Source: a virus
Lineage: Duplodnaviria; Heunggongvirae; Uroviricota; Caudoviricetes
Reading direction: 5' to 3' (one strand)
IMG/VR virus record: IMGVR_UViG_2636415673_000001
Coordinates: 1 to 42,350 of that record
Length of the DNA: 42,350 nucleotides
In this document: positions 1 to 42,350 of the stretch, in pieces
Layout of the letters: every line of letters begins with the position of its first letter
Numbering within the stretch: position 1 is the stretch's first letter
Position numbers and translations under genes: made by a program
The notes under the pieces: generated by a model
Told to the model about the DNA's origin: nothing
The model's database searches: none
The model's input: only the letters and a program-made list of their open reading frames with translations

Positions 1-477
1 ATGAAACTCATCAGTAATGATCTGCGCGATGGCGATAAGCTGCCGCATCGTCATGTCTTTAACGGCATGGGTTACGATGGCGATAATATTTCACCGCATC
101 TGGCGTGGGATGATGTTCCTGTGGGAACGAAAAGTTTTGTTGTCACCTGCTACGACCCGGATGCGCCAACCGGCTCCGGCTGGTGGCACTGGGTAGTTGT
201 TAATTTACCCGCGGATACCCGCGTATTACCGCAAGGGTTTGGCTCTGGTCTGGTAGCAATGCCAGACGGCGTTTTGCAGACGCGTACCGACTTTGGTAAA
301 GCCGGATACGGTGGCGCAGCGCCGCCGAAAGGCGAAACCCATCGCTACATTTTTACCGTTCACGCGCTGGATGTAGAACGTATTGATGTCGATGAAGGTG
401 CCAGCGGCGCGATGGTCGGGTTTAACGTCCATTTCCATTCTCTGGCAAGCGCCTCGATTACTGCGATGTTTAGTTAA
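1..477 (+). CDS. ybhB: YbhB, PEBP-family (kinase-inhibitor-like) protein; host gene on the bio side of attB
   Basis: 158-aa ORF starting at base 1; translation matches E. coli YbhB as remembered; lies immediately outside the prophage junction. Confidence 0.9.
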   Translation: MKLISNDLRDGDKLPHRHVFNGMGYDGDNISPHLAWDDVPVGTKSFVVTCYDPDAPTGSGWWHWVVVNLPADTRVLPQGFGSGLVAMPDGVLQTRTDFGKAGYGGAAPPKGETHRYIFTVHALDVERIDVDEGASGAMVGFNVHFHSLASASITAMFS

Positions 478-567
478 TCACTCTGCCAGATGGCGCTATG
501 CCATCTGGTATCACTTAAAGGTATTAAAAACAACTTTTTGTCTTTTTACCTTCCCGTTTCGCTCAAG

Positions 568-582
568 TTAGTATAAAAAAGC
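568..582. other. attR: attR core (15-bp lambda common core O)
   Basis: ttagtataaaaaagc = reverse complement of lambda core GCTTTTTTATACTAA; identical 15-mer in same orientation at 41006..41020. Confidence 0.9.
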
Positions 583-740
583 TGAACGAGAAACGTAAAA
601 TGATATAAATATCAATATATTAAATTAGATTTTGCATAAAAAACAGACTACATAATACTGTAAAACACAACATATGCAGTCACTATGAATCAACTACTTA
701 GATGGTATTAGTGACCTGTAACAGAGCATTAGCGCAAGGT
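583..740. promoter_or_regulatory. lambda attP P arm (Int arm-type sites, IHF/Xis/Fis region)
   Basis: Sequence adjoining core matches remembered lambda P-arm; arm-type motifs cagtcactat (~677..686) and attagtgacctgtaacag (~707..724). Confidence 0.7.
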
Positions 741-925
741 GATTTTTTGTCCTCTTGCGCTAATTTTTTGTCATCAAACATGTCGTTCTCCAGAGAAGCA
801 TAAAGCCTTGCAATCAAGTGCAAAGCTTTGTGTACCAGAGTTTTCCTCATCAACTACCGCAAGTATCGATCGATTGAGACTTGGATGATAGACTTCATAC
901 CTTTCAGAACTCATTGATTAAATAA

Positions 926-1288
926 ATGTTAAATATATTTGCAAGGTACACCTCGATTGGTGTGCTGAACACACTTATACACTGGGTGGTTTTTGGTGTA
1001 TGTATCTATGCCGCGCATACCAATCAGGCTCTGGCAAACTTCGCAGGTTTCGTTGTGGCTGTGAGTTTTAGCTTCTTCGCGAATGCAAAATTCACATTCA
1101 AAGCATCAACTACAACGATGCGCTACATGTTATATGTCGGGTTCATGGGAACACTCAGTGCTACTGTTGGATGGGCTGCTGATAGATGCGCACTTCCCCC
1201 GATGATAACTCTTGTCACCTTCTCCGCCATCAGCCTGGTGTGCGGTTTCGTCTATTCAAAGTTCATTGTCTTTAGGGATGCGAAATGA
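926..1288 (+). CDS. gtrA: GtrA, bactoprenol-linked glucose translocase (flippase)
   Basis: 120-aa hydrophobic protein with GtrA-family N-terminus ([13 protein letters not shown]...); first gene of a three-gene operon overlapping gtrB by 4 nt. Confidence 0.85.
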
Positions 1289-2199
1289 AAATTTCTTTAG
1301 TCGTTCCGGTCTTTAACGAAGAGGCCACGATACCTATTTTTTATAAAACCGTGCGCGAATTTGAAGGGCTTCAGCAGCATGAAGTCGAGATAGTCTTCAT
1401 AAACGATGGCAGCAAAGACGCTACAGAATCAATTATCAACGAGCTTGCTGTTGCCGACCCGCTTGTGGTTTCGCTGTCGTTCACACGTAACTTCGGCAAA
1501 GAACCCGCCCTGTTCGCAGGTCTGGACCATGCTACCGGGGAGGCAATTATCCCGATTGACGTTGATCTGCAAGACCCTATCGAAGTTATTCCTTACTTGA
1601 TAGAGAAATGGCAGGCCGGTGCAGATATGGTTCTGGCTAAACGCTCTGACCGCTCCACTGACAGCAGGCTGAAGCGTAAATCTGCTGAGTGGTTCTATAA
1701 ACTTCATAACAAAATCAGCAACCCTAAGATAGAAGAAAATGTTGGCGACTTCCGGCTCATGTCTCGCGAAGTAGTAGAAAACATTAAGCTCATGCCAGAA
1801 CGAAACCTGTTTATGAAGGGTGTGCTGAGCTGGGTTGGTGGTCGAACCGATGTCGTAGAATATGCGCGAGCAGAACGCGTTGCAGGAAGCACAAAGTTCA
1901 ATGGATGGAAGCTCTGGAACTTAGCGCTGGAAGGGATCACTAGCTTTTCTACTTTCCCTTTGCGCATGTGGACTTATATAGGCCTGTTTGTGGCAACCTT
2001 ATCATTCCTTTATGGAGCATGGATGATTGCTGATAAATTGATGTTTGGAAATAGTGTTCCAGGTTACCCTTCTATCATTGTATCAATATTGTTTCTTGGT
2101 GGAGTTCAGTTAATAGGCATAGGAGTTCTTGGAGAGTATATAGGAAGAATTTATGTTGAAGTTAAGCAACGACCAAGATACATTCTAAAGGATAAGTAA
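1285..2199 (+). CDS. gtrB: GtrB, bactoprenol glucosyltransferase (GT2 family)
   Basis: 304 aa; N-terminal GT2 signature (VVPVFNEE...FINDGSKD), C-terminal TM helices; ATGA overlap with gtrA. Confidence 0.9.
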
Positions 2200-2200
2200 A

Positions 2201-3667
2201 ATGACTTTAAATATAAAAAAAACAGCCATATATATCATTGGATTTATATTCTTGACTTTCTTCTACGCCTCGATTTCAAAACAGATTTTGCCAAGTTCGG
2301 ATGCTGTTTCTGGACTTCTTGAGGGTAAGGACATTGCGGACGGAAATTGGACGCTTAGTGGATGGTATCTCTCTACAGTATCATTCTATTTTACAGACAT
2401 AATATGGTACGGGCTTGCTTCAAAGGTATTCTGGTACGGACAGTACCAAGCATACTGCATACCGGCAATTATGTATTCAATGGTTACATTGATGACATTT
2501 TATCTTTCAAAAGAAAGGCTTTCATCGTTATGGGCCATTTCATTTTGCGTTGCGCTGCCTTCTGGGTTTGCAGTATTAAACGTATTAATACCTGTGATAC
2601 ATGTCGGCACATATGTATCCATGTTGTTTTGCTTCATAATGTTAGACAATTTTTCCAAAACAAGATCGTTAATTTCTCTATCTCTTTATATTTTAGTGTT
2701 AGTTCTAGCTTGTTTCAGTGATGACATCATAAAGCTACTCATTATTGCACCAGTAGCAATATCATCAGTGGTTTTTATAGTAAAAACCAAAAGCCAAAAA
2801 AATCTGATCATACTAGTTGCAACTATATTTGCATATGTTGCATCAAAAATTATGACCATGTACGCAAGAGCTCATAACTGGTACATTTTGCCAGGCGTTC
2901 CAGATCCAACATTTGTTGCATTTGATGATATCCTGAATAATTTATACTTATTCGTAAAAGGATTCCTCCTATACAGTGGAGCTTTCTTCTTTGGCAAATC
3001 ACCTTCTGATATTACAGCGCTTATTTCTGTTTTTTGTTTTGTTGTAATGATTTTACTTCTTATATTAGTTGCAATGTCAGTAAAGGAAATATTCAAAACC
3101 TCCATGGTCAATATGGCTATATGTATAGCTTGTATTATAATGATACCAGCATACCTTGCAAGTAACCGTCCAATAGATGAATGGACTATAAGATATATCG
3201 TTCCATTTTTTATACTAGCACCTGTTGTTATTGGCAGATCTAACAACTCCAGAGGGTGGAAATTCATCGCATTAGGGGTTGTTACAACATTTATTCTCTT
3301 TTGTTCTATTTATATGCATGAAAAAAAAGACAATTCTAATGATATTATAAATCAGATAAAACACACTGTAAGGCAGAATAACCTCACAAACGGGTATGCA
3401 TCTTTCTGGTTTGCTTCATCAGCAAGTATAGATGGAGACATATCAATTGCTCCGATTGATGTAAACCGAGGTTTGAATATACTTGCATGCAATAAATGGT
3501 TGTCAAAAAACTATTGGTATGAGCGCGGAGGAAATTTCATAATTACAGATGATGAGGTTATGAGAAATATAACAATTAAAGAGATTGGTAATCCATCAAA
3601 GGTTATTGACGTCGGAGATAAGAAGATTTTTGTTTACGATAAAAACATTACATTCAACTGCAATTAA
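2201..3667 (+). CDS. GtrC-type serotype-specific O-antigen modifying glycosyltransferase (polytopic membrane protein)
   Basis: 488 aa, many TM segments, strongly AT-rich; third position of a gtrAB operon between attachment site and tailspike as in P22/Shigella serotype-converting phages. Confidence 0.7.
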   Translation: MTLNIKKTAIYIIGFIFLTFFYASISKQILPSSDAVSGLLEGKDIADGNWTLSGWYLSTVSFYFTDIIWYGLASKVFWYGQYQAYCIPAIMYSMVTLMTFYLSKERLSSLWAISFCVALPSGFAVLNVLIPVIHVGTYVSMLFCFIMLDNFSKTRSLISLSLYILVLVLACFSDDIIKLLIIAPVAISSVVFIVKTKSQKNLIILVATIFAYVASKIMTMYARAHNWYILPGVPDPTFVAFDDILNNLYLFVKGFLLYSGAFFFGKSPSDITALISVFCFVVMILLLILVAMSVKEIFKTSMVNMAICIACIIMIPAYLASNRPIDEWTIRYIVPFFILAPVVIGRSNNSRGWKFIALGVVTTFILFCSIYMHEKKDNSNDIINQIKHTVRQNNLTNGYASFWFASSASIDGDISIAPIDVNRGLNILACNKWLSKNYWYERGGNFIITDDEVMRNITIKEIGNPSKVIDVGDKKIFVYDKNITFNCN

Positions 3668-3675
3668 TTAAATAA

Positions 3676-3694
3676 GCGGGTGCTAAGCACCCGC
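3676..3694. terminator. Bidirectional stem-loop between convergent gtrC and tailspike
   Basis: Perfect 8-bp stem gcgggtgc/gcacccgc with 3-nt loop, A/T-rich on both sides, between two convergent stop codons. Confidence 0.6.
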
Positions 3695-3698
3695 ATTA

Positions 3699-5462
3699 TC
3701 ATACACTTGTACCATCCGCCCTCTTCCATTCAGATGATACTGTGTTATACCATATTGGAAGACCTAGCGTTGTATCATAATACATCTGCCCACTGACTGG
3801 TGCTGTAGGGCGCTGCGCAGTCGGTCCACGGTTTTGATAAGTCGTCTGAGTATCATTAACACCTAGACAAGCTATAATACGGTTTTTGCGTTCTTCCGAT
3901 GTATTAAGGTAAATCTTGGTTGTCATATCGCTATCGAAAGAAACGCCATTGATGGTTATGCCGTTACAGTTATCGCCGGGGTCTGTGATCCCAAGTGGTT
4001 GCACGTAGTAACCCCCCCGGATATAAGATGTACCCATAGCACCGCCGATGACAGATACCTCTTTGCAATTTACCAACGATAGACCGCCAGTCTTATTTCC
4101 GTTGTATATATTATTCGACAAAGAGCATTGTTCAGCATTTTCCAACACCATGCCAAACTCACCACAGTAGGTGATAGTGTTTCCTGTAAACGTCAGGTTT
4201 CTAGCGCCTTTAATATTAATTCCACGGGCGTTGTTTGGTCTCCCAGCACTAATAATGTTACCGCTGATGGTAGCGTAAGCTAGACTCTCCATATCAAAAG
4301 CAGTACCGTCGATGGCATCGAAAACGCTATTTGAAATTATAACCGGATAACCCGCGAATTGGTCTGTTCCGCCAACCCCACCAAGAGTTGTACGTGTCCT
4401 TACCGCGTAATCTCCAACAAACATCGTACATTGGCTGATATATAAATCGGCGGTATCCCATACGTCAATCGGAGAGTTAGAACTGAAACACATAAGAAAC
4501 TTAGGTGATTCGCTGATGAACTCCACAGTATTTAAATCCGCACGCCCCAAGAATGGACTACCCCAACGTTCGCACCGGAAGAAGTTAACGTAATGGTAGT
4601 TGTTCATAGTAGTTTGTGCGTTATAGAAAAACACCCGATCAAACTCTAAGTTCTGGACATGACGACAAACAATCCAGTTAATCAGCACGTCGGATGATAT
4701 GACTACATCTCGGAATATGCCACCCTGTTTCCACTGACTAGCAGCCGGGCCAGACCCTGTAAGGGTAAACATAGTGAAGGTTGAATCAGAACCTAGATAT
4801 TTAATCTCTGGATTTTTTGCGTTACCAATAATTTCATATTTTGCTGGAAGCTCAATGTCTCTGGTCTTCATTCCATATATGCCAGAACCTTTCAAGTGAA
4901 TTTTTCTTGCGCCTGAAGCGAATGCCTTCTGAAAGGCTATGCTATTATCTGTTATTCCAGAATCGTCTTTGCCACCAAAGTCTTCCAAAAATACAAAATC
5001 ATCCAGCTTTTCTTGTACATTCCTGAAGACAGCACCATCAACAACAGATGGTAATCCATACTTATACTTTACTGTTTCAGGGAATGCCCCGCTTGCAAAC
5101 TCTCCCTCTAGCTCATGCCGGAACTGGTCCGGGTCATACTTGATAATGTTTGGATAGTAGAACTGCTGTGTGCCATATGCGTCATACACAGCCATTGAAT
5201 GTCCCTGTACGGTAACGAACTTTGCAATCTGTCCGTTATATACCGGATAACCAGCAGCGTTAATGATGATTGGTTGCGAAACAGGAACGTGAGAGCCGTC
5301 TTCATTCTCCATATAAACCTGAATCTGGTTTTCTGGATTTACCGGGTCAGTATCAATTTTACCGATATAAATTTTTCCATTGGCAACCGCTTTAAAAGAA
5401 CGCGCCATAGTGAAGAGTTGCGAAGGCATACTCACTACAACATTGGCTGTAATGTCTGTCAT
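3699..5462 (-). CDS. Tailspike protein: P22 gp9-type head-binding N-terminal domain fused to a different receptor-binding/beta-helix domain
   Basis: First ~110 aa match remembered P22 tailspike N-terminus ([34 protein letters not shown]...); remainder unrelated to the P22 endorhamnosidase domain. Confidence 0.85.
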
Positions 5463-5518
5463 TTAATTTGCTCCAGATACAAGAAATCGCCGCAGCATGG
5501 CCACGGTGAATTTTGGGC

Positions 5519-5543
5519 ATAAAAAAACCCAGCCGAAGCTGGG
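5519..5543 (-). terminator. Intrinsic terminator upstream of tailspike gene
   Basis: cccagc-cgaa-gctggg hairpin followed on the minus strand by a 7-U run. Confidence 0.6.
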
Positions 5544-5595
5544 TCGTTGCGTTGGTTATCTGTCAGTAGTTATGTACTGGCTGAAGGATTTGTAC

Positions 5596-5616
5596 AAAAA
5601 AACCACCTGACGGTGG
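5596..5616 (-). terminator. Intrinsic terminator (tandem with 5519..5543)
   Basis: ccacc-tgac-ggtgg hairpin flanked by A7 (minus-strand U-run); also a T5 tract on the plus side. Confidence 0.5.
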
Positions 5617-5709
5617 GTTAATTTTTGCATTTACCTGGGCCATATTGACTACTTATAAAATGAGTTCAATATTTAATCGCCCAATAACGGGTGTATGTTG
5701 AGGTATATC

Positions 5710-5889
5710 ATGGCGAAAAAACCAGGTGAAAACACAGGAAAAAACGGCGGAATATACCAAGAAGTTGGCCCACGCGGCGGTAAGAAAGACAATTTTGCCA
5801 CCGTCAAGGACAACGAAAGGCTTCCACCAACAACAAAGCCAGGTCATGGCTGGGTATTGGATAAGCGAACTCCAGACAGCAAAAAGTAA
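5710..5889 (+). CDS. Small Gly/Lys-rich protein (resembles YjzC-type small stress proteins; family not verified)
   Basis: 59-aa ORF with GAGGT RBS 5 nt upstream, candidate ttgact -35 at 5645..5650, own terminator at 5896..5918. Confidence 0.55.
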   Translation: MAKKPGENTGKNGGIYQEVGPRGGKKDNFATVKDNERLPPTTKPGHGWVLDKRTPDSKK

Positions 5890-5895
5890 TAATCA

Positions 5896-5918
5896 AGCCG
5901 GTTCACTCCGGCTTTTTG
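5896..5918 (+). terminator. Intrinsic terminator after 5710..5889
   Basis: agccgg-ttcact-ccggct hairpin followed by TTTTT. Confidence 0.7.
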
Positions 5919-6268
5919 ATATGTCGCTCGCAGAACTCAACAAGCCTGCTCATTAAGTAGCAGTAAGTCTCATTAGCTCTTCCTGGTTCAACATCAACAC
6001 CGACCCTTGAGCAGATATCGAATGCCATGTGAGCGCACTCATGGGCAATAGTAGATAGTTTGCCATTGAACACGCCTATCACATGCAAAACACCATTCTC
6101 GCTGCTCATTGTATGAGACGCTCCGTTGGCATCCGAGTCCTGCACGTCCACACCAAGTTTTTGATGCAGGCGTTGCCATTCTGGAAAGTCTCTACAAAAC
6201 ACAATTGTACCGCTCTCAAAGAGCGGAACGAGCATCTTTGGTACGTTTCCAATGTTAACTTTTTTCAT
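5903..6268 (-). CDS. Small HExxH-motif protein (putative zincin-like metallopeptidase), paralog of 20924..21313
   Basis: 121 aa; HECAH motif; shares IGVF...HECAH...NETYCY...R.V blocks with the 129-aa protein at 20924..21313. Confidence 0.6.
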
Positions 6269-6298
6269 GGTATCCTGCGTAAAACTAAGGAGGTTGGT

Positions 6299-6793
6299 GT
6301 GTCTGATTCTATGAGTTACGCTGTGCTAGTTGCCGCAACTCTATTTCTGGGGATAGGGTTGCAGATTGCGTGGTTCTTTTTTTCTAGTTTTATTAAACGT
6401 AAAAGAATTGAATCAAGGATATCTGAGATTTCTATTGCTATAGGGAAAAATGCTGAAAATCCAGAGAATGAGGCCTGCGCACTGAATTACCTTAAAGAAA
6501 AGTTTTCCCCTGAAAAATTTGAAAACAGAATTACTGATGCTCTTGGATTGGTAATATCAGTAATTCATATGCCACTAAGTTTACTGATAACAGTGTGGTA
6601 CTTCGCCATGATCGCCGGAAGAATATTTGGTTTCATGAATATAGATCCTGTAGTTCTTTGGGTTCCAATGATACTGCAATTGTTGTTAAGCGTTGCTATC
6701 TTTATTTTTTCTGTTTTTATAAAAATTGTCTTTGGAAGATACCCCGGAGAAGCGAAGGGATTTAATAAAGAATTCATAAAAACTATAAAATAA
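6299..6793 (+). CDS. Polytopic inner-membrane protein, putative SieA-like superinfection exclusion protein
   Basis: AAGGAGG RBS 5 nt before GTG 6299 (alternative ATG 6311); several TM helices; AT-rich; sits between gp16 and tailspike where P22 carries sieA/immI. Confidence 0.45.
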
Positions 6794-6815
6794 ATGCCGT
6801 CCCTGGCTTACAGTG

Positions 6816-8657
6816 CTACTGCCGGGTAGCTTCGTTAACTAAGAGCGGGCGCACGGCAGTAGCCGCCTGATTTAGCGCTCTTTCATAGGCTGGTGTTCCT
6901 GCTTTGGTGTTTGCCAAACGTAAGAGAGCATTCCTTGCTGCTTTTGACTCATACAAGCGCATCATTGCACCGAAACCAGCCTCAAGCCCCATTGATACGC
7001 CAAGAGTCGCAGTTGCGCCAATCGTCCTTATCCTGTTGGCTTGCGATTGCCCCGTCTGAGTTACTACATTTGCGGTGTCTGACCTTGCTGTTTGCTGTAG
7101 AACTTCATGAAGAGCATCAAGCTCTTTCATGTGCTTTCCAGAAAAAATAGTGTTGTAAATTTCACCGCCTGACTGAGATTTCAGCTTATTAACTTCAGTG
7201 ATGAACTTGGCTGGAGAGTCACCTGCCTTTTCCGCTATTTTGCTGACGTAAGCTGCACGCATAGCATCTTTCCCTTTATCATCCAATGCGCTCCAGATTC
7301 GTTTCACGTCAGATGGTTTTCTACTTAATACAACGGTATTTATAAGTTCAGGACTGGCTTCACTGCTTGCCTTGTTGAGCTTGTTAGCAATGTTTTTATT
7401 AAGCACCTTATTATAAACGTTTGCATAATCGGAATTTGCTTTAAGGTATTTTGCTGCGTCTGATGCACCTAGGTTTTTAGCAACTGCGTTACGAAGGTCT
7501 TTTGACATTGCATTCTCTACCATATTGGTAGCTGCTTTTGCCTGGTTGGGGAAGACCATAGCATCTCCCTGAACATTAGATCTAAATGCTGTTCTGTGCT
7601 GACGCAAGAGATCAAACGTAACATCCAAATCAGTTGCAGGGTTTGCTAATTCTTCACGTAGGTTACGCAAGGATGTAAGCAGGCTTTGATTAGCAGACGT
7701 CCCAAGCCGTTCCTGTCTTGCGATCGCTGTATTCAGAGCATTCATGGTGTTTGTGGTATCAACTGCGGCATTACCCATTTTATTGGTGACGTCATTGATA
7801 ACAGCGCCAGCGGCATCCTTCCGCCCCCTTAACGTGGTGATCAGAGATTTCACCACATCATCAGGGTTGTACTCACCAAAACGGTCAAAATAATTGCTTA
7901 CCAGCTTACTACGCGTTGCATATTGCTCCGCTCTCTTTGAGCCTGTCCCGAGCAAAGCCCCCTCGGCATCCTGAGTAAGGCCGCGAGTGAAAGCATTTTT
8001 CGGCGGGATAACATCAGATGTCATTGGTGTCACGCCCATCGATTCTGATGTGGCAATTTTCTTCGCCACTTCTGGCGCAATATCACCTTTTATAGCCGTT
8101 ATTCCACGCCCTATTCCCTTTGCTGCTGCGGAAAGAACCCCCTGAGCGGCAAGGTTAACTCCGGCATTTTTGGCTGCATTTTGTGCGAAATCGCCTTTCT
8201 GATTTGCGGCCTCTGCCAGTGATCCAATAGCCATGCTTCCTGCCGTTCCAACTCCTGGAACTAAATACCCACCAATTGTTTCACCGGCTTGCGCGTAGGG
8301 GTCTGTCGGTCTGTCTACTGGACGATAAACATCATCCAAAACCTTGGGTCCACCAAGCCCCTGACTGATTGCATTAATCAGGCTTGCGCCGCCCTGCAAT
8401 ACGTCAAATGGTATGTTTACCAGACCACGACCTGCCTGTTCTGCAATTTGCCCTGCACTTTGACCACCAGTGAGCCAATCGCCAGCTTGTTGCATCAATG
8501 AAGGTTCTTCACGTGCTGGTTCATTATTGGCCTGATTAACTGTTTGTTGCTGAACAGCCTGACCAGCAAAATACTCATCAATGGCGGTGCCAATATCTTC
8601 CGTGCTCGTACCATCAGGGAAGGTAAATGTCTTACCGTTTGCAGTTACTTTCATCAT
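6816..8657 (-). CDS. Ejection (internal virion) protein gp16
   Basis: 613 aa; matches P22 gp16 in size and order (after gp20). Confidence 0.85.
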
Positions 8658-10120
8658 TCCACCGTAAATTGAATGCCTGATTTTGAGGTATATGATCCGG
8701 ATTGACTCTGCTGCTGTTGGGTATTTGTCGGTTGTTGGCTATTGCTCTGTTGTTGACTATTTGCAGCACTTGAAACCACCAAAGCATCATAAACGCGACC
8801 AGACTGACCACGTAATGAGTTATATTGGCCCTGCATTTTCCGCATTTTTGTTTCAGTAGCAGCCTTGGAATCACCGGGCTGAGGCAGGTACATTTTGGAA
8901 TACTCCTGCATCTCTGGCAGAGTAATTGCTGCACCTGTTTCTGGGCGCAAAATTGCATACAAGGCGTCTCTCGCATTTACCATATATTGCTGCTCAGCTG
9001 GTGATAGGCTTAAATTTGCAATAGTCCCATCACCAAGAGAGCGATTTATTAATGCAACTCGCTTAGGGTCAATGCTTTTACTAAGCTGATTCATTGAGTC
9101 CATTGAATCTTTTAATCGCAAAGCAAATCCTGCCGCCTTCTTGGAACCCTCATTAGCCTTATCTATGATGCTTTGCGCTTGTGGCAAGCTAATTGGTTTA
9201 ATGCCATCACCAGATATAGGTTGGTTTAGTTTTCCGGCTTCCTCGCTGCCATCGGTGTAATACTTAGTTACAGAGCCATCAGGATTGGTTTCAACCTTAA
9301 GTAATTTCTTAGCATTGGGATTAATTCCTGCCGCTGCCGCAAATGCCGCCGCCCCCTCTGGATCCGCCTTTAACATTTGCGCGTACTGATTGTAATTCTG
9401 CATTGCGGCTGTTGGTGCATATGCTGACGTTAACGCATTTGCTCGGCTAATATCCTGCCCTCTCGCCTGAAGTGCTTCGCCAGCCTGATTGCTGCGGATT
9501 GTCTCTGCCAGTCTGCCTCTGTCAATCTCACGACCAGCCATCTTGTCCTGAACATTGAAGTAATCAATCGGACCAAGAGCAGCCATTCCGAGGTGATCAA
9601 CAAACTCACCAAATCCTGAAGGATTCTGCTGATACATCTGAGCAACGTTGTTAGGGTCAACGCCGACGCGCGCCAGTTCCTTGGCGTTGTTTTGCAGCCA
9701 TGATTGCATTGCTTCTGGAGACGAGGCCGCAAGGCGTGCGCCAGCTGCTAAGGTGCCGATAGAATTACGCTGCTCTTCATCAATGAATCCCATGCCTTTA
9801 CGAACGGATTCAATCTGGTCTGGATATTGAGTAGCCAACTGACGCAAAGCACCGCGATCACCAGACGCATAAGCATTAGCGTATGCCTGCTGAAATTCTT
9901 TCTGCCGCTGAGCCTGCTTTTCCTGCTGAAACACCCCCGCAATACCTGAAAGTCCTTGCAAAGCAGTCAGCCCAACATTGTTAGCGCCTGAACGCTCAAT
10001 ATCATTGTTCTGCCTGATAAGCTGAAGCGTATTGCCGATGTCATTTACGCTCGGAGCGTTTGAGTTGACGCCGCCGATACCAGCCAACAATCCGCCATTT
10101 GATCCTTGCCAAGTAGCCAT
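8654..10120 (-). CDS. Ejection protein gp20
   Basis: 488 aa; P22 gp20-like sequence and position. Confidence 0.85.
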
Positions 10121-10129
10121 GATTACCCC

Positions 10130-10822
10130 TTAAAACAACGAACCAAGCAATCCGATACCAGCACCAATGCCAGCGCCCCAAGGTGTTGATGTTCCCAAAA
10201 GGCTGGCAAGACCTGCACCGGCAATCGCACCGGACGTTCCGCCGCTAATTGCTGTCTGAAGACTTGATGGTTTGTTGGCATTAGCAGCGGCAAGAGCTGC
10301 GCTTTGCTGTGCAATGCTGCTCATGTTGTTGGCGTACGTCTGCCCGGCGTTTGCCTGACCTTGCAGAGCACCAAGCCCAACGTTTGCCAGATTGTTGTAA
10401 TTGCTCATCTGGTTTGATAACCAAGACTGACCGAGAGTCGGCGCGATCGTAGCCAGTTGATTGCTTGTGGCTGTCGAACCAAGTCCCCCCGTCGCCTCCG
10501 CAGCAGCAAGATTCTGGTAGCGAGCCTGACCTGCAAGGTCTTTATACTGCTGAGAGTTGTAATACTGATTAAGTGCCTGCCCCTGTCCTTCTAAACTGGA
10601 AAGATTCTGAAGCTGGTTAACATACTGCTCCGCAAGCGGCGTGAACGGAGCAAGGTTTTTCATGATCGTCTGCCACTGCTGATTTTGCAGGTCTGCGGCA
10701 TACTTCTGAGCTTCTGCGGCATACTTTGCGCTTTTATCAGAACTGCCACCTTTCCCGCCTTTTTCAGGGCAATAAGGTTCCTCGCCGCGCAGTTTTCTGC
10801 CCAGCTTAAATGCATATAACAT
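10130..10822 (-). CDS. Ejection protein gp7
   Basis: 230 aa; N-terminus MLYAFKLGRKLRGEEP...KGGKGGSSDKSAKYAAEAQK matches P22 gp7. Confidence 0.85.
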   Translation of the reverse strand: MLYAFKLGRKLRGEEPYCPEKGGKGGSSDKSAKYAAEAQKYAADLQNQQWQTIMKNLAPFTPLAEQYVNQLQNLSSLEGQGQALNQYYNSQQYKDLAGQARYQNLAAAEATGGLGSTATSNQLATIAPTLGQSWLSNQMSNYNNLANVGLGALQGQANAGQTYANNMSSIAQQSAALAAANANKPSSLQTAISGGTSGAIAGAGLASLLGTSTPWGAGIGAGIGLLGSLF

Positions 10823-10824
10823 GG

Positions 10825-11283
10825 CTATCTCCCGTGATTCAGGAATTCGATTAGTTCTTCGCGTGTAGCACTGTAAAATGTCACGTCATCCACGCCTTTG
10901 AAGTATTTCTTGATGGTTCCTACACGATTAAGGCCAATCATTGCGCAGTACATCTGCCCGTGGCGGAATTTGCGCGCAGCGAACGATGTGACACACTGAA
11001 CAGTGGTGTTAGTCAGAATGTATCTCCAGAACGCCAGCCCGATTTCCTTGCTGAATCCACGAACCTCTGGCAGGTACATGGCGTGGCAATCGAATGTCAG
11101 CGGCTGAATCTCCTGATAGTAAACAATTCCGCCGAACTGCCCGTGCACGTTCACCTCAAAGTAACGGCATTCAGGCTTGTAGTCGTATCCATCACCGTTG
11201 TTGCTCCCGGCGATAATGTCAGGGTGATTTCCCACGGCTTCTATCAGGTCGATGTTTCGCGTTGGTTTGAACTGAATCATCAC
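10825..11283 (-). CDS. gp14 head/ejection-associated protein
   Basis: 152 aa in the P22 gene-14 position between gp26 and gp7. Confidence 0.7.
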
Positions 11284-12128
11284 TGCTCCGCGATTATCTT
11301 GATGGTTGTGGCAGTAAACGCCGCACCATTCGACTGAATGGTTAACGTACTGCCATTTGTGGCAAGAAAGCCGTCTTTATCCACGCTGAAGAATGTAGCT
11401 AACAGGATGTTGTCGGTTGTTGTCGCCGCATTACGACTGCTGACCAGTGTGTCAGGAACAGAGCCGGAAAAGGTTAGCTGCATTGATCTGTTGGTGGTTC
11501 CGCTGGGCCACGTCCCGACAATCGACAGCTTGAAGAACAAGGTTTTGTTCTCGTTGAACACAACCATCTTGTTGTTAACGGTGTCGAAGAATGGTGCCAA
11601 CGTGCCGGATGACGGCGTGAGCGTTTTCAGCATGCTAACAAGGTTGGTCGGCGCTGTCGGGATGGTTACAGATACGCCAGAGTAAACAACCTCTGACTTC
11701 TTGCGAGTAGTGGCATACTCCAGAGCATCGATGCGCGTTTCATGGTCTGAAACCTGCGATTCCAGCGACTGAACTCTGGTATCAAGCGACGCAATATCGC
11801 TTTCATTCTGAGCGATTCGCGTTTCATGTTCCTGAAGAGTTGATTCTGCCTGGCTGATTCGCTCCTCATGATTAACAAGCGTTGCTTCCGCAGCAGAAAT
11901 TCGCTGCTCATGGTCAGCGAGAATCACATCCTGCTCATCGTTCCTGACCTGTGCATCATAAGCGCCCTGTCCGGCCTCGTTGGCCTTGTTAGCCACGTTA
12001 CCAACATCAGTACCCTGTGCGATAACGTAAAGCAGATACGACTGCGAGAAGATATTGCGTGGAAGGACTGATGTGTCGAGCCGCGTCGCCTGAACAATAA
12101 CAGGTGTATTGAGATTCGAATCCGCCAT
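11280..12128 (-). CDS. Tail needle gp26 with divergent C-terminal region (possible knob)
   Basis: N-terminal ~60 aa match P22 gp26 (MAD..LN.PV..QATRLD...[14 protein letters not shown]); heptad-rich middle; longer, different C-terminus. Confidence 0.85.
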
Positions 12129-13546
12129 TACTCAATCCTTATCTGAGCGCCAGACAGAGTGACAGGTGACTTCGTGATAACGCGCAATTTGAAGCCGACA
12201 TTTTTCCTGATGCGCCCTACTCGCTTCCACAAAACACGTTTGTCATAAACGAACGGTTCATTCTGCTCAATCATCTGCTCACGTCCGTAATTGATTCCGT
12301 CAGTGGTTGCAGAGAGAAAAAGGCGGTCGGCGTACTGCGCAACGCCAGTTGACGATTCAACCTCAAAGTCAAACACCCTGGCGTTATCAGCTTTGAACAA
12401 CGGAGTAAACAGCAGGTGTTCCTGTTGCTTGTCGTACTGGCTGCTGATGTCGAACTGCAATTTCCCGGTCACGGATTCCAGCTTATCGCCGCACGTTATC
12501 TGATTGCCTTCGTAAATGAAGTCGATAGCGCGGTACACATCGTCATACAGGCCTGTTTTCAGTACACACCATTGCGGACCATTGGCGCTTGAAGATGCGT
12601 CGTACACGAGAACATGGCGCGGAAGATGGATAATCAGCAGCTCATGCGCATCAAATCGCAGAGACTCCATCACACCATCAGCCAGTTCATCAGCAGTGTA
12701 GGAGCGGAGAATTTTCTCAATGCTCGCGCTGGCGATTGGTGATACCTGACCGGATCCGATGATGTACACAGACGGCGCACCTGTTGCCGGATTGCTGATG
12801 AACGCATACGAATCAGCAAACGGCGTTTTGCAGTAGGTTCCGGCAATACCTTTCTGCACCATCAGCGATGGCTGTGCGACATACAAAGCGGCACCAACGG
12901 TGGTTGCACCAGTCAGGGAAAAATACTCAATCGTCGATGAACCAAAGCAGACGATGAAGTCTCGCCATGTGCCGATACCGATGATGCCGTCCGGCTGCGA
13001 TTCTGCGCGATATTGTGCACTGTAGCGGTCAGGATGCGATTCGTCTTCAAGGTCAGTGATGAACCATGAATCCGTGCCGTCTTTTGACCACGCATAACGC
13101 CCACGTAAGCGCGTAATGTCGCGGACCGAGCCTAACTCATACTGCGTGAATCCGCTATCAGTAGGCCAGTTTGAGACTGTTTTAACCGTGCCATCATAAC
13201 GATACTCGACCAGTTGACCATTAACGCCTACCGCCTGTGATGTTCGACCGTGCGCCATTGATACGCGACCACTTCCTGCAACATCACCGACTTCACTTTC
13301 GCCCTTATACAACTTGCCACCACACACGCGATAAACAGCACTCTGCGCCATGTTGTACTCGACGCCGCGCGATACGCCGTTCACATCAGAACGTTTGGCA
13401 ATGCCCGGGAATGAGCGAAGATATCCGCTGCTGTTGAGGATTTCTTTGGGTGTAGCCAGCATATTCACTGGAAGATAGTCGATATAGTCGGCGTTTCGAA
13501 AGTCTTTGCCGACACCTTTCATAAGCGGAAGTTGCTGAATCGGCAT
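12128..13546 (-). CDS. Tail hub protein gp10
   Basis: 472 aa, near-colinear with remembered P22 gp10. Confidence 0.9.
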
Positions 13547-14047
13547 TTATTCGCTCCCGTTATCGCAAGGTTCCTTCCGGTGGAAGTAATTCCAACCGTT
13601 CCACTTCGCCAACTGGTTACCGCTACCAACAGGCATACGGTTTGGATAACCGGACTTACATTTAGCGGCTTTTGCTCTGTCCATTGCAGACAGTTTGACG
13701 AGTCGCTCTTTCCCGTATCTGGCAGTGGTTATAAGTTTTGCTGACGATTCCAGCGCATAATCCGGAGCAATGCGGCAGGCAAGGTTGAAAATGACGGCAT
13801 TGATAGCGTTATTTGATAAACCGTGCTCATCGCCCGGATCCGGAGCGACATCTGCATCAGCAAAAATGTAGCCAACGTTGATACCAGGTGACACATCACC
13901 GCCAAGCCATTCAGCCATCATCATTTCAAGGTCGTTGACGCCGTCTTCCATAGACTGCGGTTCGACATCGGTTAACGTGGCATTTGATGCAACACCGAGC
14001 TTACGTAATGCTGCAAGGACTAAATCACCCTTCGTTGTCAGGTTCAT
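13547..14047 (-). CDS. Head completion / tail accessory protein gp4
   Basis: P22 gp4-like ([16 protein letters not shown]...[12 protein letters not shown]); start placed at internal Met of the longer track ORF. Confidence 0.8.
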
Positions 14048-14255
14048 CTGCTGCCGCCTTAGGTTTTCGACCAGGCTTTTTACGCTGTTTTTCTTCTGGC
14101 TCTGGCTCTGCAACATCCTTCAAAAGCTCATCAGGATGTGAAAACCAACCAGCATCCAGATATTCCTGAAGCTCTTCGGCTTTCACGATTTCAAAGTCGT
14201 AGCCAACTCCTTTCCACTTCTTCATGTCGCCATGACGAAAGATCATGTGTGTCAT
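14025..14255 (-). CDS. Small acidic/basic-tailed hypothetical protein between coat and gp4
   Basis: 76 aa from ATG with GGAG RBS; C-terminal Lys/Pro-rich tail. Confidence 0.45.
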
Positions 14256-14299
14256 GCTTGTCTCCAGATAAAAAAGGGAGCCGAAGCTCCCTCTGGTTA

Positions 14300-15595
14300 T
14301 CACGCAGTCTGGTTAGGCAGACCAACACCAATTGCCTCTGGTCGTACAGCACATGCTGAATACCACACAGCAATACGGCACTTACCAGACAGAGTGTTGA
14401 TATCACCCTGCGTTGCGAAGATGCCGTTAACACCAATGCCAGGAATGCTGAAGGAAGACGTTTTCATGCCAGCAAACAGTTCATGGGTTACCGGGATCGG
14501 CTGAGATAGCAGACGGATTGAGTCATCAGCCCAGAACACGTTAGCGGTGGTTGTTGCCACGTTCAGAACGTTTACCGTAGTGGTATCAGCAAGAGAGGTG
14601 TTTACGTTAGCGTAAGCCTTCTCTTCTTTTGTCAGTGACGCGTCATCCAGTGCAATCGGCTTCGGCGTGATTTCGATGTGAGTACCATCGATCACACGGG
14701 TGATTGAGAAAGTAGCATCATCAGTTAGCACGTTCTTCGCCATCTGAGACAGGAATTTCACACCAGTGAAACTGATTTTGTCGCCGCGCTTAAATCCGGT
14801 GGTGGAGGATACGGTCACCGTTGCAACACGGTTGTCGACGTTCTCTTTGTTACCATCGGTATCAAGGGTGTATGCCTGCGGCTTAAACTTCTGCGCACCA
14901 GAAACAGTTACACCAGTAGCGGTTGACTTGGTAACTGCCGGAAGTTTCGGTGAGCGAAGAATTTCATCAAAGCCAGCAATCTGACGCTGAATAGTACCGT
15001 TGCGATACGCGTCTTCAGTAACGCGACCAAAGATGTCACCATCTACCAGGTTGCGGCCTGCTTTACGGTAATCGTCAGGGTTCAGGAAGTAACTGATGCC
15101 CATATCGCGGTTGAGTTCGCGGGAGAACATCAGGCGCTCTGCATCAGACACAAAATCCCAGCCAGACAGGCCAGTAGATGGACCAATTGCGCGGGTATCG
15201 TGAACAACAAGCGAGCCCATTTCAGTTGCCTGTTTGGCAATCGCTGACTCAATGTTATTCGCCAGTTTTTTGGCAGATGCCTGGATGCGGCGACGGTAAG
15301 AACGCTCATCACGCAGGTCATCTGCACGAAGCTCGAAGAAATCGTTATCCGGATCGCCCATGTTGCATTTCACGGAGAGTTCCAGAATCCCGGTTGCGTT
15401 GCCAGTTAAATCCCAGCCAGTCTGGGTTGGCGCTTCCTGCTCAACAGGCATCCACACGGTGTTGCTTGAACGCTGCATGGATTCTGCCGGAGGGGTGTAT
15501 TTTGTCACTTTTGACGCCATTGGCGTCAGATTCTGGACGGTTTCGATGATTTCATCCAGAGCATACGTGACCAGTTGACCTTCATTTAATGCCAT
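14300..15595 (-). CDS. Major coat protein gp5
   Basis: 431 aa; strong match to remembered P22 coat (MALNEGQ...GVGLPGQTA). Confidence 0.95.
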
Positions 15596-16506
15596 TATCG
15601 AATTCCTTTATTCAGTTGCGCCTTGAGCTTGCGGTACGTCTCTACATCCCCTTTGTTTGCTGCCGCCTCCATCTGCTTTTCAATCGCAGAGATATTTGCA
15701 GCAACAGCGTGTCCCTGAATGGGTTCATCAGGTAACGGGGCTTCTGAAACAGGCTTGGCTCGAGGCTTGAGAGTTAAACGTTCTGACAGTCGAGTGAGTT
15801 CAATCAGCGCGGATTGCCCGTCCATCGCCAGCAACTGGCGTGTTTTCTCAGGATTAGCACCAAGGTGATACATGAGAGCGGCGGATTTCTCCGGGAAGAG
15901 GCGCATGATGTCGGCACCGACTGCTGGCGGCACCAGTTGCATGAATGCATCCTCTTTCTCCTGATAGTCAGGGATATTGAGCTTTTCCGCTGCGTCGTAG
16001 TGCTTACGGGCTGCCTCGACGTATTGCGCTGATTGCTGGGTGAACTCCTGAGTTTTGCGACCCTGCTCGGCGACAGCCTGGCTTCGTGCGTCCATAGCCT
16101 TGATCTGCCATTCACTGTTTGCCTGCTGGAAGGCAGCCAGTGCGCGGCTCTGGTCATAGTCGTACTTAGCCAGTGCGTCTTCGGAAAGATAATCGTTAGG
16201 GTCTGGTTGTTTTGGTAACTCAGGGTTCACCCGCAGGTGCTCCGGCAACTCTCCACGCTTAACCGCTTCCATCTGCTGCTCAAGCTCACGCTGGCGTTTG
16301 CGTTCGATGCGGCGACGGGCAAATTCAGCATTAGTTGCCGGGTCTTGTTTTGGTTTCTCATCGTCTTTCAGGACAATCTCGAAGCCTTCTTCCTGACCTG
16401 CGTTGTCGTTGGCATTATCGACAACTAAGCCATCAGCAGATGCCGCTGCATGATTGCCGGGCAGGGTTAATTCTTCAGAAGCCTGAATGTCGGTGGTTTG
16501 GTCCAT
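15595..16506 (-). CDS. Scaffolding protein gp8
   Basis: 303 aa; P22 gp8-like throughout. Confidence 0.9.
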
Positions 16507-16519
16507 GATTAACTCTCTC

Positions 16520-18685
16520 TTATTGAGGTGTCTCGGCTACTCCGCCGGAGGGGATTTGAACTTGACGCATAAGATTCGCGAAATCCATGCGTTGTGAATG
16601 AGTCTGGTCTGCATCTTTAAGAAGCAGCTCAGCGTTAGCACGAGCATCTTTGCTGCGCTGTTGCTGGAATTGACCTACGAGCTTGAGGTACTCACGCAGT
16701 TCTGCCTGCTTGTCGAGGTCCATATTGTTGAAGATTTCTGCAATCTTCGCGGCGTTGAGTTGGTTTTGGGCTTCAACCTTGGCGGCTTCAACCTGAATCT
16801 GCGCCTGTTGGTTCTCTGCCTTGAGCAATTCAGCCTGACCTTGCAGAAGGATACCCTGCGCCTGAATTTGCTCTGCTGATGGCTGCTGCGGCTGCTGTTG
16901 AGCCTGCTGTACCATCTCCATCTCTTCAGGTGTTTCTGGTTTCTTCAGCCCCATCATCACCAGTTGCTTGTTCGCGTACTCCCGCATCATCTCTACGCCT
17001 TTACCGTCAAGCAGTGTGAAGTATTGCAGCATCAGCATCTGGAACTCTGGAGTACCTTGCGGAACCTTGGTGAGCAACTCCTGAATCTCTGCACGGTTCT
17101 GTTCCTTCATACTCTGGAAGGATGGTCCGACGTCTGTATAGCACTCATAGCGACCGCGAATGTCGTTGAGTGTGACCACATTGCCAGACTGGTAATCTAC
17201 AACTTGCGCATAGAGTTGAACGTCTTTCTCGCTTCCATCTTCAAGTGTCAGCGTTACATGACGAGGAACGTCATAAATATCGTTGACCATTGAGGCATAA
17301 ATCTCGCCATCACGTCGCATTGCGGTAGCCAGGTTATCCTGAAACACGTATGTCTCAAGGTCCGCCCGCATGTTCAGTTGATTGACGGTATCGAAAGCGA
17401 CCTGAGAGTTTGCCGCCTGCGCATCCACGCCAAGACTAGCCACCTCTTTCACTGCGTTGGTGGCAGCCTCAAGCATGTAAGCGTTGGCTTGCGGCACTTC
17501 AGGGTTTTCCATGTAGGAGATTGGACCAATCGGCAGGTCGTTACCGTTTTCATCGGTCCTGTTCTGCAGATAGTACGGATAGTCATCATTTCCACCGTAC
17601 ATGTATTCGTAGCCTTCGATTTGCTCAGGGAAGAAGGTCGGTTTCTTCTTCGGTGAACGAGCAACAATATCGGCGTTGAACGACATGATCATGTTACGAA
17701 GGCGTTGACCGTCTTTCGTCAGCCTTACCACTCCTTCGTAGCACTCCTTGTCACCAGCGAATGACCATTCGCCATACACTGGAACGATTGGAATATGCTC
17801 TCCGGCTATCTTCTCGCGGTCTTTCAGTATCTGCGTGCAGGTGATGATCGACTTATACACACGCCGACGCTTCACCTTGCGCTCTGCTACCTTAATGAAT
17901 CCACGATTAGCCAGGTCGTCGATGACGTCTTTGATATCCTGCTGGTAATAGCTGACCGGCTCACCTGTCAGCGGGTCGCGGTAGATGAAGACTTTCTCCT
18001 TCTTCTCTTCTACCTCGTAATACTCAGCGACGTAGACGACATCATTCGATACCCACGGAAACAGCCATGTGTCGTTCGGATTCTGGAAAGATGGCAGGGT
18101 GTCAGGATCAATACCGTAATCCTCTGCGAACTCTTTCCAGCCATTGCGCGACAAGGCGTTAATCACCGTGCAGTGCTTAGCGTCGCTCTTATCCATCTGC
18201 TTGCTGTTGGCGTCCCATATGACGTGTGAGCAGGCTTCATGGATTGGAAGGCGTCGGATTACCTGATTGTTGCTTGTTGGGTCGTTGTCTTCGTACTGGG
18301 TGACCAGACGCCATGCACCAACGCCGGACTCTATCTGCTCACGAACTCCAACGTTAACGGCAATCTTTGCCGTGTTATGGCGCATATCAGTACGATACAT
18401 CCCCATCAGCACATCGGCAGCATCAGGATTAGCGCCGTCTTTGGGTCGGAAGAGAACGTCGATAGGGTTCCGGCGCATCTCTGCGACCAGTTTCCTGACC
18501 ACCGGGCGGACAACATCGAATTGTCCGCGATATTGCAGGGTGGTGTAGTTTGATAGCCAGTCATCCCATTGCGACACTCGGCTAAAATACAGGTCATTTG
18601 TCGCCTCGGTTCTGGCTTCATCGCTCGCCATCCAGTCTGCGTCAAACTTACACAGAATGGAATTGAGTCTGTTTTCGTCGGCCAT
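16520..18685 (-). CDS. Portal protein gp1
   Basis: 721 aa; P22 portal-like N-terminus and glutamine-rich C-terminal barrel segment. Confidence 0.95.
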
Positions 18686-20185
18686 TTAAGTTCTCCGTGC
18701 GATGGGCCTGATTGGGGCTGGTATCTTTTTCTCTTTTGGTTTTTTGATGTCGCGCATCATTTTTGCGAAGCGGCGCATCATGTATGCATAGCGAACGGCG
18801 GATAGCACGTCGTCGTTAAGCTTGACGATTTTCCCGTTTTCATCACGGTGATAGAGGCGGAACTCCTCAAAGAATGGCTCACAGGTGTTGAATACTTTGA
18901 AGCGACCGTCGAGCATCATGTCTCGCAATTCAGTGATGCCAGGCTCAACAGCATTACCTCCATCAGGCCATGTTGCATGCTCCTGCAACATCATAAAACC
19001 AGCGTCCGCGTACTGCCCTTTAAGCTGCTCACCGCCGCCCTTCTCGTGCTGGTTTCCGTCATGAGGCCATGCGGTTGGCACTTTATGCGCCCATGATTTA
19101 ACAGCTCCCCACGCCTGAACGGCTGTCTTCTCTTTCGCCTTCCACACGCGTGAAACGTAGATTGTGTCTGCGTCCTTATCCCACCAAAGCTGAACCTGCG
19201 CCTGCGGGTGATCCCATCCGAAATCCATCCCGCCAATCACGTAGAAGTGATCAGGACACTCGAACGGCTGACACTTAATAGTCTCTTCCGGTATCTGGAA
19301 GATTCGACCACTACCCATCGTAGGAATACCGCGAGCACGCGCCTCTCTCTCATGCTCAGGATAAGATGCGATGATTTGCTCTTTCTGTTCGTCTGTGTAG
19401 TGCTCAGCGTCGTAGATGGTCATGTTGACCACTTTCTGCGACTTGCTGGGATTCTTCAGGAACTTGGTAACAACGTCAGACATCCCCATCAGCGGGGTAA
19501 ACGTCAGAATTGAGAATTGACCGTATTTGTTGGTACGGGTAAGACCTTCGCCATAAATGCTGTATGGTGGCTCTTCGTCAAACCACACGCCGTGGATTGT
19601 GTCACCCTGCCAGCGAGCACGGCCTTGCGAGTATGGTTTGAAGTAGCAGATTGAAATGCCATCTTCAACGCCATCAGCCGTGTGATGCTTAACCAGAAGA
19701 TGATCAACAAGGTTCGGAAAGAAAGGAGACTTCTTCCAGCTAATGATGTCCTCTTTCGGTATTGAACCGTATCCCGGTTCATCATTCTCTTCAATACGAC
19801 CGCACAGGATGCGTTGAGTCGTTTTGGTTACCGTCTCGTTTGTCTCGCCGCCAATCCAGAAGACAACAGGCTCATAGAAACGCTTACCTTTCCACTCACC
19901 GCCATATTTACCATCAGCAGGATAGCCTTTTGTGCCCGGATAACGCCCTGTAAGGTGAAACGCGACTTCAGCAGCACCAGTAAATGACTTACCAAGCTGG
20001 TTACCAGCCATAAAACATCGCTCTGGGTAGTCATGTCCGGCGTCGATGAACTCACGCTGTTTGCTGTATGGCGTAAATTCATATAGCAGGTGTGTGTTCC
20101 GGTAGTTCTCTTCTTCTTCGAGTAGCTCGAGCAACTCGATTTGCTCTTCGTCGCTCAGGTTATCAAGAATCGCGTCCAGTTCCAC
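18686..20185 (-). CDS. Terminase large subunit gp2
   Basis: 499 aa, P22 TerL-like; overlaps 3' end of TerS. Confidence 0.95.
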
Positions 20186-20651
20186 GGTTGAATAGCTCCT
20201 TGATACGAGAGCGTCGCTTATCGCGATCTCCCTTATCAGGTGTCACGTCTTCAACTTGCGACTGCTCTTTGAGGCCCAAATCACGGGCGATGATGTTAGC
20301 GTTGAGAAGGTCAGCGGCTGCGCCAGAGAATTTCTGATCGTAGATGACCTGCTCTGCTCGCGTAACGACTTCAGATAAATCTTCTCTCAGGCGATATGTG
20401 CGCCATGTTTCAAGCGTCACATCAATGAACAGAGTGAGGCCGGTAATGGTCATCGCTCGCATCTTGGCGATAGGTTCTTGTATCACTTCACCCTGATACG
20501 AGAACGCCTTCATCTCCCATAGCGGGTTAGCTTCCACCCACTCGAAGTATTCACAACAAGCAGCCCACAGCGCCTCAGGCGATTCGAATTTAGGGTTTCG
20601 CCCATGACTACTGCGGGCCTCCCAAAATCGGTTGCCCTTTGGTGCTGCCAT
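20163..20651 (-). CDS. Terminase small subunit gp3
   Basis: 162 aa matching P22 gp3; contains pac sequence. Confidence 0.95.
20361..20384 (-). other. pac: pac site (headful packaging initiation)
   Basis: Minus-strand gaagatttatctgaagtcgttacg inside the TerS gene, matching the P22 pac consensus as remembered. Confidence 0.7.
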
Positions 20652-20745
20652 ATTGATTATTTCCCTTCTGCTTGCTTATCCCATTCATCGCGGAATTTGG
20701 ATGGGTTGTCGAAGCCCTGAGAGCCTGAACAAACTTTGATTACCA

Positions 20746-20940
20746 TTACTTAGCTCCTTCCTGCTTGCCTGTGTTTGATGTCGTTTCAGCAGCAGCCCCA
20801 GAGCAATTAATGCTACCCGCAACACCATATCCATAACCAGTCTTGAAGAAATTGTTGCCAGTAAATTGGTTAACAATCTTCCCGCAGCACGGGCAGCGTT
20901 GGCATTGGCAATAAGGGGATTGATTATTCCAGTGATACAT
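20746..20940 (-). CDS. Small Cys-rich hypothetical protein
   Basis: 64 aa from internal ATG; CQCQRCPCCGK cluster; overlaps neighbour start. Confidence 0.35.
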   Translation of the reverse strand: MYHWNNQSPYCQCQRCPCCGKIVNQFTGNNFFKTGYGYGVAGSINCSGAAAETTSNTGKQEGAK

Positions 20941-21313
20941 CTTGTTTCTCCTGAATGAATGGCAGGAAGTGATTAACCATCCTGTCCAGCATGTAACAGT
21001 ACGTCTCGTTGGCATCTTCAGGGCTTGTCGTCACGCCGACATCAGAGCAAACGTAAAAGCAGACGTGGGCGCACTCATGAACGAGCGTAGCGATCTGCTG
21101 ATCGAATACTCCAATCAGATAGCATCGCTCACCCGTATCAGTGTTTTCATAGTTGCTTGCAAGCCCAAGATTGAATGGCTTCTCATCCCCGCTGCCGCCA
21201 AGGAATTTATCAGCGTGCTGAAACTGTTCTCTGGTTGTTGCGAGGTAGACGTGTGCACTTTGAAACAGCGGAATGGTGAACGCCGGGAGTTTGTGCCATT
21301 TGGCCTTAGCCAT
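20924..21313 (-). CDS. Small HExxH-motif protein, paralog of 5903..6268
   Basis: 129 aa; HECAH motif and shared blocks with 5903..6268. Confidence 0.6.
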   Translation of the reverse strand: MAKAKWHKLPAFTIPLFQSAHVYLATTREQFQHADKFLGGSGDEKPFNLGLASNYENTDTGERCYLIGVFDQQIATLVHECAHVCFYVCSDVGVTTSPEDANETYCYMLDRMVNHFLPFIQEKQDVSLE

Positions 21314-21314
21314 A

Positions 21315-21557
21315 TCACACTCCAGCGGTGAACAGGTCTAACGCTTCCTTCGATTTACGCACCGCTTCAAATGTGCGGATCGTGATATCCGAATTAGCGC
21401 CGCCTGACTGGAAGTGAATTTTGAATAGCTCAAGCTTCAACTCGTCAGTGCCAATGAACTGAAATGCTTCTTCTGCGGCTGCGTTCTGGTTCATGACCAG
21501 TTTGTAAATCTCTAACTGGAATTTCTGTTCTTCAGTCATGGGAATAATCTCTGCCAT
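21315..21557 (-). CDS. Hypothetical protein
   Basis: Start placed at ATG with GGAG RBS (MAEIIPMTEEQ...); coupled to downstream HExxH gene. Confidence 0.5.
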   Translation of the reverse strand: MAEIIPMTEEQKFQLEIYKLVMNQNAAAEEAFQFIGTDELKLELFKIHFQSGGANSDITIRTFEAVRKSKEALDLFTAGV

Positions 21558-21704
21558 TGTTGGCTCCATTTATCCGTTAAAAGGGATATCAGTTAAGTTA
21601 TCCCGTGTAGGGTATAAGCCATTATCAAAGCCACTCTGTAGGGAATGGCTTTTGTGATGGCAATAAAAAAGGCCGCCTGAGCGACCTTTCATTTTTCATC
21701 CGTT

Positions 21705-21923
21705 TTAATCATCTGGGTAATTAAGCGGCATCCAGTGTGTAACCTTGCTTGCTCCTGAATCGATGAATGCCTTGGTTCTCTGCCAGTAAGAGCCCATACA
21801 TGATAGTTTGAACACGTCACCAGTATCAGTAAGAGCTATAACCTCTTTAGACCACATTCCTTCTTTGCTTTCTGGTAGCCGGTGTTCAACATTGACCCAT
21901 TGGTTTCCGTTATCATCCATCAC
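21705..21923 (-). CDS. DUF551-like small protein
   Basis: 72 aa; C-terminal W-MPL-P motif shared with C-terminus of 38333..38878; followed by hairpin plus U-run near 21665..21695. Confidence 0.55.
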   Translation of the reverse strand: MMDDNGNQWVNVEHRLPESKEGMWSKEVIALTDTGDVFKLSCMGSYWQRTKAFIDSGASKVTHWMPLNYPDD

Positions 21924-22159
21924 AACCTCGTCTTGTTGTTCGCCATAGATTCAGTGGCAGGCGGTGACGAGTCCGCTTTTCGGGAGCTACCCTAGCCACT
22001 GCTTGATTCTATCCGATGTCTTTCCATCAGTCCGCCACCACAAAGAATCTTTTTTGCCATAAGGCTGGAGGTTCATCTTTCAGTGGCTGCCAGTGTTATT
22101 TCCCCACTTACTGGCTTGGGTTGTTTCGTGGTACTGCTGTTAATTAGTGAGTCCTGGGA

Positions 22160-22645
22160 TTATTTCAGTTCGTTACCAGGAATTTCTTTTAGCTCTTTCA
22201 AATGACAACGATTGAGGCTAAACCACTCCCCGTGCGACCTATAGTTGTAATATTTTTGGTGCAATTTGGTTTCAAGCTCTCTATCGGCCGGAATCTTTGC
22301 AATTAGATTTAGCTTCCCACCACTCATGCGAGATATCTCTGAAATTCGTTTATTAACCCTGCGACTAAACCCTATTTTTGTTAGCCCACTATCTTCAGCA
22401 TGCAGAACGTACACATATGATTTTTGCGAAGCACTGGGTGCGACTTTGTTGTAATTAATCATGTCAAACATGAAGCCTTGCTTTAGCAAAGTTTCAAAAA
22501 AGATAGAATTAACACACCCATTCCTTCTCAGCTCTGCACTTAGCTTGTCAATTTCCTCTATGATGTCGCCAGACCCCTTTCCACTTATAAGAAAATCTTG
22601 GTACATGCGACCAATTCTTGAGGTAATTTCAACAAAGTTATTCAT
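22160..22645 (-). CDS. T5orf172 / GIY-YIG-like domain protein (putative nuclease), AT-rich moron
   Basis: 161 aa; motif YVYVLHAEDSGLTKIGFSRRVNKRISEI...GEWF typical of T5orf172-type GIY-YIG domains; AAGGT RBS. Confidence 0.6.
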   Translation of the reverse strand: MNNFVEITSRIGRMYQDFLISGKGSGDIIEEIDKLSAELRRNGCVNSIFFETLLKQGFMFDMINYNKVAPSASQKSYVYVLHAEDSGLTKIGFSRRVNKRISEISRMSGGKLNLIAKIPADRELETKLHQKYYNYRSHGEWFSLNRCHLKELKEIPGNELK

Positions 22646-22790
22646 AGCGTTTACCTTTTAGAAAGATGAGCCTGTTCGCACAGAAAAGCCGCCCCGAGAT
22701 GGTCGCCACCATATACGGCAGTTCTCAGGCTCAGCTTTCTGAAAGACTCGGGATTGTTACGCGCTGCGATGCGCGGTTTACTGCAGATGT

Positions 22791-22815
22791 AAAAAAGCCC
22801 CGCAAATGCGAGGCT
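22791..22815 (-). terminator. Intrinsic terminator downstream of Rz/Rz1
   Basis: Minus-strand agcctcgc-attt-gcggggct hairpin (one mismatch) followed by UUUUUU. Confidence 0.55.
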
Positions 22816-22989
22816 AAATCTTGGTATTTGTAATGAACTGGCTCTTATCTCAACGCAGCCCCTTACCGCGCGCCAGATGCTCAATATCAAGCATCAGCAA
22901 TGAGATGTTTAATCTGGATTCACTCCAGAAGTGATCACCACCCTGTCTACAGAGCCAGATGTGAAGGATGATGAGTAAAATTATCGCTA

Positions 22990-23457
22990 TCATCGAAGGC
23001 ATTGCGTCCTGATGTATTCCTGAAGCGTTCTCAGTGCTGTTTGGTCGCTGATGATTCCGTCCCGGATACCGAGAACGTTTCGTCCAGCAACTGGAGAGAG
23101 TTCGACGGTGGCATCATTGCCCATGCCGGAGGCGCTGGAGGTTTCGGCTGAGGATGGCACAGGGCATTTTCCTTTGACGAGCACCCGACCACCATTATCA
23201 AGCTTGCGCCGAAGAGCATCATTTTCAGCTTTCGCATCAGCTAACTCCTTCGTGTATTTTGCATCGAGCGCAGCAACATCACGCTGACGCATCTGCATGT
23301 CAGTAATTGCCGCGTTCGCCAGCTTCAGTTCTCTGACATTTTTGTCGCGCTGGGCTTTGTAGGCGATGGCGTTATCACGGTAATGATTAACAGCCCACGA
23401 CAGACAGACGACGATGCAGATAATCAGAGCGGAGATAATCGCGGTTACTCTGCTCAT
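22990..23457 (-). CDS. Rz: Spanin inner-membrane subunit Rz
   Basis: 155 aa; lambda Rz-like N-terminal TM and coiled coil. Confidence 0.9.
23031..23237 (-). CDS. Rz1: Spanin outer-membrane lipoprotein Rz1 (embedded in Rz, +1 frame)
   Basis: Lipobox VVGCSS and Pro-rich stretch; fully embedded in Rz as in lambda. Confidence 0.8.
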
Positions 23458-23930
23458 ACCTCAATCTCTCTGACCGTTCCGCCAGCTTCTTTGAATTTTG
23501 CAATCAGGCTGTCAGCCTTATGCTCGAACTGACCGTAACCAGCCCCCGGCAGTGAAGCCCAGATATTGCTGCAACGGTCGATTGCCTGACGAATATCACC
23601 GCGATCAATCATCGGTAAAGCGCCACGCTCCTTAATCTGCTGCAATGCCACAGCGTCCTGACTTTTCGGAGAGAAATCTTTCAGTCCAAGCTGCTTACGG
23701 TAGGCATCCCACCAACGGGAAAGAAGCTGGTAACGTCCGGCTGCTGTTGATTTGAGTTTGGGGTTTAGCGTGACAAGTTTGCGAGGGTGATCGGAGTAAT
23801 CAGTGAATAGCTCTCCGCCAACAATGACGTCATAACCATGATTTCTGGTTTTCTGACGTCCGTTATCAGTTCCCTCTGACCACGCCAGCATATCGAGGAA
23901 CGCCTTACGTTGATTATTGATTTCCACCAT
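23454..23930 (-). CDS. R: Endolysin R (lytic transglycosylase)
   Basis: 158 aa matching lambda R. Confidence 0.95.
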
Positions 23931-24237
23931 CTTCTACTCCGGCTTTTTTAGCAGCGAAGCGTTTGATAAGCGAACCAATCGAGTCAGTACCGATGTAGCC
24001 GATGAACACGCTCGTTATATAAGCGAGATTGCTACTTAGTCCGGCGAAGTCGAGAAGGTCACGAATGAACCAGGCGATAATGGCGCACATCGTTGCGTCG
24101 ATTACTGTTTTTGTAAACGCACCGCCATTATATCTGCCGCGAAGGTACGCCATTGCAAACGCAAGGATTGCCCCGATGCCTTGTTCCTTTGCCGCGAGAA
24201 TGGCGGCTAACAGGTCATGTTTTTCTGGCATCTTCAT
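23914..24237 (-). CDS. S: Holin S (S107/S105 dual start)
   Basis: Matches lambda S; Met1-Lys2-Met3 dual-start motif present. Confidence 0.95.
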
Positions 24238-24479
24238 GTCTTACCCCCAATAAGGGGATTTGCTCTATTTAATTAGGAATAAGGTCGATTACTGATAGAA
24301 CAAATCCAGGCTACTGTGTTTAGTAATCAGATTTGTTCGTGACCGATATGCACGGGCAAAACGGCAGGAGGTTGTTAGCGCAGCCTCCTGCCACCCGCTT
24401 TCACGAAGATCATGTGTAGAAGGCCGCAGCGTAACTATCACTGATGAGTTCAGGATAGCCAGTGGCTACGGCTCAGTTA

Positions 24480-24555
24480 TGGTGCTGGTTAACGGACTTG
24501 AACCGCTACCCATTCGCTTACAAGGCGACTGCTCTACCATTGGAGCTAAACCAGC
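24480..24555 (-). tRNA. tRNA-Thr (anticodon UGU), phage-borne
   Basis: 76 nt folding by hand into a cloverleaf: 7-bp acceptor GCTGGTT/AACCAGC, D-stem GCTC/GAGC, anticodon loop CTTGTAA, T-loop TTCAAGT, encoded CCA; one G-A mismatch at top of anticodon stem. Confidence 0.65.
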
Positions 24556-24560
24556 ATATT

Positions 24561-24635
24561 TGGCGGGACAGCGTGGACTCGAACCACGATAAGAAGGTTA
24601 ACAGCCTTCCGTAATGACCTTTATACGACTGACCC
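24561..24635 (-). tRNA. tRNA-like gene, anticodon GUU (Asn); possibly degenerate
   Basis: 75 nt; anticodon arm GAAGG-CTGTTAA-CCTTC and T-arm CGTGG-TTCGAGT-CCACG perfect, encoded CCA, discriminator G; U-U mismatches in acceptor and D stems. Confidence 0.5.
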
Positions 24636-24640
24636 AAATA

Positions 24641-24665
24641 AAAAATCCCGAAACCGTTATGCAGG
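24641..24665 (-). terminator. tR' (late operon terminator, Q-antiterminated)
   Basis: Minus-strand ...gcataacggtttcgggattttttat matches remembered lambda tR'. Confidence 0.75.
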
Positions 24666-24822
24666 CTCTAACTATTACCTGCGAACTGTTTCGGGATTGC
24701 ATTTTACAGACCTCTCAGCCTGCGATGGTTGGAGTTCCAGACGATACGTCGAAGTGACCAACTAGGCGGAATCGGTAGTAAGCGCCGCCTCTTTTTATCT
24801 CACTACCACAACGAGCGAATTA
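24666..24822 (-). ncRNA. Short pR' leader transcript (lambda 6S-RNA equivalent), approximate bounds
   Basis: Region between pR' and tR' matches the lambda 6S RNA template as remembered; no ORF in the track. Confidence 0.45.
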
Positions 24823-24860
24823 ACCCATCGTTGGGTCAAATTTACCCAACTTTATTCAAA
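24823..24860 (-). promoter_or_regulatory. pR' late promoter with overlapping qut site
   Basis: Minus-strand TTGACT (24857..24852) - 17 nt - TAAATT (24834..24829), as in lambda pR'; directly downstream of Q. Confidence 0.7.
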
Positions 24861-24909
24861 AAGTCAATATCATGCCGTTAATATGTTGCCATCCGTGGCA
24901 ATCATGCTG

Positions 24910-25533
24910 CTAACGTGTGACCGCATTCAAAATGTTGTCTGCGATTGACTCTTCTTTGTGGCATTGCACCACCAGAGCGTCATACAGCGGCTTAACAGTG
25001 CGTGACCAGGTGGGTTGAGTAAGGTTGGGGATTAGCATCGTTACAGCGCGATATGCGGCGCTTGCAGGCATTCTTGAATAGCCGACGCCTTTGCATCTTC
25101 CGCACTCTTTCTCAACAACTCTCCCCCACTGCTCTGTTTTTGCTATATCAACCGCACGGCCTGTACCGTGACAATCTCTGCATCTTGCGCCCGGCGTCGC
25201 GGCACTACGGCAATAATCCGCATAAGCGAATGTTGCGAGCACTTGCAGTACCTTTGCCTTAGTATTTCCTTCGAGCTTTGCCACACCACGGTATTTCCCC
25301 GATACCTTGTGTGCAAATTGCATCAGATAGTTGATAGCCTTTTGTTTGTCGTTCTGGCTGAGTTCATGCTTACCGCAGAATGCAGCCATTCCGAATCCGG
25401 CTTGTGATTGTGCCATCCCCATAGCAGCCATCACATCAGTACCGGAAAGAGAGTCAGAAGCCGTGGCCCGTGGTGAGTCGCTCATCATCGGGCTTTTTGG
25501 CGAATGAAATTTAGCTACGCTTTCGAGTCTCAT
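24910..25533 (-). CDS. Q: Late antiterminator Q
   Basis: 207 aa essentially identical to remembered lambda Q. Confidence 0.95.
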   Translation of the reverse strand: MRLESVAKFHSPKSPMMSDSPRATASDSLSGTDVMAAMGMAQSQAGFGMAAFCGKHELSQNDKQKAINYLMQFAHKVSGKYRGVAKLEGNTKAKVLQVLATFAYADYCRSAATPGARCRDCHGTGRAVDIAKTEQWGRVVEKECGRCKGVGYSRMPASAAYRAVTMLIPNLTQPTWSRTVKPLYDALVVQCHKEESIADNILNAVTR

Positions 25534-25718
25534 GATCTTCCCCTTTTGCCCTGTTTGACCATCAGGACGCCGTTAACTATTACGTGACGCTCGCCTTTGC
25601 TGTCTCGGTTGTACTTGAGCACTGTTCCTCTTGCGCAGGAAAGCATCCTCGCCACTTCGGTCTGATTGCCTCGTGTCTGGATAAGAAGCTCTGGTATCGT
25701 TTGAATTGTGGCGTTCAT
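25530..25718 (-). CDS. ninH: NinH
   Basis: 62 aa; GNQTEVAR...RGTV..Y...IVN.VLMV matches lambda NinH. Confidence 0.8.
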   Translation of the reverse strand: MNATIQTIPELLIQTRGNQTEVARMLSCARGTVLKYNRDSKGERHVIVNGVLMVKQGKRGRS

Positions 25719-26077
25719 ACGTTCTCCAGTTCGGTGATTTTTATTCCAAGCCTTCCGCCTGGTACTTTCACACCACGAATTACGCGAATGTCATCGAATT
25801 GCTCGTCGTCTTCCGCAAATCCGGCGTGGATAAGGGAGTCGAGTAAACCTTTCAGGATGTTGTCGAGGTCGCGGCGGCGGGAGTCTGGAACGTCTGCGAT
25901 TACTTTGATGCGGAGTCGTGATTTGGTGAAAATGTCTAACTTAAGTTGGCGGATGATTTGCTGAACGTCTTTTCGGTATTTCTGGCCTTTATCGCTGATG
26001 TAGTATTGGCTTCCTCGTCTTCGCCAGTAGGTATTCACCGACGGCGGGTATGGAAGCGCAAACTGATATTCGTTCAT
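25715..26077 (-). CDS. rusA: RusA Holliday-junction resolvase
   Basis: 120 aa; PDSRRRDLDN motif and overall RusA similarity; occupies the ninG slot. Confidence 0.85.
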   Translation of the reverse strand: MNEYQFALPYPPSVNTYWRRRGSQYYISDKGQKYRKDVQQIIRQLKLDIFTKSRLRIKVIADVPDSRRRDLDNILKGLLDSLIHAGFAEDDEQFDDIRVIRGVKVPGGRLGIKITELENV

Positions 26078-26364
26078 GGCTTAATCTTTCCCTCCTTCAG
26101 CAGTATCGCCTGCGTCCTGATCACGCCTTCGAGGTGGTAAAGTCTGGCGTCTTTGTTGTCGAGGTTATGGGTGCGTCGGTCGATTTCATCGTGACACGCA
26201 CTACAAGCCCATGCACCGATCAGGTCGTCAGGCTTCATTCCCGTTCCGCAAATTCCAGCCATCCGGTAATGTGCCAGAACTGTAGTTTCAGGGTTGCCAT
26301 TGCATACGCCGTAAATACGTACCTGGCATTCTCTGCCGCGTGCTTCTTTGCGTAGGTTAGCCAT
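26074..26364 (-). CDS. nin-region Cys-rich (zinc-finger-like) protein
   Basis: 96 aa with four spaced Cys; coupled to neighbours. Confidence 0.55.
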   Translation of the reverse strand: MANLRKEARGRECQVRIYGVCNGNPETTVLAHYRMAGICGTGMKPDDLIGAWACSACHDEIDRRTHNLDNKDARLYHLEGVIRTQAILLKEGKIKP

Positions 26365-26633
26365 TATGGTTCACTCCAGTAATTCTCAATTGCAGCAGCC
26401 ATTCTCTGCATCCACTCTGCCAGCTTTAACGCGGCTTCTCTTTCAGAACCACATTTAGGGAAATCCTTCATTTCCATGCTGGCCTTATATGTTCTGAATG
26501 CCAGGTCTCCGGTAATAACCAGCTCCTGATCAAGCACAGAGCGTTTATTCCGGTGTTGAACGTAATAGACAGATTCAGTCCGCATTTCTTCTCTGTCTTT
26601 TTTGAAGGAAATAAGCTCAGAGAAATCACTCAT
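26364..26633 (-). CDS. nin-region hypothetical protein
   Basis: 89-aa ORF in operon context. Confidence 0.5.
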   Translation of the reverse strand: MSDFSELISFKKDREEMRTESVYYVQHRNKRSVLDQELVITGDLAFRTYKASMEMKDFPKCGSEREAALKLAEWMQRMAAAIENYWSEP

Positions 26634-26838
26634 CGTCTTCTTCCTCGAACATTGAGCTATTCGGATCGCTCATCAGTTCTGCGCAGCAGTGCTCACATAC
26701 GTGAACTTCCAGCACATGCAGCTTCTGACCGCAATTAGCGCACGTTAAAGCCCGCTCGACGCTTTCTTGTTCGTAACTTCGATTTGGGTCAATCACCTTG
26801 TATTCCTCGCACGATGTCTTAGCCACCGGATATCCCAC
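26626..26838 (-). CDS. ninF: NinF-like protein
   Basis: C-terminal [38 protein letters not shown] matches lambda NinF; true start uncertain (overlaps ninE 3' end). Confidence 0.65.
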
Positions 26839-26975
26839 AGGTGAGCCGTGTAGTTGAAGGTTTTTACGTCAGATTCTTTTGGGATTGGCTTGCGTTTATT
26901 TCTGGAGCGCTTCGTTGGAAGGTATTTGCAGTTTTCGCAGATGATGTCGGTGATACTTCGTCGCTGTCGTCTCAT
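26793..26975 (-). CDS. ninE: NinE
   Basis: 60 aa from internal ATG ([20 protein letters not shown]...) matching lambda NinE; ATGA overlap with ninB stop. Confidence 0.75.
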
Positions 26976-27388
26976 TCGTACCTCCTGTCGGTAAATCTGA
27001 CACCCTGACCAATAGCCCATGCTGTCGTGTACTCAATCAGGCTTGCCATGCGCTTCACGCTCATCTGTGCGCTGCTTTCGCGAATGTTGACGTATTCACC
27101 TTCAAGGCCGGGCAAAACATCAGCTTCCTGTTTTGTTGCCACTGCATGACCGCTAATTAACAAAACCTTCCATTGTTCCGGTTTTAACCATTTGCCGCAC
27201 CATTGAACCTGACGAGCGATATCCGCCAGCATCGCGTGAAATTTTGCGTTCTGGTCAAGGTTGCGCTTGTAGTCAGTAATGCGGATGGTAACTGGCTTGT
27301 CTTTATCGAGTGGTGTTGCGAGGATGGCGTTGATTGCGGCTTGCTGTTGTTGTTTACCACGGAGGAAGATTGTTTGCTTCATCGTCAC
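26972..27388 (-). CDS. ninB: NinB (Orf-family recombination mediator)
   Basis: 138 aa; similarity to lambda NinB (DQN.K.....DI.RQV.W.G.WL). Confidence 0.8.
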
Positions 27389-27699
27389 TCCTTCACTTTG
27401 ACTCCAACGGCGCGGATGTTTTCCTCATAAGCATCCATTCCATCGCCGAAGCCATTGGAATAATCAACAGTAAACCCTTTGGATAATGCTTCTCTGCTGT
27501 CGATAAACTTTGGCGCGGTTATTTCAATAGCTGCTCGTGATGCCTGCCATAAAGTCCACCACTCATTTAAGGAGTGACGAATATCCATACTTGAAAATGC
27601 GAAGTACCTATCACCATTTCTTGCCTCGGTTATCATCTCGAATGGTAATCTCAATTTTTTGGCAACGTATTCTTCAAACTGCTTTCTTGATTCGTCCAT
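27385..27699 (-). CDS. Hypothetical protein (head of nin region)
   Basis: 104-aa ORF, operon-coupled. Confidence 0.5.
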   Translation of the reverse strand: MDESRKQFEEYVAKKLRLPFEMITEARNGDRYFAFSSMDIRHSLNEWWTLWQASRAAIEITAPKFIDSREALSKGFTVDYSNGFGDGMDAYEENIRAVGVKVKE

Positions 27700-27710
27700 A
27701 TCAATCCCCG

Positions 27711-27911
27711 TTATGACAGGTTAATTTTCACCCAACCCTTCCCACGCACATTTGCAACAAGCCCTTTCTTTCTCAGGTATTGCATACGACGATCGATGGT
27801 TTCGATATACATTCCATTGCTCCGCCATTTAAGCCAGATATCAAAAACAGGTGTTGGTCTTTCACTCAGCATTGAAAGAATGTTTTGATCTAATTTTTCG
27901 TACTTGCTCAC
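27711..27911 (-). CDS. Small basic protein, possible winged-helix DNA-binding protein
   Basis: 66 aa; basic C-terminal half. Confidence 0.45.
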   Translation of the reverse strand: MSKYEKLDQNILSMLSERPTPVFDIWLKWRSNGMYIETIDRRMQYLRKKGLVANVRGKGWVKINLS

Positions 27912-28234
27912 AAATACCCTCTCTCACTTAATCGCGCCCACGCTTCGTTAAACTCTTCTCGGGTTGCGCCGGATTTTCTTTCTTCAAACATCATGCATTC
28001 GCTGATGTCTCCCCATGACTTTGGTCGCTTTTCAGCGAACAGATCATCCCATTCGAATACCCAGCGGCCTGATTTTCGGTAGTGGTAAATGGTCAGCCAT
28101 GTTGTGCTGTTCGCTGGATACCCATAGAGAACTTCGACTTTTTGATCACGGTCTTTATGCTTTTTCAGCAGGATAAAGCCAGCAACCAGCGAAGCTCCGG
28201 CAAGAATGATGATTGGAATTTGCCAGTCAGCCAC
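27908..28234 (-). CDS. Membrane-anchored hypothetical protein
   Basis: 108 aa; single N-terminal TM helix (IPIIILAGASLVAGFILL) then soluble domain. Confidence 0.5.
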   Translation of the reverse strand: MADWQIPIIILAGASLVAGFILLKKHKDRDQKVEVLYGYPANSTTWLTIYHYRKSGRWVFEWDDLFAEKRPKSWGDISECMMFEERKSGATREEFNEAWARLSERGYL

Positions 28235-28249
28235 ACTTCCCTCTCCCCC

Positions 28250-28280
28250 AAATAAAAAGGCCTGCGATTACCAGCAGGCC
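28250..28280 (-). terminator. Intrinsic terminator between replication and nin genes (tR2-like)
   Basis: ggcctgc...gcaggcc 7-bp stem then minus-strand UUUUUAUUU. Confidence 0.65.
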
Positions 28281-28310
28281 TGTTATTAGCTCAGTGATGT
28301 AGATGGTCAT

Positions 28311-30191
28311 TTAATACTCCGTCACGTTTTCCTGTCGCCACGCCTCGTCATATTCCGATTTCGGCATATTGGCGATGTAGCTATATGGCGATCCTGATTC
28401 AAGTTGCAGGAACTGGTGCGATTGCTCGTCAAGGAACAACGGGACACCACCTTCCCAACCTTCGCCGTTACGTTGTTTTTCAAGCATCAAAACAGATGCC
28501 GGAGATGCCAGTAGCTGTTCGTCCTTCTCTGACATCTTTTCACCACTCTGAACTCTCTGTAACGCTCTCTCGCGAGCCTTGTTACGCCAGATGATAAAAA
28601 GGTTGTCTGTCAGGTCTGTTATCGCTCCAGAGCCTTTTACGTCCATTTTCCCGGTTGGTTTTTCTTCGCTGTCTCCTTTTCTGGAGTGAGTAACGAGAAT
28701 GACGTGGGAGTTTGTTTTGTTTTTGAAGTCACAAATCGAGTCAACAAATGCTTTCTGCCCGTTATAGTCATCGTCACCTATGCCGCATTTCATCAGGCTG
28801 TCGATGATGAATAACTGGATGCCGTATCGGCGGCGAGCGTAGTCGAATATTTCGATCAGCCTGTCGGCTTTCGCCGTTCCGGTCAGGCCAAACACCCAGA
28901 GTCTTTCGTCATAAAATTTAAATGCAGAGTCAATTTCCAGCACTGGCGGCATCTTGCAGCACGTTGCCTGACGGGTAAGTCGCTTAAGGAGAATACCAGG
29001 CTTCAGCTCAAGTGACGCGATGCATGTCTTCACACCCTGACGCATTGCCTCAAGTGCCATATGCCCGACAACCTCCGTTTTTCCGTGACCGTTCACACCA
29101 TTGACCAGCGTCAACTCTGCCTCACGGAACTGGAATTTATCTGCCAGAGATTCCCACGGTGGATTAAACAGATACTGCTGCTTGCCGTAGAAAGCGTTGA
29201 TAGTGTCCTGGTAAAACTCTCGCGCGCTGTAGAGTTCTTCAGGGTCGAAGTAGGATGCCGTGCCGATGTACTGCCAGATTTCATCCTCGGTAACACCGTT
29301 CATCAGGCATTCGTTGATGTCTTTGTACGGCAGAGTAACAAGACGGCAACGATGTTCACCGAGTCGGCTTGCGATTTCCCTTGCGGCTTCACGACCAACA
29401 TCATCAACGTCCATCGAGATGAATATTTCCTCAAACCTGTCGAGGTTGTGATACTCAAACTCAATCCACTGTTGCTTAGCGCCTTTTCCTCCACCAAACG
29501 GCACGGATAACGCCGAGATGCCGTATTGCGCATAGCTCATACAATCAATTTCGCCTTCGCAAAGCACAACCGCCCTCACGCCAGCGTCCAGAGCCTGCCA
29601 TCCGAACAGACAAGGTTCACAATCACCTTCTGCCATAATGACTTTCTTCCCGTCCGGGCGCTCAGTGCTGATTCGCTTGACCTGCAACAACTCACCATCG
29701 CGTTTGTACGGAAGCACCAGTGCATCAAGTTCTCGTTCTCCATTCCACACCTTGCCGCTGACAACCTCGTAGCGCTTTACGACTTCTGGCGATATGCCAC
29801 GCGATTGCAGGTACTCAAGATGGGATTCTGTTCTGGTAACGTAGCGGGCTATTTTCTTGCGATCAGGTCTGGAGAATTTCTTCTCACGTTTGGCATCGAA
29901 ATGGTGATCGTCATCCTTGATACCGAGAAATGCTTTCGCTTCCTGCATAGCCTGATGCAGGTTAATTCCACGACATGCCATCCACAAATCAAGCATGTCA
30001 CCGCCGTCTCCCTCAGCGAAATCAGCCCATTTTTTCTTGCCGCTAAGATTGACCTTAAGGCTGTTTCCCTTGTCACCGTTGACGTTACCGGCAACCCACT
30101 CATGCCCCTCTTTCTTGCCGTTTGGCAACAGGTGCGGAGCCACCCTGTCAACCTGCGCCCAAAGCAGGTCGCTAAGTTCACTTGGCGTCAT
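28311..30191 (-). CDS. Bifunctional DNA primase/helicase (Toprim primase N-terminal, DnaB/RecA-like helicase C-terminal)
   Basis: 626 aa; Walker A NGVNGHGKT, Walker B-like LFIIDSL, N-terminal primase-like region. Confidence 0.8.
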   Translation of the reverse strand: MTPSELSDLLWAQVDRVAPHLLPNGKKEGHEWVAGNVNGDKGNSLKVNLSGKKKWADFAEGDGGDMLDLWMACRGINLHQAMQEAKAFLGIKDDDHHFDAKREKKFSRPDRKKIARYVTRTESHLEYLQSRGISPEVVKRYEVVSGKVWNGERELDALVLPYKRDGELLQVKRISTERPDGKKVIMAEGDCEPCLFGWQALDAGVRAVVLCEGEIDCMSYAQYGISALSVPFGGGKGAKQQWIEFEYHNLDRFEEIFISMDVDDVGREAAREIASRLGEHRCRLVTLPYKDINECLMNGVTEDEIWQYIGTASYFDPEELYSAREFYQDTINAFYGKQQYLFNPPWESLADKFQFREAELTLVNGVNGHGKTEVVGHMALEAMRQGVKTCIASLELKPGILLKRLTRQATCCKMPPVLEIDSAFKFYDERLWVFGLTGTAKADRLIEIFDYARRRYGIQLFIIDSLMKCGIGDDDYNGQKAFVDSICDFKNKTNSHVILVTHSRKGDSEEKPTGKMDVKGSGAITDLTDNLFIIWRNKARERALQRVQSGEKMSEKDEQLLASPASVLMLEKQRNGEGWEGGVPLFLDEQSHQFLQLESGSPYSYIANMPKSEYDEAWRQENVTEY

Positions 30192-30295
30192 GATTCCCTC
30201 AGATTGAGATTTTTAAACCAGAAATCGACAAATGAAATACTTAACCAGCCGTGGTTATAACCAGCGACCAGTAGCGATTTGATTTTTGATTTCAT
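30188..30295 (-). CDS. Small ORF translationally coupled to primase-helicase
   Basis: 35 codons; stop overlaps helicase ATG (ATGA); no RBS assessed. Confidence 0.25.
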   Translation of the reverse strand: MKSKIKSLLVAGYNHGWLSISFVDFWFKNLNLRES

Positions 30296-30298
30296 GGT

Positions 30299-31159
30299 TC
30301 ACCTGTCGAAAAACACGTAGCCAGTTTTCGATACGGTGATTGCGGATGATGGTTTGGATTGTGGTTGAATGGTTTCTGGCTTTTCGTCGTTCCAGCGTTG
30401 ACCGTTCAGGTAGCTCGATGGTAACAACCTGTCGAATCCGAACTGCTTACCATTCCTGCATGCGATGTCTTCTGCCAACATCGTGGCAAACTCGCTTGCC
30501 GTACCCCTGGTAGTTTTACGCCATTCCCTGAACTGTGTTCTGAATGCCGAAGCTGCGTTTTTCTTCCCGGCTTTCCGCATGCCTGCACACCAGAATATTT
30601 CCTCGAATGCCTTGTCGGTTTCTTCGTGACGGTCAGGTGATTTTTCACACTCCGTCCGAACACTTTCGGACATAGTGTTTTTATTATTTCTTTTTTCTTT
30701 TGTAATAGTTTCTTTTGTGTGTCCCTGTTTTGGTGACAGCGCTGTCACCGTTTTGGTGACACTTTTTGTCACCAATGCAGTGACATTATCACCAGAGTAG
30801 TGACACCCTTCGATTTGCCATTCCTCGATGTTCTTGTTAGGCCCGATTTGCTGGCCTTCGCGAAGGATAACCTTCATCGCGATAAGCTCATTCTTGGCCT
30901 TGTTTACCTTCTGTCTTGGCAGCCTGGTAATTTGAGCTAACTGACTATCAGAGATGCGATCCATCTTTTTACCGTAGCCGTATGTTTTACGGCATATGGC
31001 GTGGGCAACCTTGCTCTGATTTTTCGTTAAATCTGCGCCGATAAGCTCTTCATACAGGGCATTTGCAAGACGGGTATAACCATCTTCAACTTCTGCCACA
31101 CGACGCTCCACAGGCCGTTGTGAAGGCCTTAAATGTGTTACGGTTGCAAGATTACTCAT
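30299..31159 (-). CDS. Replication initiator, O / P22 gp18-like
   Basis: 286 aa; N-terminal similarity to lambda O and P22 gp18; AAGGAG RBS; origin repeats inside gene. Confidence 0.85.
30676..30808. repeat. ori: Phage replication origin: AT-rich tract plus GTGAC-type iterons including an 18-bp perfect palindrome
   Basis: AT-rich 30676..30720, then ggtgacagcgctgtcacc (30732..30749) and about five more gtgaca/tgtcacc/tatcacc repeats at ~10-bp spacing, within the O-like gene. Confidence 0.7.
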
Positions 31160-31298
31160 GACCTTTCTCCTTCTGCATCAGCTTCACTTTTTCCAACTCA
31201 GCCCGGAATCGACCAGGCTGCTTGAAGCTGGACAGGAAGCGATCACGTAGTATGTGTTTGTGAATTTTGTCCTGGTAAGGACTGAGTTGTTTTGTCAT
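31152..31298 (-). CDS. Small hypothetical protein between cII and O
   Basis: 48 aa; ACAGGAG RBS; stop overlaps O-like start; translated by hand with no internal stop. Confidence 0.4.
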
Positions 31299-31332
31299 AA
31301 TTACTCCTGTGGATTGATCCAGTCTTTCTACA

Positions 31333-31614
31333 TCAGGCCTCGAAGAATTCGCCGTTCTTCGGGGCTTTTTCTTTTGTCAGGTAATTGGCAAGCCGCTTAG
31401 TCAATTCAGCCATTTCATCGTCTTCGATTCCGTATTCCAGAACAGCAAGCATCATGCTTACCTGCGAGAAGAAACCATTCTTCCATCGGCTTACCTGATA
31501 TTCAGGAACCCCCATTGCTCGAGCGAATGTCTTCTGCCCCATCAGTGCCAGTTTGTTCAGCAAGGCTGACTCGATGCGAGCCGCTTTCTTGCTTTTAGTT
31601 GCAATAGTACCCAT
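31333..31614 (-). CDS. cII: CII-like transcriptional activator
   Basis: 93 aa with lambda CII-like core (RIESALLNK...QISRWK...LAVLE); AAGGAA RBS. Confidence 0.8.
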
Positions 31615-31690
31615 AGATAATTTCCTTAATGATTAGATAGAGTTGGCTTCGCAAAGAAACGCAAAACCATAGAGATTTGTTTCTGGTAAT

Positions 31691-31722
31691 GCCCTTTTTC
31701 AGGGCGGGGATGTGTAAGAGCG
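31691..31722 (-). promoter_or_regulatory. nutR: nutR (boxA + boxB)
   Basis: Minus-strand boxA cgctctta (31722..31715), 9-nt spacer, boxB gccctgaaaaagggc (31705..31691), as in lambda. Confidence 0.85.
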
Positions 31723-31730
31723 AGAATGTC

Positions 31731-31946
31731 TTAAGCGGCTTTGTGTTCCGGCGGGAACACGTCATCAAGACTGACTTTTGCACCTAACTTGTTTAGGCAC
31801 TCAACAAGAGCACGGCATGTTTTAAGGTCTGGGAAGCGACGACCAGATTCCCAATGTCCGATAGCTCCCTGTGTGCATCCAACTGCCTTAGCAAGTGTTG
31901 TTTGAGAGATATTCAGTGACTCTCGATATTTTCGTAGGTTGCTCAT
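31731..31946 (-). CDS. cro: Cro-like repressor (HTH)
   Basis: 71 aa from internal ATG with GGAGGG RBS; HTH QTTLAKAVGCTQGAIGHWESG; divergent from cI. Confidence 0.8.
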   Translation of the reverse strand: MSNLRKYRESLNISQTTLAKAVGCTQGAIGHWESGRRFPDLKTCRALVECLNKLGAKVSLDDVFPPEHKAA

Positions 31947-32058
31947 ATGCCCTCCATAGTAACCATGAAACAATAATACGATATGTACTTTTAGAATGCA
32001 AACAAAAAAATACATCTTGTGCATGGATGGTTTTAGTACAGAGCGTAATAATAAGGGT
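31947..32058. promoter_or_regulatory. oR / pR / pRM immunity control region
   Basis: 112-bp divergent intergenic region; repeated gtac/tttag-containing imperfect palindromes shared with the pL region; operators not resolved. Confidence 0.6.
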
Positions 32059-32718
32059 ATGAAAATGAAATGGTATGAACTGGCTAGATCCAGAATGAAA
32101 GAACTCGGCATAACTCAAGAGAAGTTAGCTGAAGAGCTTGGTATGACGCAGGGTGGAATTGGTCACTGGTTGCGCGGATCTCGTCATCCATCTCTTGACG
32201 AGATTGGTGTGGTGTTTAAATACCTTGGTATTGATAACGTCTCATTCAACCACGACGGTACATTTTCACCTGTTGGCGAATACTCATCTGCCCCCGTTAA
32301 AAAACAATATGAGTACCCTGTTTTTTCTCATGTTCAGGCCGGGATGTTCTCGCCTGAGCTTAGAACCTTTACCAAAGGTGATGCGGAGAGATGGGTCAGC
32401 ACAACCAAAAAAGCCAGTGATTGTGCGTTCTGGCTTGAAGTTGAAGGTAATTCCATGACCGCGCCAACAGGATCCAAGCCAAGCTTTCCTGACGGGATGT
32501 TAATTCTCGTTGACCCTGAGCAGGCTGTTGAGCCAGGTGATTTCTGCATAGCCAGACTTGGTGGTGACGAGTTTACCTTCAAGAAACTGATCAGGGATAG
32601 CGGTCAGGTGTTCCTACAGCCACTAAACCCGCAATATCCAATGATTCCATGCAATGATAGCTGTTCCGTAGTAGGGAAAGTTATCGCCAGCCAGTGGCCT
32701 GAAGAGACATTTAGTTAA
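32059..32718 (+). CDS. cI: CI repressor: non-lambda N-terminal HTH domain fused to lambda-type S24 autoprotease C-terminal domain
   Basis: C-terminal ~130 aa match lambda cI ([20 protein letters not shown]...), N-terminal ~90 aa do not; start 32059 or 32065. Confidence 0.9.
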
Positions 32719-32749
32719 CAGCCTCACAACTCTAAAACACACAACAATA

Positions 32750-32778
32750 ACCCGACCTTAGCGTCGGGTTTTCTTTTT
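32750..32778 (+). terminator. Intrinsic terminator after cI
   Basis: acccgac-ctta gc-gtcgggt hairpin followed by TTTTCTTTTT. Confidence 0.75.
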
Positions 32779-32819
32779 CCAAAATATAAACCCATTAAAT
32801 ACAAAGCGTTATAAAAAAC

Positions 32820-32890
32820 TAATTATATTTAGAACATTTTGTATTGACTCGATAAAGTACAAATCGTACTATTTAGCCATCAGCAGGACG
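32820..32890 (+). promoter_or_regulatory. pL promoter with oL operators
   Basis: ttgact at 32844..32849, -10-like gtactat ~32867..32873; downstream sequence matches the lambda pL leader into nutL. Confidence 0.65.
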
Positions 32891-32911
32891 TACTAACCAC
32901 CATGAAGGTGA

Positions 32912-32942
32912 CGCTCTTAAAAATTAAGCCCTGAAGAAGGGC
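32912..32942 (+). promoter_or_regulatory. nutL: nutL (boxA + boxB)
   Basis: boxA cgctctta 32912..32919; boxB gccctgaagaagggc 32928..32942, as in lambda nutL. Confidence 0.9.
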
Positions 32943-33052
32943 AGCATTCAAAGCAGAAGGCTTTGAGTAGCGCGAAATGCAGCTGCAAGACAGCAACCGT
33001 GGAGATAAGCATCACGGCGCGTTACTCAAAGCTAACTGACAGGAGAATCCAG

Positions 33053-33379
33053 ATGGATGCACAAACACGCCGCCGCGAACGTCGCGCAGAGAAACAGGCT
33101 CAATGGAAAGCAGCAAATCCCCTGTTGGTTGGGGTAAGCGCAAAACCAGTTAACCGCCCTATTCTCTCGCTGAATCGAAAACCGAAATCACGAGTAGAAA
33201 GCGCACTGAATCCGATAGACCTTACGGTGCTGGCTGAATACCACGAACAGATTGAAAGCAACCTGCAGCGTATTGAGCGCAAAAATCAGCGCACATGGTA
33301 CAGCAAGCCACGCAGTGAAATAGGTGTGACTTGTGTTGGTCGCCAGAAAATGAAATTAGGCAGCAAACCACTTATTTGA
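33053..33379 (+). CDS. N: Antiterminator N
   Basis: 108 aa matching lambda N (MDAQTRRRERRAEKQAQWKAANPLLVGVSAKPVNRP...); AGGAG RBS. Confidence 0.95.
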   Translation: MDAQTRRRERRAEKQAQWKAANPLLVGVSAKPVNRPILSLNRKPKSRVESALNPIDLTVLAEYHEQIESNLQRIERKNQRTWYSKPRSEIGVTCVGRQKMKLGSKPLI

Positions 33380-33387
33380 GGTGAGAT

Positions 33388-33858
33388 ATGACAAAATCAT
33401 GGAGCGTACCTTTTCCTGAATCAGAAACTGAACATGATGGAATGCCTGTTTTCTGGAGATTCCAGGCGACAGTTGAAGAAGATGGGATAAAAATATTCGC
33501 ACTTCAATATATAGCTTTTCATCAGACAGAGCATTATGCATGGTTGGTTCCTGCGCATTGGATTGTTAATTTTAAACCAGCACCAAATCAGTGGTTACAG
33601 GAATGGAAACAAAGGAGAAATAGATATGCAATTAAGAAAGTAGCAAAAAATGCAGAAAGATCTTTTGCATTCCCAACGAAGAAACTTGCCATTGAGAGTT
33701 TATTGCGCCGGAAGAAATACCATTTAATGAGAATCAAACAAGATTTGGCTGTTGTATCAACTCTTGTTGATGGGATGAAGAATATTGATACATCAACACC
33801 AGATATTGAATATAACTTTGGGCACAACCAAGAAACAGAAAATTGGGTATTTTATTAG
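33388..33858 (+). CDS. AT-rich hypothetical protein (moron) immediately downstream of N
   Basis: 156 aa; GAGG RBS; visibly AT-rich codon usage; followed by stem-loop and terminator; no family recognised. Confidence 0.6.
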   Translation: MTKSWSVPFPESETEHDGMPVFWRFQATVEEDGIKIFALQYIAFHQTEHYAWLVPAHWIVNFKPAPNQWLQEWKQRRNRYAIKKVAKNAERSFAFPTKKLAIESLLRRKKYHLMRIKQDLAVVSTLVDGMKNIDTSTPDIEYNFGHNQETENWVFY

Positions 33859-33872
33859 TACGAGTAAGCACT

Positions 33873-33900
33873 GTGTATTCATTCCAACGAGTGAATACAC
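33873..33900 (+). other. Stable stem-loop without U-tract
   Basis: 9-bp stem gtgtattca/tgaatacac with 9-10-nt loop, 15 nt after the moron stop. Confidence 0.4.
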
Positions 33901-33962
33901 GGAGCAATGTCGCTCGTAACTAAACAGGAGCCGACTTGTTCTGATTATTGGAAATCTTCTTT

Positions 33963-33987
33963 GCCCTCCAATGTGAGGGCCTTTTTA
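33963..33987 (+). terminator. Intrinsic terminator (tL1-like)
   Basis: gccctc-caatgt-gagggc hairpin followed by CTTTTTAT. Confidence 0.7.
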
Positions 33988-34052
33988 TATGCATACCAAT
34001 AACGCTTCACTCGAGGCGTTTTCGTTATGCAATCAAACAGAAGGAGCATCCT

Positions 34053-34223
34053 ATGCAACAGTTCGCTATTGCAGGGGCGGCATCGGTTCGCCCTTTCAAC
34101 CCGATTTTATCGGTGCAGCATTCACGAAAAAATATTTTAACCGGAGCAGACTTTAAACAACCTCGCGTTAAGAGCTTGCTGGATCGTCTTGTTGAGTTTC
34201 TGAATCAAAAGGTACAGCCATGA
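34053..34223 (+). CDS. CIII-like small protein (putative FtsH inhibitor)
   Basis: 56 aa; AAGGAG RBS; loose resemblance to lambda CIII (MQ.FAIAG...L.D.L..LNQ); assignment tentative. Confidence 0.4.
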   Translation: MQQFAIAGAASVRPFNPILSVQHSRKNILTGADFKQPRVKSLLDRLVEFLNQKVQP

Positions 34224-34384
34224 AAAAACCAACTTACGAGGAACGGGAAGAAGCCCTGAAAGAGCTTAGAAGAATGGCTTTCGCCAGACGCACTAACTCT
34301 CACAACTGCGGCCCATTTCAGTACTCTGATTTATGCGAGGACATCATTGAGGTAACTCAACTGATTAAGGTCGTTAAGCAATGA
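34220..34384 (+). CDS. Small hypothetical early protein
   Basis: 54 aa; ATGA-coupled to upstream ORF. Confidence 0.4.
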   Translation: MKKPTYEEREEALKELRRMAFARRTNSHNCGPFQYSDLCEDIIEVTQLIKVVKQ

Positions 34385-34539
34385 GCATTGCGGATACATG
34401 GTCAGACGAAGAATTCATTCGTCAGATGAAAGATTTAATCGGTAACGAAGGAGATATTCATGTCACTTGCAACCACAGTGAAGGAGAGCAAGTTACAGAG
34501 ACGCATGTACACACAGAAAGCTCTCTGGTATCGCCATAA
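34381..34539 (+). CDS. Small hypothetical early protein
   Basis: 52 aa; ATGA-coupled. Confidence 0.35.
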   Translation: MSIADTWSDEEFIRQMKDLIGNEGDIHVTCNHSEGEQVTETHVHTESSLVSP

Positions 34540-34640
34540 TGGCGACCGCGAAGGAATGCGGGTATGCCTTAATTTGTCCCGAGTCGAAGTATTAAATCAG
34601 CGTTATTTCCTTGGGCCATGTCCATTCTGAGAACAATCAT

Positions 34641-35246
34641 ATGAGCAAAGAATTTTACGCAAGACTGGCAGCTATTCAGGAGAATCTGAACGCGCCAAAG
34701 AATCAGTACAACTCATTCGGTAAATATAAATACAGAAGCTGCGAAGACATTCTTGAAGGCGTTAAGCCGTTACTGAATGGCCTGTTTTTATCAATCAGCG
34801 ATGAAGTTGTGTTGATTGGTGATCGGTATTATGTGAAAGCCACGGCAACTATTACCGATGGCGAAAACAGTCATACGGCAACCGCTCTTGCACGAGAGGA
34901 AGAAAGCAAGAAAGGAATGGATTCTGCACAAGTTACGGGAGCCACAAGCTCTTATGCACGCAAGTATTGCCTCAATGGTTTGTTCGGCATTGATGATGCG
35001 AAAGATGCAGATACCGACGAGCATAAACATCAGCAGAACGCAGCAGCAAAGCAATCAAAACCATCACCTACACCTGAACAGGTTCTAAAAGCATTCACTG
35101 ACGCAGCATTGCAGAAAAACACCGTGGAAGAGCTTAAACAGGCGTTCGCCAAAGCGTGGAAGATGCTCGAAGGCACACCGGAGCAGCACAAAGCGCAGGA
35201 CGTTTACAACATCAGACGAGACGAATTAGAAGGAGCTGCTGCTTAA
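34641..35246 (+). CDS. erf: Erf single-strand annealing recombinase
   Basis: N-terminus MSKEFYARLAAIQENLNAPKNQYNSFGKYKYRSCEDILEGVKP matches P22 Erf. Confidence 0.9.
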   Translation: MSKEFYARLAAIQENLNAPKNQYNSFGKYKYRSCEDILEGVKPLLNGLFLSISDEVVLIGDRYYVKATATITDGENSHTATALAREEESKKGMDSAQVTGATSSYARKYCLNGLFGIDDAKDADTDEHKHQQNAAAKQSKPSPTPEQVLKAFTDAALQKNTVEELKQAFAKAWKMLEGTPEQHKAQDVYNIRRDELEGAAA

Positions 35247-35629
35247 TGGCACATTCGATTACTGTAAGACTAAACAAGCCCGCAAGAGAGTTTCAGGCCG
35301 GGGAAAATATCGGATTCAACATCCGTGCTGGCGTTCAGTATTACGATCGCCAGACAAAAAAGAAAGAATGGACAAACTACAGCGCCGTTGTATTTGCCAA
35401 GCCGGGAGCGCAAGCGGATTACTACCGTAGTGTTCTTGTTGAAGGTGGCATTGTAGAAATTACCGGAGAAAACATCAGGGTTGATGTTTATCAGGGGCAA
35501 AATGGTCAATCAATCACTCTTGAATTACTGAATGCAAAGATTGGATTTGCAACTTCAGGAAACAGCCAACAGCAGCAAAGTAGCAATCATCAAAATCATC
35601 CTGAATACGACGATTCAATTCCCTTCTAA
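35246..35629 (+). CDS. SSB-like protein with canonical acidic C-terminal tip (DDSIPF)
   Basis: 127 aa; stop-start overlap with erf (TAATG); AGGAG RBS; C-terminal ...PEYDDSIPF resembles the E. coli SSB tail DDDIPF. Confidence 0.6.
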   Translation: MAHSITVRLNKPAREFQAGENIGFNIRAGVQYYDRQTKKKEWTNYSAVVFAKPGAQADYYRSVLVEGGIVEITGENIRVDVYQGQNGQSITLELLNAKIGFATSGNSQQQQSSNHQNHPEYDDSIPF

Positions 35630-35652
35630 AGTAGCAACATAAGGATTCCATT

Positions 35653-35949
35653 ATGCCAGCGCCTCTGTATGGTGCGGATGACCCACGCCGCTGTTCCGGC
35701 AATTCCGTATCGGAAGTGCTGGATAAATTCAGAAAAAACTACGATCGAATAATGTCTCTACCGCAGGAATCGAAAGAGGAAAAGGAATTTCGCCACTGTA
35801 TATGGCTTGCAGAGAAAGAAGAACGAGAGCGAATTTACCAGACATCAATCCGACCATTCCGCAAAGCCACATATACCCACTTCCCTGAATATATCGACCC
35901 GCGCCTGCGTAATTACCGCTCACGCTATGGCGCTATCAGTAATGACTGA
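35653..35949 (+). CDS. Hypothetical early protein (size and position compatible with a P22 Abc-type anti-RecBCD protein; not verified)
   Basis: 98-aa ORF with RBS. Confidence 0.5.
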
Positions 35950-35959
35950 GGAATTTACC

Positions 35960-36124
35960 ATGAGAGGACTTGCATACAATCCCGGCATTCTTCCGGCAGA
36001 AATGATTATTCGCCAACGCGTAAAGCCAATGCCATCGAGAGAGGAATTGCTTAAGAGAAATTCTTTTCCTTCAGTGAATCAAAACAAATATCTGAATGCG
36101 ATGTGGCGGAGTGGGAAGAAATGA
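35960..36124 (+). CDS. Small hypothetical protein
   Basis: 54 aa; GAGGA RBS. Confidence 0.4.
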
Positions 36125-36627
36125 AACAAATGTCACTAATTGAGATGGATGGATTTCTGAAAGGTAAATGCATCCCACGAGATTTAAAGGTTAACGAAAC
36201 AAACGCTGAATATCTGGTGCGTAAATTTGCTGAAGCGGAGGCCAAGATTTCGGCTCTGTCCGAAGACCACCAGAAAGCGATTGAGTCAATTAAGCAGGCT
36301 GATGCAGCTGTTAAATTGGCACACGAGAAGTTTTCAGCGCTTGCGGCGGAGAATGCGGGGCTGAATAAATTTATCGCACAGAGTTGCTACGTGTTTGATG
36401 GCGAGCAGGATGAGCTATCTGATGCGTATATCTGCGCAATAGACGGAAAGATGCCGCAAACCCCAGCCACCGATGCTTTCCTGGCTGAAATTGAACGCAA
36501 AGCAATCCGCAAGTTCATTAACAGCATTGAATACATCCTGCGTGACAAGTTGTCACCGTATGACACCGAAGAGATGCTTGAAGCTATGCGTATTTTTCTG
36601 GAAGAACAGGGAGGTGAGCAAAAATGA
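36121..36627 (+). CDS. Hypothetical early protein
   Basis: 168 aa from ATG overlapping upstream stop (ATGA). Confidence 0.55.
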
Positions 36628-36929
36628 CGATCACAAAACAACGGGTAGAAGAAATCATATCCCGCATTGAAATGTATGGGCATGGCGCAGGGTATACCGC
36701 CGAAGAGGTTTATGACCTGGCTGTACTGGCGCTGAATTTATCAAATATCGCAAACCTGAAGCGATACGAGCTTGATATGGGTGGTTGTGACTCGTGCGGT
36801 CAGGATTGTGGCGCTGACATGACTGAAGATTCTGATGGCGATTATGTCCTGTTTGATGACGTAGTTAAGTTGTTTGAGTTTGATACATTCGAAAGCCCAG
36901 CAAAGGAGGCAACCAGTGAGCAAGATTGA
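36624..36929 (+). CDS. Hypothetical acidic protein
   Basis: 101 aa; GGGAGGTGAG RBS. Confidence 0.55.
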   Translation: MTITKQRVEEIISRIEMYGHGAGYTAEEVYDLAVLALNLSNIANLKRYELDMGGCDSCGQDCGADMTEDSDGDYVLFDDVVKLFEFDTFESPAKEATSEQD

Positions 36930-37779
36930 CTATCAGGCACTGCGTGAGGCGGCAGAGAAAGCAACGTGTGGCGAGTGGTCGCTCGAATATGGAAAGGGCC
37001 GATTTGATGGTGATGATGCACTAATTCATCGTGAAGTTGCTGGATATATTCCTATTTGCAGAATTGAAGGAGCGCATCCTGAAAGTGGTTTCGATGAAGA
37101 TTTCCAAATGGAACAGCAGGCCAATGCTGAATTCATCGCCGCAGCCAATCCAGCTACCGTGCTGGCATTACTGGATGAACTGGAAAGAAACCAGCAATAC
37201 ATCAAATCCCGCGACCAGGAGAACGAGGATATTGCGCTAACGGTTGGGAGGCTGCTAATCGAAAACGGCCAGCTTGTTGCCGATACGCTACGCCACTTAG
37301 CTGATAACGAAATCGACTCTGATTATTTTGCTATCACCTCAACGAATGAGAACGGTACTGAAATTGATCATGAGATGGCTATTACCGATTACGCACTGCA
37401 AGCTGCCGGAACTGTAGACGAGTTGATAGCAGCGCTGGAAGCCGCAGAGAAGCGCAACGCAAAATTACAAAGCGAGAATGCATACATCCGCAACAGGTAC
37501 AAAGAACTGGACCTATTAATCGGGAAAAACATTCTGGTCATGCAGGCTGCGATTATCGAATGGCAGGCAACTGGCGACGCTAAGAGCGGACTGGCATGGA
37601 TTTATAACACACTGTTTGGCCCTGGCGAATTGCCGGACGAATCTGAGAAAGATGCTCAGGCCTACTTTAATCGCAAATATGCACCGATTGACGAAAAGCT
37701 CATGGAGCTTCACAAGTGGTTTTGGGAACAAAGTGAAGCCGAGCGCGCCGCTGGTATTCACATAAAAGGAGGTGAGTAG
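36916..37779 (+). CDS. Ea22-like early protein
   Basis: GTG start with AAGGAGG RBS 6 nt upstream; lambda ea22-family-like architecture in the expected position. Confidence 0.6.
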   Translation: MSKIDYQALREAAEKATCGEWSLEYGKGRFDGDDALIHREVAGYIPICRIEGAHPESGFDEDFQMEQQANAEFIAAANPATVLALLDELERNQQYIKSRDQENEDIALTVGRLLIENGQLVADTLRHLADNEIDSDYFAITSTNENGTEIDHEMAITDYALQAAGTVDELIAALEAAEKRNAKLQSENAYIRNRYKELDLLIGKNILVMQAAIIEWQATGDAKSGLAWIYNTLFGPGELPDESEKDAQAYFNRKYAPIDEKLMELHKWFWEQSEAERAAGIHIKGGE

Positions 37780-37784
37780 TGCGT

Positions 37785-37952
37785 GTGGCATGTATCGGCT
37801 TGTTACCGTACCCGACTCGTTTTTGGGCTTCTGCGCTAATTGCAAAGCCGCATGTCCTGATGGCTGACAGGATCATTCCGGCACCGAAACGCCGTACAGG
37901 CGTTGCAGCGGCGAAACGAGCAGCAAAGAAACGCAGGAGAGCAAAACGATGA
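37785..37952 (+). CDS. Small Lys/Arg-rich hypothetical protein
   Basis: 55 aa from GTG after AAGGAGGTGAG. Confidence 0.3.
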   Translation: MACIGLLPYPTRFWASALIAKPHVLMADRIIPAPKRRTGVAAAKRAAKKRRRAKR

Positions 37953-38137
37953 AAAACCGTAAAGCAAAAATCCTATTAGCTCGCAGAAACGGTGTTGGGG
38001 TCTGGCGATGGGTGAGGATTAGTAACAGACGGTTGAGGCTTACGGGGTTTTTAGGGGTGATGGGGCACAGCTGTTGCAAAAAGCCCAGCGCGGCGCAAAA
38101 CCGATGGAAAAACCACTTGCGCACTAAAGGAGAGTGA
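37949..38137 (+). CDS. Small basic hypothetical protein
   Basis: 62 aa; CAGGAGAG RBS. Confidence 0.4.
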   Translation: MKNRKAKILLARRNGVGVWRWVRISNRRLRLTGFLGVMGHSCCKKPSAAQNRWKNHLRTKGE

Positions 38138-38138
38138 G

Positions 38139-38330
38139 ATGAACGGACAAATATCAATTGTTCGACCGGGAGCATGTGACGATCGCGAGATACGAATGAT
38201 TATTCGTCTGGCAATGGGGAAAACAATAACTGCTCTCATTACTCCTGAAAATCTCGCATTAGCATTAACAGGAAAGTCAGACCTGCCAGTAGAGCTAAAG
38301 CTGCGAAACGTTGAGATTAAAGTGAAATAG
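38139..38330 (+). CDS. Small hypothetical protein
   Basis: 63 aa; AAAGGAGAG RBS. Confidence 0.45.
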   Translation: MNGQISIVRPGACDDREIRMIIRLAMGKTITALITPENLALALTGKSDLPVELKLRNVEIKVK

Positions 38331-38332
38331 TT

Positions 38333-38878
38333 ATGAATACTCTTACCAAAGAATGGTTACAGAACACGATTACCAGCATTGAGTCAGCACGGGATGAAAT
38401 ACCGTTCGGACTCGATGAAGATCAAAACAACATGCTTACCGCATTAAAAATTGCACTGGCATCGCTGGAAGCCGAACCTGTAAGCCAGACTTACAACTTG
38501 CCAGAATTAATCGAAGGGATGGAAGTTTCCATTGATGTAAGCACTTGTGATGCTGATTTAGGTAATCGCTATTTCGGCACCGTCACCGAGGCGTTAGAAC
38601 TTGATACTGCCAAGAATGGTTACATCCTCCTGGTTCAGGACGCAGAGCCAAACTTCGATGTAAATGGCAACTCTCCGGTAACTCCGGATGGTTGGATAAG
38701 CTGTAGTGAGCGAATGCCGAACGACGCGCAGTGGTGCGTAGTGAACACAGAATACGGGTATTACGTGCAATGCTGGTCTGAAGGTCAAGGGTGGCTTGGT
38801 GATGATACCAGCATCCCTGAATGCGATGTAATCAATTGGATGCCGCTACCAGAACCACCGCAGGAGGTGAATCCGTGA
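38333..38878 (+). CDS. DUF551-domain protein
   Basis: 181 aa; C-terminal W..C....P......INWMPLPEPP motif shared with 21705..21923. Confidence 0.6.
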   Translation: MNTLTKEWLQNTITSIESARDEIPFGLDEDQNNMLTALKIALASLEAEPVSQTYNLPELIEGMEVSIDVSTCDADLGNRYFGTVTEALELDTAKNGYILLVQDAEPNFDVNGNSPVTPDGWISCSERMPNDAQWCVVNTEYGYYVQCWSEGQGWLGDDTSIPECDVINWMPLPEPPQEVNP

Positions 38879-39102
38879 GTAAATCAGAATTCCTCCAAAA
38901 GTTAGACTCGCTCGCTTCAGAGTGTCACGCACTGGCCTGCCAGCTAGACATTGGCGATGAACGCACTGAGATGTTTGAAATATACAACGTGCTGAGAAGC
39001 CTTGGACGTAGCGGATATGCAAGCCAGATAAGCAAAGGTACCAACCCACTGTTATGGGCGGTTGACGATAACGACGATGATTGGGATGAGGATGATGAGT
39101 GA
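38875..39102 (+). CDS. Small acidic hypothetical protein
   Basis: GTG start after CAGGAGGTGA; acidic C-terminus DDNDDDWDEDDE. Confidence 0.45.
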   Translation: MSKSEFLQKLDSLASECHALACQLDIGDERTEMFEIYNVLRSLGRSGYASQISKGTNPLLWAVDDNDDDWDEDDE

Positions 39103-39386
39103 TGGCTAACCTTCAACTGGCAGTTAACGGTGAATACTTCGACCAGATGAAGTCAGGTGAGAAAACGGAAGAGTATCGCCTGTGTAATAACTACTGGAAT
39201 AAGCGAATCATGTTCCGGGAATATGACCGCCTGATTATCACAAAGGGATATCCGAAGCGCGACGATTCCAGCCGCAGAATTGATATTCCGTATGACGGAT
39301 ATGAAATCAAGACAATCACACATCCGCACTTTGGCGATAAACCGGTAAAGGTGTTCGCGATAAAGGTAAATATCGGCAATAAATAA
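39102..39386 (+). CDS. Hypothetical protein
   Basis: 94-aa ORF overlapping upstream stop. Confidence 0.5.
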   Translation: MANLQLAVNGEYFDQMKSGEKTEEYRLCNNYWNKRIMFREYDRLIITKGYPKRDDSSRRIDIPYDGYEIKTITHPHFGDKPVKVFAIKVNIGNK

Positions 39387-39387
39387 C

Positions 39388-39417
39388 AATCCTCGCACTC
39401 GCGGGGATTTATTTTAT
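39388..39417 (+). terminator. Intrinsic terminator
   Basis: aatcctcgc-actc-gcggggatt hairpin (one G-U) followed by TATTTTAT. Confidence 0.55.
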
Positions 39418-39458
39418 CTGAACTCGCTACGGCGGGTTTTGTTTTATGGAGATGATAA

Positions 39459-39626
39459 ATGCACTTCCGAGTCACAGGTGAATGGAATGGAGAACCATTC
39501 AACAGAGTTATCGAAGCAGAGAACATCAACGACTGCTATGACCACTGGATGCTGTGGGCGCAGATAGCACATGCAGACGTAACCAATATTCGAATTGAAG
39601 AACTGAAAGAACACCAAGCCGCCTGA
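39459..39626 (+). CDS. orf55-like small protein
   Basis: 55 aa, below the ORF-track cutoff; GGAG RBS; same position as lambda orf55 upstream of xis. Confidence 0.5.
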   Translation: MHFRVTGEWNGEPFNRVIEAENINDCYDHWMLWAQIAHADVTNIRIEELKEHQAA

Positions 39627-39639
39627 TGGCGGTTTTTTC
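39618..39639 (+). terminator. Intrinsic terminator
   Basis: ccgcc-tgat-ggcgg hairpin followed by TTTTTTC. Confidence 0.6.
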
Positions 39640-39665
39640 TTGCGTGTAATTGCGGAGACTTTGCG

Positions 39666-39884
39666 ATGTACTTAACACTTCAGGAGTGGAACGCACGCCA
39701 GCGGCGCCCAAGAAGCCTTGAAACAGTTCGTCGATGGGTGCGCGAATGCAGGATATTCCCTCCTCCGGTTAAGGATGGAAGAGAGTATCTGTTCCACGAA
39801 TCAGCGGTAAAGGTTGACTTAAATCGACCAGTAACAGGTAGCCTTTTGAAGAGGATCAGAAATGGGAAGAAGGCGAAGTCATGA
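39666..39884 (+). CDS. xis: Excisionase Xis
   Basis: 72 aa matching lambda Xis. Confidence 0.95.
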   Translation: MYLTLQEWNARQRRPRSLETVRRWVRECRIFPPPVKDGREYLFHESAVKVDLNRPVTGSLLKRIRNGKKAKS

Positions 39885-40932
39885 GCGCCGGGATTTACCC
39901 CCTAACCTTTATATAAGAAACAATGGATATTACTGCTACAGGGACCCAAGGACGGGTAAAGAGTTCGGATTAGGCAGAGACAGGAGGATAGCAATCACTG
40001 AAGCTATACAGGCCAACATTGAGTTATTTTCAGGACACAAACACAAGCCTCTGACAGCGAGAATCAACAGTGATAATTCTGTTACGTTACATTCATGGCT
40101 TGATCGCTACGAAAAAATCCTCGCCAGCAGAGGAATCAAGCAGAAGACACTCATAAATTACATGAGCAAAATTAAAGCAATAAGGAGGGGTCTGCCTGAT
40201 GCTCCACTTGAAGACATCACCACAAAAGAAATTGCGGCAATGCTCAATGGATACATAGACGAGGGCAAGGCGGCGTCAGCCAAGTTAATCAGATCAACAC
40301 TGAGCGATGCATTCCGAGAGGCAATAGCTGAAGGCCATATAACAACAAACCCGGTCGCTGCCACTCGCGCAGCAAAATCAGAGGTAAGGAGATCAAGACT
40401 TACGGCTGACGAATACCTGAAAATTTATCAAGCAGCAGAATCATCACCATGTTGGCTTAGACTTGCAATGGAACTGGCTGTTGTTACCGGGCAGCGAGTT
40501 GGTGATTTATGCGAAATGAAGTGGTCTGATATCGTAGATGGATATCTTTATGTCGAGCAAAGCAAAACAGGCGTAAAAATTGCCATCCCAACAGCATTGC
40601 ATGTTGATGCTCTCGGAATATCAATGAAGGAAACACTTGATAAATGCAAAGAGATTCTTGGCGGAGAAACCATAATTGCATCTACTCGTCGCGAACCGCT
40701 TTCATCCGGCACAGTATCAAGGTATTTTATGCGCGCACGAAAAGCATCAGGTCTTTCCTTCGAAGGGGATCCGCCTACCTTTCACGAGTTGCGCAGTTTG
40801 TCTGCAAGACTCTATGAGAAGCAGATAAGCGATAAGTTTGCTCAACATCTTCTCGGGCATAAGTCGGACACCATGGCATCACAGTATCGTGATGACAGAG
40901 GCAGGGAGTGGGACAAAATTGAAATCAAATAA
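39862..40932 (+). CDS. int: Integrase Int (tyrosine recombinase)
   Basis: 356 aa matching lambda Int; overlaps xis 3' end. Confidence 0.95.
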   Translation: MGRRRSHERRDLPPNLYIRNNGYYCYRDPRTGKEFGLGRDRRIAITEAIQANIELFSGHKHKPLTARINSDNSVTLHSWLDRYEKILASRGIKQKTLINYMSKIKAIRRGLPDAPLEDITTKEIAAMLNGYIDEGKAASAKLIRSTLSDAFREAIAEGHITTNPVAATRAAKSEVRRSRLTADEYLKIYQAAESSPCWLRLAMELAVVTGQRVGDLCEMKWSDIVDGYLYVEQSKTGVKIAIPTALHVDALGISMKETLDKCKEILGGETIIASTRREPLSSGTVSRYFMRARKASGLSFEGDPPTFHELRSLSARLYEKQISDKFAQHLLGHKSDTMASQYRDDRGREWDKIEIK

Positions 40933-41005
40933 TGATTTTATTTTGACTGATAGTGACCTGTTCGTTGCAACAAATTGATAAGCAATGCTTTTTTATAATG
41001 CCAAC
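40933..41005. promoter_or_regulatory. lambda attP P' arm (Int arm-type and IHF sites)
   Basis: Matches remembered lambda P' arm; arm-type motif ctgatagtgacctg. Confidence 0.8.
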
Positions 41006-41020
41006 TTAGTATAAAAAAGC
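41006..41020. other. attL: attL core (15-bp lambda common core)
   Basis: ttagtataaaaaagc, identical to 568..582; int-proximal junction. Confidence 0.9.
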
Positions 41021-41066
41021 AGGCTTCAACGGATTCATTTTTCTATTTCATAGCCCGGAGCAACCT

Positions 41067-42350
41067 GTGAACACATTTTCAGTTTCCCGTCTGGCGCTGG
41101 CATTGGCTTTTGGCGTGACGCTGACCGCCTGTAGCTCAACACCGCCCGATCAACGTCCTTCTGATCAAACCGCGCCTGGTACCTCTTCTCGCCCGATTCT
41201 GTCGGCAAAAGAAGCGCAGAATTTCGATGCTCAACACTATTTTGCATCCCTGACACCAGGTGCGGCAGCGTGGAATCCTTCCCCGATTACCCTGCCTGCA
41301 CAACCTGACTTTGTTGTCGGCCCGGCGGGTACTCAAGGTGTAACGCATACCACGATTCAGGCGGCGGTAGATGCGGCAATTATCAAGCGTACCAACAAGC
41401 GCCAGTATATTGCCGTGATGCCTGGTGAGTATCAGGGAACGGTATATGTCCCTGCCGCTCCGGGTGGAATTACTCTGTACGGTACAGGTGAAAAACCGAT
41501 TGATGTGAAGATTGGGCTTTCCCTTGATGGGGGCATGAGCCCTGCCGACTGGCGTCATGACGTCAACCCGCGCGGCAAATATATGCCAGGTAAACCAGCG
41601 TGGTATATGTACGATAGCTGCCAGAGCAAACGCAGCGACAGTATCGGCGTTCTCTGCTCTGCGGTCTTCTGGTCACAAAACAATGGCCTGCAACTGCAAA
41701 ACCTGACCATCGAAAACACGCTGGGCGATAGCGTAGATGCGGGTAACCATCCGGCGGTGGCACTGCGTACTGATGGCGACAAAGTGCAGATCAATAACGT
41801 CAACATTCTCGGTCGTCAGAATACCTTCTTTGTCACCAACAGTGGTGTGCAAAACCGTCTGGAAACCAACCGTCAGCCGCGTACTCTGGTGACCAACAGT
41901 TACATTGAAGGGGATGTGGATATCGTTTCTGGTCGCGGCGCAGTGGTGTTCGATAACACCGAATTCCGCGTGGTGAACTCACGTACTCAGCAAGAAGCGT
42001 ATGTGTTTGCACCGGCTACGCTGTCTAACATCTATTACGGTTTCCTCGCCGTAAACAGCCGTTTCAATGCTTCCGGTGATGGCGTGGCGCAACTGGGTCG
42101 CTCGCTGGATGTTGATGCCAATACCAACGGTCAGGTGGTGATCCGTGATAGCGCCATCAACGAAGGTTTTAACACGGCGAAACCGTGGGCCGATGCGGTG
42201 ATTTCCAATCGTCCATTCGCAGGTAACACCGGCAGCGTTGACGATAGCGACGAAATACAACGCAATCTGAATGACACTAACTACAACCGCATGTGGGAAT
42301 ACAATAACCGCGGCGTGGGTAGTAAAGTGGTTGCAGAGGCGAAGAAGTAA
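41067..42350 (+). CDS. ybhC: YbhC, pectinesterase-like outer-membrane lipoprotein; host gene on the gal side of attB
   Basis: 427 aa; GTG start with GGAG RBS; lipobox LTAC; matches E. coli YbhC as remembered. Confidence 0.9.
   Translation: MNTFSVSRLALALAFGVTLTACSSTPPDQRPSDQTAPGTSSRPILSAKEAQNFDAQHYFASLTPGAAAWNPSPITLPAQPDFVVGPAGTQGVTHTTIQAAVDAAIIKRTNKRQYIAVMPGEYQGTVYVPAAPGGITLYGTGEKPIDVKIGLSLDGGMSPADWRHDVNPRGKYMPGKPAWYMYDSCQSKRSDSIGVLCSAVFWSQNNGLQLQNLTIENTLGDSVDAGNHPAVALRTDGDKVQINNVNILGRQNTFFVTNSGVQNRLETNRQPRTLVTNSYIEGDVDIVSGRGAVVFDNTEFRVVNSRTQQEAYVFAPATLSNIYYGFLAVNSRFNASGDGVAQLGRSLDVDANTNGQVVIRDSAINEGFNTAKPWADAVISNRPFAGNTGSVDDSDEIQRNLNDTNYNRMWEYNNRGVGSKVVAEAKK

Follow-up and report, generated by a model that had tools for sequence, protein, structure and literature searches.

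That lambdoid mosaics may combine a P22-type virion with integration, control and lysis of lambda type is well documented, and one such mosaic, found at the very site considered here, has been induced in the laboratory. This is phiHS3, a P22-like phage of E. coli HS, for which integration upstream of ybhC, excision and induction by mitomycin C were all established by experiment (bioRxiv 10.64898/2026.05.19.726188). The Lederbergvirus vB_EcoP-720R6 (ON470605.1) uses the same lambda attB, and its deposited prophage record includes the bio genes and ybhB. In P22 itself, the stretch from gene 3 to gene 9 precedes gtrCBA, attP, int and xis, the order found in the present element, but P22 integrates at thrW by means of an unrelated Int. 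The ybhB-ybhC site also harbours the gtr genes of serogroup O44, which belongs to a group (O17/O44/O73/O77/O106) whose members differ by prophage gtr genes (PMC7685785, PMC10304059); in E. coli 042 (O44), the gtr genes published as the basis of the O44 side branch are carried by a prophage with an SfV/Mu-like myovirus virion module.

The window, i.e., the whole stretch of 42,350 nucleotides that we analysed, corresponds to the ybhB to ybhC interval of the chromosome of E. coli LSC52, a urine isolate from Brazil whose record is a WGS-derived chromosome. We consider it very probable that the element within it is the 40,438-bp genome of a P22-like (Lederbergvirus) temperate phage, inserted by a lambda-type Int through recombination between a lambda-identical attP and the classical attB (ybhB/ybhC), in the orientation of the lambda prophage, and following the life cycle proposed below. 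The core of the sequence-only reading, a podovirus of P22 type using lambda-like integration, excision, antitermination and holin/endolysin, is supported. The architecture has precedent in vB_EcoP-720R6 (GenBank), the induced phiHS3 and the prophage of strain ST3, and the prophage as such is routine, an ordinary complete-looking P22/lambda mosaic. Identity with an already described phage was considered and rejected, the architecture being known but the coverage too low: phage records cover at best 56% or less of the left half and 66% or less of the right half, and among the other complete E. coli genomes coverage of either half stays below 80%. The earlier caveat that this might be a described phage with identical modules, thus, holds in part only, as no record has the exact mosaic, but the same kind of composition has been deposited and shown to be inducible.

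Comparison with the closest records reads as a clean, textbook case of module exchange, in which the att-int ends and the gtr-tailspike end are constant and the interior is swapped. vB_EcoP-720R6 covers 40% of the prophage at 96% nucleotide identity; its int/xis are of lambda type (99–100% aa identity), its cI and cro are identical to those found here (100%), the O-like initiator and the tRNA-Thr/Asn pair that follows tR′ are shared, and its S and R are lambda-like, but it differs in its coat, portal and terminase, which are of Sf6/CUS-3-like type (25–34% aa identity or no match), in its long tail-fibre-type spike, in its Q and its split primase-helicase, and in having no gtrABC. E. coli phage APC_JM3.2 (MG197996.1; grouped with IME10, Dewey and CurroJimenez) covers 45% at 95.7%, with Q, S, R and the primase-helicase 100% identical; it has another integrase and att site (1179-bp int, AlpA-type excisionase), differs in immunity, recombination genes, tailspike receptor domain and needle tip, and is without a gtr cassette. 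phiHS3, by description, carries a seroconversion-type gene at the position of gtr, but belongs to the CUS-3/720R6 clade and bears a dual tailspike. With P22 the prophage shares sieA, Erf, Abc2 and gp23/Q-type late control, in addition to TerS and pac, whereas P22 differs in its gp18/gp12 replication genes, its gp24, which is not an N-type antiterminator, its gp19 lysozyme and its endorhamnosidase tailspike. The parts shared with lambda amount to 13.8% of the prophage at 96.9% identity and comprise attP, tI/sib, int, xis, orf55, N, nutL, nutR, Q, pR′, tR′, S and R, as well as the first ~82 Rz codons, ninE, ninF and the C-terminal domain of cI; the lambda head and tail genes, immunity, O/P, exo/bet/gam, rexAB and cos are absent.

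The attachment sites are where the resemblance to lambda is closest to complete. The 15-bp lambda core GCTTTTTTATACTAA (− strand), claimed earlier for both junctions, occurs in exactly two exact copies, at 568–582 and 41006–41020, with none expected from shuffled sequences. The first copy is attR (P-O-B′; 568–582, −), adjoining ybhB with a B′ flank that is the canonical attB sequence; it is followed by the lambda P arm (P1, H1, P2, X1, X2, F, H2) and the tI/sib hairpin (583–837, −), 96.4% identical to lambda 27470–27742. The tI/sib RNA lies on the + strand (728–769) and folds as in lambda (z-score −5.6). At the other end, attL (B-O-P′; 40933–41020, −) consists of the P′ arm and the second core adjoining ybhC, and is 100% identical to lambda. 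When attP is rebuilt from both junctions, its identity to that of lambda is 100% between about −165 and +125 relative to the core, which takes in all Int arm sites as well as the region of the IHF, Xis and Fis sites; the 274-bp P-side match to lambda has 10 differences, all outside the lambda-identical ~165 bp next to the core. xis (39666–39884, +) and int (39862–40932, +) encode proteins of 72 and 356 aa that match lambda Xis and Int over their full length at 98.6% and 99.4% aa identity, so that the near-lambda arms, int and xis of the sequence-only reading are borne out. The location at the classical lambda attB is also confirmed, as in silico excision (flank, one core, flank) yields a sequence that agrees at 100% with the ybhB-ybhC spacer of E. 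coli in which the site is uninterrupted; the empty attB is found in 3,487 of the 5,426 complete E. coli genomes. The lambda int-xis-attP-tI/sib module is complete and predicted to be capable of recombination. attL and attR are present once each, and the element size is compatible with a P22-type head.

The virion genes, by contrast with lambda, are those of a P22-type phage. All 13 genes are in P22 order (TerS-TerL-portal-scaffold-coat-gp4-gp10-gp26-gp14-gp7-gp20-gp16-tailspike); from TerS to gp16 they are collinear with P22 at 49–100% aa identity, and most align essentially over their full length, the exceptions being gp20, gp26 and the tailspike, which align N-terminally only (residues 1–235, 1–137 and 1–122, respectively). 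The coat, scaffold, portal, TerL and TerS genes (14300–20651, −) encode proteins 73–100% identical to those of P22 and 99–100% identical, over their full length, to those of APC_JM3.2. TerS is identical to P22 gp3 at 162 of 162 residues, and the exact 22-bp P22 pac site lies inside terS (20363–20384); terS with pac is ~99% identical to Salmonella P22 at the nucleotide level, the adjoining virion genes only ~78%. Next come gp14, the tail needle gp26, gp10, gp4 and a small orf69-like gene (10825–14255, −); the needle has an Sf6-type knob, its needle-knob domain PF16532 being matched over 175 of 175 positions. The ejection proteins (6816–10822, −) are gp16-like (6816–8654), gp20-like (8654–10120) and gp7-like (10130–10822). 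Compared with P22, gp16 (76%) and gp7 (83%) match over their full length and gp20 (49%) over residues 1–235 of 488 only, and both the gp20-like and gp16-like proteins have essentially full-length PHROG profile matches. The earlier claim of a P22-type virion module with pac, thus, stands from TerS to gp16 and for pac itself, which is exact, but has to be amended for the tailspike, P22-like in residues 1–122 only. That erf is P22-type was correct, Erf being 74.6% identical to P22 Erf.

The region next to the tailspike gene retains a remnant of the P22 sieA/immI region (5710–6793), made of an orf59a-like gene (5710–5889, +), a phrog_1365 ORF (5903–6268, −) and sieA (6299–6793, +), which are 98%, 100% and 91% identical in aa to the P22 region, with the PHROG family “SieA-like”. 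mnt, arc, sar and ant are absent: window position 5579/5580 joins P22 15977 to 14549, P22 14550–15976 being missing. The immI region (mnt-arc-ant) is a feature of P22 itself and not of the whole P22-like group. A complete immI is not required for P22-like membership, since APC_JM3.2 has no annotated mnt/arc/ant and 720R6 has Mnt only.

The tailspike (3699–5462, −) is a two-part protein, with a P22-type head-binding domain (aa 1–113) joined to a beta-helix resembling TSP3 of phage CBA120 (aa 114–586). The N-terminus matches PF09008 over positions 1–113 of 113 (E = 6e-67), as well as the N-domains of the P22 and Sf6 tailspikes in the PDB; residues 114–586 match PDB entries 6NW9/5W6F (E = 2.5e-220), and residues 114–587 are 65.6% identical to CBA120 orf212 (TSP3). 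CBA120 TSP3 cleaves the O77 antigen (PMC8825819), and LSC52 carries wzx and wzy of the O17/O44/O73/O77/O106 cluster. By analogy, the substrate of our tailspike would be an O77-group O-antigen, keeping in mind that at 65.6% identity to TSP3 the substrate could differ.

Between the P arm and the tailspike gene lies a gtrABC cassette that had been overlooked: positions 583–3667 hold the lambda P arm, tI/sib and gtrABC, without virion genes. gtrA (926–1288, +) and gtrB (1285–2199, +), annotated by PGAP as GtrA family and GT2, are the conserved part of such O-antigen glucosylation cassettes, and their products (flippase and bactoprenol glucosyltransferase) are 76.7% and 86.8% identical to those of P22. 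The third gene (2201–3667, +) encodes a 488-aa candidate for the serotype-specific GtrC-type glucosyltransferase, as indicated by its position, size and weak homology. At least nine hydrophobic segments are present; an alignment of 480 aa with the product of the third gtr gene that E. coli 042 (O44) carries at this attB shows 32% identity, and there is no match in Pfam or in a tblastn search of phage records. The 042 prophage has the same site, the same attR-P arm-gtrA-gtrB junction (~94–97% nucleotide identity) and a host of the same O-antigen cluster group, and differs in its virion module and in this third gene, only 32% identical.

The GtrC allele occurs in 25 of the 5,426 complete E. coli genomes, and the closed genomes M00057, M11957 and M7424 of the STEC O77g:H18 ST69 outbreak cluster carry the same allele at 99.5% identity. 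Members of the O77 group are set apart by prophage-encoded glucosylation alone; in our literature search, gtr genes of this group were named for O44 only, and no serogroup is assignable to this allele. We put at about even chances the proposal that the GtrC candidate places a side-branch glucose on the mannan backbone of the O77 type, defining O17, O73, O106 or an undescribed variant, and that the prophage, as a live phage, seroconverts O77-group hosts, its tailspike recognising the backbone in its unmodified or partly modified form and its gtr genes blocking re-adsorption. If this is true, the allele is a genetic marker splitting “O77g”, which present genome-based serotyping cannot resolve; it offers a testable candidate for one missing O77-group determinant and, hence, for finer genome-based serotyping. 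The practical value of the prophage lies in this cargo, and its less routine feature is that tailspike and gtr set both appear to fit the O77-group surface antigen of the host. As for expression of the cassette, a consensus scan of positions 400–1000 (+ strand) gave no clear sigma-70 promoter for gtrA and no terminator either; read-through from ybhB into gtr is unlikely, because the lambda tI hairpin folds between ybhB and gtrA. Phase variation of the P22 style by Dam/OxyR was also considered and set aside, with only one of four GATC sites left.

The regulatory genes were earlier described as lambda regulation, a description that fits antitermination (N/nut and Q/qut) but not immunity. The immunity region (31333–33379, mixed strands) comprises cII, nutR, cro, OR, cI (32023–32718), pL/OL (32844–32877), nutL and N (33053–33379). 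Over its C-terminal 136 residues cI is almost the same as lambda cI, with VQAGMF, GNSM and FKKL among the shared motifs; the protein keeps the Ala-Gly cleavage site and the Ser/Lys catalytic pair (S24, LexA/cI type), and cleavage is predicted. Residues 1–95 align poorly to lambda and represent a foreign DNA-binding domain, cro has no detectable similarity to lambda cro, cII is 49% identical to that of lambda, and the operator motif TACGAT(A/T)TGTACTTT, common to OR and OL, differs from that of lambda. The hybrid cI with its own cro and operators gives an immunity specificity other than that of lambda. The replication genes (28311–31298, −) are a primase-helicase with Toprim and DnaB_C domains (Pfam; 28311–30191), an O-like initiator (30299–31159), which in its N-terminal half shares 49% identity with lambda O, and a DUF2740 gene; the same proteins, at 100% identity, are encoded by 720R6 and APC_JM3.2. 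Judging from these comparisons, both the immunity region and the replication genes are neither lambda nor P22.

The N/Q circuit is of the lambdoid type, with N, exact nut sites, Q and pR′-qut-tR′. The boxA and boxB of nutL (32912–32942) and nutR (31691–31722) are exact lambda matches; Q (24910–25533) is accompanied by pR′, qut and tR′ (about 24638–24870; whole region 24638–25533, −), a stretch ~98% identical to lambda. The aa identity to lambda reaches 99.5% for Q, 99.1% for S, 98.7% for R, 90.7% for N and 66.9% for Rz. Q and S are, however, not specific evidence of lambda ancestry, since their identity to P22 gp23 and gp13 is also high (97.6% and 89.6%). The lysis cassette (22990–24237, −) contains S (23914–24237), R (23454–23930), Rz (22990–23457) and an embedded Rz1 (23031–23237), a lipoprotein ORF with a lipobox and a full-length PHROG match. 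The lambda nucleotide match ends at lambda 46213, which leaves a lambda-like Rz over its first ~82 codons only, and Rz and Rz1 are hybrid; the near-lambda label given earlier to N, nut, Q, pR′/tR′ and S/R/Rz is, therefore, kept for all but Rz, with N at 90.7%.

From this gene content we infer that the prophage is inducible. Upon induction, SOS-activated RecA would promote cleavage of cI, early and then late transcription would be antiterminated by N and then by Q, the genome would be excised by Int and Xis and would replicate, and headful packaging would initiate at pac. Virions would then bind and cut O77-type mannan O-antigen via the TSP3-like tailspike; in the lysogen, GtrA, GtrB and GtrC would glucosylate the same O-antigen (side branch), leading to a change of serogroup and hindering further adsorption.

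A prophage complete in its genes may nonetheless be defective through an undetected point or regulatory lesion, in which case we would be looking at a fixed seroconverting island instead of a live phage. Decay is common in this prophage group, given that six genomes with the same gtrC-tailspike junction carry an IS3-family element in the tailspike, that the strain ST3 prophage has two pseudogenes and that 720R6 has a split primase-helicase; moreover, host-level selection alone could retain the gtr cassette. Against this, the essential genes all match functional phages or profiles over their full length, with 92–100% identity to their counterparts in APC_JM3.2, P22 or lambda, the cis sites (attL, attR, nutL, nutR, pR′, tR′ and pac) are exact or nearly so, and the cI cleavage residues are present. 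The earlier statement that no gene is truncated also survives, as we found none and PGAP calls no pseudogene in the region, missense and regulatory lesions being invisible to such a comparison. We, thus, regard a defective prophage as unlikely, and favour the intact temperate phage. Very improbable is the idea that the element was not one phage genome at entry but an in situ recombinant (of an SfV-like gtr prophage already at attB with a P22-like phage that arrived later) or a product of misassembly among the several LSC52 lambdoid prophages, as could be suspected from the attR-P arm-gtrAB segment, 94–97% common to myovirus-type prophages of E. coli 042 and CNREC_004-43, and from the six places in the LSC52 record that match the prophage early region: the gtrC-tailspike combination circulates as a unit, its junction being found at 93.7–96% identity in ~11 other genomes and, in strain ST3, within a complete prophage of P22-like type whose ends are the same, the single attL/attR and the 40.4 kb suit one P22-type genome, and lambdoid mosaics would normally arise by such in situ recombination anyway.

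The pL operon cargo (33388–39626, +) includes a 156-aa protein of unknown function, cIII, arf-like ORFs, erf, an SSB-like gene, abc2 and ea-region genes; the nin region (25530–28234, −) includes ninH, RusA, DUF1364, NinF, NinE, NinB and small ORFs. Among the ORFs of unknown function, the only PADLOC results were a DpdH-like match, located in the Ea22-like protein, and a marginal hit for the GIY-YIG protein, neither of which makes up a defence system. Just downstream of tR′, ARAGORN and Rfam identify tRNA-Thr(TGT) and tRNA-Asn(GTT) (24480–24635, −), a pair that, like the missing immI region, had escaped the earlier description; it replaces lambda 44781–44945, and the lambda alignment breaks there. 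Finally, a phrog_1365 paralog, DUF2560, DUF551 and a GIY-YIG nuclease are encoded between the lysis and packaging modules (20924–22645, −), where an int-alpA RNA motif is also found (21940–22002).

The window is found at 100% identity in the chromosome of E. coli LSC52, a human urine isolate from Brazil (NZ_CM137002.1, 2828952-2871301), with ybhB at its left end (1-477) and ybhC at its right end (41067-42350). Exactly two copies of the lambda overlap core GCTTTTTTATACTAA are present, both on the − strand (568-582 and 41006-41020), when none is expected from shuffled sequences. On the − strand, the junction on the right, which adjoins int and ybhC, reads B-O-P′ (attL), and the one on the left, which adjoins ybhB, reads P-O-B′ (attR); the prophage has the orientation of the lambda prophage between gal and bio. 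Rebuilt from the two inner arms, attP shows no difference from lambda over a stretch reaching about 165 bp out on the P side and at least 125 bp out on the P′ side; mismatches occur only farther away. The outer flanks with one core restore the canonical attB, a 363-bp product with 100% identity to the ybhB-ybhC spacer as found uninterrupted in other strains. Because the junctions are exact, attP is lambda-identical and attB is restored, we read the insertion as a precise Int-mediated event; the phage genome measures 40,438 bp. The sequence-only reading, which had placed the element at the classical lambda attB, with the exact 15-bp core at both junctions and near-lambda P and P′ arms, is thus confirmed on integration. 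The same site is unoccupied in 3,487 of 5,426 complete E. coli genomes.

In nucleotide alignments, 13.8% of the element matches lambda, with 96.9% identity. The matches comprise the P arm and tI/sib hairpin (564-837), S, R and the first part of Rz (23210-24478; 96.9%), Q with pR′, qut and tR′ (24638-25534; 97.4%), a nutL stretch (32878-32965), N (33027-33354; 93%), the segment from orf55 through xis and int to the P′ arm (39380-41020; 98.5%), ninE and ninF, and the 3′ 405 bp of cI. At the protein level, identity to lambda reaches 99.4% for Int, 98.6% for Xis, 99.5% for Q, 99.1% for S, 98.7% for R and 90.7% for N, and boxA and boxB of both nutL and nutR match lambda exactly; all these parts, along with pR′/tR′, had rightly been called near-lambda. 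For Rz, this holds for the first part of the gene only, the whole protein being 66.9% identical, and the embedded Rz1, a 68-codon lipoprotein ORF (23031-23237, −), is not the lambda allele. P22 gp23 and gp13 come close to Q and S as well (97.6% and 89.6% identity, respectively), so that these two are best seen as alleles common among lambdoid phages and not as signs of lambda ancestry.

The claim of lambda regulation stands for N/nut and Q/pR′/tR′ but not for immunity. The repressor is chimeric: over its C-terminal 136 residues it matches lambda cI almost exactly, with the Ala-Gly cleavage site and the Ser and Lys residues retained, but its DNA-binding domain differs; cro has no match in lambda or P22, and OR and OL have in common a 15-bp operator motif that is not lambda's. 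The same cI and cro occur, at 100% identity, in the Lederbergvirus vB_EcoP-720R6 (ON470605.1). The replication initiator is 49% identical to lambda O in its N-terminal half, and its partner is a 626-aa Toprim/DnaB-type primase-helicase; the earlier reading needs correction on replication too, and it had left out the gtrABC genes, the loss of immI and the tRNAs. The latter, tRNA-Thr and tRNA-Asn, replace 164 bp of lambda directly after tR′.

Gene order in the segment 20651-5462 is that of P22: TerS, TerL, portal, scaffold, coat, orf69-like, gp4, gp10, needle gp26, gp14, gp7, gp20, gp16, sieA with two small ORFs, and tailspike. Proteins of this region are 49-100% identical to P22 (just 33% for the small orf69-like gene), and the proteins of the packaging and head module (TerS, TerL, portal, scaffold and coat) share 99-100% identity with Escherichia phage APC_JM3.2 (MG197996.1). 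TerS matches P22 gp3 at 162/162 residues and an exact copy of the 22-bp P22 pac site lies at 20363-20384. The proposed P22 type of TerS and pac is therefore verified, as is that of Erf (74.6% identical to P22's), to which we add Abc2 (91.8%) and DUF2737/orf56; extended to the whole virion module, it holds except for the tailspike, which is P22-like only in its first ~120 residues. The tail needle has an Sf6-type knob. At the nucleotide level, terS (20163-20657) is about 98.6% identical to Salmonella P22, versus about 78% for the adjoining virion genes, an identity step suggestive of a recent exchange between genera; a sharp mosaic joint lies at terS, near 20387/20388. Alignment to P22 reveals that the prophage lacks the whole of immI, with mnt, arc, sar and ant. 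In the window, this clean deletion lies within 5494-5580, with 5579/5580 joining P22 positions 15977 and 14549.

Between attR and the tailspike lie gtrA, gtrB and a third, 488-aa gene (2201-3667, +), the GtrC-type candidate, whose product is polytopic and 32% identical to that of the third gtr gene in the prophage of E. coli 042 (an O44 strain). It has no match among phage records and is found at ≥99.3% identity in 25 complete genomes, among them M00057, M11957 and M7424 of the STEC O77g:H18 ST69 cluster. A lambda tI/sib terminator hairpin, with a lambda-type fold, lies between ybhB and gtrA (728-925, +), so that host read-through into gtr should stop there. Of the P22 gtr phase-variation region, one of four GATC sites is left, at 868, and no + strand promoter for gtr matching the consensus was found in 400-1000.

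Tailspike residues 1-113 form the P22 head-binding domain, and residues 114-586 match the solved structure of the CBA120 tailspike TSP3 (E 2.5e-220, 65.6% identity), which cleaves the O77 O-antigen (PMC8825819). The O-antigen cluster of LSC52 encodes Wzy and Wzx of the O17/O44/O73/O77/O106 family; this locus (1427204-1435038, between galF and gnd) carries two glycosyltransferases, manC, manB, wzy and wzx. The five serogroups have one backbone and one gene cluster in common, are inseparable by genome typing and are distinguished by glucose branches from prophage gtr genes, a basis confirmed for O44 only, with its genes in a prophage at ybhB-ybhC; the O73 enzymes were not yet identified as of 2023 (PMC7685785, PMC10304059, PMC13188871). 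The coherent reading is that of a putative seroconverting phage suited to the O77 group, with GtrC as the candidate transferase. The prophage itself is of low general interest; the pairing of candidate GtrC and tailspike is a modest, testable lead.

PGAP flagged no pseudogene in the prophage region, every essential gene has an approximately full-length match to a functional phage protein or PHROG profile, and all cis sites checked are exact or nearly so; we therefore see no lesion, in agreement with the earlier statement that no gene is truncated, and we infer that the prophage would be inducible. Unannotated gaps hold full-length small phage ORFs missing from the RefSeq annotation, namely two in the ea region (37779-37952 and 37949-38137, +) and two arf-like “recombinase” ORFs (34381-34539 and 34460-34630, +); Rz1 is likewise missing. 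Decay is frequent among relatives, and insertional inactivation of the tailspike recurs within the lineage. An IS3-family element (ISEc31 or IS3) interrupts the same tailspike gene in six of them (NZ_AP029046.1, NZ_AP045049.1, NZ_AP045053.1, NZ_AP045057.1, NZ_AP045061.1 and NZ_CP060073.1).

The architecture is already known, although the exact mosaic is unique among the collections searched (phage records and complete E. coli genomes), with no second copy; an already described phage of identical module composition was thus not found there. A unique exact mosaic is usual among lambdoid phages. Precedents include vB_EcoP-720R6, deposited as a prophage record including bio genes and ybhB and classed by GenBank as Lederbergvirus, whose int and xis are of the lambda type and which shares its immunity and tRNA pair with this prophage; and strain ST3, whose P22-like prophage occupies the same site with the same attR-gtrABC-tailspike and xis-int ends but another coat type. 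For the P22-like phiHS3, a 2026 preprint (bioRxiv 10.64898/2026.05.19.726188) reports integration upstream of ybhC, excision and mitomycin C induction. Of 5,426 genomes, 90 carry the ybhB-attR-P arm-gtrAB junction, which E. coli 042 and CNREC_004-43 have joined to an SfV-like myovirus.

Several accessory loci complete the element. A 156-aa ORF (phrog_1636; 33388-33858, +) directly follows N in the pL operon, a position where lambdoid phages often have exclusion genes; it has no Pfam or PADLOC match and is absent from lambda, P22, 720R6 and APC_JM3.2. Neither of two phrog_1365 paralogs has a Pfam or PADLOC match: one (5903-6268, −) is 100% identical to an unannotated P22 ORF (13861-14223) located between gene 16/sieA and gene 9, and the other (20924-21313, −), 35% identical, lies upstream of terS. 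A gene for a 161-aa GIY-YIG/T5orf172 nuclease (22160-22645, −) lies between the modules for lysis and packaging; it is not found in the same four reference phages and may be a homing-endonuclease-type insert. The spacer between this gene and a DUF551 gene contains, distant from int, an int-alpA RNA motif (Rfam RF02996; 21940-22002, −) that scores 45.1 bits, the gathering score being 35.8.

Follow-up and report, generated by a model that had tools for sequence, protein, structure and literature searches.

Receptor-specificity module with a gtrABC operon and a convergent TSP3-type tailspike in a P22-like prophage of Escherichia coli

In the 42,350-nucleotide stretch of viral DNA analyzed here in full (the window), positions 926-5462 comprise a receptor-specificity module of an ordinary kind that is located at the attachment-site end of a P22-like prophage. 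The reading that we favor, with a probability of roughly 0.75, is that the gtrABC operon of this module adds a glucose branch that converts an O77-type O-antigen, that the adjacent tailspike cuts the same backbone, and that lysogen exclusion follows. Under this scenario, GtrB would load glucose onto undecaprenyl phosphate at the cytoplasmic side of the inner membrane, GtrA would carry the resulting undecaprenyl-phosphate-glucose over to the periplasmic side, and GtrC would attach the glucose to one of the sugars in the O-antigen repeat (Man-Man-Man-GlcNAc), turning the unbranched O77-type antigen into that of a branched serogroup. The spike would plug into the virion tail through its P22-type N-terminal domain, and its TSP3-type beta-helix, a putative endoglycosidase, would bind and cut the mannose-rich backbone at adsorption; the branch added in the lysogen would reduce spike binding or cleavage, which would keep out superinfecting phages of this and related kinds and change the serotype. 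That the donated sugar is glucose is assumed from the homology of GtrA and GtrB, and we infer glucosylation at one acceptor position, where the branch would be located, as well as the loss of adsorption to lysogens that would amount to exclusion at the level of the receptor.

The prophage (approximately 568-41020) is intact and is integrated in E. coli LSC52 at the attachment site used by lambda. The lambda-type att core TTAGTATAAAAAAGC (568-582) forms the prophage/host junction beside ybhB (1-477) and recurs as an exact direct repeat at 41006-41020, with int (39862-40932) and ybhC (from 41067) assigned by the RefSeq annotation; between ybhB and ybhC, annotation and repeat search reveal a full set of P22-like genes along with the att core repeats. 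Starting 344 bp downstream of the att core, gtrA is the first of three tightly packed genes that occupy the plus strand at the att end of the prophage in the layout of a Gtr system: gtrA (926-1288; 120 aa) overlaps gtrB (1285-2199; 304 aa) by 4 nt, and the third gene, gtrC (2201-3667; 488 aa), starts 1 nt past the gtrB stop codon. The tailspike gene (3699-5462; 587 aa) is on the minus strand, convergent to gtrC, and all four open reading frames are present where the initial annotation had placed the operon and the tailspike. Between the two convergent genes, a terminator scan detected a GC-rich hairpin (3676-3694) of 8 pairs (7 G-C) with a T-rich stretch after it on the minus strand, which is likely to be a terminator.

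The first two genes had been proposed to be conserved, and domain searches bear this out. GtrA is a small multi-pass membrane protein of the expected size (~120 aa) that matches the Pfam domain GtrA_DPMS_TM (PF04138; 2e-13; residues 7-116) and the GtrA-like PHROGs family phrog_2224 (3e-69), and is the proposed flippase for undecaprenyl-phosphate-glucose. GtrB matches Glycos_transf_2 (PF00535; 4e-30) and, over its full length, the GtrB family of PHROGs (3e-178), which by sequence makes it a GT2 bactoprenol (undecaprenyl phosphate) glucosyltransferase of the usual length of ~305 aa; compared with the copies in Citrobacter and Salmonella, its pN/pS ratio is 0.09-0.11. The three-gene logic is shared with the serotype-converting Shigella flexneri phages SfII, SfV, SfX and SfI, in which the gtrA/gtrB DNA is ~80% identical to that in the window. 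The region immediately upstream of gtrA (791-925, plus strand) is conserved at ~94-95% identity in other gtr prophages that carry another gtrC or none (L010, L003 and L011) and presumably holds the gtr promoter and regulatory DNA; a simple scan for sigma-70 promoters gave none on the plus strand there. The phase-variable gtr operons of Salmonella carry four GATC sites in paired OxyR half-sites upstream of gtrA (PMC3688519), compared with a single GATC (position 868) within 478-925 of the window; unlike Salmonella/P22-type gtr, the locus lacks the Dam/OxyR signature, and phase variation of this type was rejected.

The host carries an O-antigen of a type with known glucosylated variants: wzy and wzx of LSC52 are annotated as belonging to the O17/O44/O73/O77/O106 family ("O77g"), whose members differ only in their glucose branches; the linear backbone is that of O77, and the branches of the other members have been proposed to derive from prophage gtr genes (PMC7685785, PMC13188871). 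Among 5426 complete E. coli genomes, the O77g cluster is present in 94 and the gtrC of the window in 25. The O-antigen was checked in 20 of these 25 carriers (all but strain 300033 and four sister isolates); all 20 are O77g, and no carrier of another type was found. They include one strain of cryptic clade I and three different insertion contexts of the gene. Other third gtr genes are also found among the O77g genomes, namely, an O17-type gene (PF14264) in 35 genomes (the O17 reference strain and 34 others), with at least two of them belonging to O176 and not to O77g, and an O44-type gene in 12; one strain has both the O17-type allele and the gtrC of the window. This gtrC is missing both from K12a, the O17 reference strain, and from 042, an O44 strain, which have other third genes instead; it was therefore rejected as the O17 or O44 determinant and becomes a candidate determinant of O73 or O106. 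By elimination, the serogroup produced by gtrC is most likely O73, O106 or one component thereof; no phenotypic serotype of any gtrC-carrying strain was found in the literature searched.

The tailspike had been described as chimeric, with a P22 head-binding N-terminus and a receptor-binding domain of another kind, and both halves of this description hold. Residues 1-113 (5124-5462, minus strand), responsible for attachment to the particle, match the Pfam domain Head_binding (PF09008; 6e-67), and the N-terminus aligns with the P22 tailspike structures (residues 1-124) and with the Sf6 gene 14 protein (1-183); past residue ~124, the alignment with the P22 tailspike ends. The receptor-binding and catalytic part (residues 114-587; 3699-5123, minus strand) is of the type of TSP3 from the Kuttervirus CBA120 (PDB 5W6F/6NW9): residues 114-586 align with residues 158-626 of TSP3 (E=2.5e-220; 66% identity over 469 aa), an alignment that spans the neck, the beta-helix (D3) and the C-terminal D4 subdomain. 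A Pfam Beta_helix match at residues 368-470 completes the layout of a P22-like tailspike. Such a chimeric build is no oddity, since P22-like tailspikes are normally modular.

The catalytic residues of TSP3 are Glu362 and Asp426, with Asp383 and His334 nearby (PMC6517402), and all four are kept in the alignment, as E318, D382, D339 and H290 of the spike, respectively. TSP3 is an O77-specific glycosidase that enables infection of E. coli of serogroup O77, in which the antigen of the group is unbranched (PMC9965104), and its target serogroup matches the O-antigen cluster of the prophage host. From these similarities, the spike is predicted to be an endoglycosidase acting on the mannose-rich backbone of the O77 group; being 66% identical to TSP3, it could also tolerate or even prefer the branched antigen. 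CBA120 itself, a virulent myovirus, has four spikes and is not known to carry gtr genes; the N-terminal anchors are unrelated, with Ackermannviridae head domains in TSP3 versus the P22 head-binding domain here. In Salmonella phage P22, as in the window, att is followed by gtrA-gtrB-gtrC and then by a convergent tailspike with a homologous head-binding domain, but the receptor-binding domain of P22, an endorhamnosidase directed at Salmonella O:4/O:9/O:12-type antigens, differs from that of the spike described here, and the integration module is lambda-type, unlike that of P22.

The gtrC gene and the receptor-binding part of the spike travel together in Citrobacter and Enterobacter prophages. 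In Citrobacter, gtrC, the terminator and the receptor-binding region form a single ungapped block with 81-92% identity, outside of which gtrB is ~75% identical and the N-terminus of the spike is unrelated. In Enterobacter hormaechei, GtrC is 53% identical to that of the window and the receptor-binding part of the adjacent spike, 49%. Both linked genes are under purifying selection, with pN/pS = 0.11 for the receptor-binding part of the spike against Citrobacter. Within E. coli, the full-length receptor-binding region is present in 14 genomes, 11 of which carry this gtrC (8 of them verified as O77g); among the other three, two are O176 hosts and the third is PSS-11.

The pairing is nevertheless loose and not obligatory, which bears on the main alternative, namely, that the gtr operon is mainly cargo that benefits the host through serotype switching and evasion of immunity or predators, its adjacency to the spike reflecting only a shared att-proximal place, with the spike unaffected. 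In 12 of the 25 gtrC carriers, the match to the window takes in no more of the spike gene than its final ~80 bp, so that most of this gene is missing. That these 12 genomes contain mere prophage remnants was rejected: in M7424, the only one of them inspected, gtrABC belongs to an SfV-like myovirus prophage that has tail fibres and no spike. Spikes of the same type (94-95% identical at the protein level) occur in O176 hosts alongside a gtrC of the O17 type or in the absence of any gtr, and in several strains, insertion sequence elements appear to interrupt the spike gene, with gtrABC remaining intact. Retention of gtrABC in decayed prophage remnants of E. coli 2018-05-2CC and Salmonella Carrau points to a benefit for the host that is independent of phage exclusion, and amoebae reportedly recognize the branched O73 lipopolysaccharide poorly (PMC10304059). 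Arguing against a role as cargo alone, gtrC and the receptor-binding part are inherited jointly, as a single block, in different phage types and genera; conservation is higher in this block than in the gtrB and spike N-terminus on either side, and the two halves diverge in parallel, from 88% and ~88% identity to the values observed in Enterobacter. There is also an established precedent, in that O-antigen conversion lowers the adsorption of P22, Sf6 and SfV-type phages. Host benefit and exclusion can coexist; taken as a substitute for the coupling of receptor masking with receptor cutting, the cargo explanation appears improbable to us.

The closest known counterpart of the operon is the gtr prophage of E. 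coli 042 (O44:H18), which occupies the same ybhB/ybhC site in a host with the same O77g cluster. The GtrA proteins are identical (WP_000931964.1 in both) and the gtrAB DNA is ~95% identical; the 042 operon, however, belongs to an SfV-like myovirus prophage with tail fibres, as opposed to the P22-like prophage with a spike. This operon has been described as the source of the O44 glucose branch (PMC10304059), and its third gene is equated with WbbG of Wang et al. 2007 in a passage of the same source. The 042 third gene encodes a 491-aa protein of the same Pfam-less family as GtrC, with 32% identity (E=1e-80); given this low identity, the acceptor position is expected to differ. The sets of genomes carrying the two alleles do not overlap.

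The third gene had been characterized as an AT-rich gene for a 488-aa polytopic membrane protein, which is accurate: its GC content is 34.2%, compared with 44-46% in gtrA/gtrB and 47.2% across the window, and the predicted structural model has ~13 transmembrane helices followed by a C-terminal alpha/beta domain. Its assignment to the GtrC type stands by position, predicted fold and homologs but finds no support in family matches. At E<=0.01, no Pfam domain is matched, including the family of Shigella GtrII (PF14264), and neither is any NCBIfam model; a sequence search of the PDB gave nothing useful, PHROGs yielded only unnamed fragments covering the C-terminal part, and RefSeq labels the product simply a hypothetical protein. 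Comparison with the PF14264 member of the O17 reference strain was not significant in BLASTP and gave a probability of 6% in hhalign, so the Shigella GtrII-type GtrC shows no detectable sequence kinship with the third gene here. In contrast to the non-glycosyltransferase fold that would speak against a GtrC, the fold search with the predicted structure points to GT-C: the top 20 matches all have this fold, and nearly all are transferases that use lipid-linked sugars. The protein is accordingly best described as a predicted serotype-specific transferase of the GT-C fold, with the features of a GtrC, i.e., a variable, AT-rich polytopic membrane glycosyltransferase with a putative periplasmic active site.

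Throughout the enterobacterial cases that were examined, from E. coli and Salmonella to Citrobacter and Enterobacter, relatives of gtrC directly follow gtrA-gtrB as the third gene. A tblastn search of 50,697 phage records produced no match, indicating that gtrC is known only from prophages. Distant relatives in Pseudomonas are found among other polysaccharide genes (GT4, MBOAT), without gtrAB, so the wider family is not confined to Gtr systems; it comprises at least 3,400 clusters when grouped at 50% identity, and a profile search from a 40-sequence GtrC alignment gained just two further proteins. The Pseudomonas neighborhoods and the lack of domain matches, PF14264 included, might suggest another membrane enzyme (an acyltransferase like the Salmonella family II GtrC, or a polymerase- or ligase-like protein) or another glycan as the target, but the predicted fold, the lack of the acyltransferase-3 and SGNH domains of the Salmonella family II GtrC in the Pfam search, the constant position after gtrAB, the confinement in E. 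coli to hosts of an O-antigen group defined by glucose branches and the homology to the reported O44 glucosyltransferase at the same locus make this very improbable.

The combined evidence also allows a broader proposal, which we put forward tentatively and rate somewhat below even odds: that gtrC and the receptor-binding part of the spike are a co-inherited specificity cassette that masks and cuts one backbone, moving between unrelated phage types and enterobacterial genera with its halves diverging in step, and that this gtrC is the determinant of O73 or O106 and a member of a large GT-C family that lacks a Pfam or NCBIfam model.

The system described here is of a known kind, and the gtrC allele is a new member. 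Because O17, O44, O73, O77 and O106 share one O-antigen gene cluster, genome-based typing cannot separate them, and they are lumped as "O77g", including in work on the French HUS outbreak of 2025 (PMC13188871); for O73, the transferases that add the side branch have been stated to be unidentified (PMC10304059). The alleles of the third gtr gene are candidate markers for splitting O77g in silico. The gtrC/spike pair offers a natural test case of a temperate phage coupling receptor recognition with receptor masking, for which the structure of a close homolog of the spike (TSP3) has been solved and the lytic phage CBA120 could act as an independent probe of the modification. More generally, the analysis flags a large family of predicted GT-C membrane glycosyltransferases that is absent from the current domain libraries.

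This region combines a canonical O-antigen conversion operon with the modular tailspike of a P22-like prophage. The window is 100% identical to the Brazilian urine isolate Escherichia coli LSC52 and spans a single complete P22-like prophage flanked by ybhB and ybhC. An exact repeat of the lambda att core TTAGTATAAAAAAGC is present at both prophage ends (568-582 and 41006-41020), and the gtr operon and the spike gene are therefore att-proximal, as in P22. A lambda-type integration module, including int (window 39862-40932), is found in this P22-like prophage at the ybhB/ybhC insertion site, and the sequence adjoining the att core (window 583-~790) appears to resemble the lambda P arm. The prophage encodes portal, scaffold, P22-type coat, gp4/gp10, needle and ejection proteins, sieA and lysis genes as well as nin genes, immunity genes, xis and int. 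Among its accessory genes are two tRNA genes annotated in RefSeq, for Thr and Asn (24480-24555 and 24561-24635, minus strand), between the Q-type antiterminator and the holin, and an ORF for a GIY-YIG nuclease (22160-22645, minus strand) between the lysis and terminase genes that may be a homing-endonuclease-like insertion. A second lambdoid prophage adjoins sbcB in LSC52, ~17 kb from the O-antigen cluster (locus L002:42523-49001).

All four ORFs proposed in the initial annotation were recovered, namely gtrA (926-1288, plus strand), gtrB (1285-2199, plus strand), a 488-aa third gene, gtrC (2201-3667, plus strand), and, convergent to the latter, a 587-aa tailspike (3699-5462, minus strand). The identities of GtrA and GtrB are backed by both Pfam and PHROGs, and gtrC is AT-rich as described (34% GC vs 47% for the window). 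In contrast to many Salmonella gtr operons, the region upstream of gtrA (window 478-925) lacks the Dam/OxyR phase-variation signature because it contains a single GATC (at 868); the last 135 bp of this region show ~94-95% conservation among further gtr prophages of E. coli.

The third gene, labeled "hypothetical protein" in RefSeq, matches no Pfam or NCBIfam model. The initial annotation took it for a GtrC-type protein and named a non-glycosyltransferase fold as the observation that would speak against this assignment; the AlphaFold model, built with 20 homologs (pLDDT 85, pTM 0.86), came out on the glycosyltransferase side, so that the predicted fold favors a glycosyltransferase. Across 40 relatives with 21-41% identity, D34, G48, N49, W55 and H134 are invariant, the first four of these residues all falling within the loop that follows the first helix, and D174 and R331 are nearly invariant; D34 together with H134 or D174 would belong to the predicted active site. 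The pN/pS ratio is 0.16-0.21 relative to the Citrobacter and Salmonella copies. A full profile search retrieved 3457 cluster representatives (50% clustering) at E<=1e-3, including 583 at E<=1e-30. This family of ~3,457 representatives (the window gene; family proteins P0025-P0171; locus L030:3956-5455) has no Pfam-A or NCBIfam model, and none of 10 sampled members had a Pfam hit. In Pseudomonas, family members are not found behind gtrAB but are embedded among polysaccharide genes of the GT4 and MBOAT types.

The galF-gnd cluster of LSC52 encodes two glycosyltransferases, manC and manB along with wzy and wzx, the last two annotated as "O17/O44/O73/O77/O106 family". The clusters of these five serogroups are >99% identical and specify a common Man-Man-Man-GlcNAc backbone, which is bare in O77 and in the other four bears glucose branches ascribed to gtr genes of prophages, an origin confirmed only for O44 (PMC7685785). 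We infer that this O77-group backbone is the target of both gtrABC and the spike.

The spike has the P22-type N-terminus that had been recognized initially, a head-binding domain (residues 1-113; 6e-67, Pfam and PHROGs) followed by a parallel beta-helix, and its receptor-binding domain is, as proposed, unlike that of P22: residues 114-586 align with TSP3 of phage CBA120 (PDB 5W6F/6NW9; E=2.5e-220, 66% identity). The glycosidase TSP3 is a beta-helical trimer that needs Glu362 and Asp426 to be active (PMC6517402). Both residues are conserved in the LSC52 spike, as E318 and D382, as are the neighboring D383 and H334 of TSP3. CBA120 infects E. coli O77 via TSP3, and swapping the TSP3 body abolishes spotting on O77 (PMC9965104).

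Comparison with other enterobacteria provides evidence that the pairing of gtrC with the spike receptor-binding region is meaningful. Citrobacter freundii has a GtrC sharing 88% identity with that of LSC52 and, next to it, a convergent spike gene, the 679-aa product of which has an unrelated N-terminus and ~88% identity to the LSC52 spike over its last ~540 residues. The DNA match is one ungapped block (window 1244-5018), with 81-92% identity over gtrC, the terminator and the receptor-binding region, ~75% over gtrB, and none past the spike domain junction. The Enterobacter hormaechei GtrC shares 53% identity with that of LSC52, and the receptor-binding part of the spike beside it 49%. Other observations argue against an obligatory pairing. 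In 12 gtrC carriers, the match to the window extends no further than the final ~80 bp of the spike gene, and in the one inspected the cassette resides in a myovirus prophage. The virulent Kagunavirus BUCT789 has the same receptor-binding module. P22-like prophages of GF66.2, with an O17-type gtrC, and MB53, without gtr (loci L010, L011, L013, L016), encode spikes 94-95% identical at the protein level. Both hosts are O176, with wzy annotated as frameshifted; gene by gene, the O176 cluster shows homology to that of the O77 group, with which O176 has been grouped as mannose-containing (PMC7685785). In JNE25-001/-003/-005, JNE12-007, ESC818 and G4/9 (genome matches H27-H30, H34, H37), ISEc31 or IS3 apparently interrupts the spike gene while gtrABC is intact, which suggests that the conversion genes are kept after phage inactivation.

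Among 5426 complete E. coli genomes, the gtrC allele of the window is present in 25, every copy with at least 99.3% identity and one in a cryptic-clade-I strain, and the O77-group wzy-wzx pair in 94. The O77-group cluster was verified in 20 of the 25 carriers, the 20 that the check took in (four of the five left out are apparent sister isolates), with no counter-example seen. The allele is found in three insertion contexts, two of them prophages at att-lambda, one P22-like and one an SfV-like myovirus, and the third a remnant located between sbcB and dacD. In the O44 strain 042, the gtr operon occupies the same site as in LSC52, with an identical GtrA and gtrAB ~95% identical, but its third gene (491 aa), although of the same family, is only 32% identical; this allele was found in 12 genomes, none with the window's allele. 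The O17 reference strain K12a, by contrast, has an argW-linked gtr operon with a third gene of PF14264, an allele found in 35 genomes. Because the O44 and O17 strains carry other third genes, the window's allele is, by elimination, a candidate determinant of O73, O106 or an unnamed variant; the O73 transferases have been stated to be unidentified (PMC10304059). Strain 2018-05-2CC combines the O17-type and window alleles in two gtr remnants flanking the O77-group cluster (L023:7726-11326, L024:5581-8343, L025:5649-8257), the window type with a truncated spike between sbcB and dacD and the O17 type near yegL, and its O-antigen is predicted to be doubly branched, that is, doubly glucosylated.

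The initial reading, in which the lysogen's O-antigen is modified and the spike recognizes the unmodified form, holds and can be narrowed to an O77-group backbone target, a TSP3-like spike and a GtrC that is a new allele of an unmodeled GT-C family also including the O44 enzyme. The transfer of glucose by gtrABC and the exclusion of superinfecting phage are predictions, as are the position of the branch and the serogroup that would result. An AT-rich SieA-like superinfection-exclusion gene (6299-6793, plus strand; phrog_7745, 4e-108), 0.8 kb past the spike, would add a second, injection-level exclusion function next to the proposed receptor-level one. The five O77-group serogroups are inseparable by current genome typing (PMC13188871), and the chief value of the present findings lies in their application to serotyping, in the linked block of gtrC and the receptor-binding region, and in the unmodeled GT-C family.

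Follow-up and report, generated by a model that had tools for sequence, protein, structure and literature searches.

The sieA-hkcC-orf59a locus of an Escherichia coli LSC52 prophage: very probably a reduced P22-type ant moron in a state already described

Genes and features between the gene 16 and gene 9 homologs

The DNA analysed here, called the window throughout, is a stretch of 42,350 nucleotides from a prophage of Escherichia coli LSC52 that resides between ybhB and ybhC. The locus at positions 5519-6793 is bordered by homologs of genes 16 and 9, and the virion gene set around it is P22-like. Three open reading frames are present at the locus (Table 1), and each carries the RefSeq label 'hypothetical protein'. 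A preliminary description of this DNA had listed these frames, together with a strong ribosome-binding site before the membrane protein gene, divergent starts about 30 bp apart, the standing of the HExxH protein as the second of two paralogs and, for the small Gly/Lys-rich gene, a promoter-like ttgact and terminator of its own. All of these features are borne out, and the spacing between the divergent starts is exactly 30 bp (6269-6298).

Table 1. Coordinates of the features at the locus, its flanking genes and the hkcC paralog. Positions are those of the window.
Feature	Positions	Strand	Remarks
Tailspike gene (gene 9 homolog)	3699-5462	-	
tANT	5526-5545	-	Leftover of deleted ant operon; late-operon direction, just before the tailspike gene
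ant stump	5563-5579	-	Final 17 nt including stop codon, 3 mismatches to P22; from P22 alignment
mnt stump	5580-5610	+	Final 31 nt (LKDLYKKTT, then stop); from P22 and HK620 alignment
tMNT	5603-5616		Hairpin across the mnt stop codon; T-run on the minus strand
Putative orf59a promoter	5645-5673	+	TTGACT, 17-nt spacer, AATATT; 9 of 12 consensus positions
Inverted repeat (5'-UTR hairpin) GCCCAATAACGGGT	5679-5692	+	Past the -10 element, before the orf59a ribosome-binding site
orf59a (HkcD)	5710-5889	+	59-aa Gly/Lys-rich protein; phrog_3202, E 7e-31
tORF59A	5895-5914		Hairpin common to convergent orf59a and hkcC, across the hkcC stop codon
hkcC	5903-6268	-	121 aa; HExxH at residues 76-80 plus E100; late-operon strand
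Putative PsieA	6238-6268	+	Within the hkcC 5' end; P22 annotation at L001 4159-4189
sieA ribosome-binding site	6287-6293	+	AAGGAGG, 5 nt before GTG; common to P22 sieA and HK620 hkcB
sieA	6299-6793	+	Type A superinfection-exclusion protein by similarity to P22 SieA; 164 aa, GTG start
Gene 16 homolog	6816-8654	-	
hkcC paralog	20924-21313	-	129 aa; flanked by the lysis genes and the small terminase gene

Sequence comparison identifies the region as the P22 span that separates the DNA-injection gene from the tailspike gene, carrying P22's own sieA, hkcC and orf59a. Window positions 5580-6813 match P22 at 97.2% DNA identity, and the encoded proteins, compared by tblastn, are 92.1% (SieA), 98.3% (orf59a) and 100% (hkcC) identical to those of P22. 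Position, gene order and orientation are likewise those of P22, as are the putative PsieA, the ribosome-binding site and the terminator between orf59a and hkcC. The name 'ant moron' for this region comes from Villafane et al. (2008), who recorded sieA, hkcC and 59a in P22.

The 164-aa membrane protein, which the preliminary description had rightly called SieA-like, is a type A SieA as judged from its sequence. It aligns with P22 SieA over 164/164 residues, of which 13 differ, and it matches the 'SieA-like' family phrog_7745 with an E-value of 1.7e-108 over profile positions 1-164 of 164. Topology prediction and comparison with P22 SieA had been proposed as checks on this assignment. A Kyte-Doolittle 19-residue scan, which is a crude method, finds three hydrophobic regions (residues ~9-32, 81-113 and 114-150), and three transmembrane segments have been predicted for P22 SieA (PMC10883804). 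The C-terminal region matches the motif FxRYPxEAxxFNK, a conserved cytoplasmic SieA motif near residues 145-157 (PMC10883804). Its location, with the gene 16 homolog on one side and the gene 9 homolog on the other, is also the one reported for type A and type B sieA genes in P22-like prophages of E. coli (PMC10883804). The mechanism published for SieA in 2024 is a block of DNA injection at the inner membrane (PMC10883804), and a role in exclusion would be expected of a type A SieA in the LSC52 prophage.

The three genes do not form one transcription unit: sieA and orf59a are separate plus-strand units, and hkcC lies on the late-operon strand. Expression of sieA would start from a putative promoter of its own and use a strong ribosome-binding site. 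The putative PsieA interval has zero differences from P22, and it was not detected by a consensus promoter scan.

We considered whether sieA, hkcC and orf59a might be one three-component exclusion or defence system. They do adjoin in P22, in the LSC52 prophage and in several other E. coli prophages, and the order SieA-HkcC-Orf59a-tailspike recurs in 3/80 IMG/VR loci. However, full exclusion by sieA alone is obtained from a functional single-copy construct in which P22 sieA is preceded by only 85 bp of upstream sequence (PMC10883804). In coliphage HK620, an unrelated gene, hkcB, stands in place of sieA, and the break falls directly past the shared GTG start codon. Furthermore, tail-gene clusters of siphoviruses carry hkcC and orf59a without sieA, 69 of 80 P22-like loci have hkcC without a detectable sieA, and PADLOC defence models match none of the three proteins. 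A single system is therefore highly improbable, and we rejected it on the grounds of exclusion by sieA alone (PMC10883804) and of the mosaic boundaries.

The mnt/ant deletion scar and the terminators

The locus differs from that of P22 by the absence of about 1.43 kb of immI sequence. A P22-type ancestor with the array sieA-hkcC-orf59a-mnt-arc-sar-ant lost this segment, which corresponds to L001 2074-3500 of the P22 locus. Alignment to the annotated P22 record shows that arc, sar and the Pmnt/Pant operators are gone completely and that mnt and ant have been cut down to short stumps. On one side of the junction, window positions 5494-5579 align to L001 1988-2073 at 94.2% identity, and the P22 ant coding sequence ends at L001 2057. 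On the other side, the alignment from window position 5580 onward starts at L001 3501, within the P22 mnt coding sequence (L001 3280-3531). The junction has no long homology and is a few bases off a simple join of the two P22 sequences. P22 also has an extra 109 bp before gene 9 that are flanked by direct repeats, whereas the prophage keeps a single copy of the repeat.

The same scar is found in HK620, which likewise has an E. coli host and the order hkcB-hkcC-'HkcD'-tMNT-tANT-gene 9 (AF335538; Clark et al. 2001). The two junctions are identical base by base, and the sequences agree at 97.9% over 238 bp. HK620 and the LSC52 prophage also share the retained tMNT and tANT, hkcC and the orf59a/hkcC terminator. 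They differ in the gene at the sieA position, hkcB, and in orf59a, which has a premature TAA at codon 18 in HK620 but is intact in LSC52. The 2001 GenBank record of HK620 already labels the ant and mnt pieces as remnants, and the mnt/ant deletion scar of this phage is discussed in PMC2629481. Other E. coli prophages with the order sieA-hkcC-orf59a-mnt (e.g. EC931 and FDAARGOS_1251) are about 98.3% identical in DNA sequence over sieA, hkcC and orf59a and also lack arc and ant, but they keep an intact Arc-family (mnt) gene and are about 250 bp longer here than the LSC52 prophage. This type resembles the 'mnt only' moron of ST64T, ST104 and Para1 (PMC2629481). Among 5,426 complete E. coli genomes, the scar and sieA occur in one unbroken match only in LSC52.

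The preliminary description had correctly reported that antirepressor, Mnt and Arc are missing. With the P22 proteins as queries, tblastn found no homolog of Ant, Arc or Mnt anywhere in the window at E < 0.01, and none of the three is named in the RefSeq annotation of the window. There was no match to sar RNA or to any other Rfam family between 5400 and 6900, and the sar interval (L001 2960-3029) falls inside the deletion. Because mnt, arc and ant are absent, neither the locus nor the rest of the prophage has the immI antirepressor circuit. A prophage without Ant, Mnt and Arc would keep immunity by repressor only, accompanied by SieA exclusion and gtr O-antigen modification.

Three hairpins are found towards the tailspike end of the locus, with fold z-scores from -2.8 to -4.0. 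In total, seven terminator-like sites were counted on both strands, compared with 1.6 +/- 1.2 in shuffled sequences. The first hairpin, tANT, consists of GACCCAGCTTCGGCTGGGTT followed by TTTTT (-14.5 kcal/mol, z -2.8), aligns with the P22 ant terminator, and is labelled 'associated with remnant of P22 ant gene; tANT' in HK620. The second, tMNT, folds on the minus strand at -12.9 kcal/mol (z -3.3) and carries the HK620 label 'associated with remnant of P22 mnt gene; tMNT'. The third, tORF59A, folds on the plus strand at -12.6 kcal/mol (z -4.0), and its site is annotated as the 'mnt terminator' in P22 and as a 'bidirectional terminator; tORF59A' in HK620.

These structures bear on an earlier interpretation of the region, in which the immI locus had been rebuilt with three genes other than those of P22 as a new island, insulated from the late operon by three hairpins. 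The locus does have three open reading frames, hairpins and promoter-like sites, and it lacks mnt, arc and ant. Nevertheless, the three genes are those of P22, as their DNA identity indicates, and the change is a deletion with identifiable mnt and ant stumps from the P22 array, one that HK620 carries as the same scar. Of the proposed insulation, the hairpins themselves are real but the insulating role is not borne out: all three lie on the tailspike side of hkcC, two are the leftover mnt-associated and ant terminators, and the gap between gene 16 and sieA (6790-6830) has no hairpin and folds no better than shuffled sequences. The alignment to P22 and HK620 refutes a newly built insulated island, to which we assign next to no probability.

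We consider it very probable that the locus is the ant moron (immI/sieA region) of a P22-like E. coli prophage in a reduced, previously described state. It is an ordinary locus, since it holds P22's own genes and lost mnt-arc-ant through a deletion already described in HK620. Its modules had been sequenced and annotated before in P22 and HK620, and nothing contradicts the identification. The locus adds little beyond one more variant of a region that is in rapid flux among P22-like phages. The practical gain is in annotation, in that one RefSeq 'hypothetical protein' can take the name SieA and two can be tied to P22 hkcC and orf59a.

hkcC and its paralog

The small interest that remains in the locus lies with hkcC and orf59a, which are tightly linked in phages. 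For hkcC, this interest comes from an invariant site of the metalloprotease type, from the missing annotation in the P22 reference and from the presence of a paralog in the same genome. The predicted protein is 100% identical to that of an unannotated P22 open reading frame (L001 3827-4189, minus strand), so that the gene is present in the P22 reference record without being marked there. The two genes differ at just two nucleotides, both of which are synonymous third positions.

HkcC matches the family phrog_1365 over its full length (E 1.4e-39), and 746 cluster representatives are related to it at E <= 0.001. Among 101 relatives with 20-44% identity, invariance is limited to the columns H76, E77, H80 and E100. 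This small protein carries, in HExxH...E, a conserved signature of metal sites, in which the downstream Glu is predicted to correspond to the third metal ligand of zincin metallopeptidases of the gluzincin type. In thermolysin, the spacing from H146 to E166 is 20 residues, equal to that from H80 to E100 in HkcC. An AlphaFold2 model of HkcC has a mean pLDDT of 88 and a predicted topology of strand-strand-helix-strand-strand-helix-helix.

The nearest known kind of protein is the SprT-like or small zincin metalloprotease, which likewise has HExxH with a Glu 20 residues past the second His. When a profile built from the 101 relatives was compared with PDB sequences, the best matches were all zinc metalloproteases, and they were weak (myroilysin, E 0.0024). 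Matches of HkcC in the BFVD library of viral structures include proteins named SprT-like or Metalloprotease. A narrower profile of close relatives matched no PDB sequence, and a comparison of the predicted structure with solved structures gave no significant match. Unlike the SprT-like and zincin families, HkcC matches no Pfam, NCBIfam or PADLOC model. Metallopeptidase models from Pfam and NCBIfam, including SprT-like (PF10263) and Peptidase_M78, gave no match to HkcC at E <= 1, and the NCBIfam search returned chance-level matches only. The SprT-like Pfam model was matched weakly by just 2 of the 101 relatives (best E 1e-4). A literature search for 'hkcC' recovered unrelated acronyms only.

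The orientation of hkcC is that of genes 16 and 9, and no consensus promoter was found on the minus strand between 5400 and 6900. Only this orientation and the missing promoter signal lead us to class hkcC as a putative late gene. It would be transcribed with the late genes, on the RNA that extends from gene 16 into the tailspike gene. The paralog at 20924-21313 is 35% identical to HkcC (tblastn, E 1.4e-20) and matches phrog_1365 with an E-value of 2.9e-37. A search beside it found no partner resembling orf59a.

orf59a and its linkage to hkcC

The interest of orf59a lies in its conservation across classes of Proteobacteria. Homologs in Gamma- and Alphaproteobacteria are 66-80% identical to it and share 25 invariant residues. 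The P22 protein has the same residue at 58/59 positions, and the codons that differ comprise three synonymous changes and one non-synonymous change. The Pfam family YjzC (PF14168) matches orf59a at 19.4 bits (E 0.0013), below its gathering threshold of 25 bits. Similarly weak matches to YjzC were obtained for 7 of 11 homologs (best E 0.001), none of which reached the cutoff. A profile of the homologs matched no PDB sequence, and the on-topic result of a literature search for 'orf59a' was the SieA paper only.

In P22, orf59a belongs to the mnt operon, as its distal gene. In the LSC52 prophage, the gene would rely on its own conserved TTGACT/AATATT element, which is presumably its promoter. Seven diverged copies were compared, drawn from P22-like phages, siphovirus prophages, Proteus and Xenorhabdus. 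Across these copies, AATATTT at the -10-like position never varies, and most also keep TTGAC(T) at the -35-like position, whereas the flanks differ. The stem of the downstream inverted repeat is retained in the diverged copies, with a double change from C-G to T-A in Proteus, Xenorhabdus and one further copy (L162); this comparison covers seven sequences only and is weak evidence.

We also weighed whether hkcC, orf59a or both might be non-functional leftovers rather than genes. The P22 reference records leave hkcC without annotation, and HK620 orf59a is described only as something that 'may encode' a protein and contains a premature stop. These observations are outweighed by the many representatives of hkcC, its invariant catalytic-type tetrad, its confident fold prediction and its synonymous-only differences from P22, and by the cross-class identity, invariant residues and conserved promoter-like element of orf59a. 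It is very unlikely that either gene is a mere remnant.

A different proposal couples hkcC and orf59a functionally, as a cassette of two genes. In all 80 viral loci retrieved through Orf59a, of which about 73 are near-identical P22-like sequences, a convergent hkcC adjoins orf59a. Three siphovirus prophages, found in Rosenbergiella, in Klebsiella and in a metagenome, also have the pair, as do Proteus and Xenorhabdus. The pair outlasts the loss of mnt-arc-ant in the window, in HK620 and in those siphoviruses. The invariance of the H-E-H-E set among the HkcC relatives is a further point in favour of coupling. There is some chance, albeit a small one, that such a convergent cassette outlasts mnt-arc-ant loss while moving between the late operons of podoviruses and siphoviruses.

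Several observations speak against coupling, however. In 7 of 9 bacterial loci with Orf59a homologs (66-77% identity), there is no hkcC within 5 kb. No hkcC was found beside Orf59a homologs outside Enterobacterales, even with the HMMER filters off, and the idea of an obligate pair is thereby weakened. Conversely, 11 of 80 P22-like loci have hkcC without orf59a, HK620 is viable despite the premature stop in its orf59a, and the hkcC paralog of the window is without an orf59a-type partner. The linkage could also reflect hitch-hiking in a mobile moron. Functional coupling of the two genes is thus doubtful on balance. One possible form of it is that a late-expressed metalloprotease removes or counteracts a small effector expressed by the prophage, or that it shares the target of this effector.

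The bacterial Orf59a homologs that occur without hkcC adjoin ordinary chromosomal genes.

Identity of the locus with the ant moron of P22

The segment between the gene 16 homolog and the tailspike gene (gene 9) is already known: it is the ant moron of phages P22 and HK620 in a deleted state, composed of previously annotated modules. Villafane et al. (PMC2629481) gave this name to the whole region between genes 16 and 9, described it as being in rapid flux, and distinguished ten types among sixteen genomes. When positions 5463-6815 were compared with phage genomes by megablast, positions 5580-6813 exhibited 97.2% identity with Salmonella phage P22 and dozens of close relatives. By comparison with the annotated P22 record BK000583, the membrane protein is SieA, with 92.1% identity to P22 SieA across all 164 residues, a GTG start in both, and a match to the PHROGs family phrog_7745 'superinfection exclusion SieA-like' (E 1.7e-108). 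The 59-aa protein shares 58 of 59 residues with P22 Orf59a, and the HExxH protein, HkcC, is 100% identical to the product of a minus-strand ORF at positions 3827-4189 of the P22 locus (L001), which is not annotated in BK000583. These two proteins also match PHROGs (phrog_3202 and phrog_1365). A preliminary description had placed 'three other genes' where P22 carries sieA-mnt-arc-ant, which is incorrect because sieA, hkcC and orf59a are P22's own.

Of the 35 nucleotide differences from P22 across 5580-6813, sieA has 22 (codon differences: 13 non-synonymous, 9 synonymous), orf59a has 4 and hkcC has 2, both synonymous. The excess in sieA points either to faster evolution of the protein or to a recombined allele from E. 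coli. The window matches the chromosome of E. coli strain LSC52 at 100% identity and spans a complete P22-like prophage that is inserted there between ybhB and ybhC; RefSeq names the products of sieA, hkcC and orf59a 'hypothetical protein' in all three cases.

The ORFs, promoter-like site, hairpins and 30-bp divergent gap listed in the preliminary description are physically present (see table). An AAGGAGG ribosome-binding site precedes the sieA GTG by 5 nt, and the 30 bp separate the divergent start codons of sieA and hkcC. Scanning for terminator-like sites gave 7 in the region, counting both strands, versus 1.6 +/- 1.2 in shuffles, and the three G+C-rich hairpins have fold z-scores of -2.8 to -4.0.

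Features of the locus and related prophage elements (window positions)
Feature	Position	Strand	Remark
Tailspike gene (gene 9)	3699-5462	minus	flank of three-ORF region
37-aa ORF	5497-5610		ends in Mnt C-terminus LKDLYKKTT
G+C-rich hairpin, ant terminator	5526-5545		relic of deleted operon
G+C-rich hairpin over mnt stop codon	5603-5616		relic of deleted operon
TTGACT-17-AATATT promoter-like element	5645-5673		sequence scan
Hairpin with 4-bp stem (GCCCAATAACGGGT)	5679-5692		between promoter-like element and orf59a ribosome-binding site
orf59a	5710-5889	plus	59-aa ORF
G+C-rich hairpin	5895-5914		terminator common to convergent orf59a and hkcC
hkcC	5903-6268	minus	121-aa ORF with HECAH
sieA	6299-6793	plus	164-aa hydrophobic ORF, GTG start
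Gene 16 homolog	6816-8654	minus	other flank of three-ORF region
hkcC paralog	20924-21313	minus (late strand)	129 aa; 35% identity; phrog_1365 like hkcC; HECAH...NE
LexA-family repressor gene	32023-32718

The mnt-arc-ant deletion and its distribution

Alignment to P22 equates window positions 5494-5579 with L001 1988-2073, and position 5580 onward with L001 3501 onward. The 1,427 bp between these two blocks (L001 2074-3500) are absent from the window. Deleted with them are 221 nt from the start of mnt, the Pmnt/Pant operators, arc, sar, and ant except its last 17 nt, whereas a hairpin is retained beside each of the mnt and ant stumps. The 37-aa ORF spanning the junction is a chance ORF.

Coliphage HK620 carries the same junction base for base (97.9% over 238 bp), and its 2001 GenBank record already labels a 'terminator associated with remnant of P22 ant gene; tANT', a terminator with '...remnant of P22 mnt gene; tMNT', a 'bidirectional terminator; tORF59A', a region that 'may encode hypothetical protein HkcD', and 'hkcC'. 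However, HK620 has hkcB in place of the window's sieA; the ribosome-binding site and GTG are common to both, and the divergence beyond them forms a clean mosaic boundary. In addition, orf59a has a premature TAA in HK620 and is intact in the window. In these alignments, the window combines an HK620-type scar with a P22-type sieA. A further difference from P22 lies upstream of gene 9, where two copies of a ~20-bp direct repeat (GC[A/G]TGGCTACGGTGAATTTT) flank 109 bp in P22 (L001 1866-2008), whereas a single copy is present in the window (compared span 5463-5530) and in HK620, as if the 109 bp had been lost or gained by repeat recombination.

Among 80 IMG/VR loci sampled for a near-identical hkcC, the order SieA-HkcC-Orf59a-tailspike occurs in 3, and HkcC-Orf59a-tailspike with neither sieA nor hkcB detected beside hkcC occurs in 7. 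HK620 is one locus, and the remainder retain mnt/arc/ant in various states. Of 5,426 complete E. coli genomes, LSC52 is the only one in which a single unbroken match contains both scar and sieA; the scar without sieA is present in others, and six other genomes carry sieA-hkcC-orf59a with an intact Arc-family (mnt) gene, without arc or ant.

Immunity, late transcription and exclusion

Searches with P22 Ant, Arc and Mnt by tblastn yielded no match anywhere in the window, the RefSeq annotation of the prophage lists no antirepressor, and sar RNA was not found by Rfam. The prophage does encode a LexA-family repressor, and the proposal of single-layered immunity is borne out. The three hairpins are not the proposed insulators from the late operon: all lie between hkcC and the tailspike gene, and none between gene 16 and sieA. 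The rebuilt-island reading is partly supported: the absence of an immI circuit stands, but neither the different genes nor the insulating hairpins do.

Since gene 16, hkcC and gene 9 share the minus strand, late transcripts can get to the tailspike gene only by passing through the region, where they run antisense to sieA and orf59a. In P22, the Q-type late antiterminator permits read-through of these terminators. Earlier P22 work indicates that the tailspike level is affected by how often late-promoter transcription continues through this region into gene 9 (cited in PMC2629481).

The one characterised gene of the locus is sieA, whose mechanism is published. P22 SieA resides in the inner membrane, has three predicted transmembrane segments, stops DNA injection and potassium release by P22-like phages only, is active in E. 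coli, and suffices by itself for exclusion when a single copy is supplied together with 85 bp of the DNA upstream; in P22-like prophages of E. coli, sieA genes of type A and of type B occur at exactly this position (Leavitt et al. 2024, PMC10883804). The window protein carries the family motif and three hydrophobic segments, in agreement with its initial assignment as SieA-like, and in the 85 bp upstream only two positions are unlike P22. We infer an exclusion function for SieA in the LSC52 prophage.

HkcC, Orf59a and other prophage features

The residual value of the locus resides in improved annotation and in the unstudied genes hkcC and orf59a. HkcC belongs to a large, uncharacterised family: a library of 1.84 billion proteins contains 746 of its cluster representatives at E <= 0.001, and almost all of these are stand-alone proteins of 110-140 aa. 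The only invariant columns in a 101-member alignment (20-44% identity) are H76, E77, H80 and E100, corresponding to HExxH and a Glu 20 residues beyond the second His, which is the spacing of thermolysin-type gluzincins. A confident AlphaFold2 model (pLDDT 88) predicts the order strand-strand-helix-strand-strand, HExxH helix, Glu helix. The best matches of a broad HkcC profile to PDB sequences are all zinc metalloproteases (myroilysin, E 0.0024; BMP1/tolloid, 0.24), 2 of the 101 relatives weakly match Pfam SprT-like, and a Foldseek comparison with viral models gave 28 hits at E <= 0.001, most of them unnamed and a few bearing the label SprT-like or Metalloprotease. HkcC is predicted to be zincin-like, and we place it in no named peptidase family because HkcC itself has no match among Pfam, NCBIfam and PADLOC models and no significant match among solved structures. 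One database protein (P0030) has the C-terminal half of HkcC, at 100% identity, fused to an N-terminal half that is unrelated (Pfam PF04492); it probably is a chimera produced by assembly or gene calling, and it was excluded from the family alignment.

Late co-transcription is the likeliest route of hkcC expression, since a sequence scan found no minus-strand consensus promoter upstream and the gene is on the late-operon strand. Its paralog sits between the lysis genes and the small terminase gene, with no orf59a-like neighbour.

Orf59a scores 19.4 bits against Pfam YjzC, below the 25-bit threshold, as do 7 of 11 homologs. It is strikingly conserved, unusually so for a 59-aa protein: homologs in Proteus, Xenorhabdus and the seven bacterial genomes named below retain 66-80% identity, and 25 residues are invariant. 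In P22, orf59a lies downstream of mnt, ahead of a terminator annotated there as the mnt terminator, whereas Pmnt is deleted from the window. The promoter-like element is retained upstream of diverged orf59a copies, with AATATTT invariant, and so is the 4-bp-stem hairpin, whose stem exhibits a compensatory C-G to T-A double change and could be a 5'-UTR structure or an operator. This retention supports the earlier suggestion that orf59a has its own promoter and terminator.

A convergent hkcC lies beside orf59a in all 80 viral loci fetched with Orf59a, ~73 of them near-identical P22-like sequences. The convergent pair (5710-6268), with its shared terminator, recurs (loci L005, L006, L008, L162, L169 and L170) in Proteus, in Xenorhabdus, and in three siphovirus prophages (Rosenbergiella, Klebsiella and a metagenome) between tail-tube and tape-measure genes. 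In one siphovirus locus (L162) the full order HkcC, Orf59a, Mnt-like, Ant adjoins the major tail gene, and the ant moron therefore moves between phage types and unrelated late operons. However, the linkage is not obligate. No hkcC was found within 5 kb of the Orf59a homolog in 7 of 9 bacterial genome loci, whose chromosomal surroundings are ordinary. These seven (L171-L177; 66-77% identity) come from Psychrobacter, Vibrio, Bowmanella, Ruegeria, Pseudooceanicola and two metagenome-assembled genomes, and some neighbours, in translations read by eye, resemble ribosomal protein L20, a GNAT acetyltransferase and a phosphoribosyltransferase. Conversely, 11 of 80 P22-like loci keep hkcC without orf59a, and orf59a is broken in HK620. 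Functional coupling of the two genes is conceivable, if rather unlikely.

Several other features of the prophage were observed. A gtrA/gtrB (yfdG/yfdH-like) pair precedes a 488-aa polytopic membrane protein annotated 'hypothetical' (926-3667, plus strand), which by position would be a GtrC-type O-antigen-modifying enzyme; the receptor-binding part of the adjacent tailspike differs from that of P22. An Rfam int-alpA RNA match (45.1 bits versus a gathering score of 35.8), two tRNA genes (Thr, Asn) between the late antiterminator and holin genes, and a GIY-YIG nuclease gene between the lysis and terminase genes are located at 21940-22002, 24480-24635 and 22160-22645, all on the minus strand.

What the first reader, a model, noticed from the sequence alone, without database searches (positions are those of the whole stretch)
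20924..21313. HExxH-motif small protein, copy 1 of a two-member paralog family inside one prophage
The 129-aa protein here and the 121-aa protein at 5903..6268 share IGVF, HECAH and NETYCY..R.V blocks, so they are clear paralogs carrying a zincin-type HExxH signature. They sit at two separate accessory loci (before the terminase and in the immI-equivalent locus). Two diverged copies in one phage suggest specialisation toward different targets, possibly cleavage of host defence or repressor proteins.
Basis: seen in the sequence. Interest (0 to 1): 0.6.

Follow-up and report, generated by a model that had tools for sequence, protein, structure and literature searches.

The report
Two small zincin-like prophage proteins
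One P22-like E. coli prophage carries two diverged copies of a small, widespread phage protein with the sequence hallmarks of a zinc protease; the genes (hkcC and Orf-129 types) were catalogued about 20 years ago as 'unknown', and what they cut has still not been determined.

Summary
ORFs 20924..21313(-) (129 aa) and 5903..6268(-) (121 aa) are paralogs (35% identity, E=2e-24). They are the only two copies in the window, and both are under strong purifying selection. Neither gene is new: copy 2 is hkcC of HK620/P22, and copy 1 is the Orf-129 type of ST64T, L and epsilon34. Twelve sequenced phages already carry both.

Both belong to PHROG 1365 ('unknown function', no Pfam family), which has at least 954 clusters in public data. 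H79, E80, H83 and E103 are invariant across 126 diverse members, and Y107 is nearly so. Both AlphaFold models (pLDDT 87 and 90) show a beta-sheet and helix, an HExxH helix, and a helix that starts with the Glu. This is the layout of a minimal gluzincin. No solved structure matches significantly, and Pfam SprT-like scores stay below threshold.

Each copy sits in its own mobile cassette: DUF2560-zincin between the lysis genes and terS, and hkcC with convergent orf59a beside sieA. Relatives in unrelated phages often lie directly after endolysin or spanin genes.

Most likely they are late-expressed accessory zinc endopeptidases acting on host proteins. The target is unknown. Interest is moderate.

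The parts
20924..21313 (-). Copy 1: 129-aa small zincin-like protein of the Orf-129 type. RefSeq lists it as WP_039720090.1, 'hypothetical protein'.
   Evidence: ORF; phrog_1365 E=3e-37; AF2 model pLDDT 86.9; dN/dS 0.06-0.07; RefSeq annotation
21065..21079 (-). HECAH codons of copy 1 (H79-E80-C81-A82-H83), the predicted zinc-binding and catalytic motif. The third predicted ligand, E103, is at 21005..21007.
   Evidence: Sequence read; invariance
5903..6268 (-). Copy 2: 121-aa paralog, the same gene as hkcC of HK620/P22.
   Evidence: ORF; phrog_1365 E=1e-39; HK620 hkcC annotation; 99-100% identical in 80 IMG/VR loci; AF2 model pLDDT 90.4
6029..6043 (-). HECAH codons of copy 2 (H76-H80). E100 is at 5969..5971.
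   Evidence: Sequence read; alignment A7
21315..21569 (-). DUF2560 protein (PF10834, phrog_571). It is translationally coupled to copy 1 and is its frequent but not obligatory neighbour.
   Evidence: Pfam E=3e-42; adjacent in 58 of 80 related loci, with the gene order swapped in 6 of them
5710..5889 (+). orf59a (59 aa, weak YjzC-like match), convergent with copy 2. Together they form a cassette that moves as a unit.
   Evidence: phrog_3202; present next to hkcC in 73 of 84 loci; also paired with it in siphovirus prophage tail clusters
5895..5914 (.). Bidirectional terminator-like hairpin between copy 2 and orf59a. It overlaps the last codons of copy 2.
   Evidence: annotated as a bidirectional terminator in HK620
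6311..6793 (+). sieA superinfection-exclusion gene, divergent from copy 2. In P22 the sieA promoter is annotated inside the first 30 nt of the hkcC ORF.
   Evidence: phrog_7745 E=7e-106; P22 annotation
22990..24237 (-). Lysis cassette (holin 23914..24237, endolysin 23454..23930, Rz spanin 22990..23457), upstream of the copy 1 accessory cluster.
20163..20651 (-). Small terminase subunit gene, 272 nt downstream of copy 1.
   Evidence: phrog_606 E=1e-71

Best explanation
Both ORFs are real genes that encode stand-alone, cytoplasmic, roughly 14-kDa zinc metallopeptidases of a minimal gluzincin type. The predicted metal ligands are the two His of HExxH and a Glu 20 residues downstream. The Glu of HExxH would be the catalytic base, and a conserved Tyr four residues after the ligand Glu is a likely transition-state helper. 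Both genes lie on the late-operon strand, so they are probably made late in lytic growth. They are dispensable accessory genes carried in two different mobile cassettes. The most likely role is cleavage of one or a few host or competitor proteins, that is, host takeover or counter-defence. The two clades may differ in substrate preference because residues lining the active-site helix differ between them.

Shown here: paralogy, purifying selection, family-wide invariance of the motif, predicted topology, and cassette structure. Inferred: metal binding, proteolysis, late timing, and above all the identity of the target.
For: - Paralogy and family. The family has 954 cluster representatives at E<1e-3.
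- Conserved residues: H79, E80, H83 and E103 are invariant in 126 diverse members; G50, G93 and Y107 are conserved in at least 90%. H79, E80, H83, E103 and Y107 are invariant in 13 homologs from P22-like, mEp021-like, Eta, Autographiviridae, Schitoviridae and Ackermannviridae phages.
- Structure: both AF2 models are confident (pLDDT 86.9 and 90.4) and share the same layout. HExxH lies in the first long helix, and the conserved Glu is the first residue of the second long helix.
- Spacing: the HExxH-x19-E spacing and the 'NE' context equal those of thermolysin (H142/H146/E166) and resemble M1 peptidases. This point rests on established knowledge, not on a test done here.
- Weak sequence links point only to zinc peptidases. 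All 9 PDB profile hits are zinc metallopeptidases (myroilysin E=0.012, astacins, peptidyl-Lys metalloendopeptidase). Pfam SprT-like is hit by 19 of 126 members (best E=1e-4).
- BFVD Foldseek gives 26 phage proteins at E<1e-3; hits in the list (E 7e-5 to 8e-3) include proteins auto-named SprT-like, PolyVal metallopeptidase, Metalloprotease or IrrE.
- Selection: dN/dS is 0.06-0.07.
- Accessory nature: presence and absence are mosaic and the flanks vary. Members also occur in strictly virulent phages, among early or DNA-metabolism genes.
- Divergence near the active site: clade-specific swaps on the active-site helix and the Glu helix (Y87/D, D91/R, D110/S).
Against: - No curated family reaches its threshold in Pfam, NCBIfam or PADLOC.
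- Nothing here identifies a substrate.
- Late-operon placement is unusual for counter-defence proteins, which are mostly made early.
- The recurrent position right after lysis genes fits another role (rival 1).
- No publication was found that assigns a function.
Confidence: 0.4

Rival explanations
1. Lysis-associated accessory peptidase. The protein is made together with the lysis genes, accumulates in the cytoplasm, and reaches the envelope through holin lesions as canonical endolysins do. It would then cut an envelope protein or a peptide link (for example Lpp/OmpA tethers or peptidoglycan stem peptides), or it would act in the lysate after release.
For: - Family members lie directly after endolysin or spanin genes, often with overlapping stop and start codons, in unrelated lineages: Ralstonia and Achromobacter Autographiviridae RSB3, Axy09, RS-PII-1 and Anchaing.
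- Serratia phage Eta has a self-contained holin-endolysin-Rz-zincin unit sitting inside its head genes.
- mEp021 has the gene after its lysis cassette.
- P22-like and other lambdoid prophages have it downstream of Rz.
- In 22 non-redundant metagenomic loci, Phage_lysozyme is the commonest Pfam family among the three upstream ORFs (5 proteins, plus one Rz hit).
- The protein is small and soluble with no signal peptide, like holin-dependent endolysins.
Against: - Copy 2 (hkcC) and its relatives are not near lysis genes. They sit in immI or in tail-gene morons.
- Members in N4-like, Ackermannviridae and Kurepalu-1 phages sit among early or DNA-metabolism genes.
- The end of a lysis cassette is a general hot spot for accessory genes, so adjacency may be only positional.
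- In the window and in many relatives, 1-2 kb of unrelated morons and a terminator separate Rz from the zincin.
- From my own knowledge, HExxH gluzincins are not a known class of phage peptidoglycan hydrolase.
Confidence: 0.2
2. Prophage-encoded defence or exclusion factor. The zincin would be a Lit-like abortive-infection protease, or part of a superinfection-exclusion module, that protects the lysogen against other phages.
For: Copy 2 sits in the P22 immI/sieA superinfection-exclusion locus, beside sieA, hkcB or a Rap1a-like gene. Both copies lie in classic moron positions. Lit of e14 is an HExxH protease that acts in this way (own knowledge).
Against: - Both genes are on the late-operon strand. 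Copy 2 is bracketed by oppositely oriented, lysogen-expressed genes, and the annotated sieA promoter fires away from it.
- There is no PADLOC match.
- Family members occur in strictly virulent phages, which have no lysogen to protect.
- No promoter-like site precedes either gene on its own strand.
Confidence: 0.1
3. SprT/Spartan-like DNA-associated protease. It would remove proteins bound or cross-linked to phage DNA before or during packaging.
For: SprT-like is the only Pfam family hit repeatedly by relatives (19 of 126, sub-threshold). One database source names a 57%-identical relative a 'SprT-like family protein', and some BFVD neighbours carry the same name. In lambdoid phages the gene lies immediately upstream of many different terminase types.
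Against: The scores are below the Pfam threshold (12.5 versus 25.6 bits). The third-ligand His of Wss1/Spartan is absent; the conserved residue is Glu. No DNA-binding domain or basic tail is conserved. In Autographiviridae the gene lies after, not before, the terminase genes.
Confidence: 0.08
4. Not a peptidase. The HExxH...E site would bind metal for another chemistry (a hydrolase acting on a small molecule or nucleotide signal, or a hydroxylase-like enzyme), or the protein would act by binding and blocking a partner such as DUF2560 or orf59a.
For: No significant match to any characterised peptidase. There is a weak NCBIfam hit to an aKG-HExxH peptide hydroxylase model (E=0.0035, below threshold). 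Small partner genes recur next to each clade.
Against: The invariant set H-E-H-E (with nearly invariant Tyr), its spacing and the predicted topology are those of gluzincin peptidases. The partners are not obligatory: DUF2560 is absent in 22 of 80 loci and orf59a in 11 of 84. DUF2560 and zincin identities are uncoupled, which argues against a co-evolving pair.
Confidence: 0.12

Closest known systems
HkcC of coliphage HK620 and phage P22; Orf-129 of ST64T and L; gp70 of epsilon34; gene 66 of g341c (PHROG 1365)
   Same: Same family. By the UAB_Phi20 annotation, copy 2 is the HK620/P22 hkcC protein (the UAB_Phi20 product is 100% identical to HK620 HkcC), and it is 99-100% identical to 80 IMG/VR prophage copies. 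Copy 1 is 59-61% identical to the Orf-129 type and sits in the same position, between the lysis genes and gene 3. The ST64T record already notes that Orf-129 resembles HK620 HkcC.
   Different: Nothing essential differs. The window's copy 1 is a diverged allele (best match in cultured phages is 61%) that is common in E. coli prophages. Function is given as 'unknown' in every record and paper found. The P22 reference genome does not annotate hkcC at all.
Gluzincins: thermolysin-type (M4) and M1 peptidases, and the 'minigluzincins' proabylysin and projannalysin
   Same: HExxH on one helix and a Glu ligand at the start of the next helix, with spacing HExxH-x19-E as in thermolysin, and an Asn before the Glu ('NE'). 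Size of about 110-130 aa and a beta-sheet plus backing helix plus two helices, as in the minimal scaffolds (family features from own knowledge).
SprT-like / Spartan / Wss1 family (PF10263)
   Same: A small zincin with HExxH. It is the only Pfam family hit repeatedly by relatives (19 of 126), and it is the label used by some automated annotations.
   Different: Scores are below the gathering threshold. The third ligand is Glu, not His. There is no evidence of DNA dependence.
ImmA/IrrE (Peptidase_M78, COG2856) anti-repressor proteases
   Same: HExxH plus a downstream Glu.
   Different: No Pfam match. There is no adjacent HTH repressor partner, and this prophage lacks mnt, arc and ant. One BFVD neighbour is labelled IrrE, but only at E=7e-3 with TM 0.36.
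ArdC C-terminal domain and MPTase-PolyVal zincins of polyvalent proteins
   Same: Zincin-like domains of mobile elements, implicated in overcoming host restriction. One BFVD structural neighbour carries the PolyVal label (E=1.2e-3).
   Different: Those are domains of large multidomain proteins that are delivered with the DNA. The proteins here are stand-alone, 120-130 aa, on the late strand, and have no Pfam match.
PF18894 'Putative phage metallopeptidase'
   Same: Another HExxH protein found in the same genomic slot. In one prophage group it lies immediately downstream of the zincin and upstream of the terminase genes.
   Different: Not detectably homologous: hhalign probability is 1.6%, covering only the HExxH turn.

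Membership tests
PHROG 1365 (hkcC / Orf-129 family) | Full-length match to the family HMM | tested here: met
   E=2.9e-37 (copy 1) and 1.4e-39 (copy 2), covering 119-121 of the 127 profile positions
PHROG 1365 (hkcC / Orf-129 family) | Orthology to the named genes, in the same genomic slots | tested here: met
   Copy 2 corresponds to HK620 hkcC, between gene 16 and gene 9. Copy 1-type genes lie between the lysis genes and terS in ST64T, L and epsilon34.
Zincin / gluzincin metallopeptidases (clan MA) | HExxH motif, invariant and located on an alpha-helix | tested here: met
   Invariant in 126 and in 13 sequences. It lies in helix 74-91 of copy 1 and helix 71-88 of copy 2.
Zincin / gluzincin metallopeptidases (clan MA) | Third metal ligand is a Glu on the next helix, about 18-30 residues after HExxH | tested here: met
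   E103 (copy 1) and E100 (copy 2) are invariant, lie 20 residues after the second His, and are the first residue of the following helix. The convergence of the side chains could not be inspected.
Zincin / gluzincin metallopeptidases (clan MA) | N-terminal mixed beta-sheet with a backing helix before the active-site helix | tested here: met
   Predicted order beta-beta-alpha-beta-beta-alpha(HExxH)-alpha(E) in both models, pLDDT 86.9 and 90.4. This is a prediction only.
Zincin / gluzincin metallopeptidases (clan MA) | Significant fold similarity to a solved zincin | tested here: not met
Zincin / gluzincin metallopeptidases (clan MA) | Zinc binding and peptide-bond hydrolysis | not testable with these tools
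   Needs purified protein, metal analysis and activity assays with E-to-A controls
SprT-like (PF10263) | Score at or above the Pfam gathering threshold (25.6 bits) | tested here: not met
   Copy 1 scores 12.5 bits (E=0.14); copy 2 has no hit. 19 of 126 relatives hit at E<=0.1, best 1e-4.
SprT-like (PF10263) | Third ligand His shortly after HExxH (as in Wss1/Spartan; own knowledge) | tested here: not met
   No conserved His downstream of H83. The conserved residues are G93, E103 and Y107.
ImmA/IrrE (Peptidase_M78) | Pfam match and an adjacent cognate HTH repressor gene | tested here: not met
   No Pfam hit. The neighbours are DUF2560, DUF551, orf59a and sieA. No mnt, arc or ant in the window.
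ArdC / MPTase-PolyVal | Zincin domain fused to an ssDNA-binding or polyvalent multidomain protein, with a Pfam match | tested here: not met
   Nearly all relatives are stand-alone proteins of 100-190 aa. No Pfam hit.
Known anti-phage defence proteins (PADLOC), including Lit-like proteases | Match to a defence-system model | tested here: not met
   No match for either copy. One relative has a chance-level hit at E=0.0095.
PF18894 PhageMetallopep | Detectable homology | tested here: not met
   hhalign probability 1.6%

The most novel reading that the evidence does not exclude
The family is a previously unrecognised accessory component of phage lysis cassettes. It would be a minimal gluzincin that is co-transcribed with holin, endolysin and spanin, and that exits through holin lesions, or is released at lysis. 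It would then cleave an envelope or extracellular protein target. The hkcC clade would be an offshoot redeployed in the immI region.
Probability: 0.12. Interest if true: 0.7.

Novelty: new member of a known kind. Interest (0 to 1): 0.4.

Why it matters
hkcC is a conserved gene of phage P22, one of the best-studied phages. It is missing from the P22 reference annotation and has no assigned function. Its family has at least 954 sequence clusters across temperate and virulent phages of Proteobacteria, no Pfam family and no solved structure. A firm prediction that it is a minimal zinc endopeptidase, with named catalytic residues, makes the function directly testable in P22, HK620 and ST64T genetics. 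If the target turns out to be a host defence protein or an envelope component, this would add a widespread enzymatic player to phage counter-defence or to lysis. If not, it remains one more small zincin-like accessory gene.

Tried and rejected
- Profile search of PDB sequences with the close alignment A1: no hits at all. With the broad alignment A2: only weak zincin hits.
- PADLOC and NCBIfam: nothing above threshold.
- PF18894, the neighbouring metallopeptidase: not homologous.
- The third homolog search, run with the broad profile, returned mainly the same close relatives and no informative names or domain fusions.
- Fetching loci for distant relatives mostly failed. A2 was too diverse. Three single-protein scans found nothing. 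The A3 scan of viral contigs returned mostly enterobacterial loci again. The genome scan gave one locus. A tblastn with a consensus sequence added nothing. Concatenating 23 distant members into one query did work.
- DUF2560 as an obligatory partner was rejected. It is absent in 22 of 80 loci, and the identities of the two genes are uncoupled; for example, DUF2560 at 96-99% identity sits next to a zincin at 59%.
- orf59a as an obligatory partner was rejected: it is absent in 11 of 84 loci.
- The conserved Cys residues (C81, C89, C106) as a second metal site were rejected. C81 and C89 are not conserved in distant members, where Leu or Ala is common at the C81 position.
- Literature searches on hkcC, orf59a, DUF2560 and phage metalloprotease anti-defence found only 'unknown function' statements.
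- Model coordinates are not exposed, so ligand geometry could not be measured.
Full report
**Observation.** BLASTP aligns them over 113 residues at 35% identity, E=2e-24, with the shared blocks IGVF, HECAH and NETYCY. tblastn of either protein against the whole window finds only these two loci. Both match one phage protein family, phrog_1365 ('unknown function'), at E=3e-37 and 1e-39.

They are genuine coding genes. Copy 1 compared with relatives that are 88-91% identical gives dN/dS of 0.06-0.07. In more distant pairs synonymous sites are saturated while pN stays at 0.09-0.31. Both have Shine-Dalgarno sequences, and copy 1 starts one base after the stop codon of the upstream gene.

The window is a complete P22-like prophage, with integrase, gtrA/gtrB, tailspike and a P22-type late operon on the minus strand. 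It is 100% identical over the two stretches tested to a prophage of E. coli strain LSC52.

**What the genes are called elsewhere.** Neither gene is new. Copy 2 is hkcC, first named in coliphage HK620 with product 'unknown'. The same ORF is present in phage P22 between sieA and orf59a. The P22 reference record does not annotate it and places the sieA promoter inside its first 30 nt. Other P22-like records annotate it as hypothetical.

The epsilon34 genome paper lists hkcC and 59a as 'two genes of unknown function' in the P22 immI/ant moron (PMC2629481). The UAB_Phi20 paper annotates hkcC as unknown (PMC4837284).

Copy 1 belongs to the Orf-129 type of ST64T, phage L, epsilon34 (gene 70) and g341c (gene 66), at 59-61% identity. 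The ST64T record already states that Orf-129 resembles HK620 HkcC.

Of the 81 cultured-phage records that encode the family, 12 have two places; ST160, UAB_Phi20, SE1 and Phi75 are among them. So two paralogs in one phage is a known configuration. RefSeq calls copy 1 'hypothetical protein'.

**Family and motif.**
- A word-indexed search found 206 close clusters, all in Enterobacterales or their phages. None had a Pfam domain, and one carried the automated name 'SprT-like family protein'.
- An exhaustive profile search of 1.84 billion cluster representatives found 954 proteins at E<1e-3 and 266 at E<1e-10. Nearly all are stand-alone proteins of 100-190 aa.
- In an alignment of 126 diverse members (mean column identity 20%), the only invariant columns are H79, E80, H83 and E103. 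G50, G93 and Y107 are conserved in at least 90%.
- H79, E80, H83, E103 and Y107 are invariant in 13 homologs taken from annotated phages of six unrelated groups.
- The three Cys residues conserved among enterobacterial members are not conserved family-wide, so they are core residues rather than a metal site.
- The signature is therefore HExxH-x19-E-x3-Y, with Asn usually preceding the Glu. From established knowledge, this spacing and the 'NE' context are those of thermolysin-type and M1 gluzincins, in which the Glu is the third zinc ligand.

**Structure.** AlphaFold2 models of copy 1 (pLDDT 86.9, pTM 0.81) and copy 2 (pLDDT 90.4, pTM 0.84) have the same order of elements. There are two short strands, a helix, a beta-hairpin, a long helix that carries HExxH, a loop, and a second long helix whose first residue is the conserved Glu. 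This is the layout of a minimal zincin.

Against predicted viral structures (BFVD) there are 26 matches at E<1e-3, all phage proteins. Most are uncharacterised; a few in the list carry automated labels such as SprT-like, PolyVal metallopeptidase, Metalloprotease or IrrE.

Sequence profiles give only weak links, but all of them point to zinc peptidases. Every one of the 9 PDB hits at E<1 is a zinc metallopeptidase. SprT-like is the only Pfam family hit repeatedly, by 19 of 126 members, always below threshold. PADLOC and NCBIfam give nothing.

My reading is that the enzyme class is well supported by motif, conservation and topology. It is not supported by significant homology to a characterised enzyme.

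**Context of copy 1.** The local order on the late strand is:
- holin, endolysin, Rz
- a strong terminator
- a GIY-YIG/T5orf172 protein
- an int-alpA RNA match
- a DUF551 protein
- a DUF2560 protein
- copy 1
- a 272-nt spacer
- the small terminase gene

.

In 80 related IMG/VR loci the zincin always lies between the lysis genes and the packaging genes. These packaging genes are of several unrelated terminase types (P22 gp3-type, Terminase_2, DUF2280).

A DUF2560 gene is adjacent in 58 of the 80 loci. It is usually upstream, but it lies downstream in six. The identities of the two genes are uncoupled: DUF2560 at 96-99% identity is found next to a zincin at 59%. DUF2560 is missing from 22 loci in which the zincin is 82-93% identical (apart from two more distant loci at 55-57%). 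DUF2560 is thus a frequent neighbour, not an obligatory or co-evolving partner.

The decoration gene dec (ST64T Orf-134, phrog_3018) often follows the zincin but is absent here. In one prophage group a PF18894 'putative phage metallopeptidase' follows it; this protein is not homologous to the zincin.

**Context of copy 2.** hkcC is convergent with orf59a (59 aa, weak YjzC-like match) across a bidirectional terminator, and divergent from sieA. This prophage has no mnt, arc or ant, so its 'immI' locus is reduced to sieA-hkcC-orf59a.

In 80 IMG/VR prophages hkcC is 99-100% identical at the protein level while its flanks vary. sieA, hkcB or neither may lie on one side, and mnt/arc/ant in various states lie on the other. 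orf59a is present in 73 of 84 loci.

More distant hkcC-type genes (60-63% identity), again paired with a convergent orf59a (78% identity), sit as an insertion before the tape-measure gene in siphovirus prophages of Klebsiella, of Rosenbergiella, and in a metagenome. hkcC and orf59a therefore move as a cassette.

Both copies lie on the late-operon strand, and no promoter-like site precedes either on that strand. Late expression by read-through is therefore the simplest expectation, but it was not tested.

**Wider distribution.** A tblastn with 23 concatenated distant members reached 105 phage records.
- In four Autographiviridae of Ralstonia and Achromobacter, the gene directly follows the endolysin or spanin genes at the end of the genome, often with overlapping stop and start codons.
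- In Serratia phage Eta a promoter-holin-endolysin-Rz-zincin unit sits inside the head gene cluster.
- In mEp021 the gene lies between the lysis cassette and terS.
- In a Paraburkholderia prophage it lies among small genes upstream of the large terminase gene.
- In N4-like phages (Moonfish, phCDa) it lies in clusters of small genes. In Kurepalu-1 it lies between the DNA ligase and RNA polymerase genes. In an Ackermannviridae phage it lies near NrdA.1 and RegB.
- In 22 non-redundant metagenomic loci, the commonest Pfam family among the three upstream ORFs is Phage_lysozyme (5 proteins, plus one Rz hit), and the commonest downstream families are terminases. Others lie in DNA-metabolism contexts, and one is next to an Acb2/Tad1-like protein.

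The position 'just after the lysis cassette' is thus recurrent across unrelated lineages, but it is not universal.

**Mechanism and alternatives.** I commit to the following. Both proteins are zinc endopeptidases of a minimal gluzincin type. They are made during lytic growth and are dispensable. They act on a small set of host or competitor proteins. I put about 0.7 on the enzyme class, about 0.4 on the whole statement, and much less on any particular target.

The co-occurrence itself is explained by cassette mosaicism.

The main rival (0.2) is a lysis-associated role, suggested by the recurrent linkage to endolysin and spanin genes. It is weakened by the hkcC locations, by the early-gene contexts, and by the fact that the end of a lysis cassette is a general accessory-gene hot spot.

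A prophage defence role (0.1) is weakened by strand orientation, by the lack of a PADLOC match, and by presence in virulent phages. A SprT-like DNA-linked protease role (0.08) fails the third-ligand test. A non-proteolytic role (0.12) cannot be excluded without biochemistry.

**Comparison with known families.** Membership in PHROG 1365, the hkcC family, is certain. Membership in the zincin superfamily is met on motif, third ligand and predicted topology, not met on significant fold similarity, and untested for activity. SprT-like, ImmA/IrrE, ArdC/MPTase-PolyVal, Lit-type defence proteases and PF18894 each fail at least one defining test (see the membership table).

**Novelty and interest.** This is a new, uncharacterised member family of a known kind of enzyme, encoded by genes catalogued as 'unknown' for about two decades.

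Three things add some value. There is a precise catalytic-residue prediction for a P22 gene that the reference genome omits. There is the two-cassette explanation for the paralogs. And there is the recurrent placement after lysis cassettes, which is a testable lead. I score interest at 0.4.

Noticed in passing
window 21940..22002 (-): Rfam int-alpA sRNA match (45.1 bits against a gathering score of 35.8, E=3e-6). It lies in the gap between the GIY-YIG/T5orf172 gene (22160..22645) and the DUF551 gene (21705..21923), inside the late-operon accessory cluster.
   Followed up: no
window 24483..24555 and 24564..24635 (-): Two tRNA genes between the Q-like antiterminator region and the holin gene. 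RefSeq annotates one of them as tRNA-Thr in the matching E. coli LSC52 prophage.
   Followed up: no
window 20652..20923: A 272-nt spacer between copy 1 and the small terminase gene, at the position where ST64T, L and epsilon34-type phages carry the decoration gene dec (Orf-134, phrog_3018). The spacer is conserved in the closest IMG/VR relatives. It holds only ORFs with no PHROG match (20685..20876 and 20746..21015).
   Followed up: partly
window 5463..5709: The immI region is reduced. No mnt, arc or ant is detectable by tblastn. Only terminator-like hairpins remain (5526..5545 and 5603..5616), plus a promoter-like site (5645..5673, +) in front of orf59a. This resembles the remnant arrangement annotated in HK620.
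   Followed up: partly
E. coli LSC52 chromosome NZ_CM137002.1, 1467610..1475255 (L321): The same host genome has a second P22-like prophage. Its DUF2560, zincin (same WP_039720090.1 protein), terS and terL are identical to the window's, but its lysis genes and morons differ (KilA-N, Gp49). One bacterial genome therefore holds three members of the family.
   Followed up: partly
L019 4376..5014 (also L025, L026, L036-L041): In one group of lambdoid prophages, the zincin is followed immediately by a 212-aa PF18894 'putative phage metallopeptidase' (HELYH motif; PHROG 513, labelled 'transposase'), then DUF2280 and the large terminase gene. Two unrelated HExxH proteins thus sit side by side upstream of the packaging genes.
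   Followed up: partly
L168 6001..6563; L170 5001..5556; L171 5001..5526: The hkcC-orf59a pair occurs as an insertion before the tape-measure gene in siphovirus prophages of Klebsiella oxytoca and Rosenbergiella and in a metagenome. A Zn-ribbon-like gene, or a large SNIPE/T5orf172 protein, lies nearby.
   Followed up: partly
L173 209..562 (-): In one P22-like contig, the slot that sieA occupies here, next to hkcC, holds a Rap1a-family gene (a T6SS immunity-like protein).
   Followed up: no
metagenomic loci L266-L319 (upstream neighbours, alignment A5): One of the 22 non-redundant loci has an Acb2/Tad1 hairpin-domain protein (an anti-CBASS/anti-Thoeris sponge family) among the three ORFs upstream of the zincin.
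   Followed up: no
window 22796..22815 (-) and 22160..22645 (-): A strong terminator-like hairpin (8 pairs followed by TTTTTT) lies just after the Rz gene. It is followed by a 161-aa MUG113/T5orf172 (GIY-YIG-like) protein that RefSeq calls a GIY-YIG nuclease family protein. The same gene recurs at 99% identity in epsilon34-type loci.
   Followed up: no
window 926..3667 (+): gtrA and gtrB (O-antigen glucosylation) are followed by a 488-aa ORF with no Pfam match, in the position of a serotype-specific gtrC, next to the tailspike gene.
   Followed up: no

Follow-up and report, generated by a model that had tools for sequence, protein, structure and literature searches.

An open reading frame (ORF) situated between the lysis and packaging genes of a P22-like (Lederbergvirus-type) Escherichia coli prophage was found to encode a 161-aa protein composed of two domains. 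By sequence comparison residues 1-68 are homologous to hkbL of phage HK620, a relationship that is new here, and the C-terminal domain, of the T5orf172/MUG113 type, very probably has the GIY-YIG fold. As judged from alignment breakpoints, at least four cassettes, this gene among them, replace one another precisely at ORF boundaries; what is exchanged is the ORF and no more, with conserved sequence on either side, and these boundaries are also new. The explanation that suits the data best overall, and one that we hold tentatively, is that the gene specifies a two-domain accessory endonuclease, made late and used in conflict between mobile elements. The gene itself was already known, as its product bears the RefSeq name ‘GIY-YIG nuclease family protein’ in epsilon34 and in E. 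coli LSC52.

The window, i.e. the whole stretch of DNA analysed, is 42,350 nt long. The chromosome of E. coli LSC52 is a 100% nucleotide match to 751 bases around the ORF, and the protein encoded by the LSC52 copy is WP_001058930.1. On the minus strand genes follow each other in the order Q, tRNA-Asn, tRNA-Thr, holin, endolysin, Rz/Rz1, a 50-aa ORF, an intrinsic terminator, the nuclease-domain ORF, DUF551, DUF2560, a 129-aa ORF, gp3 and the large terminase subunit (Table 1). The initial annotation of this locus, made from the letters of the sequence, gave the coordinates and length of the ORF exactly, and the motif block that it quoted is present in the protein (SYVYVL...KIGFSRRVNKR...GEWF); the ORF is on the minus strand and starts with ATG. 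It was also right in placing the gene after Rz/Rz1, since both Rz and the embedded Rz1 lie upstream. The gene was said to sit between the lysis cassette and the terminase; this order holds, but direct adjacency to the terminase does not, as three small genes intervene before gp3. The ORF is AT-rich as claimed: its GC is 0.389 and its GC3 0.395, while the window has a GC of 0.472 and Rz, R and TerS lie at 0.50-0.52.

Table 1. Coordinates of the nuclease-domain ORF, its domains, neighbouring genes, signals and flanks in the window
Feature	Position	Strand	Remarks
Q	24910..25533	-	before tRNA-Asn and tRNA-Thr
Rz	22990..23457	-	Pfam Phage_lysis, E 1.7e-31
Rz1 lipoprotein ORF, embedded in Rz	23031..23237	-	ORF list
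50-aa ORF, epsilon34 gp67 homologue	22850..23002	-	ORF list; epsilon34 and LSC52 annotation
Intrinsic terminator	22786..22815	-	downstream of spanin genes and 50-aa ORF
Upstream conserved flank, putative recombination arm	22641..22815	.	common to Rha- and KilA-N-carrying phages
Leader, terminator to start codon	22646..22785	-	SD-like AAGG 22654-22657, 8 nt before ATG
Nuclease-domain ORF, 161 aa	22160..22645	-	TAA 22160-22162, ATG 22643-22645
hkbL-like three-helix domain, aa 1-68	22442..22645	-	helices 3-21, 25-41, 47-68
T5orf172/MUG113 domain, GIY-YIG superfamily, aa 75-155	22181..22423	-	beta-beta-alpha-beta-alpha-beta
Downstream conserved flank, 140 bp	22010..22149	.	blastn breakpoints; phage and E. 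coli searches
DUF551 gene	21705..21923	-	between nuclease-domain ORF and gp3
DUF2560 gene	21315..21569	-	between nuclease-domain ORF and gp3
129-aa ORF	20924..21313	-	between nuclease-domain ORF and gp3
Small terminase subunit gp3, P22-type	20163..20651	-	Pfam GP3_package, E 3.5e-33; LSC52 annotation
Large terminase subunit	18686..20185	-	after gp3

The C-terminal domain was recognized by Pfam far beyond chance, as had been anticipated for PF10544. MUG113 (PF13455) matched with an E-value of 4.9e-13 (49.9 bits against a gathering cut-off of 22.3) and T5orf172 (PF10544) with an E-value of 8.6e-10 (39.5 bits against a cut-off of 20) over profile positions 2-95 of 101, the matches spanning aa 77-154; NCBIfam gave no match to the protein. 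The T5orf172 motif series is complete: hydrophobic-Y, K-I-G-x-[ST], an Arg eight residues after the Gly, E-x-x-L-H and G-E-W-F. Among the homologues that we aligned, 19 over the full length and 52 over the domain and the most distant at ∼25% identity, residues Y79, K90, I91, G92, R100, E125, L128, H129, E140, W141 and F142 are invariant or nearly so.

An AlphaFold model was obtained with a pLDDT of 85.9. The C-terminal domain has the three-stranded sheet flanked by helices (beta-beta-alpha-beta-alpha) that makes up the GIY-YIG core. Its structural neighbours of GIY-YIG type are At-HIGLE (6.1), two chains of SLX1 (6.0 and 5.9), the catalytic domain of I-TevI (5.0), CMoRE/PD-T4-3 (4.8) and AtGRXS16 (4.6), with EF2693, Eco29kI, UvrC and T4 EndoII ranking lower. 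The objection that the protein lacks a nuclease fold fails because GIY-YIG proteins (At-HIGLE, SLX1, I-TevI) are among these neighbours. A Foldseek search with the full-length model returned no match.

We considered next to this fold the residues on which catalysis would depend. The GIY-YIG protein 1zg2 gave a weak profile match (E-value 0.13), which aligns V-Y-x-L with GIY and K-I-G with YIG; in the same match the invariant Y79, the Tyr of the GIY box, pairs with the GIY Tyr, and R100 pairs with the catalytic Arg. The distance from G92 to R100, eight residues, is the spacing seen in I-TevI. The invariant E125 opens helix 2. The Glu of I-TevI (E75) and that of ICP1 Odn (E180) occupy this place, and Odn no longer cleaves when E180 is mutated (PMC8263062). 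The Tyr of the YIG box is replaced by Lys (K90) in every homologue aligned, and no conserved candidate for the Asn of motif E was identified in the family. We count both of these features against the explanation that we prefer; other residues at core GIY-YIG positions are documented within the superfamily (PMC1564403, PMC8263062). We consider it somewhat likely that the protein is an active nuclease.

While the nuclease block had been seen correctly, the two-domain make-up of the protein had been missed: its N-terminal third is hkbL-like and common to a stand-alone gene of the same slot. In a blastp comparison with HK620 hkbL (85 aa, phrog_875) the N-terminal domain showed 33% identity over 55 aa (E-value 8e-11); hhalign of the N-terminal domains of the family with hkbL gave a probability of 98.6% and an E-value of 9.8e-16 over 68 aligned columns. 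The N-terminal domain and phrog_875, the hkbL family, are also reciprocal PHROG matches; Pfam had no match to this domain. Stand-alone hkbL-like proteins of ∼85 aa are common in prophages of Escherichia, Enterobacter, Klebsiella, Citrobacter and Salmonella, and in HK620, HK97, mEp235, Stx2 phages and others hkbL comes directly after a KilA-N gene in the identical slot. Because hkbL exists on its own, without the nuclease, the N-terminal domain may have a protein, and not DNA, as its ligand.

Among the 120 listed of 138 matches we saw no fusion of hkbL to an effector domain other than that of the T5orf172 family. The same set held one 123-aa hkbL-like protein with PF10549 (ORF11CD3), which may have arisen because the annotation ran on from the neighbouring KilA-N gene. 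A PDB sequence search suggested a likeness of aa 17-56 to designed pentatricopeptide (PPR) proteins (E-value 3e-6). Reading this segment as a PPR repeat fails: the single alignments have i-E >200, the score comes from one segment matched against 8-10 identical repeats, and Pfam reports no PPR. We treated the likeness as a generic helical-hairpin resemblance.

The place occupied by the gene had been called a variable slot after Rz/Rz1, and this is borne out by other phages, in which Rha, KilA-N with hkbL, a Tad2-like gene or another T5orf172 subfamily is found there; homologous phages thus do lack the gene at the same junction, other genes occupying the slot. The list of alternative occupants, the Tad2-like gene among them, is likewise an addition of this analysis. 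Upstream, homology stops at the first bases of the ORF (ATGAA): the blastn alignments of HK620, JEP4 and HK106 break off at 22640/22641 and that of PhiR70_1 at 22638. The upstream flank occurs as three alleles of 83%, 88% and 100% identity; JEP4, which has Rha in the slot, is 100% identical over 22646-22791, the leader included. Downstream, homology resumes 10 nt past the stop codon (breakpoint 22149/22150) in the 140-bp block, which is 94-98% identical in P22, HK97, HK022, HK620, Sf6, HK106, mEp phages and others. As an RNA this block gave a structure z-score of -0.83 and no Rfam match.

To look for an empty site we used as a query the two flanks joined together, and considered the rows listed for 23 phage records and for 367 E. 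coli genomes holding most of the query. None of these rows contained a contiguous empty site. The matches listed were always in two pieces, which from end to end measured 819-952 bp for the phages and 820-946 bp for E. coli, and every listed match to both flanks was split by 490-620 bp. In the rows listed the sequence between the flanks was Rha, KilA-N(+hkbL), a ‘DNA-binding protein’ or a T5orf172 subfamily. The polymorphism of the slot is one of replacement, not insertion, which we count against the explanation that we prefer. Of 5426 complete E. coli genomes 58 carry the gene (genomes holding at least 80% of a query spanning it), compared with the 367 that have the flanks (at least 80% of the two-flank query); universal conservation in related phages, which would have spoken against the initial annotation, is not what is seen. 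Phage Kapi1 has at this position a gene whose product contains a Tad2-like domain (Thoeris anti-defence; E-value 3.9e-26), and we count this in favour of the explanation that we prefer.

A 55-aa ORF on the plus strand (22666..22833) with an HTH-like segment, ‘SQAQLSERLGIV’, was considered as a gene-specific partner. It had no match in Pfam or NCBIfam, and it was rejected because the flank in which it lies is common to phages without the gene.

The intrinsic terminator upstream of the ORF, which had been noticed before, is a stem-loop at 22815..22796 (minus strand) of 8 pairs, 6 of them G-C, followed by TTTTTT. It is conserved in lambdoid phages whichever gene fills the slot, and it is annotated as rho-independent in epsilon34, HK106 and mEp235. 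Consensus scans of the gene strand between the terminator and the ATG revealed no sigma-70-like promoter, either at 9/12 or at a relaxed 8/12; a scan past the stop codon found no terminator. The gene is co-oriented with the late operon. In late transcription of lambdoid phages Q-modified polymerase reads through terminators. Since no promoter was found between the terminator and the ATG, the gene is probably expressed from the Q-antiterminated late transcript, and the consensus scans make it somewhat likely that it is expressed late only.

The protein is 99.4% identical in amino acid sequence to epsilon34 gp68, g341c gp64 and the product of a phage NM-3 gene. PHROG 4284, a family labelled as of unknown function, covers the full-length protein (E-value 3e-75), and weaker PHROG matches are to families labelled endonuclease or homing endonuclease. 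When 1.84 billion representative proteins were searched exhaustively by HMM, the C-terminal domain was found in 15,441 of them and the full two-domain architecture in ∼15. A second subfamily, typified by HK106 gp64, has 31-32% identity to the protein of the window; intermediates, at 61% and 49%, also exist.

With an alignment of nine sequences as the query for related loci, the family was found directly after Rz in nearly all of 80 IMG/VR loci with an identifiable upstream gene, and likewise in Erwinia aeris; the distance from the spanin genes to the family gene was 290-420 bp in these loci. This position, fixed in many temperate phages both lambdoid and otherwise enterobacterial, is independent of the module that follows, be it P22-type gp3, lambda-type Nu1 or HK97-type HNH. 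There were two exceptions among the listed loci: a member in an Oceanisphaera prophage, which adjoins a KilA-N gene, and a high-GC locus (L086) matching in the C-terminal domain only.

All 32 copies at the 32 loci examined are intact. These loci hold 15 alleles, with 18 variable sites, 15 synonymous and 3 non-synonymous. The predominance of synonymous sites and the intactness of every copy show that the gene is functional and under strong purifying selection.

In the explanation that we prefer, Q-modified RNA polymerase would read through the terminator and transcribe the gene, so that the nuclease would appear in the late lytic phase but be absent from the lysogen. The C-terminal domain would cut DNA by the usual GIY-YIG chemistry, with Y79, R100 and E125 as the presumed counterparts of Tyr, Arg and Glu in I-TevI or Odn, and the hkbL-like domain would supply recognition of a target or of a partner. 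The DNA cut would be that of a rival element in the same cell. The target might be a related lambdoid genome with another cassette, in which case the cassette would, much as in homing, be inherited more often, the break being repaired from the conserved flanks; or it might be a satellite or competitor, as for ICP1 Odn. We favour conflict as the arena because T5orf172 genes are concentrated close to terminase genes and at the limits of recombination (PMC10448857), and because Odn, a T5orf172 protein and a proven nuclease in need of its conserved Glu, targets a satellite (PMC8263062). In SNIPE a non-specific GIY-YIG nuclease is toxic unless spatially restrained (PMC13190303); toxicity of this kind would fit the confinement of a cytosolic protein to the doomed late-stage cell. 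A role in conflict between elements or in homing, taken by itself, may be proposed with reserve.

That the gene is an ordinary mosaic cassette serving the phage's own lytic programme, and not conflict, we consider somewhat unlikely. It would act either in late degradation or processing of host DNA or as a regulator or DNA-binding protein equivalent to Rha or KilA-N, the T5orf172 domain mainly binding DNA. The gene does alternate at the exact same position with Rha and KilA-N(+hkbL) genes, its hkbL-like domain is common to the KilA-N cassette, and the Oceanisphaera member has a KilA-N gene as its neighbour. T5orf172, KilA-N and Bro-N co-occur in viral proteins and were first predicted to be DNA-binding (discussed in PMC8096241). 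CapR, a relative of T5orf172 homing endonucleases that was domesticated as a repressor (PMC8096241), is a precedent for a possible non-catalytic regulatory role like that of Rha or KilA-N; however, CapR lost the T5orf172 domain and the protein of the window keeps it. The invariant Tyr, Arg and Glu align with catalytic GIY-YIG positions and are not required for pure DNA binding. While strong purifying selection and the absence of decayed copies suit a useful gene more than a purely selfish one, the gene is dispensable, being absent from most related phages. Moreover, Rha and KilA-N have no known function in the slot, so ‘equivalent’ is not yet a mechanism.

It is unlikely that we are dealing with a classical free-standing homing endonuclease gene, whose product would cut a specific site in phages without the gene, the gene then being copied into the break. 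T5orf172 genes have been proposed as homing genes, located near terminase in 35% of neighbourhoods and at exchange boundaries (PMC10448857), and the situation here is similar: the gene lies where the lysis genes give way to the packaging genes, and the points of recombination fall at either end of the ORF (cf. PMC10448857). Low GC, fixed position and sporadic presence also suit homing, as does the observation that the gene is at least 99.2% identical in nucleotide sequence among carriers whose Rz alleles share 53-94% identity and whose packaging modules differ. Against this, the joined-flank searches of the 23 phage records and 367 E. coli genomes listed no empty target site, the gene is present in a single copy per genome, and frameshifted or truncated copies were found at 0 of 32 loci. 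Since the leader of JEP4, with Rha in the slot, is identical to that of the window, any cut site in the leader would also sit in the carrier. No sequence-specific DNA-binding module (Zn-finger, HTH or NUMOD) is recognizable in the protein, a module that 87% of the T5orf172 homing endonuclease genes possess in the form of Zn-finger domains (PMC10448857). The lack of such a module counts against the explanation that we prefer as well. To that explanation it may also be objected that the mosaicism is accounted for by ordinary lambdoid recombination in the flanks, with no need of nuclease activity.

A bolder reading, which we regard as improbable, is that the post-spanin slot is a dedicated locus of conflict between mobile elements, in which an hkbL-like adaptor steers interchangeable effectors to one common target. 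Rha, KilA-N+hkbL, the Tad2-like protein and hkbL-T5orf172 would be the interchangeable effectors, and a factor of the host or a rival phage, or a DNA site, would be the common target. The effector would be either the KilA-N DNA-binding protein acting in trans or the T5orf172 nuclease fused in cis. The fused form would be a late, programmed nuclease destroying or converting co-resident lambdoid prophages or satellites during induction; if so, the fused protein would be the temperate-phage counterpart of ICP1 Odn.

The initial annotation had offered a homing-endonuclease-like element or a defence effector as alternatives; a nuclease-domain gene in a variable slot stands, and both strict homing and lysogen defence are weakened by what was found. 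Defence of the lysogen is less likely than the late conflict role. That the gene is a prophage moron, its nuclease made in the lysogen to cut the DNA of superinfecting phage like CMoRE/PD-T4-3 or SNIPE, is very unlikely: the location of a GIY-YIG nuclease domain on a prophage, an unusually low GC (0.39, compared with 0.47-0.52), sporadic distribution, the existence of single-gene GIY-YIG defences (PMC12923530, PMC13190303) and a weak PADLOC match to the candidate system PDC-S57 (E-value 4e-4, 18 bits) speak for it, but the gene is co-oriented within the late operon, the consensus scans found neither a promoter of its own, even a relaxed one, nor a downstream terminator, the protein has no modification-sensing, transmembrane or DUF4041 domain, no PADLOC model of a validated system matched (besides PDC-S57 only PDC-M64B, E-value 0.035), and a constitutive cytosolic nuclease without an immunity partner or targeting domain would endanger the host.

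We compared the gene with systems already described. Epsilon34 gp68 and g341c gp64 are the same gene, with the same RefSeq name, in the same slot behind Rz/Rz1 and the terminator and between the same flanks; apart from a ∼373-bp insertion downstream of the window's copy there is nothing of substance to tell them apart. This insertion (the DUF551 gene and an int-alpA RNA) lies just downstream of the gene in the window and is absent from most carriers. The epsilon34 genome paper does not discuss gene 68 (PMC2629481). HK106 gp64 is likewise built of the two domains and fills the same slot, between the terminator that follows Rz and the 140-bp block; it differs by its distant sequence (the 31-32% identity given above) and by its occurrence in HK97-like and lambda-like siphovirus backgrounds, where HNH or Nu1 follows, in addition to P22-like ones.

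The hkbK+hkbL pair of HK620 (KilA-N and the 85-aa protein), present also in HK97, HK022, mEp235 and Stx2 phages, occupies the identical slot between the same flanks, with hkbL as the homologue of the N-terminal domain. The pair differs in being two genes without a nuclease domain, hkbL having a basic tail where the protein of the window has T5orf172. We found nothing relevant in the literature on hkbK or hkbL.

ICP1 Odn (Gp88) and the homing genes of ICP1 and T5-like phages resemble the protein of the window in that they end in a T5orf172 domain with conserved Arg and Glu (here the presumed counterparts R100 and E125) and begin with a module for targeting, a putative one in the present case, and are, like its gene, phage-encoded and often near packaging genes (PMC8263062, PMC10448857). 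The N-terminal module of Odn, however, is a RepA_N DNA-binding domain, whereas here it is a 68-aa hkbL-like helical domain without Cys pairs; the T5orf172 homing genes mostly have CapR, DUF723 or DUF4397 Zn-fingers, and the protein of the window has none. ICP1 is lytic, while the phage of the window is temperate. ICP1 was not reached from the protein of the window by tblastn at an E-value of 1e-5.

Compared with the canonical GIY-YIG proteins I-TevI, SLX1 and UvrC (identity 11-18%), the protein has Lys for the second Tyr and no identified Asn, and its family adds H129 and the G-E-W-F motif. It differs from CMoRE/PD-T4-3 and SNIPE in lacking a modification-sensing domain, a transmembrane segment and DUF4041, and its gene belongs to a phage late operon, no promoter of its own having been found. 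PADLOC matched no named system at E-values up to 1, and two candidate models weakly. We classify the protein as a member of the T5orf172/MUG113 family and, by fold, of the GIY-YIG superfamily; it falls outside the architectures of CMoRE, SNIPE and the Zn-finger T5orf172 homing endonucleases.

T5orf172 nucleases are common in phages and few have been tested, the best-studied cases being those of the lytic vibriophage ICP1; in the papers that we consulted, ICP1 Odn was the single T5orf172 nuclease with such a test (PMC8263062). What we describe is a compact, 161-aa version in tractable temperate phages, P22-like epsilon34 and HK97-like HK106. If the nuclease acts on rival lambdoid genomes or satellites, this would explain the fast turnover of the slot and would offer a simple experimental handle on the origin of lambdoid mosaic boundaries; if it is merely another accessory nuclease, the outcome is routine annotation only.

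Two further records came up in the searches. An assembly named ‘DH5alpha’ with the gene contains a complete P22-like prophage and is uninformative on standard K-12 laboratory strains. A 165-aa protein from a single contig (P0014) is a chimera of DUF1364, Rz and the C-terminus of the nuclease-domain protein, probably a deletion or assembly product, and was left out of the alignments. As for search methods, a word-indexed protein search yielded close relatives only, while the ∼15 distant full-length homologues were reached by the exhaustive HMM search.

The position that follows the spanin genes Rz/Rz1 is filled by different genes in different phages: in the window by the 161-aa gene for the T5orf172-type nuclease, and elsewhere by the KilA-N protein hkbK (HK620), a Rha protein (JEP4) or Kapi1_043 (see the table). 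We observed that hkbK and the JEP4 Rha protein have a common C-terminal region, ending in ...QI[TS]IPGLP[GK], and that the two proteins cross-match phrog_10441 and phrog_518. Judged from this shared region and the cross-matches, the alternative occupants of the slot look like N-terminal domain swaps on one C-terminal module. In the product of Kapi1_043 there is a match to PF11195 (E-value 3.9e-26), a Tad2-like (Thoeris anti-defence 2) domain; a small ORF resembling this gene is located inside the lysis gene cluster of another compared locus, L037.

A full-length homologue of the nuclease protein (35% identity) was found in Oceanisphaera submarina at a position that is not the usual lysis-terminase context. 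Directly downstream of it is a gene whose product looks, from its sequence, like a protein with a KilA-N domain; the T5orf172/KilA-N association recurs at this locus.

The 140-bp block adjoining the nuclease gene slot is conserved at 94-98% identity over very many otherwise mosaic lambdoid phages, with P22, HK97, HK022, HK620, Sf6, HK106 and mEp phages included in the comparison. In lambdoid phages it is annotated mostly as non-coding, and a truncated ORF begins inside it (MAKKILCGGGLMERHRIESSSG*). RNA structure prediction for the block gave no notable fold (z -0.83), and a search against Rfam gave no match. The block may serve as a linker for recombination, or it may be a regulatory element that has so far gone unrecognised.

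On the other side of the block is a segment of ~373 bp containing a DUF551 gene and, immediately 5′ of it, an int-alpA RNA detected by Rfam over the full model length (45.1 bits versus the gathering score of 35.8, E-value 2e-8). In the majority of other loci that carry the nuclease gene this segment is missing, and their alignments skip from 22010 to 21636; by sequence comparison, the segment is a second variable slot adjoining that of the nuclease gene.

The 55-aa ORF running antisense to the leader of the nuclease gene and to the terminator upstream of it contains an HTH-like stretch (SQAQLSERLGIV). It had no match in Pfam or NCBIfam and is annotated in JEP4 only, as hypothetical; it is probably not a gene.

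Immediately 5′ of the terminase genes, the 129-aa ORF may encode a small zincin-like protein, as far as its sequence goes. An HExxH-like motif, LVHECAHV, was seen in this ORF, as well as a weak Pfam match (SprT-like, E-value 0.14). The two tRNA genes are present in phage Kapi1 too and absent from epsilon34.

A complete P22-like prophage with the nuclease gene was also seen in a 4.83 Mb assembly labelled E. coli DH5alpha (NZ_CP026085.1); the strain so labelled, or its assembly, is probably not standard K-12 DH5alpha.

Coordinates of features in the window and in compared loci
Feature	Location	Strand	Remark
129-aa ORF	window 20924-21313	-	phrog_1365, function unknown
Variable segment	window 21637-22009
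DUF551 gene	window 21705..21923		within variable segment
int-alpA RNA	window 21940-22002	-	RF02996
140-bp block	window 22010-22149
55-aa ORF	window 22666-22833	+
tRNA-Thr(TGT), tRNA-Asn(GTT)	window 24480-24635	-	between Q and holin gene
Kapi1_043	Kapi1 locus 1704-2225	-	post-spanin slot
hkbK	HK620 locus 3008-3505
Rha protein	JEP4 locus 631-1149
Nuclease homologue; neighbour	O. submarina locus 3001-3465; 3562-4488
Kapi1_043-like ORF	L037 2728-2985

Follow-up and report, generated by a model that had tools for sequence, protein, structure and literature searches.

The phage 21-type tRNA cassette Asn(GUU)–Thr(UGU) is already known from many lambdoid and P22-like phages and is widely annotated. 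According to the SfI paper, Sf6, ST64T, PS3 and phage 21 carry the tandem downstream of Q, and the Sf6 record annotates its tRNAs as "similar to phage 21". When it lists the highly expressed genes (TPM > 100), the transcriptome paper on the prophage BTP1 keeps the two prophage tRNA genes separate, and it has the lytic operon begin directly after them. The Thr gene has been linked to a function. P2 Old is the effector of the classic P2–lambda interference; it cuts host tRNA-ThrU and thereby kills the cell (Govande et al., NAR 2025, PMC12445682). In the same study, phage tRNA-Thr(UGU), including tRNA-Thr21 of phage 21, rescued cells and resisted P2-OLD cleavage; the UGU anticodon was required for rescue, tRNA-Thr21 decoded ACA in vivo, and UGU tRNAs were the only ones enriched in the suppressor screen (PMC12445682). 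Resistance of ThrU required both an altered CNG motif (nt 28-30 / 40-42) and a shortened anticodon stem (PMC12445682). An earlier note on the DNA studied here had drawn attention to two tRNA-like genes near the holin gene but overlooked that the cassette has long been known and widely annotated, and that its Thr gene is the subject of a published functional study.

The window, by which we mean the whole 42,350-bp stretch of DNA analysed, is a complete P22-like/lambdoid mosaic prophage. Host ybhC is found at its right end (40950-42350, plus strand), indicating that the prophage occupies the lambda attB site. The phage encodes a P22-type tailspike, gp3-type small terminase, portal and coat genes, a lambda-type integrase and gtr-like O-antigen modification genes. 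The gtr-like operon (926-3667, plus strand) has a low GC content of 0.35-0.47 and adjoins the tailspike; Pfam gave no match for the third gene of the operon (2201-3667, 488 aa). The recombination module (34641-35949, plus strand) consists of P22-type Erf, SSB and the anti-RecBCD protein Abc2 instead of lambda Red/Gam, and the replication gene (28311-30191, minus strand) encodes a 626-aa Toprim primase fused to a DnaB-like helicase in place of O/P. Within the late operon, in the interval between Rz and the small terminase and just 5' of a DUF551 ORF (21705-21923), lies an int-alpA RNA motif (21940-22002, minus strand; Rfam 45.1 bits against a gathering score of 35.8, E 2.9e-6), an unusual site for a motif named after integrase/alpA neighbourhoods. 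A 161-aa ORF (22160-22645, minus strand) with a MUG113/T5orf172 (GIY-YIG-like) domain lies in a stretch of low GC content (about 0.43) at the lysis/packaging moron slot, where Kapi1 has a highly expressed Tad2-like anti-Thoeris gene.

Across the whole window, ARAGORN predicts exactly two tRNA genes. They and their neighbours in the late-leader locus are as follows.

24910-25533, minus strand: Q late antiterminator, 207 aa, identical to lambda Q at 206 of 207 residues
24839-24867, minus strand: pR' late promoter, with -35 TTGACT at 24867, a 17-nt spacer and -10 TAAATT ending at 24839
24636-24698, minus strand: tR' intrinsic terminator of the 6S-type leader RNA, with the hairpin at 24646-24698 and the T-run at 24636-24645
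24561-24635, minus strand: tRNA-Asn(GUU), 75 nt, from ARAGORN (gtt) and Rfam RF00005
24556-24560, minus strand: tRNA-Asn/tRNA-Thr spacer, 5 nt AAUAU, from the CCA of Asn to G1 of Thr
24480-24555, minus strand: tRNA-Thr(UGU), 76 nt, from ARAGORN (tgt) and Rfam RF00005
24238-24479, minus strand: untranslated lysis-gene leader, homologous to the lambda segment upstream of S (alignment)
23914-24237, minus strand: holin S, 107 aa, the first late protein gene, from the ORF and the annotation in identical or near-identical phages
23454-23930, minus strand: R endolysin, from the ORF and the annotation in identical or near-identical phages
22990-23457, minus strand: Rz spanin, from the ORF and the annotation in identical or near-identical phages

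The earlier note had folded two cloverleaves by hand, assigned them the anticodons UGU-Thr and GUU-Asn, and proposed that tRNA predictors be run on them; ARAGORN called both genes and rejected neither, and Rfam agreed at the same coordinates. The RF00005 scores, 61.5 bits (E 4.6e-11) for tRNA-Thr and 55.3 bits (E 2.2e-9) for tRNA-Asn, compare with a gathering score of 29 bits. In the alignment, both tRNAs contain U8, A14, G18 G19, U33, A37, a TUC-type T-loop and an encoded CCA, and the anticodon loop of each is the same as that of its host counterpart, asnT or thrU. The E. coli synthetases recognize tRNA-Asn by G34 U35 U36 and G73, and tRNA-Thr by G1-C72, C2-G71 and G35 U36. The AsnRS identity set is complete in tRNA-Asn, and tRNA-Thr carries G1-C72, C2-G71, G35 U36 and A73. 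Judged by their sequence features, both genes are genuine and look functional; expression, processing and charging would be expected.

The tRNA genes share their strand with Q, S, R and Rz. In the alignment, pR' differs from lambda pR' at two positions, and the same sequence is labelled pR' in the identical HK446 sequence; a lambda-type qut region lies just 3' of it. The terminator tR' is nearly identical to lambda tR' (fold -28 kcal/mol, z = -3.96), and its T-run TTTTTTATTT (24636-24645) touches G1 of tRNA-Asn with zero gap. The ORFs, the lambda alignment and the tR' fold thus bear out the placement of the cassette on the late-operon strand, directly after tR', that the earlier note had given. 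A search for sigma-70-like sites in 24200-24950 found pR' alone, with no promoter belonging to the tRNAs and none on the plus strand. An independent tRNA promoter or an antisense promoter thus finds no support, as nothing besides pR' in that region matches the consensus. For Kapi1 lysogens, whose prophage shares the cassette, an RNA-seq paper describes a clear antisense signal over the tRNAs, comparing it with a BTP1 signal between the tRNAs and the holin gene; this signal could be a strandedness artefact of an abundant tRNA, or could come from an unrecognised promoter.

The alignment with lambda also changes how the slot is to be described. About 160 bp had been noted as absent from lambda, and the sequence does differ; however, in lambda the slot is filled by about 163 bp of unrelated sequence that is not tRNA, so the cassette is a replacement and not an extra insertion. 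The idea that lambda's ~163 bp are decayed tRNAs was rejected, since ARAGORN makes no call there and Rfam finds nothing at E <= 1. Similarly, the tRNAs had been said to abut S without a cargo ORF. We found no credible cargo ORF on the late strand between tRNA-Thr and S, but the tRNAs do not abut S, as 242 nt of leader, almost identical to lambda's, intervene between tRNA-Thr and the S start codon. The sole ORF on the leader strand in this interval is a 50-aa GTG ORF, and lambda is without an annotated gene there.

The earlier note had further pointed to two U-U mismatches in the Asn-like gene and suggested that it may be degenerate or a decoy. These mismatches are real: one is U4.U69, in the acceptor stem, and the other U13.U22, in the D stem. 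Other observations also point in the direction of decay. The gene scores 55 bits in Rfam against 75 bits for the P1/N4-type Asn gene, it is only 59-65% identical to host asnT and to P1/N4-type phage tRNA-Asn, its fold has a z-score of merely -1.74, and no Asn codon bias (see below) was found. Nevertheless, the z-scores of genuine host tRNAs are similar (-1.7 to -2.0), the AsnRS identity nucleotides are all present together with CCA, and the D-arm (U8 C9, G10 U11 A12 U13 ... U22 U23 A24 C25) is that of E. coli glyT, where U13.U22 with C9 is the native state. Among 17 distinct variants of tRNA-Asn, in which the D-arm was fixed by the search pattern that gathered them, the cloverleaf is 90.5% paired, compared with 33-52% for slid controls, and 8 pairs are changed on both sides, a value reached by 0 of 500 shuffles. 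Examples of such double changes are A6-U67/G7-C66 to G-C/A-U and A28-U42 to C-G. U4.U69 is retained in 15 of the 17 variants while other stems vary only by compensation, so in these sequences it is a conserved feature and not a sign of decay. In the P22/L/ST160 group, tRNA-Asn has stayed unchanged while the second, Thr-derived gene beside it decayed. From sequence comparison, tRNA-Asn belongs to an outlier lineage and is intact and under purifying selection, and we consider it highly improbable that it has degenerated or serves as a decoy outside translation. Its most likely role is to add capacity for decoding Asn codons.

The tRNA-Thr gene and that of phage 21 (record AJ237660.1) agree at 76 of 76 positions. 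Identity falls to 83-88% against the tRNA-Thr(UGU) genes of P1 and N4-like phages, and to 72% against host thrU. Among homologues of the window gene, 21 variants in all, pairing stands at 93.6%, and in 10 pairs both partners have changed, which none of 500 shuffles matched. The anticodon arm has UCG/CGA and a G27.A43 mismatch where thrU has CUG/CAG and A27-U43, and the mismatch shortens the anticodon stem. This state, present in 17 of the 21 variants, combines with the UGU anticodon to give the features associated with resistance to P2 Old, i.e. the anticodon, an altered CNG motif and a shortened stem. As judged from the identity to the phage 21 record, we infer that the tRNA-Thr21 of the functional study is the exact sequence in the window. 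The likeness to tRNA-Thr21 extends to the C28U/G42A loss of the CNG motif, the UGU anticodon and the shortened stem, but the settings differ: the study used a plasmid promoter in Gam+ Old+ cells, while the gene in the window sits in its native late leader, in a phage with Abc2. The RecBCD modifier of the window phage is Abc2, not Gam, and Abc2, unlike Gam, does not trigger P2-OLD (PMC12445682). A benefit against Old may therefore not apply in this genome.

We next consider how widely the cassette occurs. Of 5426 complete E. coli genomes, 369 (~7%) carry it, annotated by PGAP, and the exact junction of lambda tR' with tRNA-Asn occurs in 87 complete E. coli genomes. From Q to S, HK446 and mEp506 match the window at 100% identity, and phiv205-1 and Kapi1 at about 99%; the records of mEp506 and Kapi1 annotate both tRNAs. 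The 165-nt cassette is 100% identical in HK446, mEp506 and CurroJimenez, 99.4% in phage 21, Sf6 and SfI, and 97.6-98.8% in several Salmonella phages. Of ~100 viral contigs that carry the cassette, the tR' is of the 21 type in roughly 70 and of the lambda type in roughly 15, and both junctions read TTTTTTATTT before G1. The spacer between the Asn and Thr genes is AATAT or AACAT in most homologous loci. In Dewey and IME10, two phages whose late genes match those of the window at about 95% identity, the slot holds a lambda-type segment and no tRNA genes, which indicates that the cassette is dispensable and that ACA-rich late genes can work without it.

The array in the slot after tR' also varies. 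It reads Asn-Phe-Thr in Tbat2_3 and Asn-Phe-Thr-Arg in Klebsiella phage Mulock. Other loci carry Asn-Thr-Gly, in which both the 3' half of the Thr gene and the Gly gene look like their host counterparts, thrU and glyT, and there are Asn/Gly deletion fusions across the common GGTTCGA of the T-arm that no tRNA finder calls. Seven viral contigs hold a chimeric tRNA-Thr with a phage 5' half and a thrU-like 3' half. The possibility that these chimeras are footprints of satellite integration was rejected because the loci hold an Asn-Thr-Gly array like host thrU...glyT, in addition to the Asn/Gly fusions, and the HE-PICI paper gives no support for satellite integration into a phage tRNA.

To relate the tRNAs to translation, codon usage was compared between the late genes and the host, as the earlier note had proposed for ACA and the two Asn codons. 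ACA is about three times more frequent in the window phage than in E. coli genes. In the 19 late genes it makes up 27.2% of Thr codons (16.6 per 1000), compared with 10-12% (5.4-6.9 per 1000) in two 50-kb samples of K-12, giving an odds ratio of 3.05 (p = 1e-13); in lambda late genes the share is 13.5% (difference from the window late genes, p = 5e-7). The expected enrichment thus holds for ACA, and Asn codons are likewise commoner in the window late genes (55.9 per 1000 vs 37-39.5), but these genes show no synonymous shift towards AAC. The SfI paper similarly found a bias for ACA and no bias for Asn. Some counts speak against a strict need for the tRNAs. The early genes, which are translated before the tRNAs can be made, use ACA just as heavily (31.6%), and Q itself has 4 ACA codons. 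Among the late genes, the coat gene (14300-15595, minus strand), the most highly expressed of them, uses host-preferred codons, with ACA at 3 of 44 Thr codons and AAT at 3 of 24 Asn codons, while ACA and AAT are abundant in the other late genes; in the tailspike, ACA accounts for 18 of 44 Thr codons. Comparing codon usage between viral contigs with and without the cassette was underpowered, at 23 loci against 2 (p = 0.37), and ACA/Thr spans 0.11 to 0.32 among the viral loci with the cassette.

Our proposal is that the locus carries a functional, mobile tRNA cassette that supplies late decoding, a reading in which we have considerable confidence, with any fitness benefit to the window phage being one that we infer. 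Because the cassette lies in the late-operon leader directly after tR' and has no promoter of its own, its expression would depend on Q: the cassette and the genes for lysis and the virion would be transcribed together from pR', and only after Q-mediated read-through of tR'. Mature tRNAs with their encoded CCA would then be released by RNase P and by exonuclease trimming at the 3' end, and these would keep ACA and AAY codons readable during late protein synthesis. tRNA-Thr(UGU) would back up thrU, the host's only UGU tRNA. Decoding of ACA and Asn codons could in this way be sustained both normally and when Old-type nucleases deplete thrU.

Several other readings of the locus have to be weighed against this proposal. 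The cassette might be a neutral passenger, a mosaic module recombined at conserved flanks without benefit to the window phage. It is an optional allele, as Dewey, IME10 and lambda have a lambda-type segment in the slot; it occurs behind either the 21-type or the lambda-type tR', with the same junction at both, and before differing holin types; and the content of the slot changes, from Asn-Phe-Thr(-Arg) to Asn-Thr-Gly and the deletion fusions. A neutral module would, however, not be expected to show compensatory changes and near-invariant loops and identity elements in diverged copies, which point to purifying selection, nor does neutrality sit well with the presence of the cassette in about 7% of E. 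coli genomes or with the demonstrated function of the identical Thr gene. We therefore regard neutrality as improbable, while noting that the cassette is mobile and optional, so that selection for its benefit may have acted in other genomic backgrounds. Still less probable, and in our view hardly credible, is that the cloverleaves act mainly in cis as RNA-processing signals, with RNase P detaching the 6S/qut leader and setting the 5' end or the stability of the late mRNA. The fusion of the cloverleaves to tR' upstream of S would suit such a role, and RNase P processing is expected for any embedded tRNA. Yet lambda, Dewey and IME10 express their lysis genes from an equivalent leader without a tRNA, and a processing handle needs no conserved anticodon, identity elements or encoded CCA.

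A further alternative places codon supply second and holds that both tRNAs are kept mainly as resistant replacements against the Toprim or anticodon-arm nucleases of rival prophages. A more specific form of this idea is that the cassette is an anti-nuclease pair against P2-OLD-type cleavage, in which tRNA-Thr replaces thrU and tRNA-Asn replaces asnT. The rescue of cells from P2-OLD by tRNA-Thr21, identical to the window gene, speaks for it. So do the anticodon arms of the Asn tRNAs: host asnT has the traits of an OLD substrate, A37 and a paired CGG/CCG motif, whereas tRNA-Asn of the window has AAG/CUU with no CNG on either strand, and the tRNA-Asn genes of P1 and N4-like phages are also without C28/G42. 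In the OLD kinetics, host tRNA-Asn(GUU) is one of the more slowly cleaved comparison tRNAs, and the residual growth defect was attributed to other cleaved tRNAs (PMC12445682). The recurrence of the Asn-then-Thr tandem among unrelated coliphages would fit as well. Against it, the suppressor screen enriched UGU tRNAs alone, the stem of tRNA-Asn is not shortened (G27-C43) although the resistance of ThrU took both changes, and the Klebsiella-type variant of tRNA-Asn carries the full CAG/CUG motif. Moreover, Abc2 of the window phage does not activate P2-OLD, and the tRNAs would be made late while RecBCD inhibitors act early. As an account of why both tRNAs are kept, we consider nuclease replacement rather unlikely, and the paired role of tRNA-Asn and tRNA-Thr against Old-type cleavage is a tentative idea that we would bet against. 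Were it true, A28-U42 and U4.U69 would be adaptations escaping Toprim or other tRNA-targeting nucleases of rival prophages.

Some related observations concern tRNA-Asn and other nucleases. The main compensatory change in tRNA-Asn is between A28-U42 (E. coli/Salmonella/Shigella type) and C28-G42 (Mulock/Klebsiella type), and it falls exactly where the P2-OLD CNG motif is made or lost. Cleavage of tRNA-Asn and tRNA-Thr by PARIS/AriB was considered and is unsupported, as the text of that paper reports tRNA-Lys. The retron/PrrC170 paper reports no rescue by tRNA-Asn.

In summary, a tRNA cassette for late decoding remains our preferred reading. Its discovery value is small, as descriptions of the cassette go back to the work on phage 21 and Sf6. 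The analysis corrects the view of tRNA-Asn as degenerate or a decoy, reveals the slot as a polymorphic, optional tRNA array, and links the window to a concrete phage-versus-prophage conflict.

Compared with known systems, the Asn-Thr tandems of P1 and N4-like phages have the same anticodons and order as the window and Thr genes that are 83-88% identical, but their tRNA-Asn is of a different lineage (59-64% identity) and their genomic context is unrelated. The positional analogy to Stx phages, raised by the earlier note, holds: 933W is arranged as Q, pR', qut, terminators, ileZ-argN-argO and stx2AB, and its slot likewise lies 3' of Q/pR'/qut/terminator and 5' of the lysis genes. The 933W tRNAs differ: one carries Ile and two carry Arg, serving the rare codons AUA and AGA/AGG, and 933W has an annotated putative tRNA promoter and toxin genes after the tRNAs, whereas the window has neither. 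The tRNA-plus-toxin moron of the Stx type is thus not what the window contains, as there is no cargo operon before the lysis genes. The P22/L/ST64T group has a tRNA-Asn identical to that of the window at the same position; its second element, however, has a 4-nt deletion and an abnormal anticodon arm, with no ARAGORN call and 42 bits in Rfam, while the Thr gene of the window is intact. The decayed second tRNA is found at 1286-1361 of the phage L locus and at 881-960 of the ST160 locus, and the tRNA-Leu(TAA) of the phage L record is probably a mis-annotated, decaying tRNA-Thr. The cassette of phage 21, Sf6 and SfI has the same genes, order and 5-nt spacer as that of the window, and likewise lies after tR' and before the holin gene. 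It stands behind a 21-type Q/qut/tR' in phage 21 and Sf6, whereas in the window it follows a lambda-type Q (99%), pR' and tR', a combination already present in HK446, mEp506, Kapi1 and phiv205-1.

Follow-up and report, generated by a model that had tools for sequence, protein, structure and literature searches.

According to Fattah et al. (2000), as far as that work is relayed in PMC10742460, the cI repressor of phage VT2-Sa joins a lambda-like C-terminal domain to a divergent N-terminal domain. Six 17-bp operators have been reported for VT2-Sa, and lambda CI binds them with a KDapp of 3.7-6.4 uM, compared with 0.2-0.35 uM on lambda OL1 and OR1 (PMC10742460). The N-terminal domains of the L, VT2-Sa, Nil2, and epsilon34 repressors have been placed in one group and a lambda-like C-terminal domain has been noted; the same specificity was taken to be expected at identities above a level of about 90% (PMC2629481). 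The VT2-Sakai-type group also includes phages 1717 and 2851 and the PA phages, and the cI deposited for VT2-Sakai has a nonsense codon. Sakai-type repressors are absent from the text of the Koudelka 'hair-trigger' review, and PMC8630535, on CP-933P PaaR2/YdaS, was set aside because it concerns a different immunity region.

The window analysed here is a stretch of 42,350 nucleotides. Its immunity region (Table 1) lies in a chromosome-borne element, with a 100% match in E. coli LSC52, and with a probability of about 0.9 it forms a complete lambdoid lysis/lysogeny switch that looks functional and has the VT2-Sakai immunity type. The prophage that carries it is a P22-like one of E. coli. The region is oriented opposite to the lambda map. 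Divergent cro and cI genes flank three operators (31974-32050), while a second operator set (32797-32871) overlaps pL (32844-32872) and is followed by nutL and N. The repressor consists of an N-terminal HTH domain and an S24 domain with an Ala-Gly site and a Ser/Lys dyad. Judged from the sequence, the immunity type is the one already known from VT2-Sakai, Nil2, and Stx1-Morioka, and not a new one. The module is real but ordinary, with a description from VT2-Sakai dating to 2000 and a wide distribution in E. coli (768 of 5,426 complete genomes). Given that it has already been described for VT2-Sakai-type Stx phages, its discovery value is small.

Table 1. Features of the immunity region and its surroundings (window positions; scores are from the half-site matrix).
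Feature	Position	Strand	Details
cII homologue	31333..31614	-	93 aa; Pfam Phage_CII 7.6e-30
Candidate PRE -35 region	31589..31602	+	TTGC-N6-TTGC (CII binding tetrads), exact pattern match; putative function
nutR	31691..31722	-	boxA CGCTCTTAC (31714-31722), boxB GCCCTGAAAAAGGGC (31691-31705)
cro	31731..31946	-	71 aa, all-helical HTH_3-type (Pfam HTH_3 1.4e-12)
pR	31973..32001	-	-35 TTGCAT (31996-32001), 17-nt spacer, -10 TATTAT (31973-31978); promoter scan
oR1	31974..31990		TAATACGATATGTACTT; overlaps pR -10 and spacer; score 18.6, second in window
oR2	32008..32024		AAATACATCTTGTGCAT; upstream of pR -35, abuts candidate PRM -35; score 13.8
Candidate PRM	32024..32051	+	-35 TGGATG (32024-32029), -10 TAATAA (32046-32051); sequence and geometry only
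oR3	32034..32050		TAGTACAGAGCGTAATA; overlaps candidate PRM -10; score 15.5
cI repressor	32059..32718	+	219 aa from ATG 32059, 217 aa from ATG 32065; N-terminal HTH and linker to ~32307, lambda-type cleavage site and S24 domain from 32308
Intrinsic terminator after cI	32749..32779	+	homologous to lambda t_imm; terminator scan
oL3	32797..32813		AAATACAAAGCGTTATA; score 14.9; repeat families D1, D2, I2
oL2	32830..32846		TAGAACATTTTGTATTG; overlaps pL -35 by 3 bp; score 15.8; inverted repeats I2, I9
pL	32844..32879	+	-35 TTGACT (32844-32849), -10 TACTAT (32867-32872); promoter scan
oL1	32855..32871		AAGTACAAATCGTACTA; between pL -35 and -10; score 20.3, best in window
nutL	32912..32942	+	boxA CGCTCTTAA (32912-32920), boxB GCCCTGAAGAAGGGC (32928-32942); identical to lambda nutL
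N-leader hairpin	32959..33033	+	RNA fold -41.4 kcal/mol, z -5.2
N antiterminator	33053..33379	+	108 aa; Pfam N36 1.5e-26

Across cro, oR, and the coding sequence of the cI N-terminal domain, the window shares 93.3-93.6% DNA identity with VT2-Sakai, Nil2, and the Morioka Stx1/Stx2-II phages. At the protein level, the N-terminal 81 aa are 96.3% identical to those of this group by tblastn, Cro is 98.6% identical to the VT2-Sakai/Stx1-phage Cro, and the whole cI is 96-97% identical to the repressors of VT2-Sakai and Stx1-Morioka, which share the lambda-type C-terminal domain. The same six 17-bp operators are found at equivalent positions. The VT2-Sakai-group phages differ, however, in having 1-1.5 kb of extra ORFs in the rex position between cI and oL, where none are present here, and in the downstream N and nutL. 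Their oR1 and oR2 are separated by an A5 tract at a spacing of 32 bp, compared with A7 and 34 bp in the window.

Phages Dewey, Louie, vB_EcoP-720R6, vB_EcoP-683R2, and phi458 are 97.5-99.3% identical to the window over the entire stretch from cro through oR, cI, the terminator, oL, and pL to nutL. As here, the terminator and oL come immediately after cI in all of them except phi458, which has a 1-kb ORF in between. All five have lambda-type N and nutL, as does the window, and Dewey and Louie also have P22-like virion genes. The A tract in this group is one base shorter than in the window, and cII and the replication genes vary among its members. The prophage immunity group identified here is common to clinically relevant Stx phages and to the K-12-infecting phages Dewey and Louie.

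The Pfam domains of the repressor are HTH_3 and Peptidase_S24 (the latter at E 8.5e-29). A sequence-only reading of this DNA had called the C-terminal autoprotease domain lambda-type, and the comparison bears this out: window 32308-32712 corresponds to lambda 37637-37233 with 93.8% identity over 405 nt (blastn against NC_001416), and from YEYPVF to the end 133 of 136 residues (98%) are those of lambda. These 136 codons differ from lambda at 23 synonymous and only 3 non-synonymous positions, and the equivalents of Ala111-Gly112, Ser149, and Lys192 are retained, leaving both the cleavage site and the Ser/Lys dyad intact. The N-terminal domain is only ~20% identical to its lambda counterpart, with a recognition helix that reads TQGGIGHW instead of GQSGVGAL. 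Translation probably starts at ATG 32059 or 32065. A start at 32023, as annotated in databases, is improbable, since the upstream extension is interrupted by a stop codon in 10 of 117 relatives. The 231-aa cI models in databases are thus probably over-extended at the 5' end.

The same reading had also held that the N-terminal domain, cro, and the operators are foreign to lambda. They are indeed not identical to those of lambda, and blastn detects no DNA similarity at 31723-32307 or at 32777-32877, which suggests a non-lambda immunity specificity. None of the hallmarks of the lambda immunity region (the lambda cI N-terminal domain, Cro, operators, and rexA-rexB) was found in the region. Set against lambda, the locus is a mosaic. 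From the linker onward cI is lambda-type, cleavage site and C-terminal domain included, and so are t_imm, the start of the pL transcript, nutL, N, and the boxes of nutR. A different module supplies cro, oR, the N-terminal domain of cI, and oL/pL, and rexAB is missing. The proposed lambda regulatory chassis holds only in part. It applies to N and the nut sites, t_imm, and the pL start; it does not apply to cII (47% identical), the replication genes, which are not those of lambda, or the virion genes, which are P22-like.

The term 'hybrid', which had been used for this locus, is valid only relative to lambda, because full-length relatives of the repressor in epsilon34 and g341c carry a lambda-family C-terminal domain as well. 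The epsilon34, g341c, and SPN9CC repressors are homologous to the window cI along their whole length (70% identity for g341c C1). They combine an N-terminal domain of the same family (54%) with a C-terminal domain that is ~80% identical to that of lambda, but they are more diverged throughout, and their operator consensus is different (WTACRAWWTGTAT, as reported for epsilon34). A recent origin of cI as a chimera built on a lambda gene was considered and rejected, as epsilon34 and g341c already pair this N-terminal family with a lambda-family C-terminal domain. For the same reason, the direction of the domain exchange cannot be deduced. The module is a textbook example of lambdoid mosaicism, with the recombination joint in the interdomain linker of cI.

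Cro is a small HTH_3 paralogue of cI, and its recognition helix, TQGAIGHW, differs from that of cI by one residue. It belongs to a different fold family from lambda Cro, to which it is ~30% identical; the nearest solved chain is 28tn_A (E 2.4e-16). The cII homologue on the far side of cro is 46.7% identical to lambda CII. The candidate PRE sits in the 5' end of cII and is directed toward cI, and its TTGC-N6-TTGC pattern occupies the same position as lambda PRE.

Divergent transcription of cI and cro starts from an oR of 118 bp, which has three 17-bp operators, with pR overlapping oR1. Together with the three at oL, they share the consensus WARTACR-N3-YGTAYTW and overlap pR, pL, and the candidate PRM. 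Operator repeats in oR and oL had been proposed from the letters alone. A half-site matrix, trained on the same six sites that it ranks, scores these 17-mers above every other site in the 42-kb window, and five of them also emerge from an unguided search for repeats. Both oR1 and oL1 match ARTAC-N5-GTAYT with zero mismatches and form an inverted repeat with each other (90% over 20 nt); oL1 is a near-perfect palindrome. Direct repeats link oR3 to oL3 and oL1. The weakest operator is oR2, sixth in the window; both the relatives and phage L retain it.

Exact TAC-N5-GTA occurs nine times in 42 kb, where about four matches are expected, and three of the nine lie inside the 222 bp of oR and oL. When up to two mismatches to ARTAC-N5-GTAYT are allowed, there is no enrichment across the window (52 found, 41 expected), and the operator statistics therefore rest on clustering and conservation. 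Support for the operators comes from exact and one-mismatch matches, clustering, de novo repeats, and conservation. The same six positions score highest in VT2-Sakai, 2B8, phi458, and Dewey, oL3 and oL2 included, and it is chiefly at the centre of the sites that the sequences differ. In AP005153, three oR operators, pR, and PRM are annotated independently at equivalent places, all of them as putative. The pR site is the 'putative major rightward promoter' of the Stx1-phage record, and the candidate PRM, which has a predicted +1 at ~32058-32059, at the cI ATG, is equivalent to the 'putative maintenance promoter' of AP005153. These annotations are consistent with the operator and PRM assignments made here, which we regard as probable.

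The overall architecture is that of lambda, with oL1 and oL2 centred at -16 and -41 from pL and oR2 at -43 from the predicted PRM, but all six operator sequences and the pR and pL hexamers differ from those of lambda. The pL start, at ~32879, was placed by alignment with that of lambda. The segment from there through nutL (32878-32965, 88 nt) is 97.7% identical to lambda, with 32878 corresponding to lambda 35583.

RexA and RexB have no significant tblastn match anywhere in the window, as the sequence-only reading had claimed, and cI is indeed followed by a terminator and then by oL/pL. The terminator begins 30 nt after the cI stop codon and is followed by oL3, oL2, and oL1/pL, in that order. 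It has a fold of -12.4 kcal/mol (z -4.4) and at 32749-32770 matches the lambda terminator that follows rexB (lambda 35834-35799); the identity is 88.9%, with a compensatory change in the stem. Because rexAB is absent, oL and oR are only 0.82 kb apart, compared with ~2.4 kb in lambda.

Both nut sites had been read as lambda-type, and this proved correct: boxA and boxB of nutL and nutR are identical to those of lambda, and only the nutR spacer differs, at two positions. N is 91.6% identical to lambda N, and residues 1-63, which include the arginine-rich motif, are the same. By sequence, the arginine-rich motif and the four boxes thus correspond to the lambda N/nut specificity. The N-leader hairpin is shorter than that of lambda and different in sequence, with indels in the alignment of the two leaders. 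An Rfam scan of 30500-34500 (E up to 0.1) matched no families.

These features point to a switch that would operate along lambda lines with different DNA contacts. Dimers of cI would bind WARTACR-N3-YGTAYTW operators, and not those of lambda, and cooperative binding through the lambda-type C-terminal domain would repress pR and pL. At oR2, centred ~-43 from the predicted PRM start, cI may activate PRM, as in lambda, while occupation of oR3 at high cI would turn PRM off. The short distance between oL and oR would probably be bridged by a loop through octamers of the C-terminal domain. Prophage induction would follow from RecA-stimulated self-cleavage of cI, as in lambda; Cro would occupy the same sites in the lytic direction, and lambda-specific N/nut antitermination would serve the early operons. 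The rules of lambda cooperativity are not simply transferable, because the spacing between oR1 and oR2 is 34 bp (32-35 in relatives) compared with 24 in lambda. The prophage would be expected to share its immunity with Stx phages of the VT2-Sakai type, Dewey, Louie, and phi458, and to be heteroimmune to lambda, 434, 21, P22, HK97, and 933W.

Phages 434, 21, HK022, HK97, P22 (c2), and phi80 had been suggested for alignment with this region, but none of them is the relative to compare; the closest classical relative, and the one to use for work on specificity, is Salmonella phage L. Its repressor has a homologous N-terminal domain, whose recognition helix differs from that of the window cI at a single position (G/A), and in both phages the sequence TAATAA forms a -10 element 7 nt before the repressor ATG. 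The specificity might then be the same as, or overlap with, that of Salmonella phages L and ST64T, making the region the L immunity group as found in E. coli and not a separate specificity. The two Cro proteins are 70% identical (with phage L Cro taken from MW013502), and a single W/Y change is all that distinguishes their recognition helices across CTQGAIGH and ESGRR. The operators of phage L at oR and oL also conform to the same consensus (TAATACATTTCGTACTA, AAGTACATTTTGTATTG, and others), with equal centre spacings in oR of 34 and 26 bp. However, the N-terminal domains are only ~54-60% identical overall, well short of the level given in PMC2629481, and the operators differ in flanking and central bases, which can set the order of affinity. 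Beyond the N-terminal domain the two phages diverge: phage L c2 has a C-terminal domain of the P22/434-like type and not the lambda type, with an overall identity of 47%, and its nut sites and antiterminator are P22-type, unlike those of the window. An L-group specificity is a possibility to be entertained, albeit one that we consider less likely than not. In an older phage L record (X94331), the C-terminal two-thirds of Cro fail to align with either the window or the newer Cro (18/50 identities).

Another alternative is that the region is functionally cross-immune with lambda, either through weak mutual recognition of operators or through co-oligomerisation of the near-identical C-terminal domains. 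[quoted passage not shown] (2000) in PMC10742460, and the same paper shows measurable binding of lambda CI to VT2-Sa operators in gel shifts; if the attribution is correct, full heteroimmunity would be too simple a description. Nevertheless, the claim is known at second hand only, and lambda CI binds its own OR1/OL1 10 to 25 times more tightly than the VT2-Sa sites (PMC10742460). The divergence of the N-terminal domains and their recognition helices speaks against mutual recognition, as do the operators, which have no consensus in common; the best matrix match in the lambda locus scores 11.0 and lies away from the lambda operators. Mixed dimers, for their part, would be expected to weaken repression and not to strengthen it. 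We therefore regard functional cross-immunity with lambda as quite improbable. Least probable of all, to the point of being barely credible, is that the region, as part of a cryptic prophage, is in decay and no longer works as a switch. Although the element is chromosome-borne and the VT2-Sakai record itself has an interrupted cI, all ORFs in the region are intact, changes in the C-terminal domain relative to lambda are overwhelmingly synonymous, and nothing is missing from the set of promoters, operators, terminator, nut sites, and PRE. Moreover, regions that are 99% identical occur in the plaque-forming isolates Dewey, Louie, phi458, and 720R6. A functional-looking switch of the VT2-Sakai type remains the favoured reading.

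The C-terminal domain is not only close to that of lambda but also common to many E. coli prophage repressors, and mixed oligomers are therefore conceivable. It is speculative, and on balance doubtful, that the repressor co-assembles into dimers, tetramers, or octamers with the lambda-type-domain repressors of heteroimmune prophages resident in the same cell, thereby coupling or weakening immunity and induction thresholds. If it did, mixed oligomers could explain the VT2-Sa/lambda 'cross-immunity' as relayed, and such cross-talk between repressors in polylysogens would matter for how stable Stx prophages are. As a secondary idea, the A tract between oR1 and oR2, which is polymorphic in length (A5-A8), may tune how the operators are phased and how stable the lysogens of this group are, Stx phages included.

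The early region of the window is oriented opposite to the lambda map, and its comparison with lambda 34500-39500 by blastn gives a sharp mosaic pattern. The 3' part of cI (32308-32712) matches lambda 37637-37233 at 93.8% identity, positions 32741-32776 match the sequence directly downstream of rexB (lambda 35834-35799, 88.9%), and 32878-32965 match lambda 35583-35496 (97.7%) in a block that begins at the pL transcript start and takes in nutL. N is 93% identical, with residues 1-63 the same as in lambda N, and cII and nutR reach only about 66%. No alignment to this lambda region was found for 31723-32307 (cro, oR and the 5' part of cI) or for 32777-32877 (oL/pL). Both nut sites carry boxA and boxB of lambda. 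RexA and RexB have no significant tblastn match anywhere in the window, and the terminator 3' of cI is a homologue of lambda t_imm, the stem of which has a compensatory G-C to A-T change. At the protein level, 133 of 136 positions of cI from YEYPVF to the C terminus are identical to lambda cI (S139C, E217D and G236S, numbered as in mature lambda cI, are the exceptions), and identity falls to about 20% over the first ~80 residues. Thus, the sequence-only reading, which proposed a lambda-type cI C-terminal domain and nut sites, a non-lambda cI N-terminal domain, cro and operators, and the absence of rexAB with cI followed directly by a terminator and pL, was correct in every element.

The gene and site inventory of the switch and its mosaic boundaries are shown by the sequence. 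The early region mixes segments of lambda, HK97, mEp043 and Sf101, and the whole window is mosaic: the virion genes (~5100-20700) are P22-like (Lederbergvirus-type), 95% identical to APC_JM3.2, Dewey and IME10, and a 'replication protein' and a toprim primase-helicase are found instead of lambda O and P. A 156-aa ORF without a Pfam match (33388-33858) lies right behind N. It is also conserved in Dewey and in E. coli LSC52, where its annotation reads 'hypothetical protein'.

Genes and sites of the early region of the window
Feature	Position	Strand	Detail
cII	31614-31333	minus	
nutR	31722-31691	minus	
cro	31946-31731	minus	
oR	31974-32050		three operators
oR1			TAATACGATATGTACTT
oR2			AAATACATCTTGTGCAT
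oR3			TAGTACAGAGCGTAATA
cI	32059 or 32065 to 32718	plus	
Terminator	32749-32770 plus T run	plus	
oL3	32797-32813		AAATACAAAGCGTTATA
oL2	32830-32846		TAGAACATTTTGTATTG
oL1	32855-32871		AAGTACAAATCGTACTA
pL	32844-32872		+1 at about 32879
nutL	32912-32942	plus	
N-leader hairpin	32959-33033	plus	-41.4 kcal/mol, z -5.2
N	33053-33379	plus	

The non-lambda module is the VT2-Sakai immunity type. Over its cro-oR-cI N-terminal segment, identity is 93.3-93.6% with VT2-Sakai, Nil2, Morioka Stx1 and Stx2-II, 1717 and the PA series, and 97.6-99.3% with Dewey, 683R2 and phi458; a longer query gave 99.1-99.3% for Louie and 720R6. Dewey and Louie have been published as podoviruses of K-12 (O16). In protein, identity to the Stx phages is 96-97% for cI and 98.6% for Cro. 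At least 80% of 31723-32890 is carried by 768 of the 5,426 RefSeq complete E. coli genomes; one of these, LSC52, has a 100% match, in which the genes carry just the names 'LexA family protein' and 'helix-turn-helix transcriptional regulator'. In IMG/VR, a pattern scan found the module in at least 119 contigs. Among the matches listed, cI is followed directly by oL, as in the window, in 53 of the 54 contigs with both landmarks, and most of those checked have a lambda-type nutL. These counts indicate that the exact combination is common. The feature is real and was correctly read, but both the immunity module, which is widespread, and its configuration are already known.

In the DNA, the joint (32308) is ~10 codons upstream of the cleavage site, within the interdomain linker of cI. 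The repressor is under purifying selection, with 23 synonymous and 3 non-synonymous differences from lambda in the shared 136 codons, and its catalytic and cleavage residues are intact (Ala111-Gly112, Ser149 and Lys192). Cro does not have the lambda Cro fold; it is a paralogue of the cI N-terminal domain, of the HTH_3 type. In RefSeq and phage records, cI begins at ATG 32023 (231 aa). The 12-codon extension 32023-32058 overlaps oR2 and oR3, has a TAG stop in 10 of 117 relatives, and its remaining variants are all amino-acid-changing; cI probably begins at ATG 32059 or 32065, in line with an older annotation of phage L c2 (X94331). The deposited VT2-Sakai cI (AP000363, 3792-4487) has an in-frame stop in the helix-turn-helix (MT*GG), and the record annotates only a truncated 169-aa cI.

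Six 17-mers, the predicted operators, fit the consensus W-A-R-T-A-C-R-N3-Y-G-T-A-Y-T-W, with half-site positions 5 and 6 invariant as A and C in all 12 half-sites. They are the best six matrix matches in the 42-kb window (13.8-20.3 vs 10.5 for the next site), a ranking that is circular because the matrix was trained on them. The assignment is backed by three independent lines. An unguided repeat search found five of the six sites again, as direct or inverted repeats of one another; of the nine places in the window with an exact TAC-N5-GTA, three are inside the 222 bp of oR and oL; and in VT2-Sakai, 2B8, phi458 and Dewey the top matrix matches are the six homologous positions, where substitutions cluster in the central bases. 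Record AP005153 (Stx1 converting phage) annotates 'putative operators' at the same places as the three oR sites. Centre-to-centre spacings in oR are 34 and 26 bp, compared with 24 and 23 bp in lambda. Between the pR -35 hexamer and oR2 lies a run of seven A (32004-32010, within 31998-32013), which among the IMG/VR matches listed (119 contigs of the same immunity subtype) is A6 in 95, A7 in 11, A5 in 8 and A8 in 2, so that the oR1-oR2 centre spacing ranges from 32 to 35 bp. Klebsiella phage phiKp_30 (LC768498, 701-1177) has the same cro and oR, with an oL1-type site only 217 bp from oR1; most of its cI appears to have been lost, which fits a VT2-Sakai-type derivative that lacks a repressor.

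Operator 1 sits between the hexamers of both pR (TTGCAT-17-TATTAT) and pL (TTGACT-17-TACTAT), centred at about -16, and oL2 has its centre near -41 relative to the pL start, the same position as in lambda. A candidate PRM (TGGATG 32024-32029, TAATAA 32046-32051) would start at ~32058-32059, at the ATG, giving a leaderless cI message; with oR2 then near -43 and oR3 near -17, the geometry for activation and autorepression would be lambda-like. A candidate PRE, TTGC-N6-TTGC at 31589-31602, lies within the 5' end of cII, directed toward cI, in the lambda position. The same exact motif occurs at 25233-25246 (+) and 39640-39653 (+), two sites that might be counterparts of the CII-dependent promoters paQ and pI, and at 31651-31664 (-), between nutR and cII on the pR-sense strand. 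The N-leader hairpin, a strong one that may be an RNase III site analogue, stands in place of the longer lambda hairpin and differs from it in sequence; the leader is ~60-90 nt shorter. The boxA of the window has the lambda form. Among the IMG/VR matches listed, relatives with a lambda-type nutL vary at the first position of boxA (CGCTCTTAA, GGCTCTTAA, TGCTCTTAA), which lies ~40 nt downstream of oL1, and boxB is unchanged in nearly all common variants, one differing at its last base.

These features suggest a switch in which cI dimers would bind the six predicted sites through an L/VT2-Sa-type helix-turn-helix, the lambda-type C-terminal domain providing dimerisation, pairwise cooperativity and probably oL-oR looping. 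The loop would span only 822 bp; in relatives that carry cargo 3' of cI the distance is ~1.9-2.2 kb, and in lambda ~2.4 kb. Cro would bind the same sites, lambda-specific N would act at nutL and nutR, and induction would proceed by RecA-stimulated cI self-cleavage.

Heteroimmunity to lambda is expected from the sequence. A second-hand report would, if correct, qualify this: PMC10742460 attributes cross-immunity of VT2-Sa with lambda to Fattah et al. (2000), and relays from them that CI similarity is high C-terminally and low N-terminally. The same paper treats VT2-Sa as having six 17-bp operators and gives gel-shift KDapp values for lambda CI of 3.7-6.4 uM on these vs 0.21-0.35 uM on lambda OL1/OR1. 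Stx-phage CI proteins 61% identical overall to lambda CI fall in clade I (PMC8951638), and OR1-3 and OL1-3 are listed for Sakai-type PST1 phages (PMC4587872).

The N-terminal family extends to Salmonella phages. Phage L (MW013502) has a Cro 70% identical to that of the window with the same recognition helix, a c2 recognition helix one residue apart (TQGAIGHW vs TQGGIGHW), the same operator consensus in oR and oL, the same 34 and 26 bp oR spacing and the TAATAA-7 nt-ATG arrangement, but a C-terminal domain of another type. C1 of g341c is a full-length homologue of the window cI (70%), with an N-terminal domain 54% identical to that of the window and a C-terminal domain ~80% identical to that of lambda; the N-terminal query gave 52-54% for epsilon34 and SPN9CC. 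The pairing in g341c and epsilon34 indicates that the N-terminal family was already joined to a lambda-family C-terminal domain. The 94% C-terminal DNA identity to lambda proves a recent exchange with its joint in the cI linker, without indicating the recipient phage, and 'hybrid' has meaning only relative to lambda. The epsilon34 genome paper likewise places the closest N-terminal relatives in phages L, VT2-Sa and Nil2 and gives a C-terminal domain ~80% identical to that of lambda (PMC2629481).
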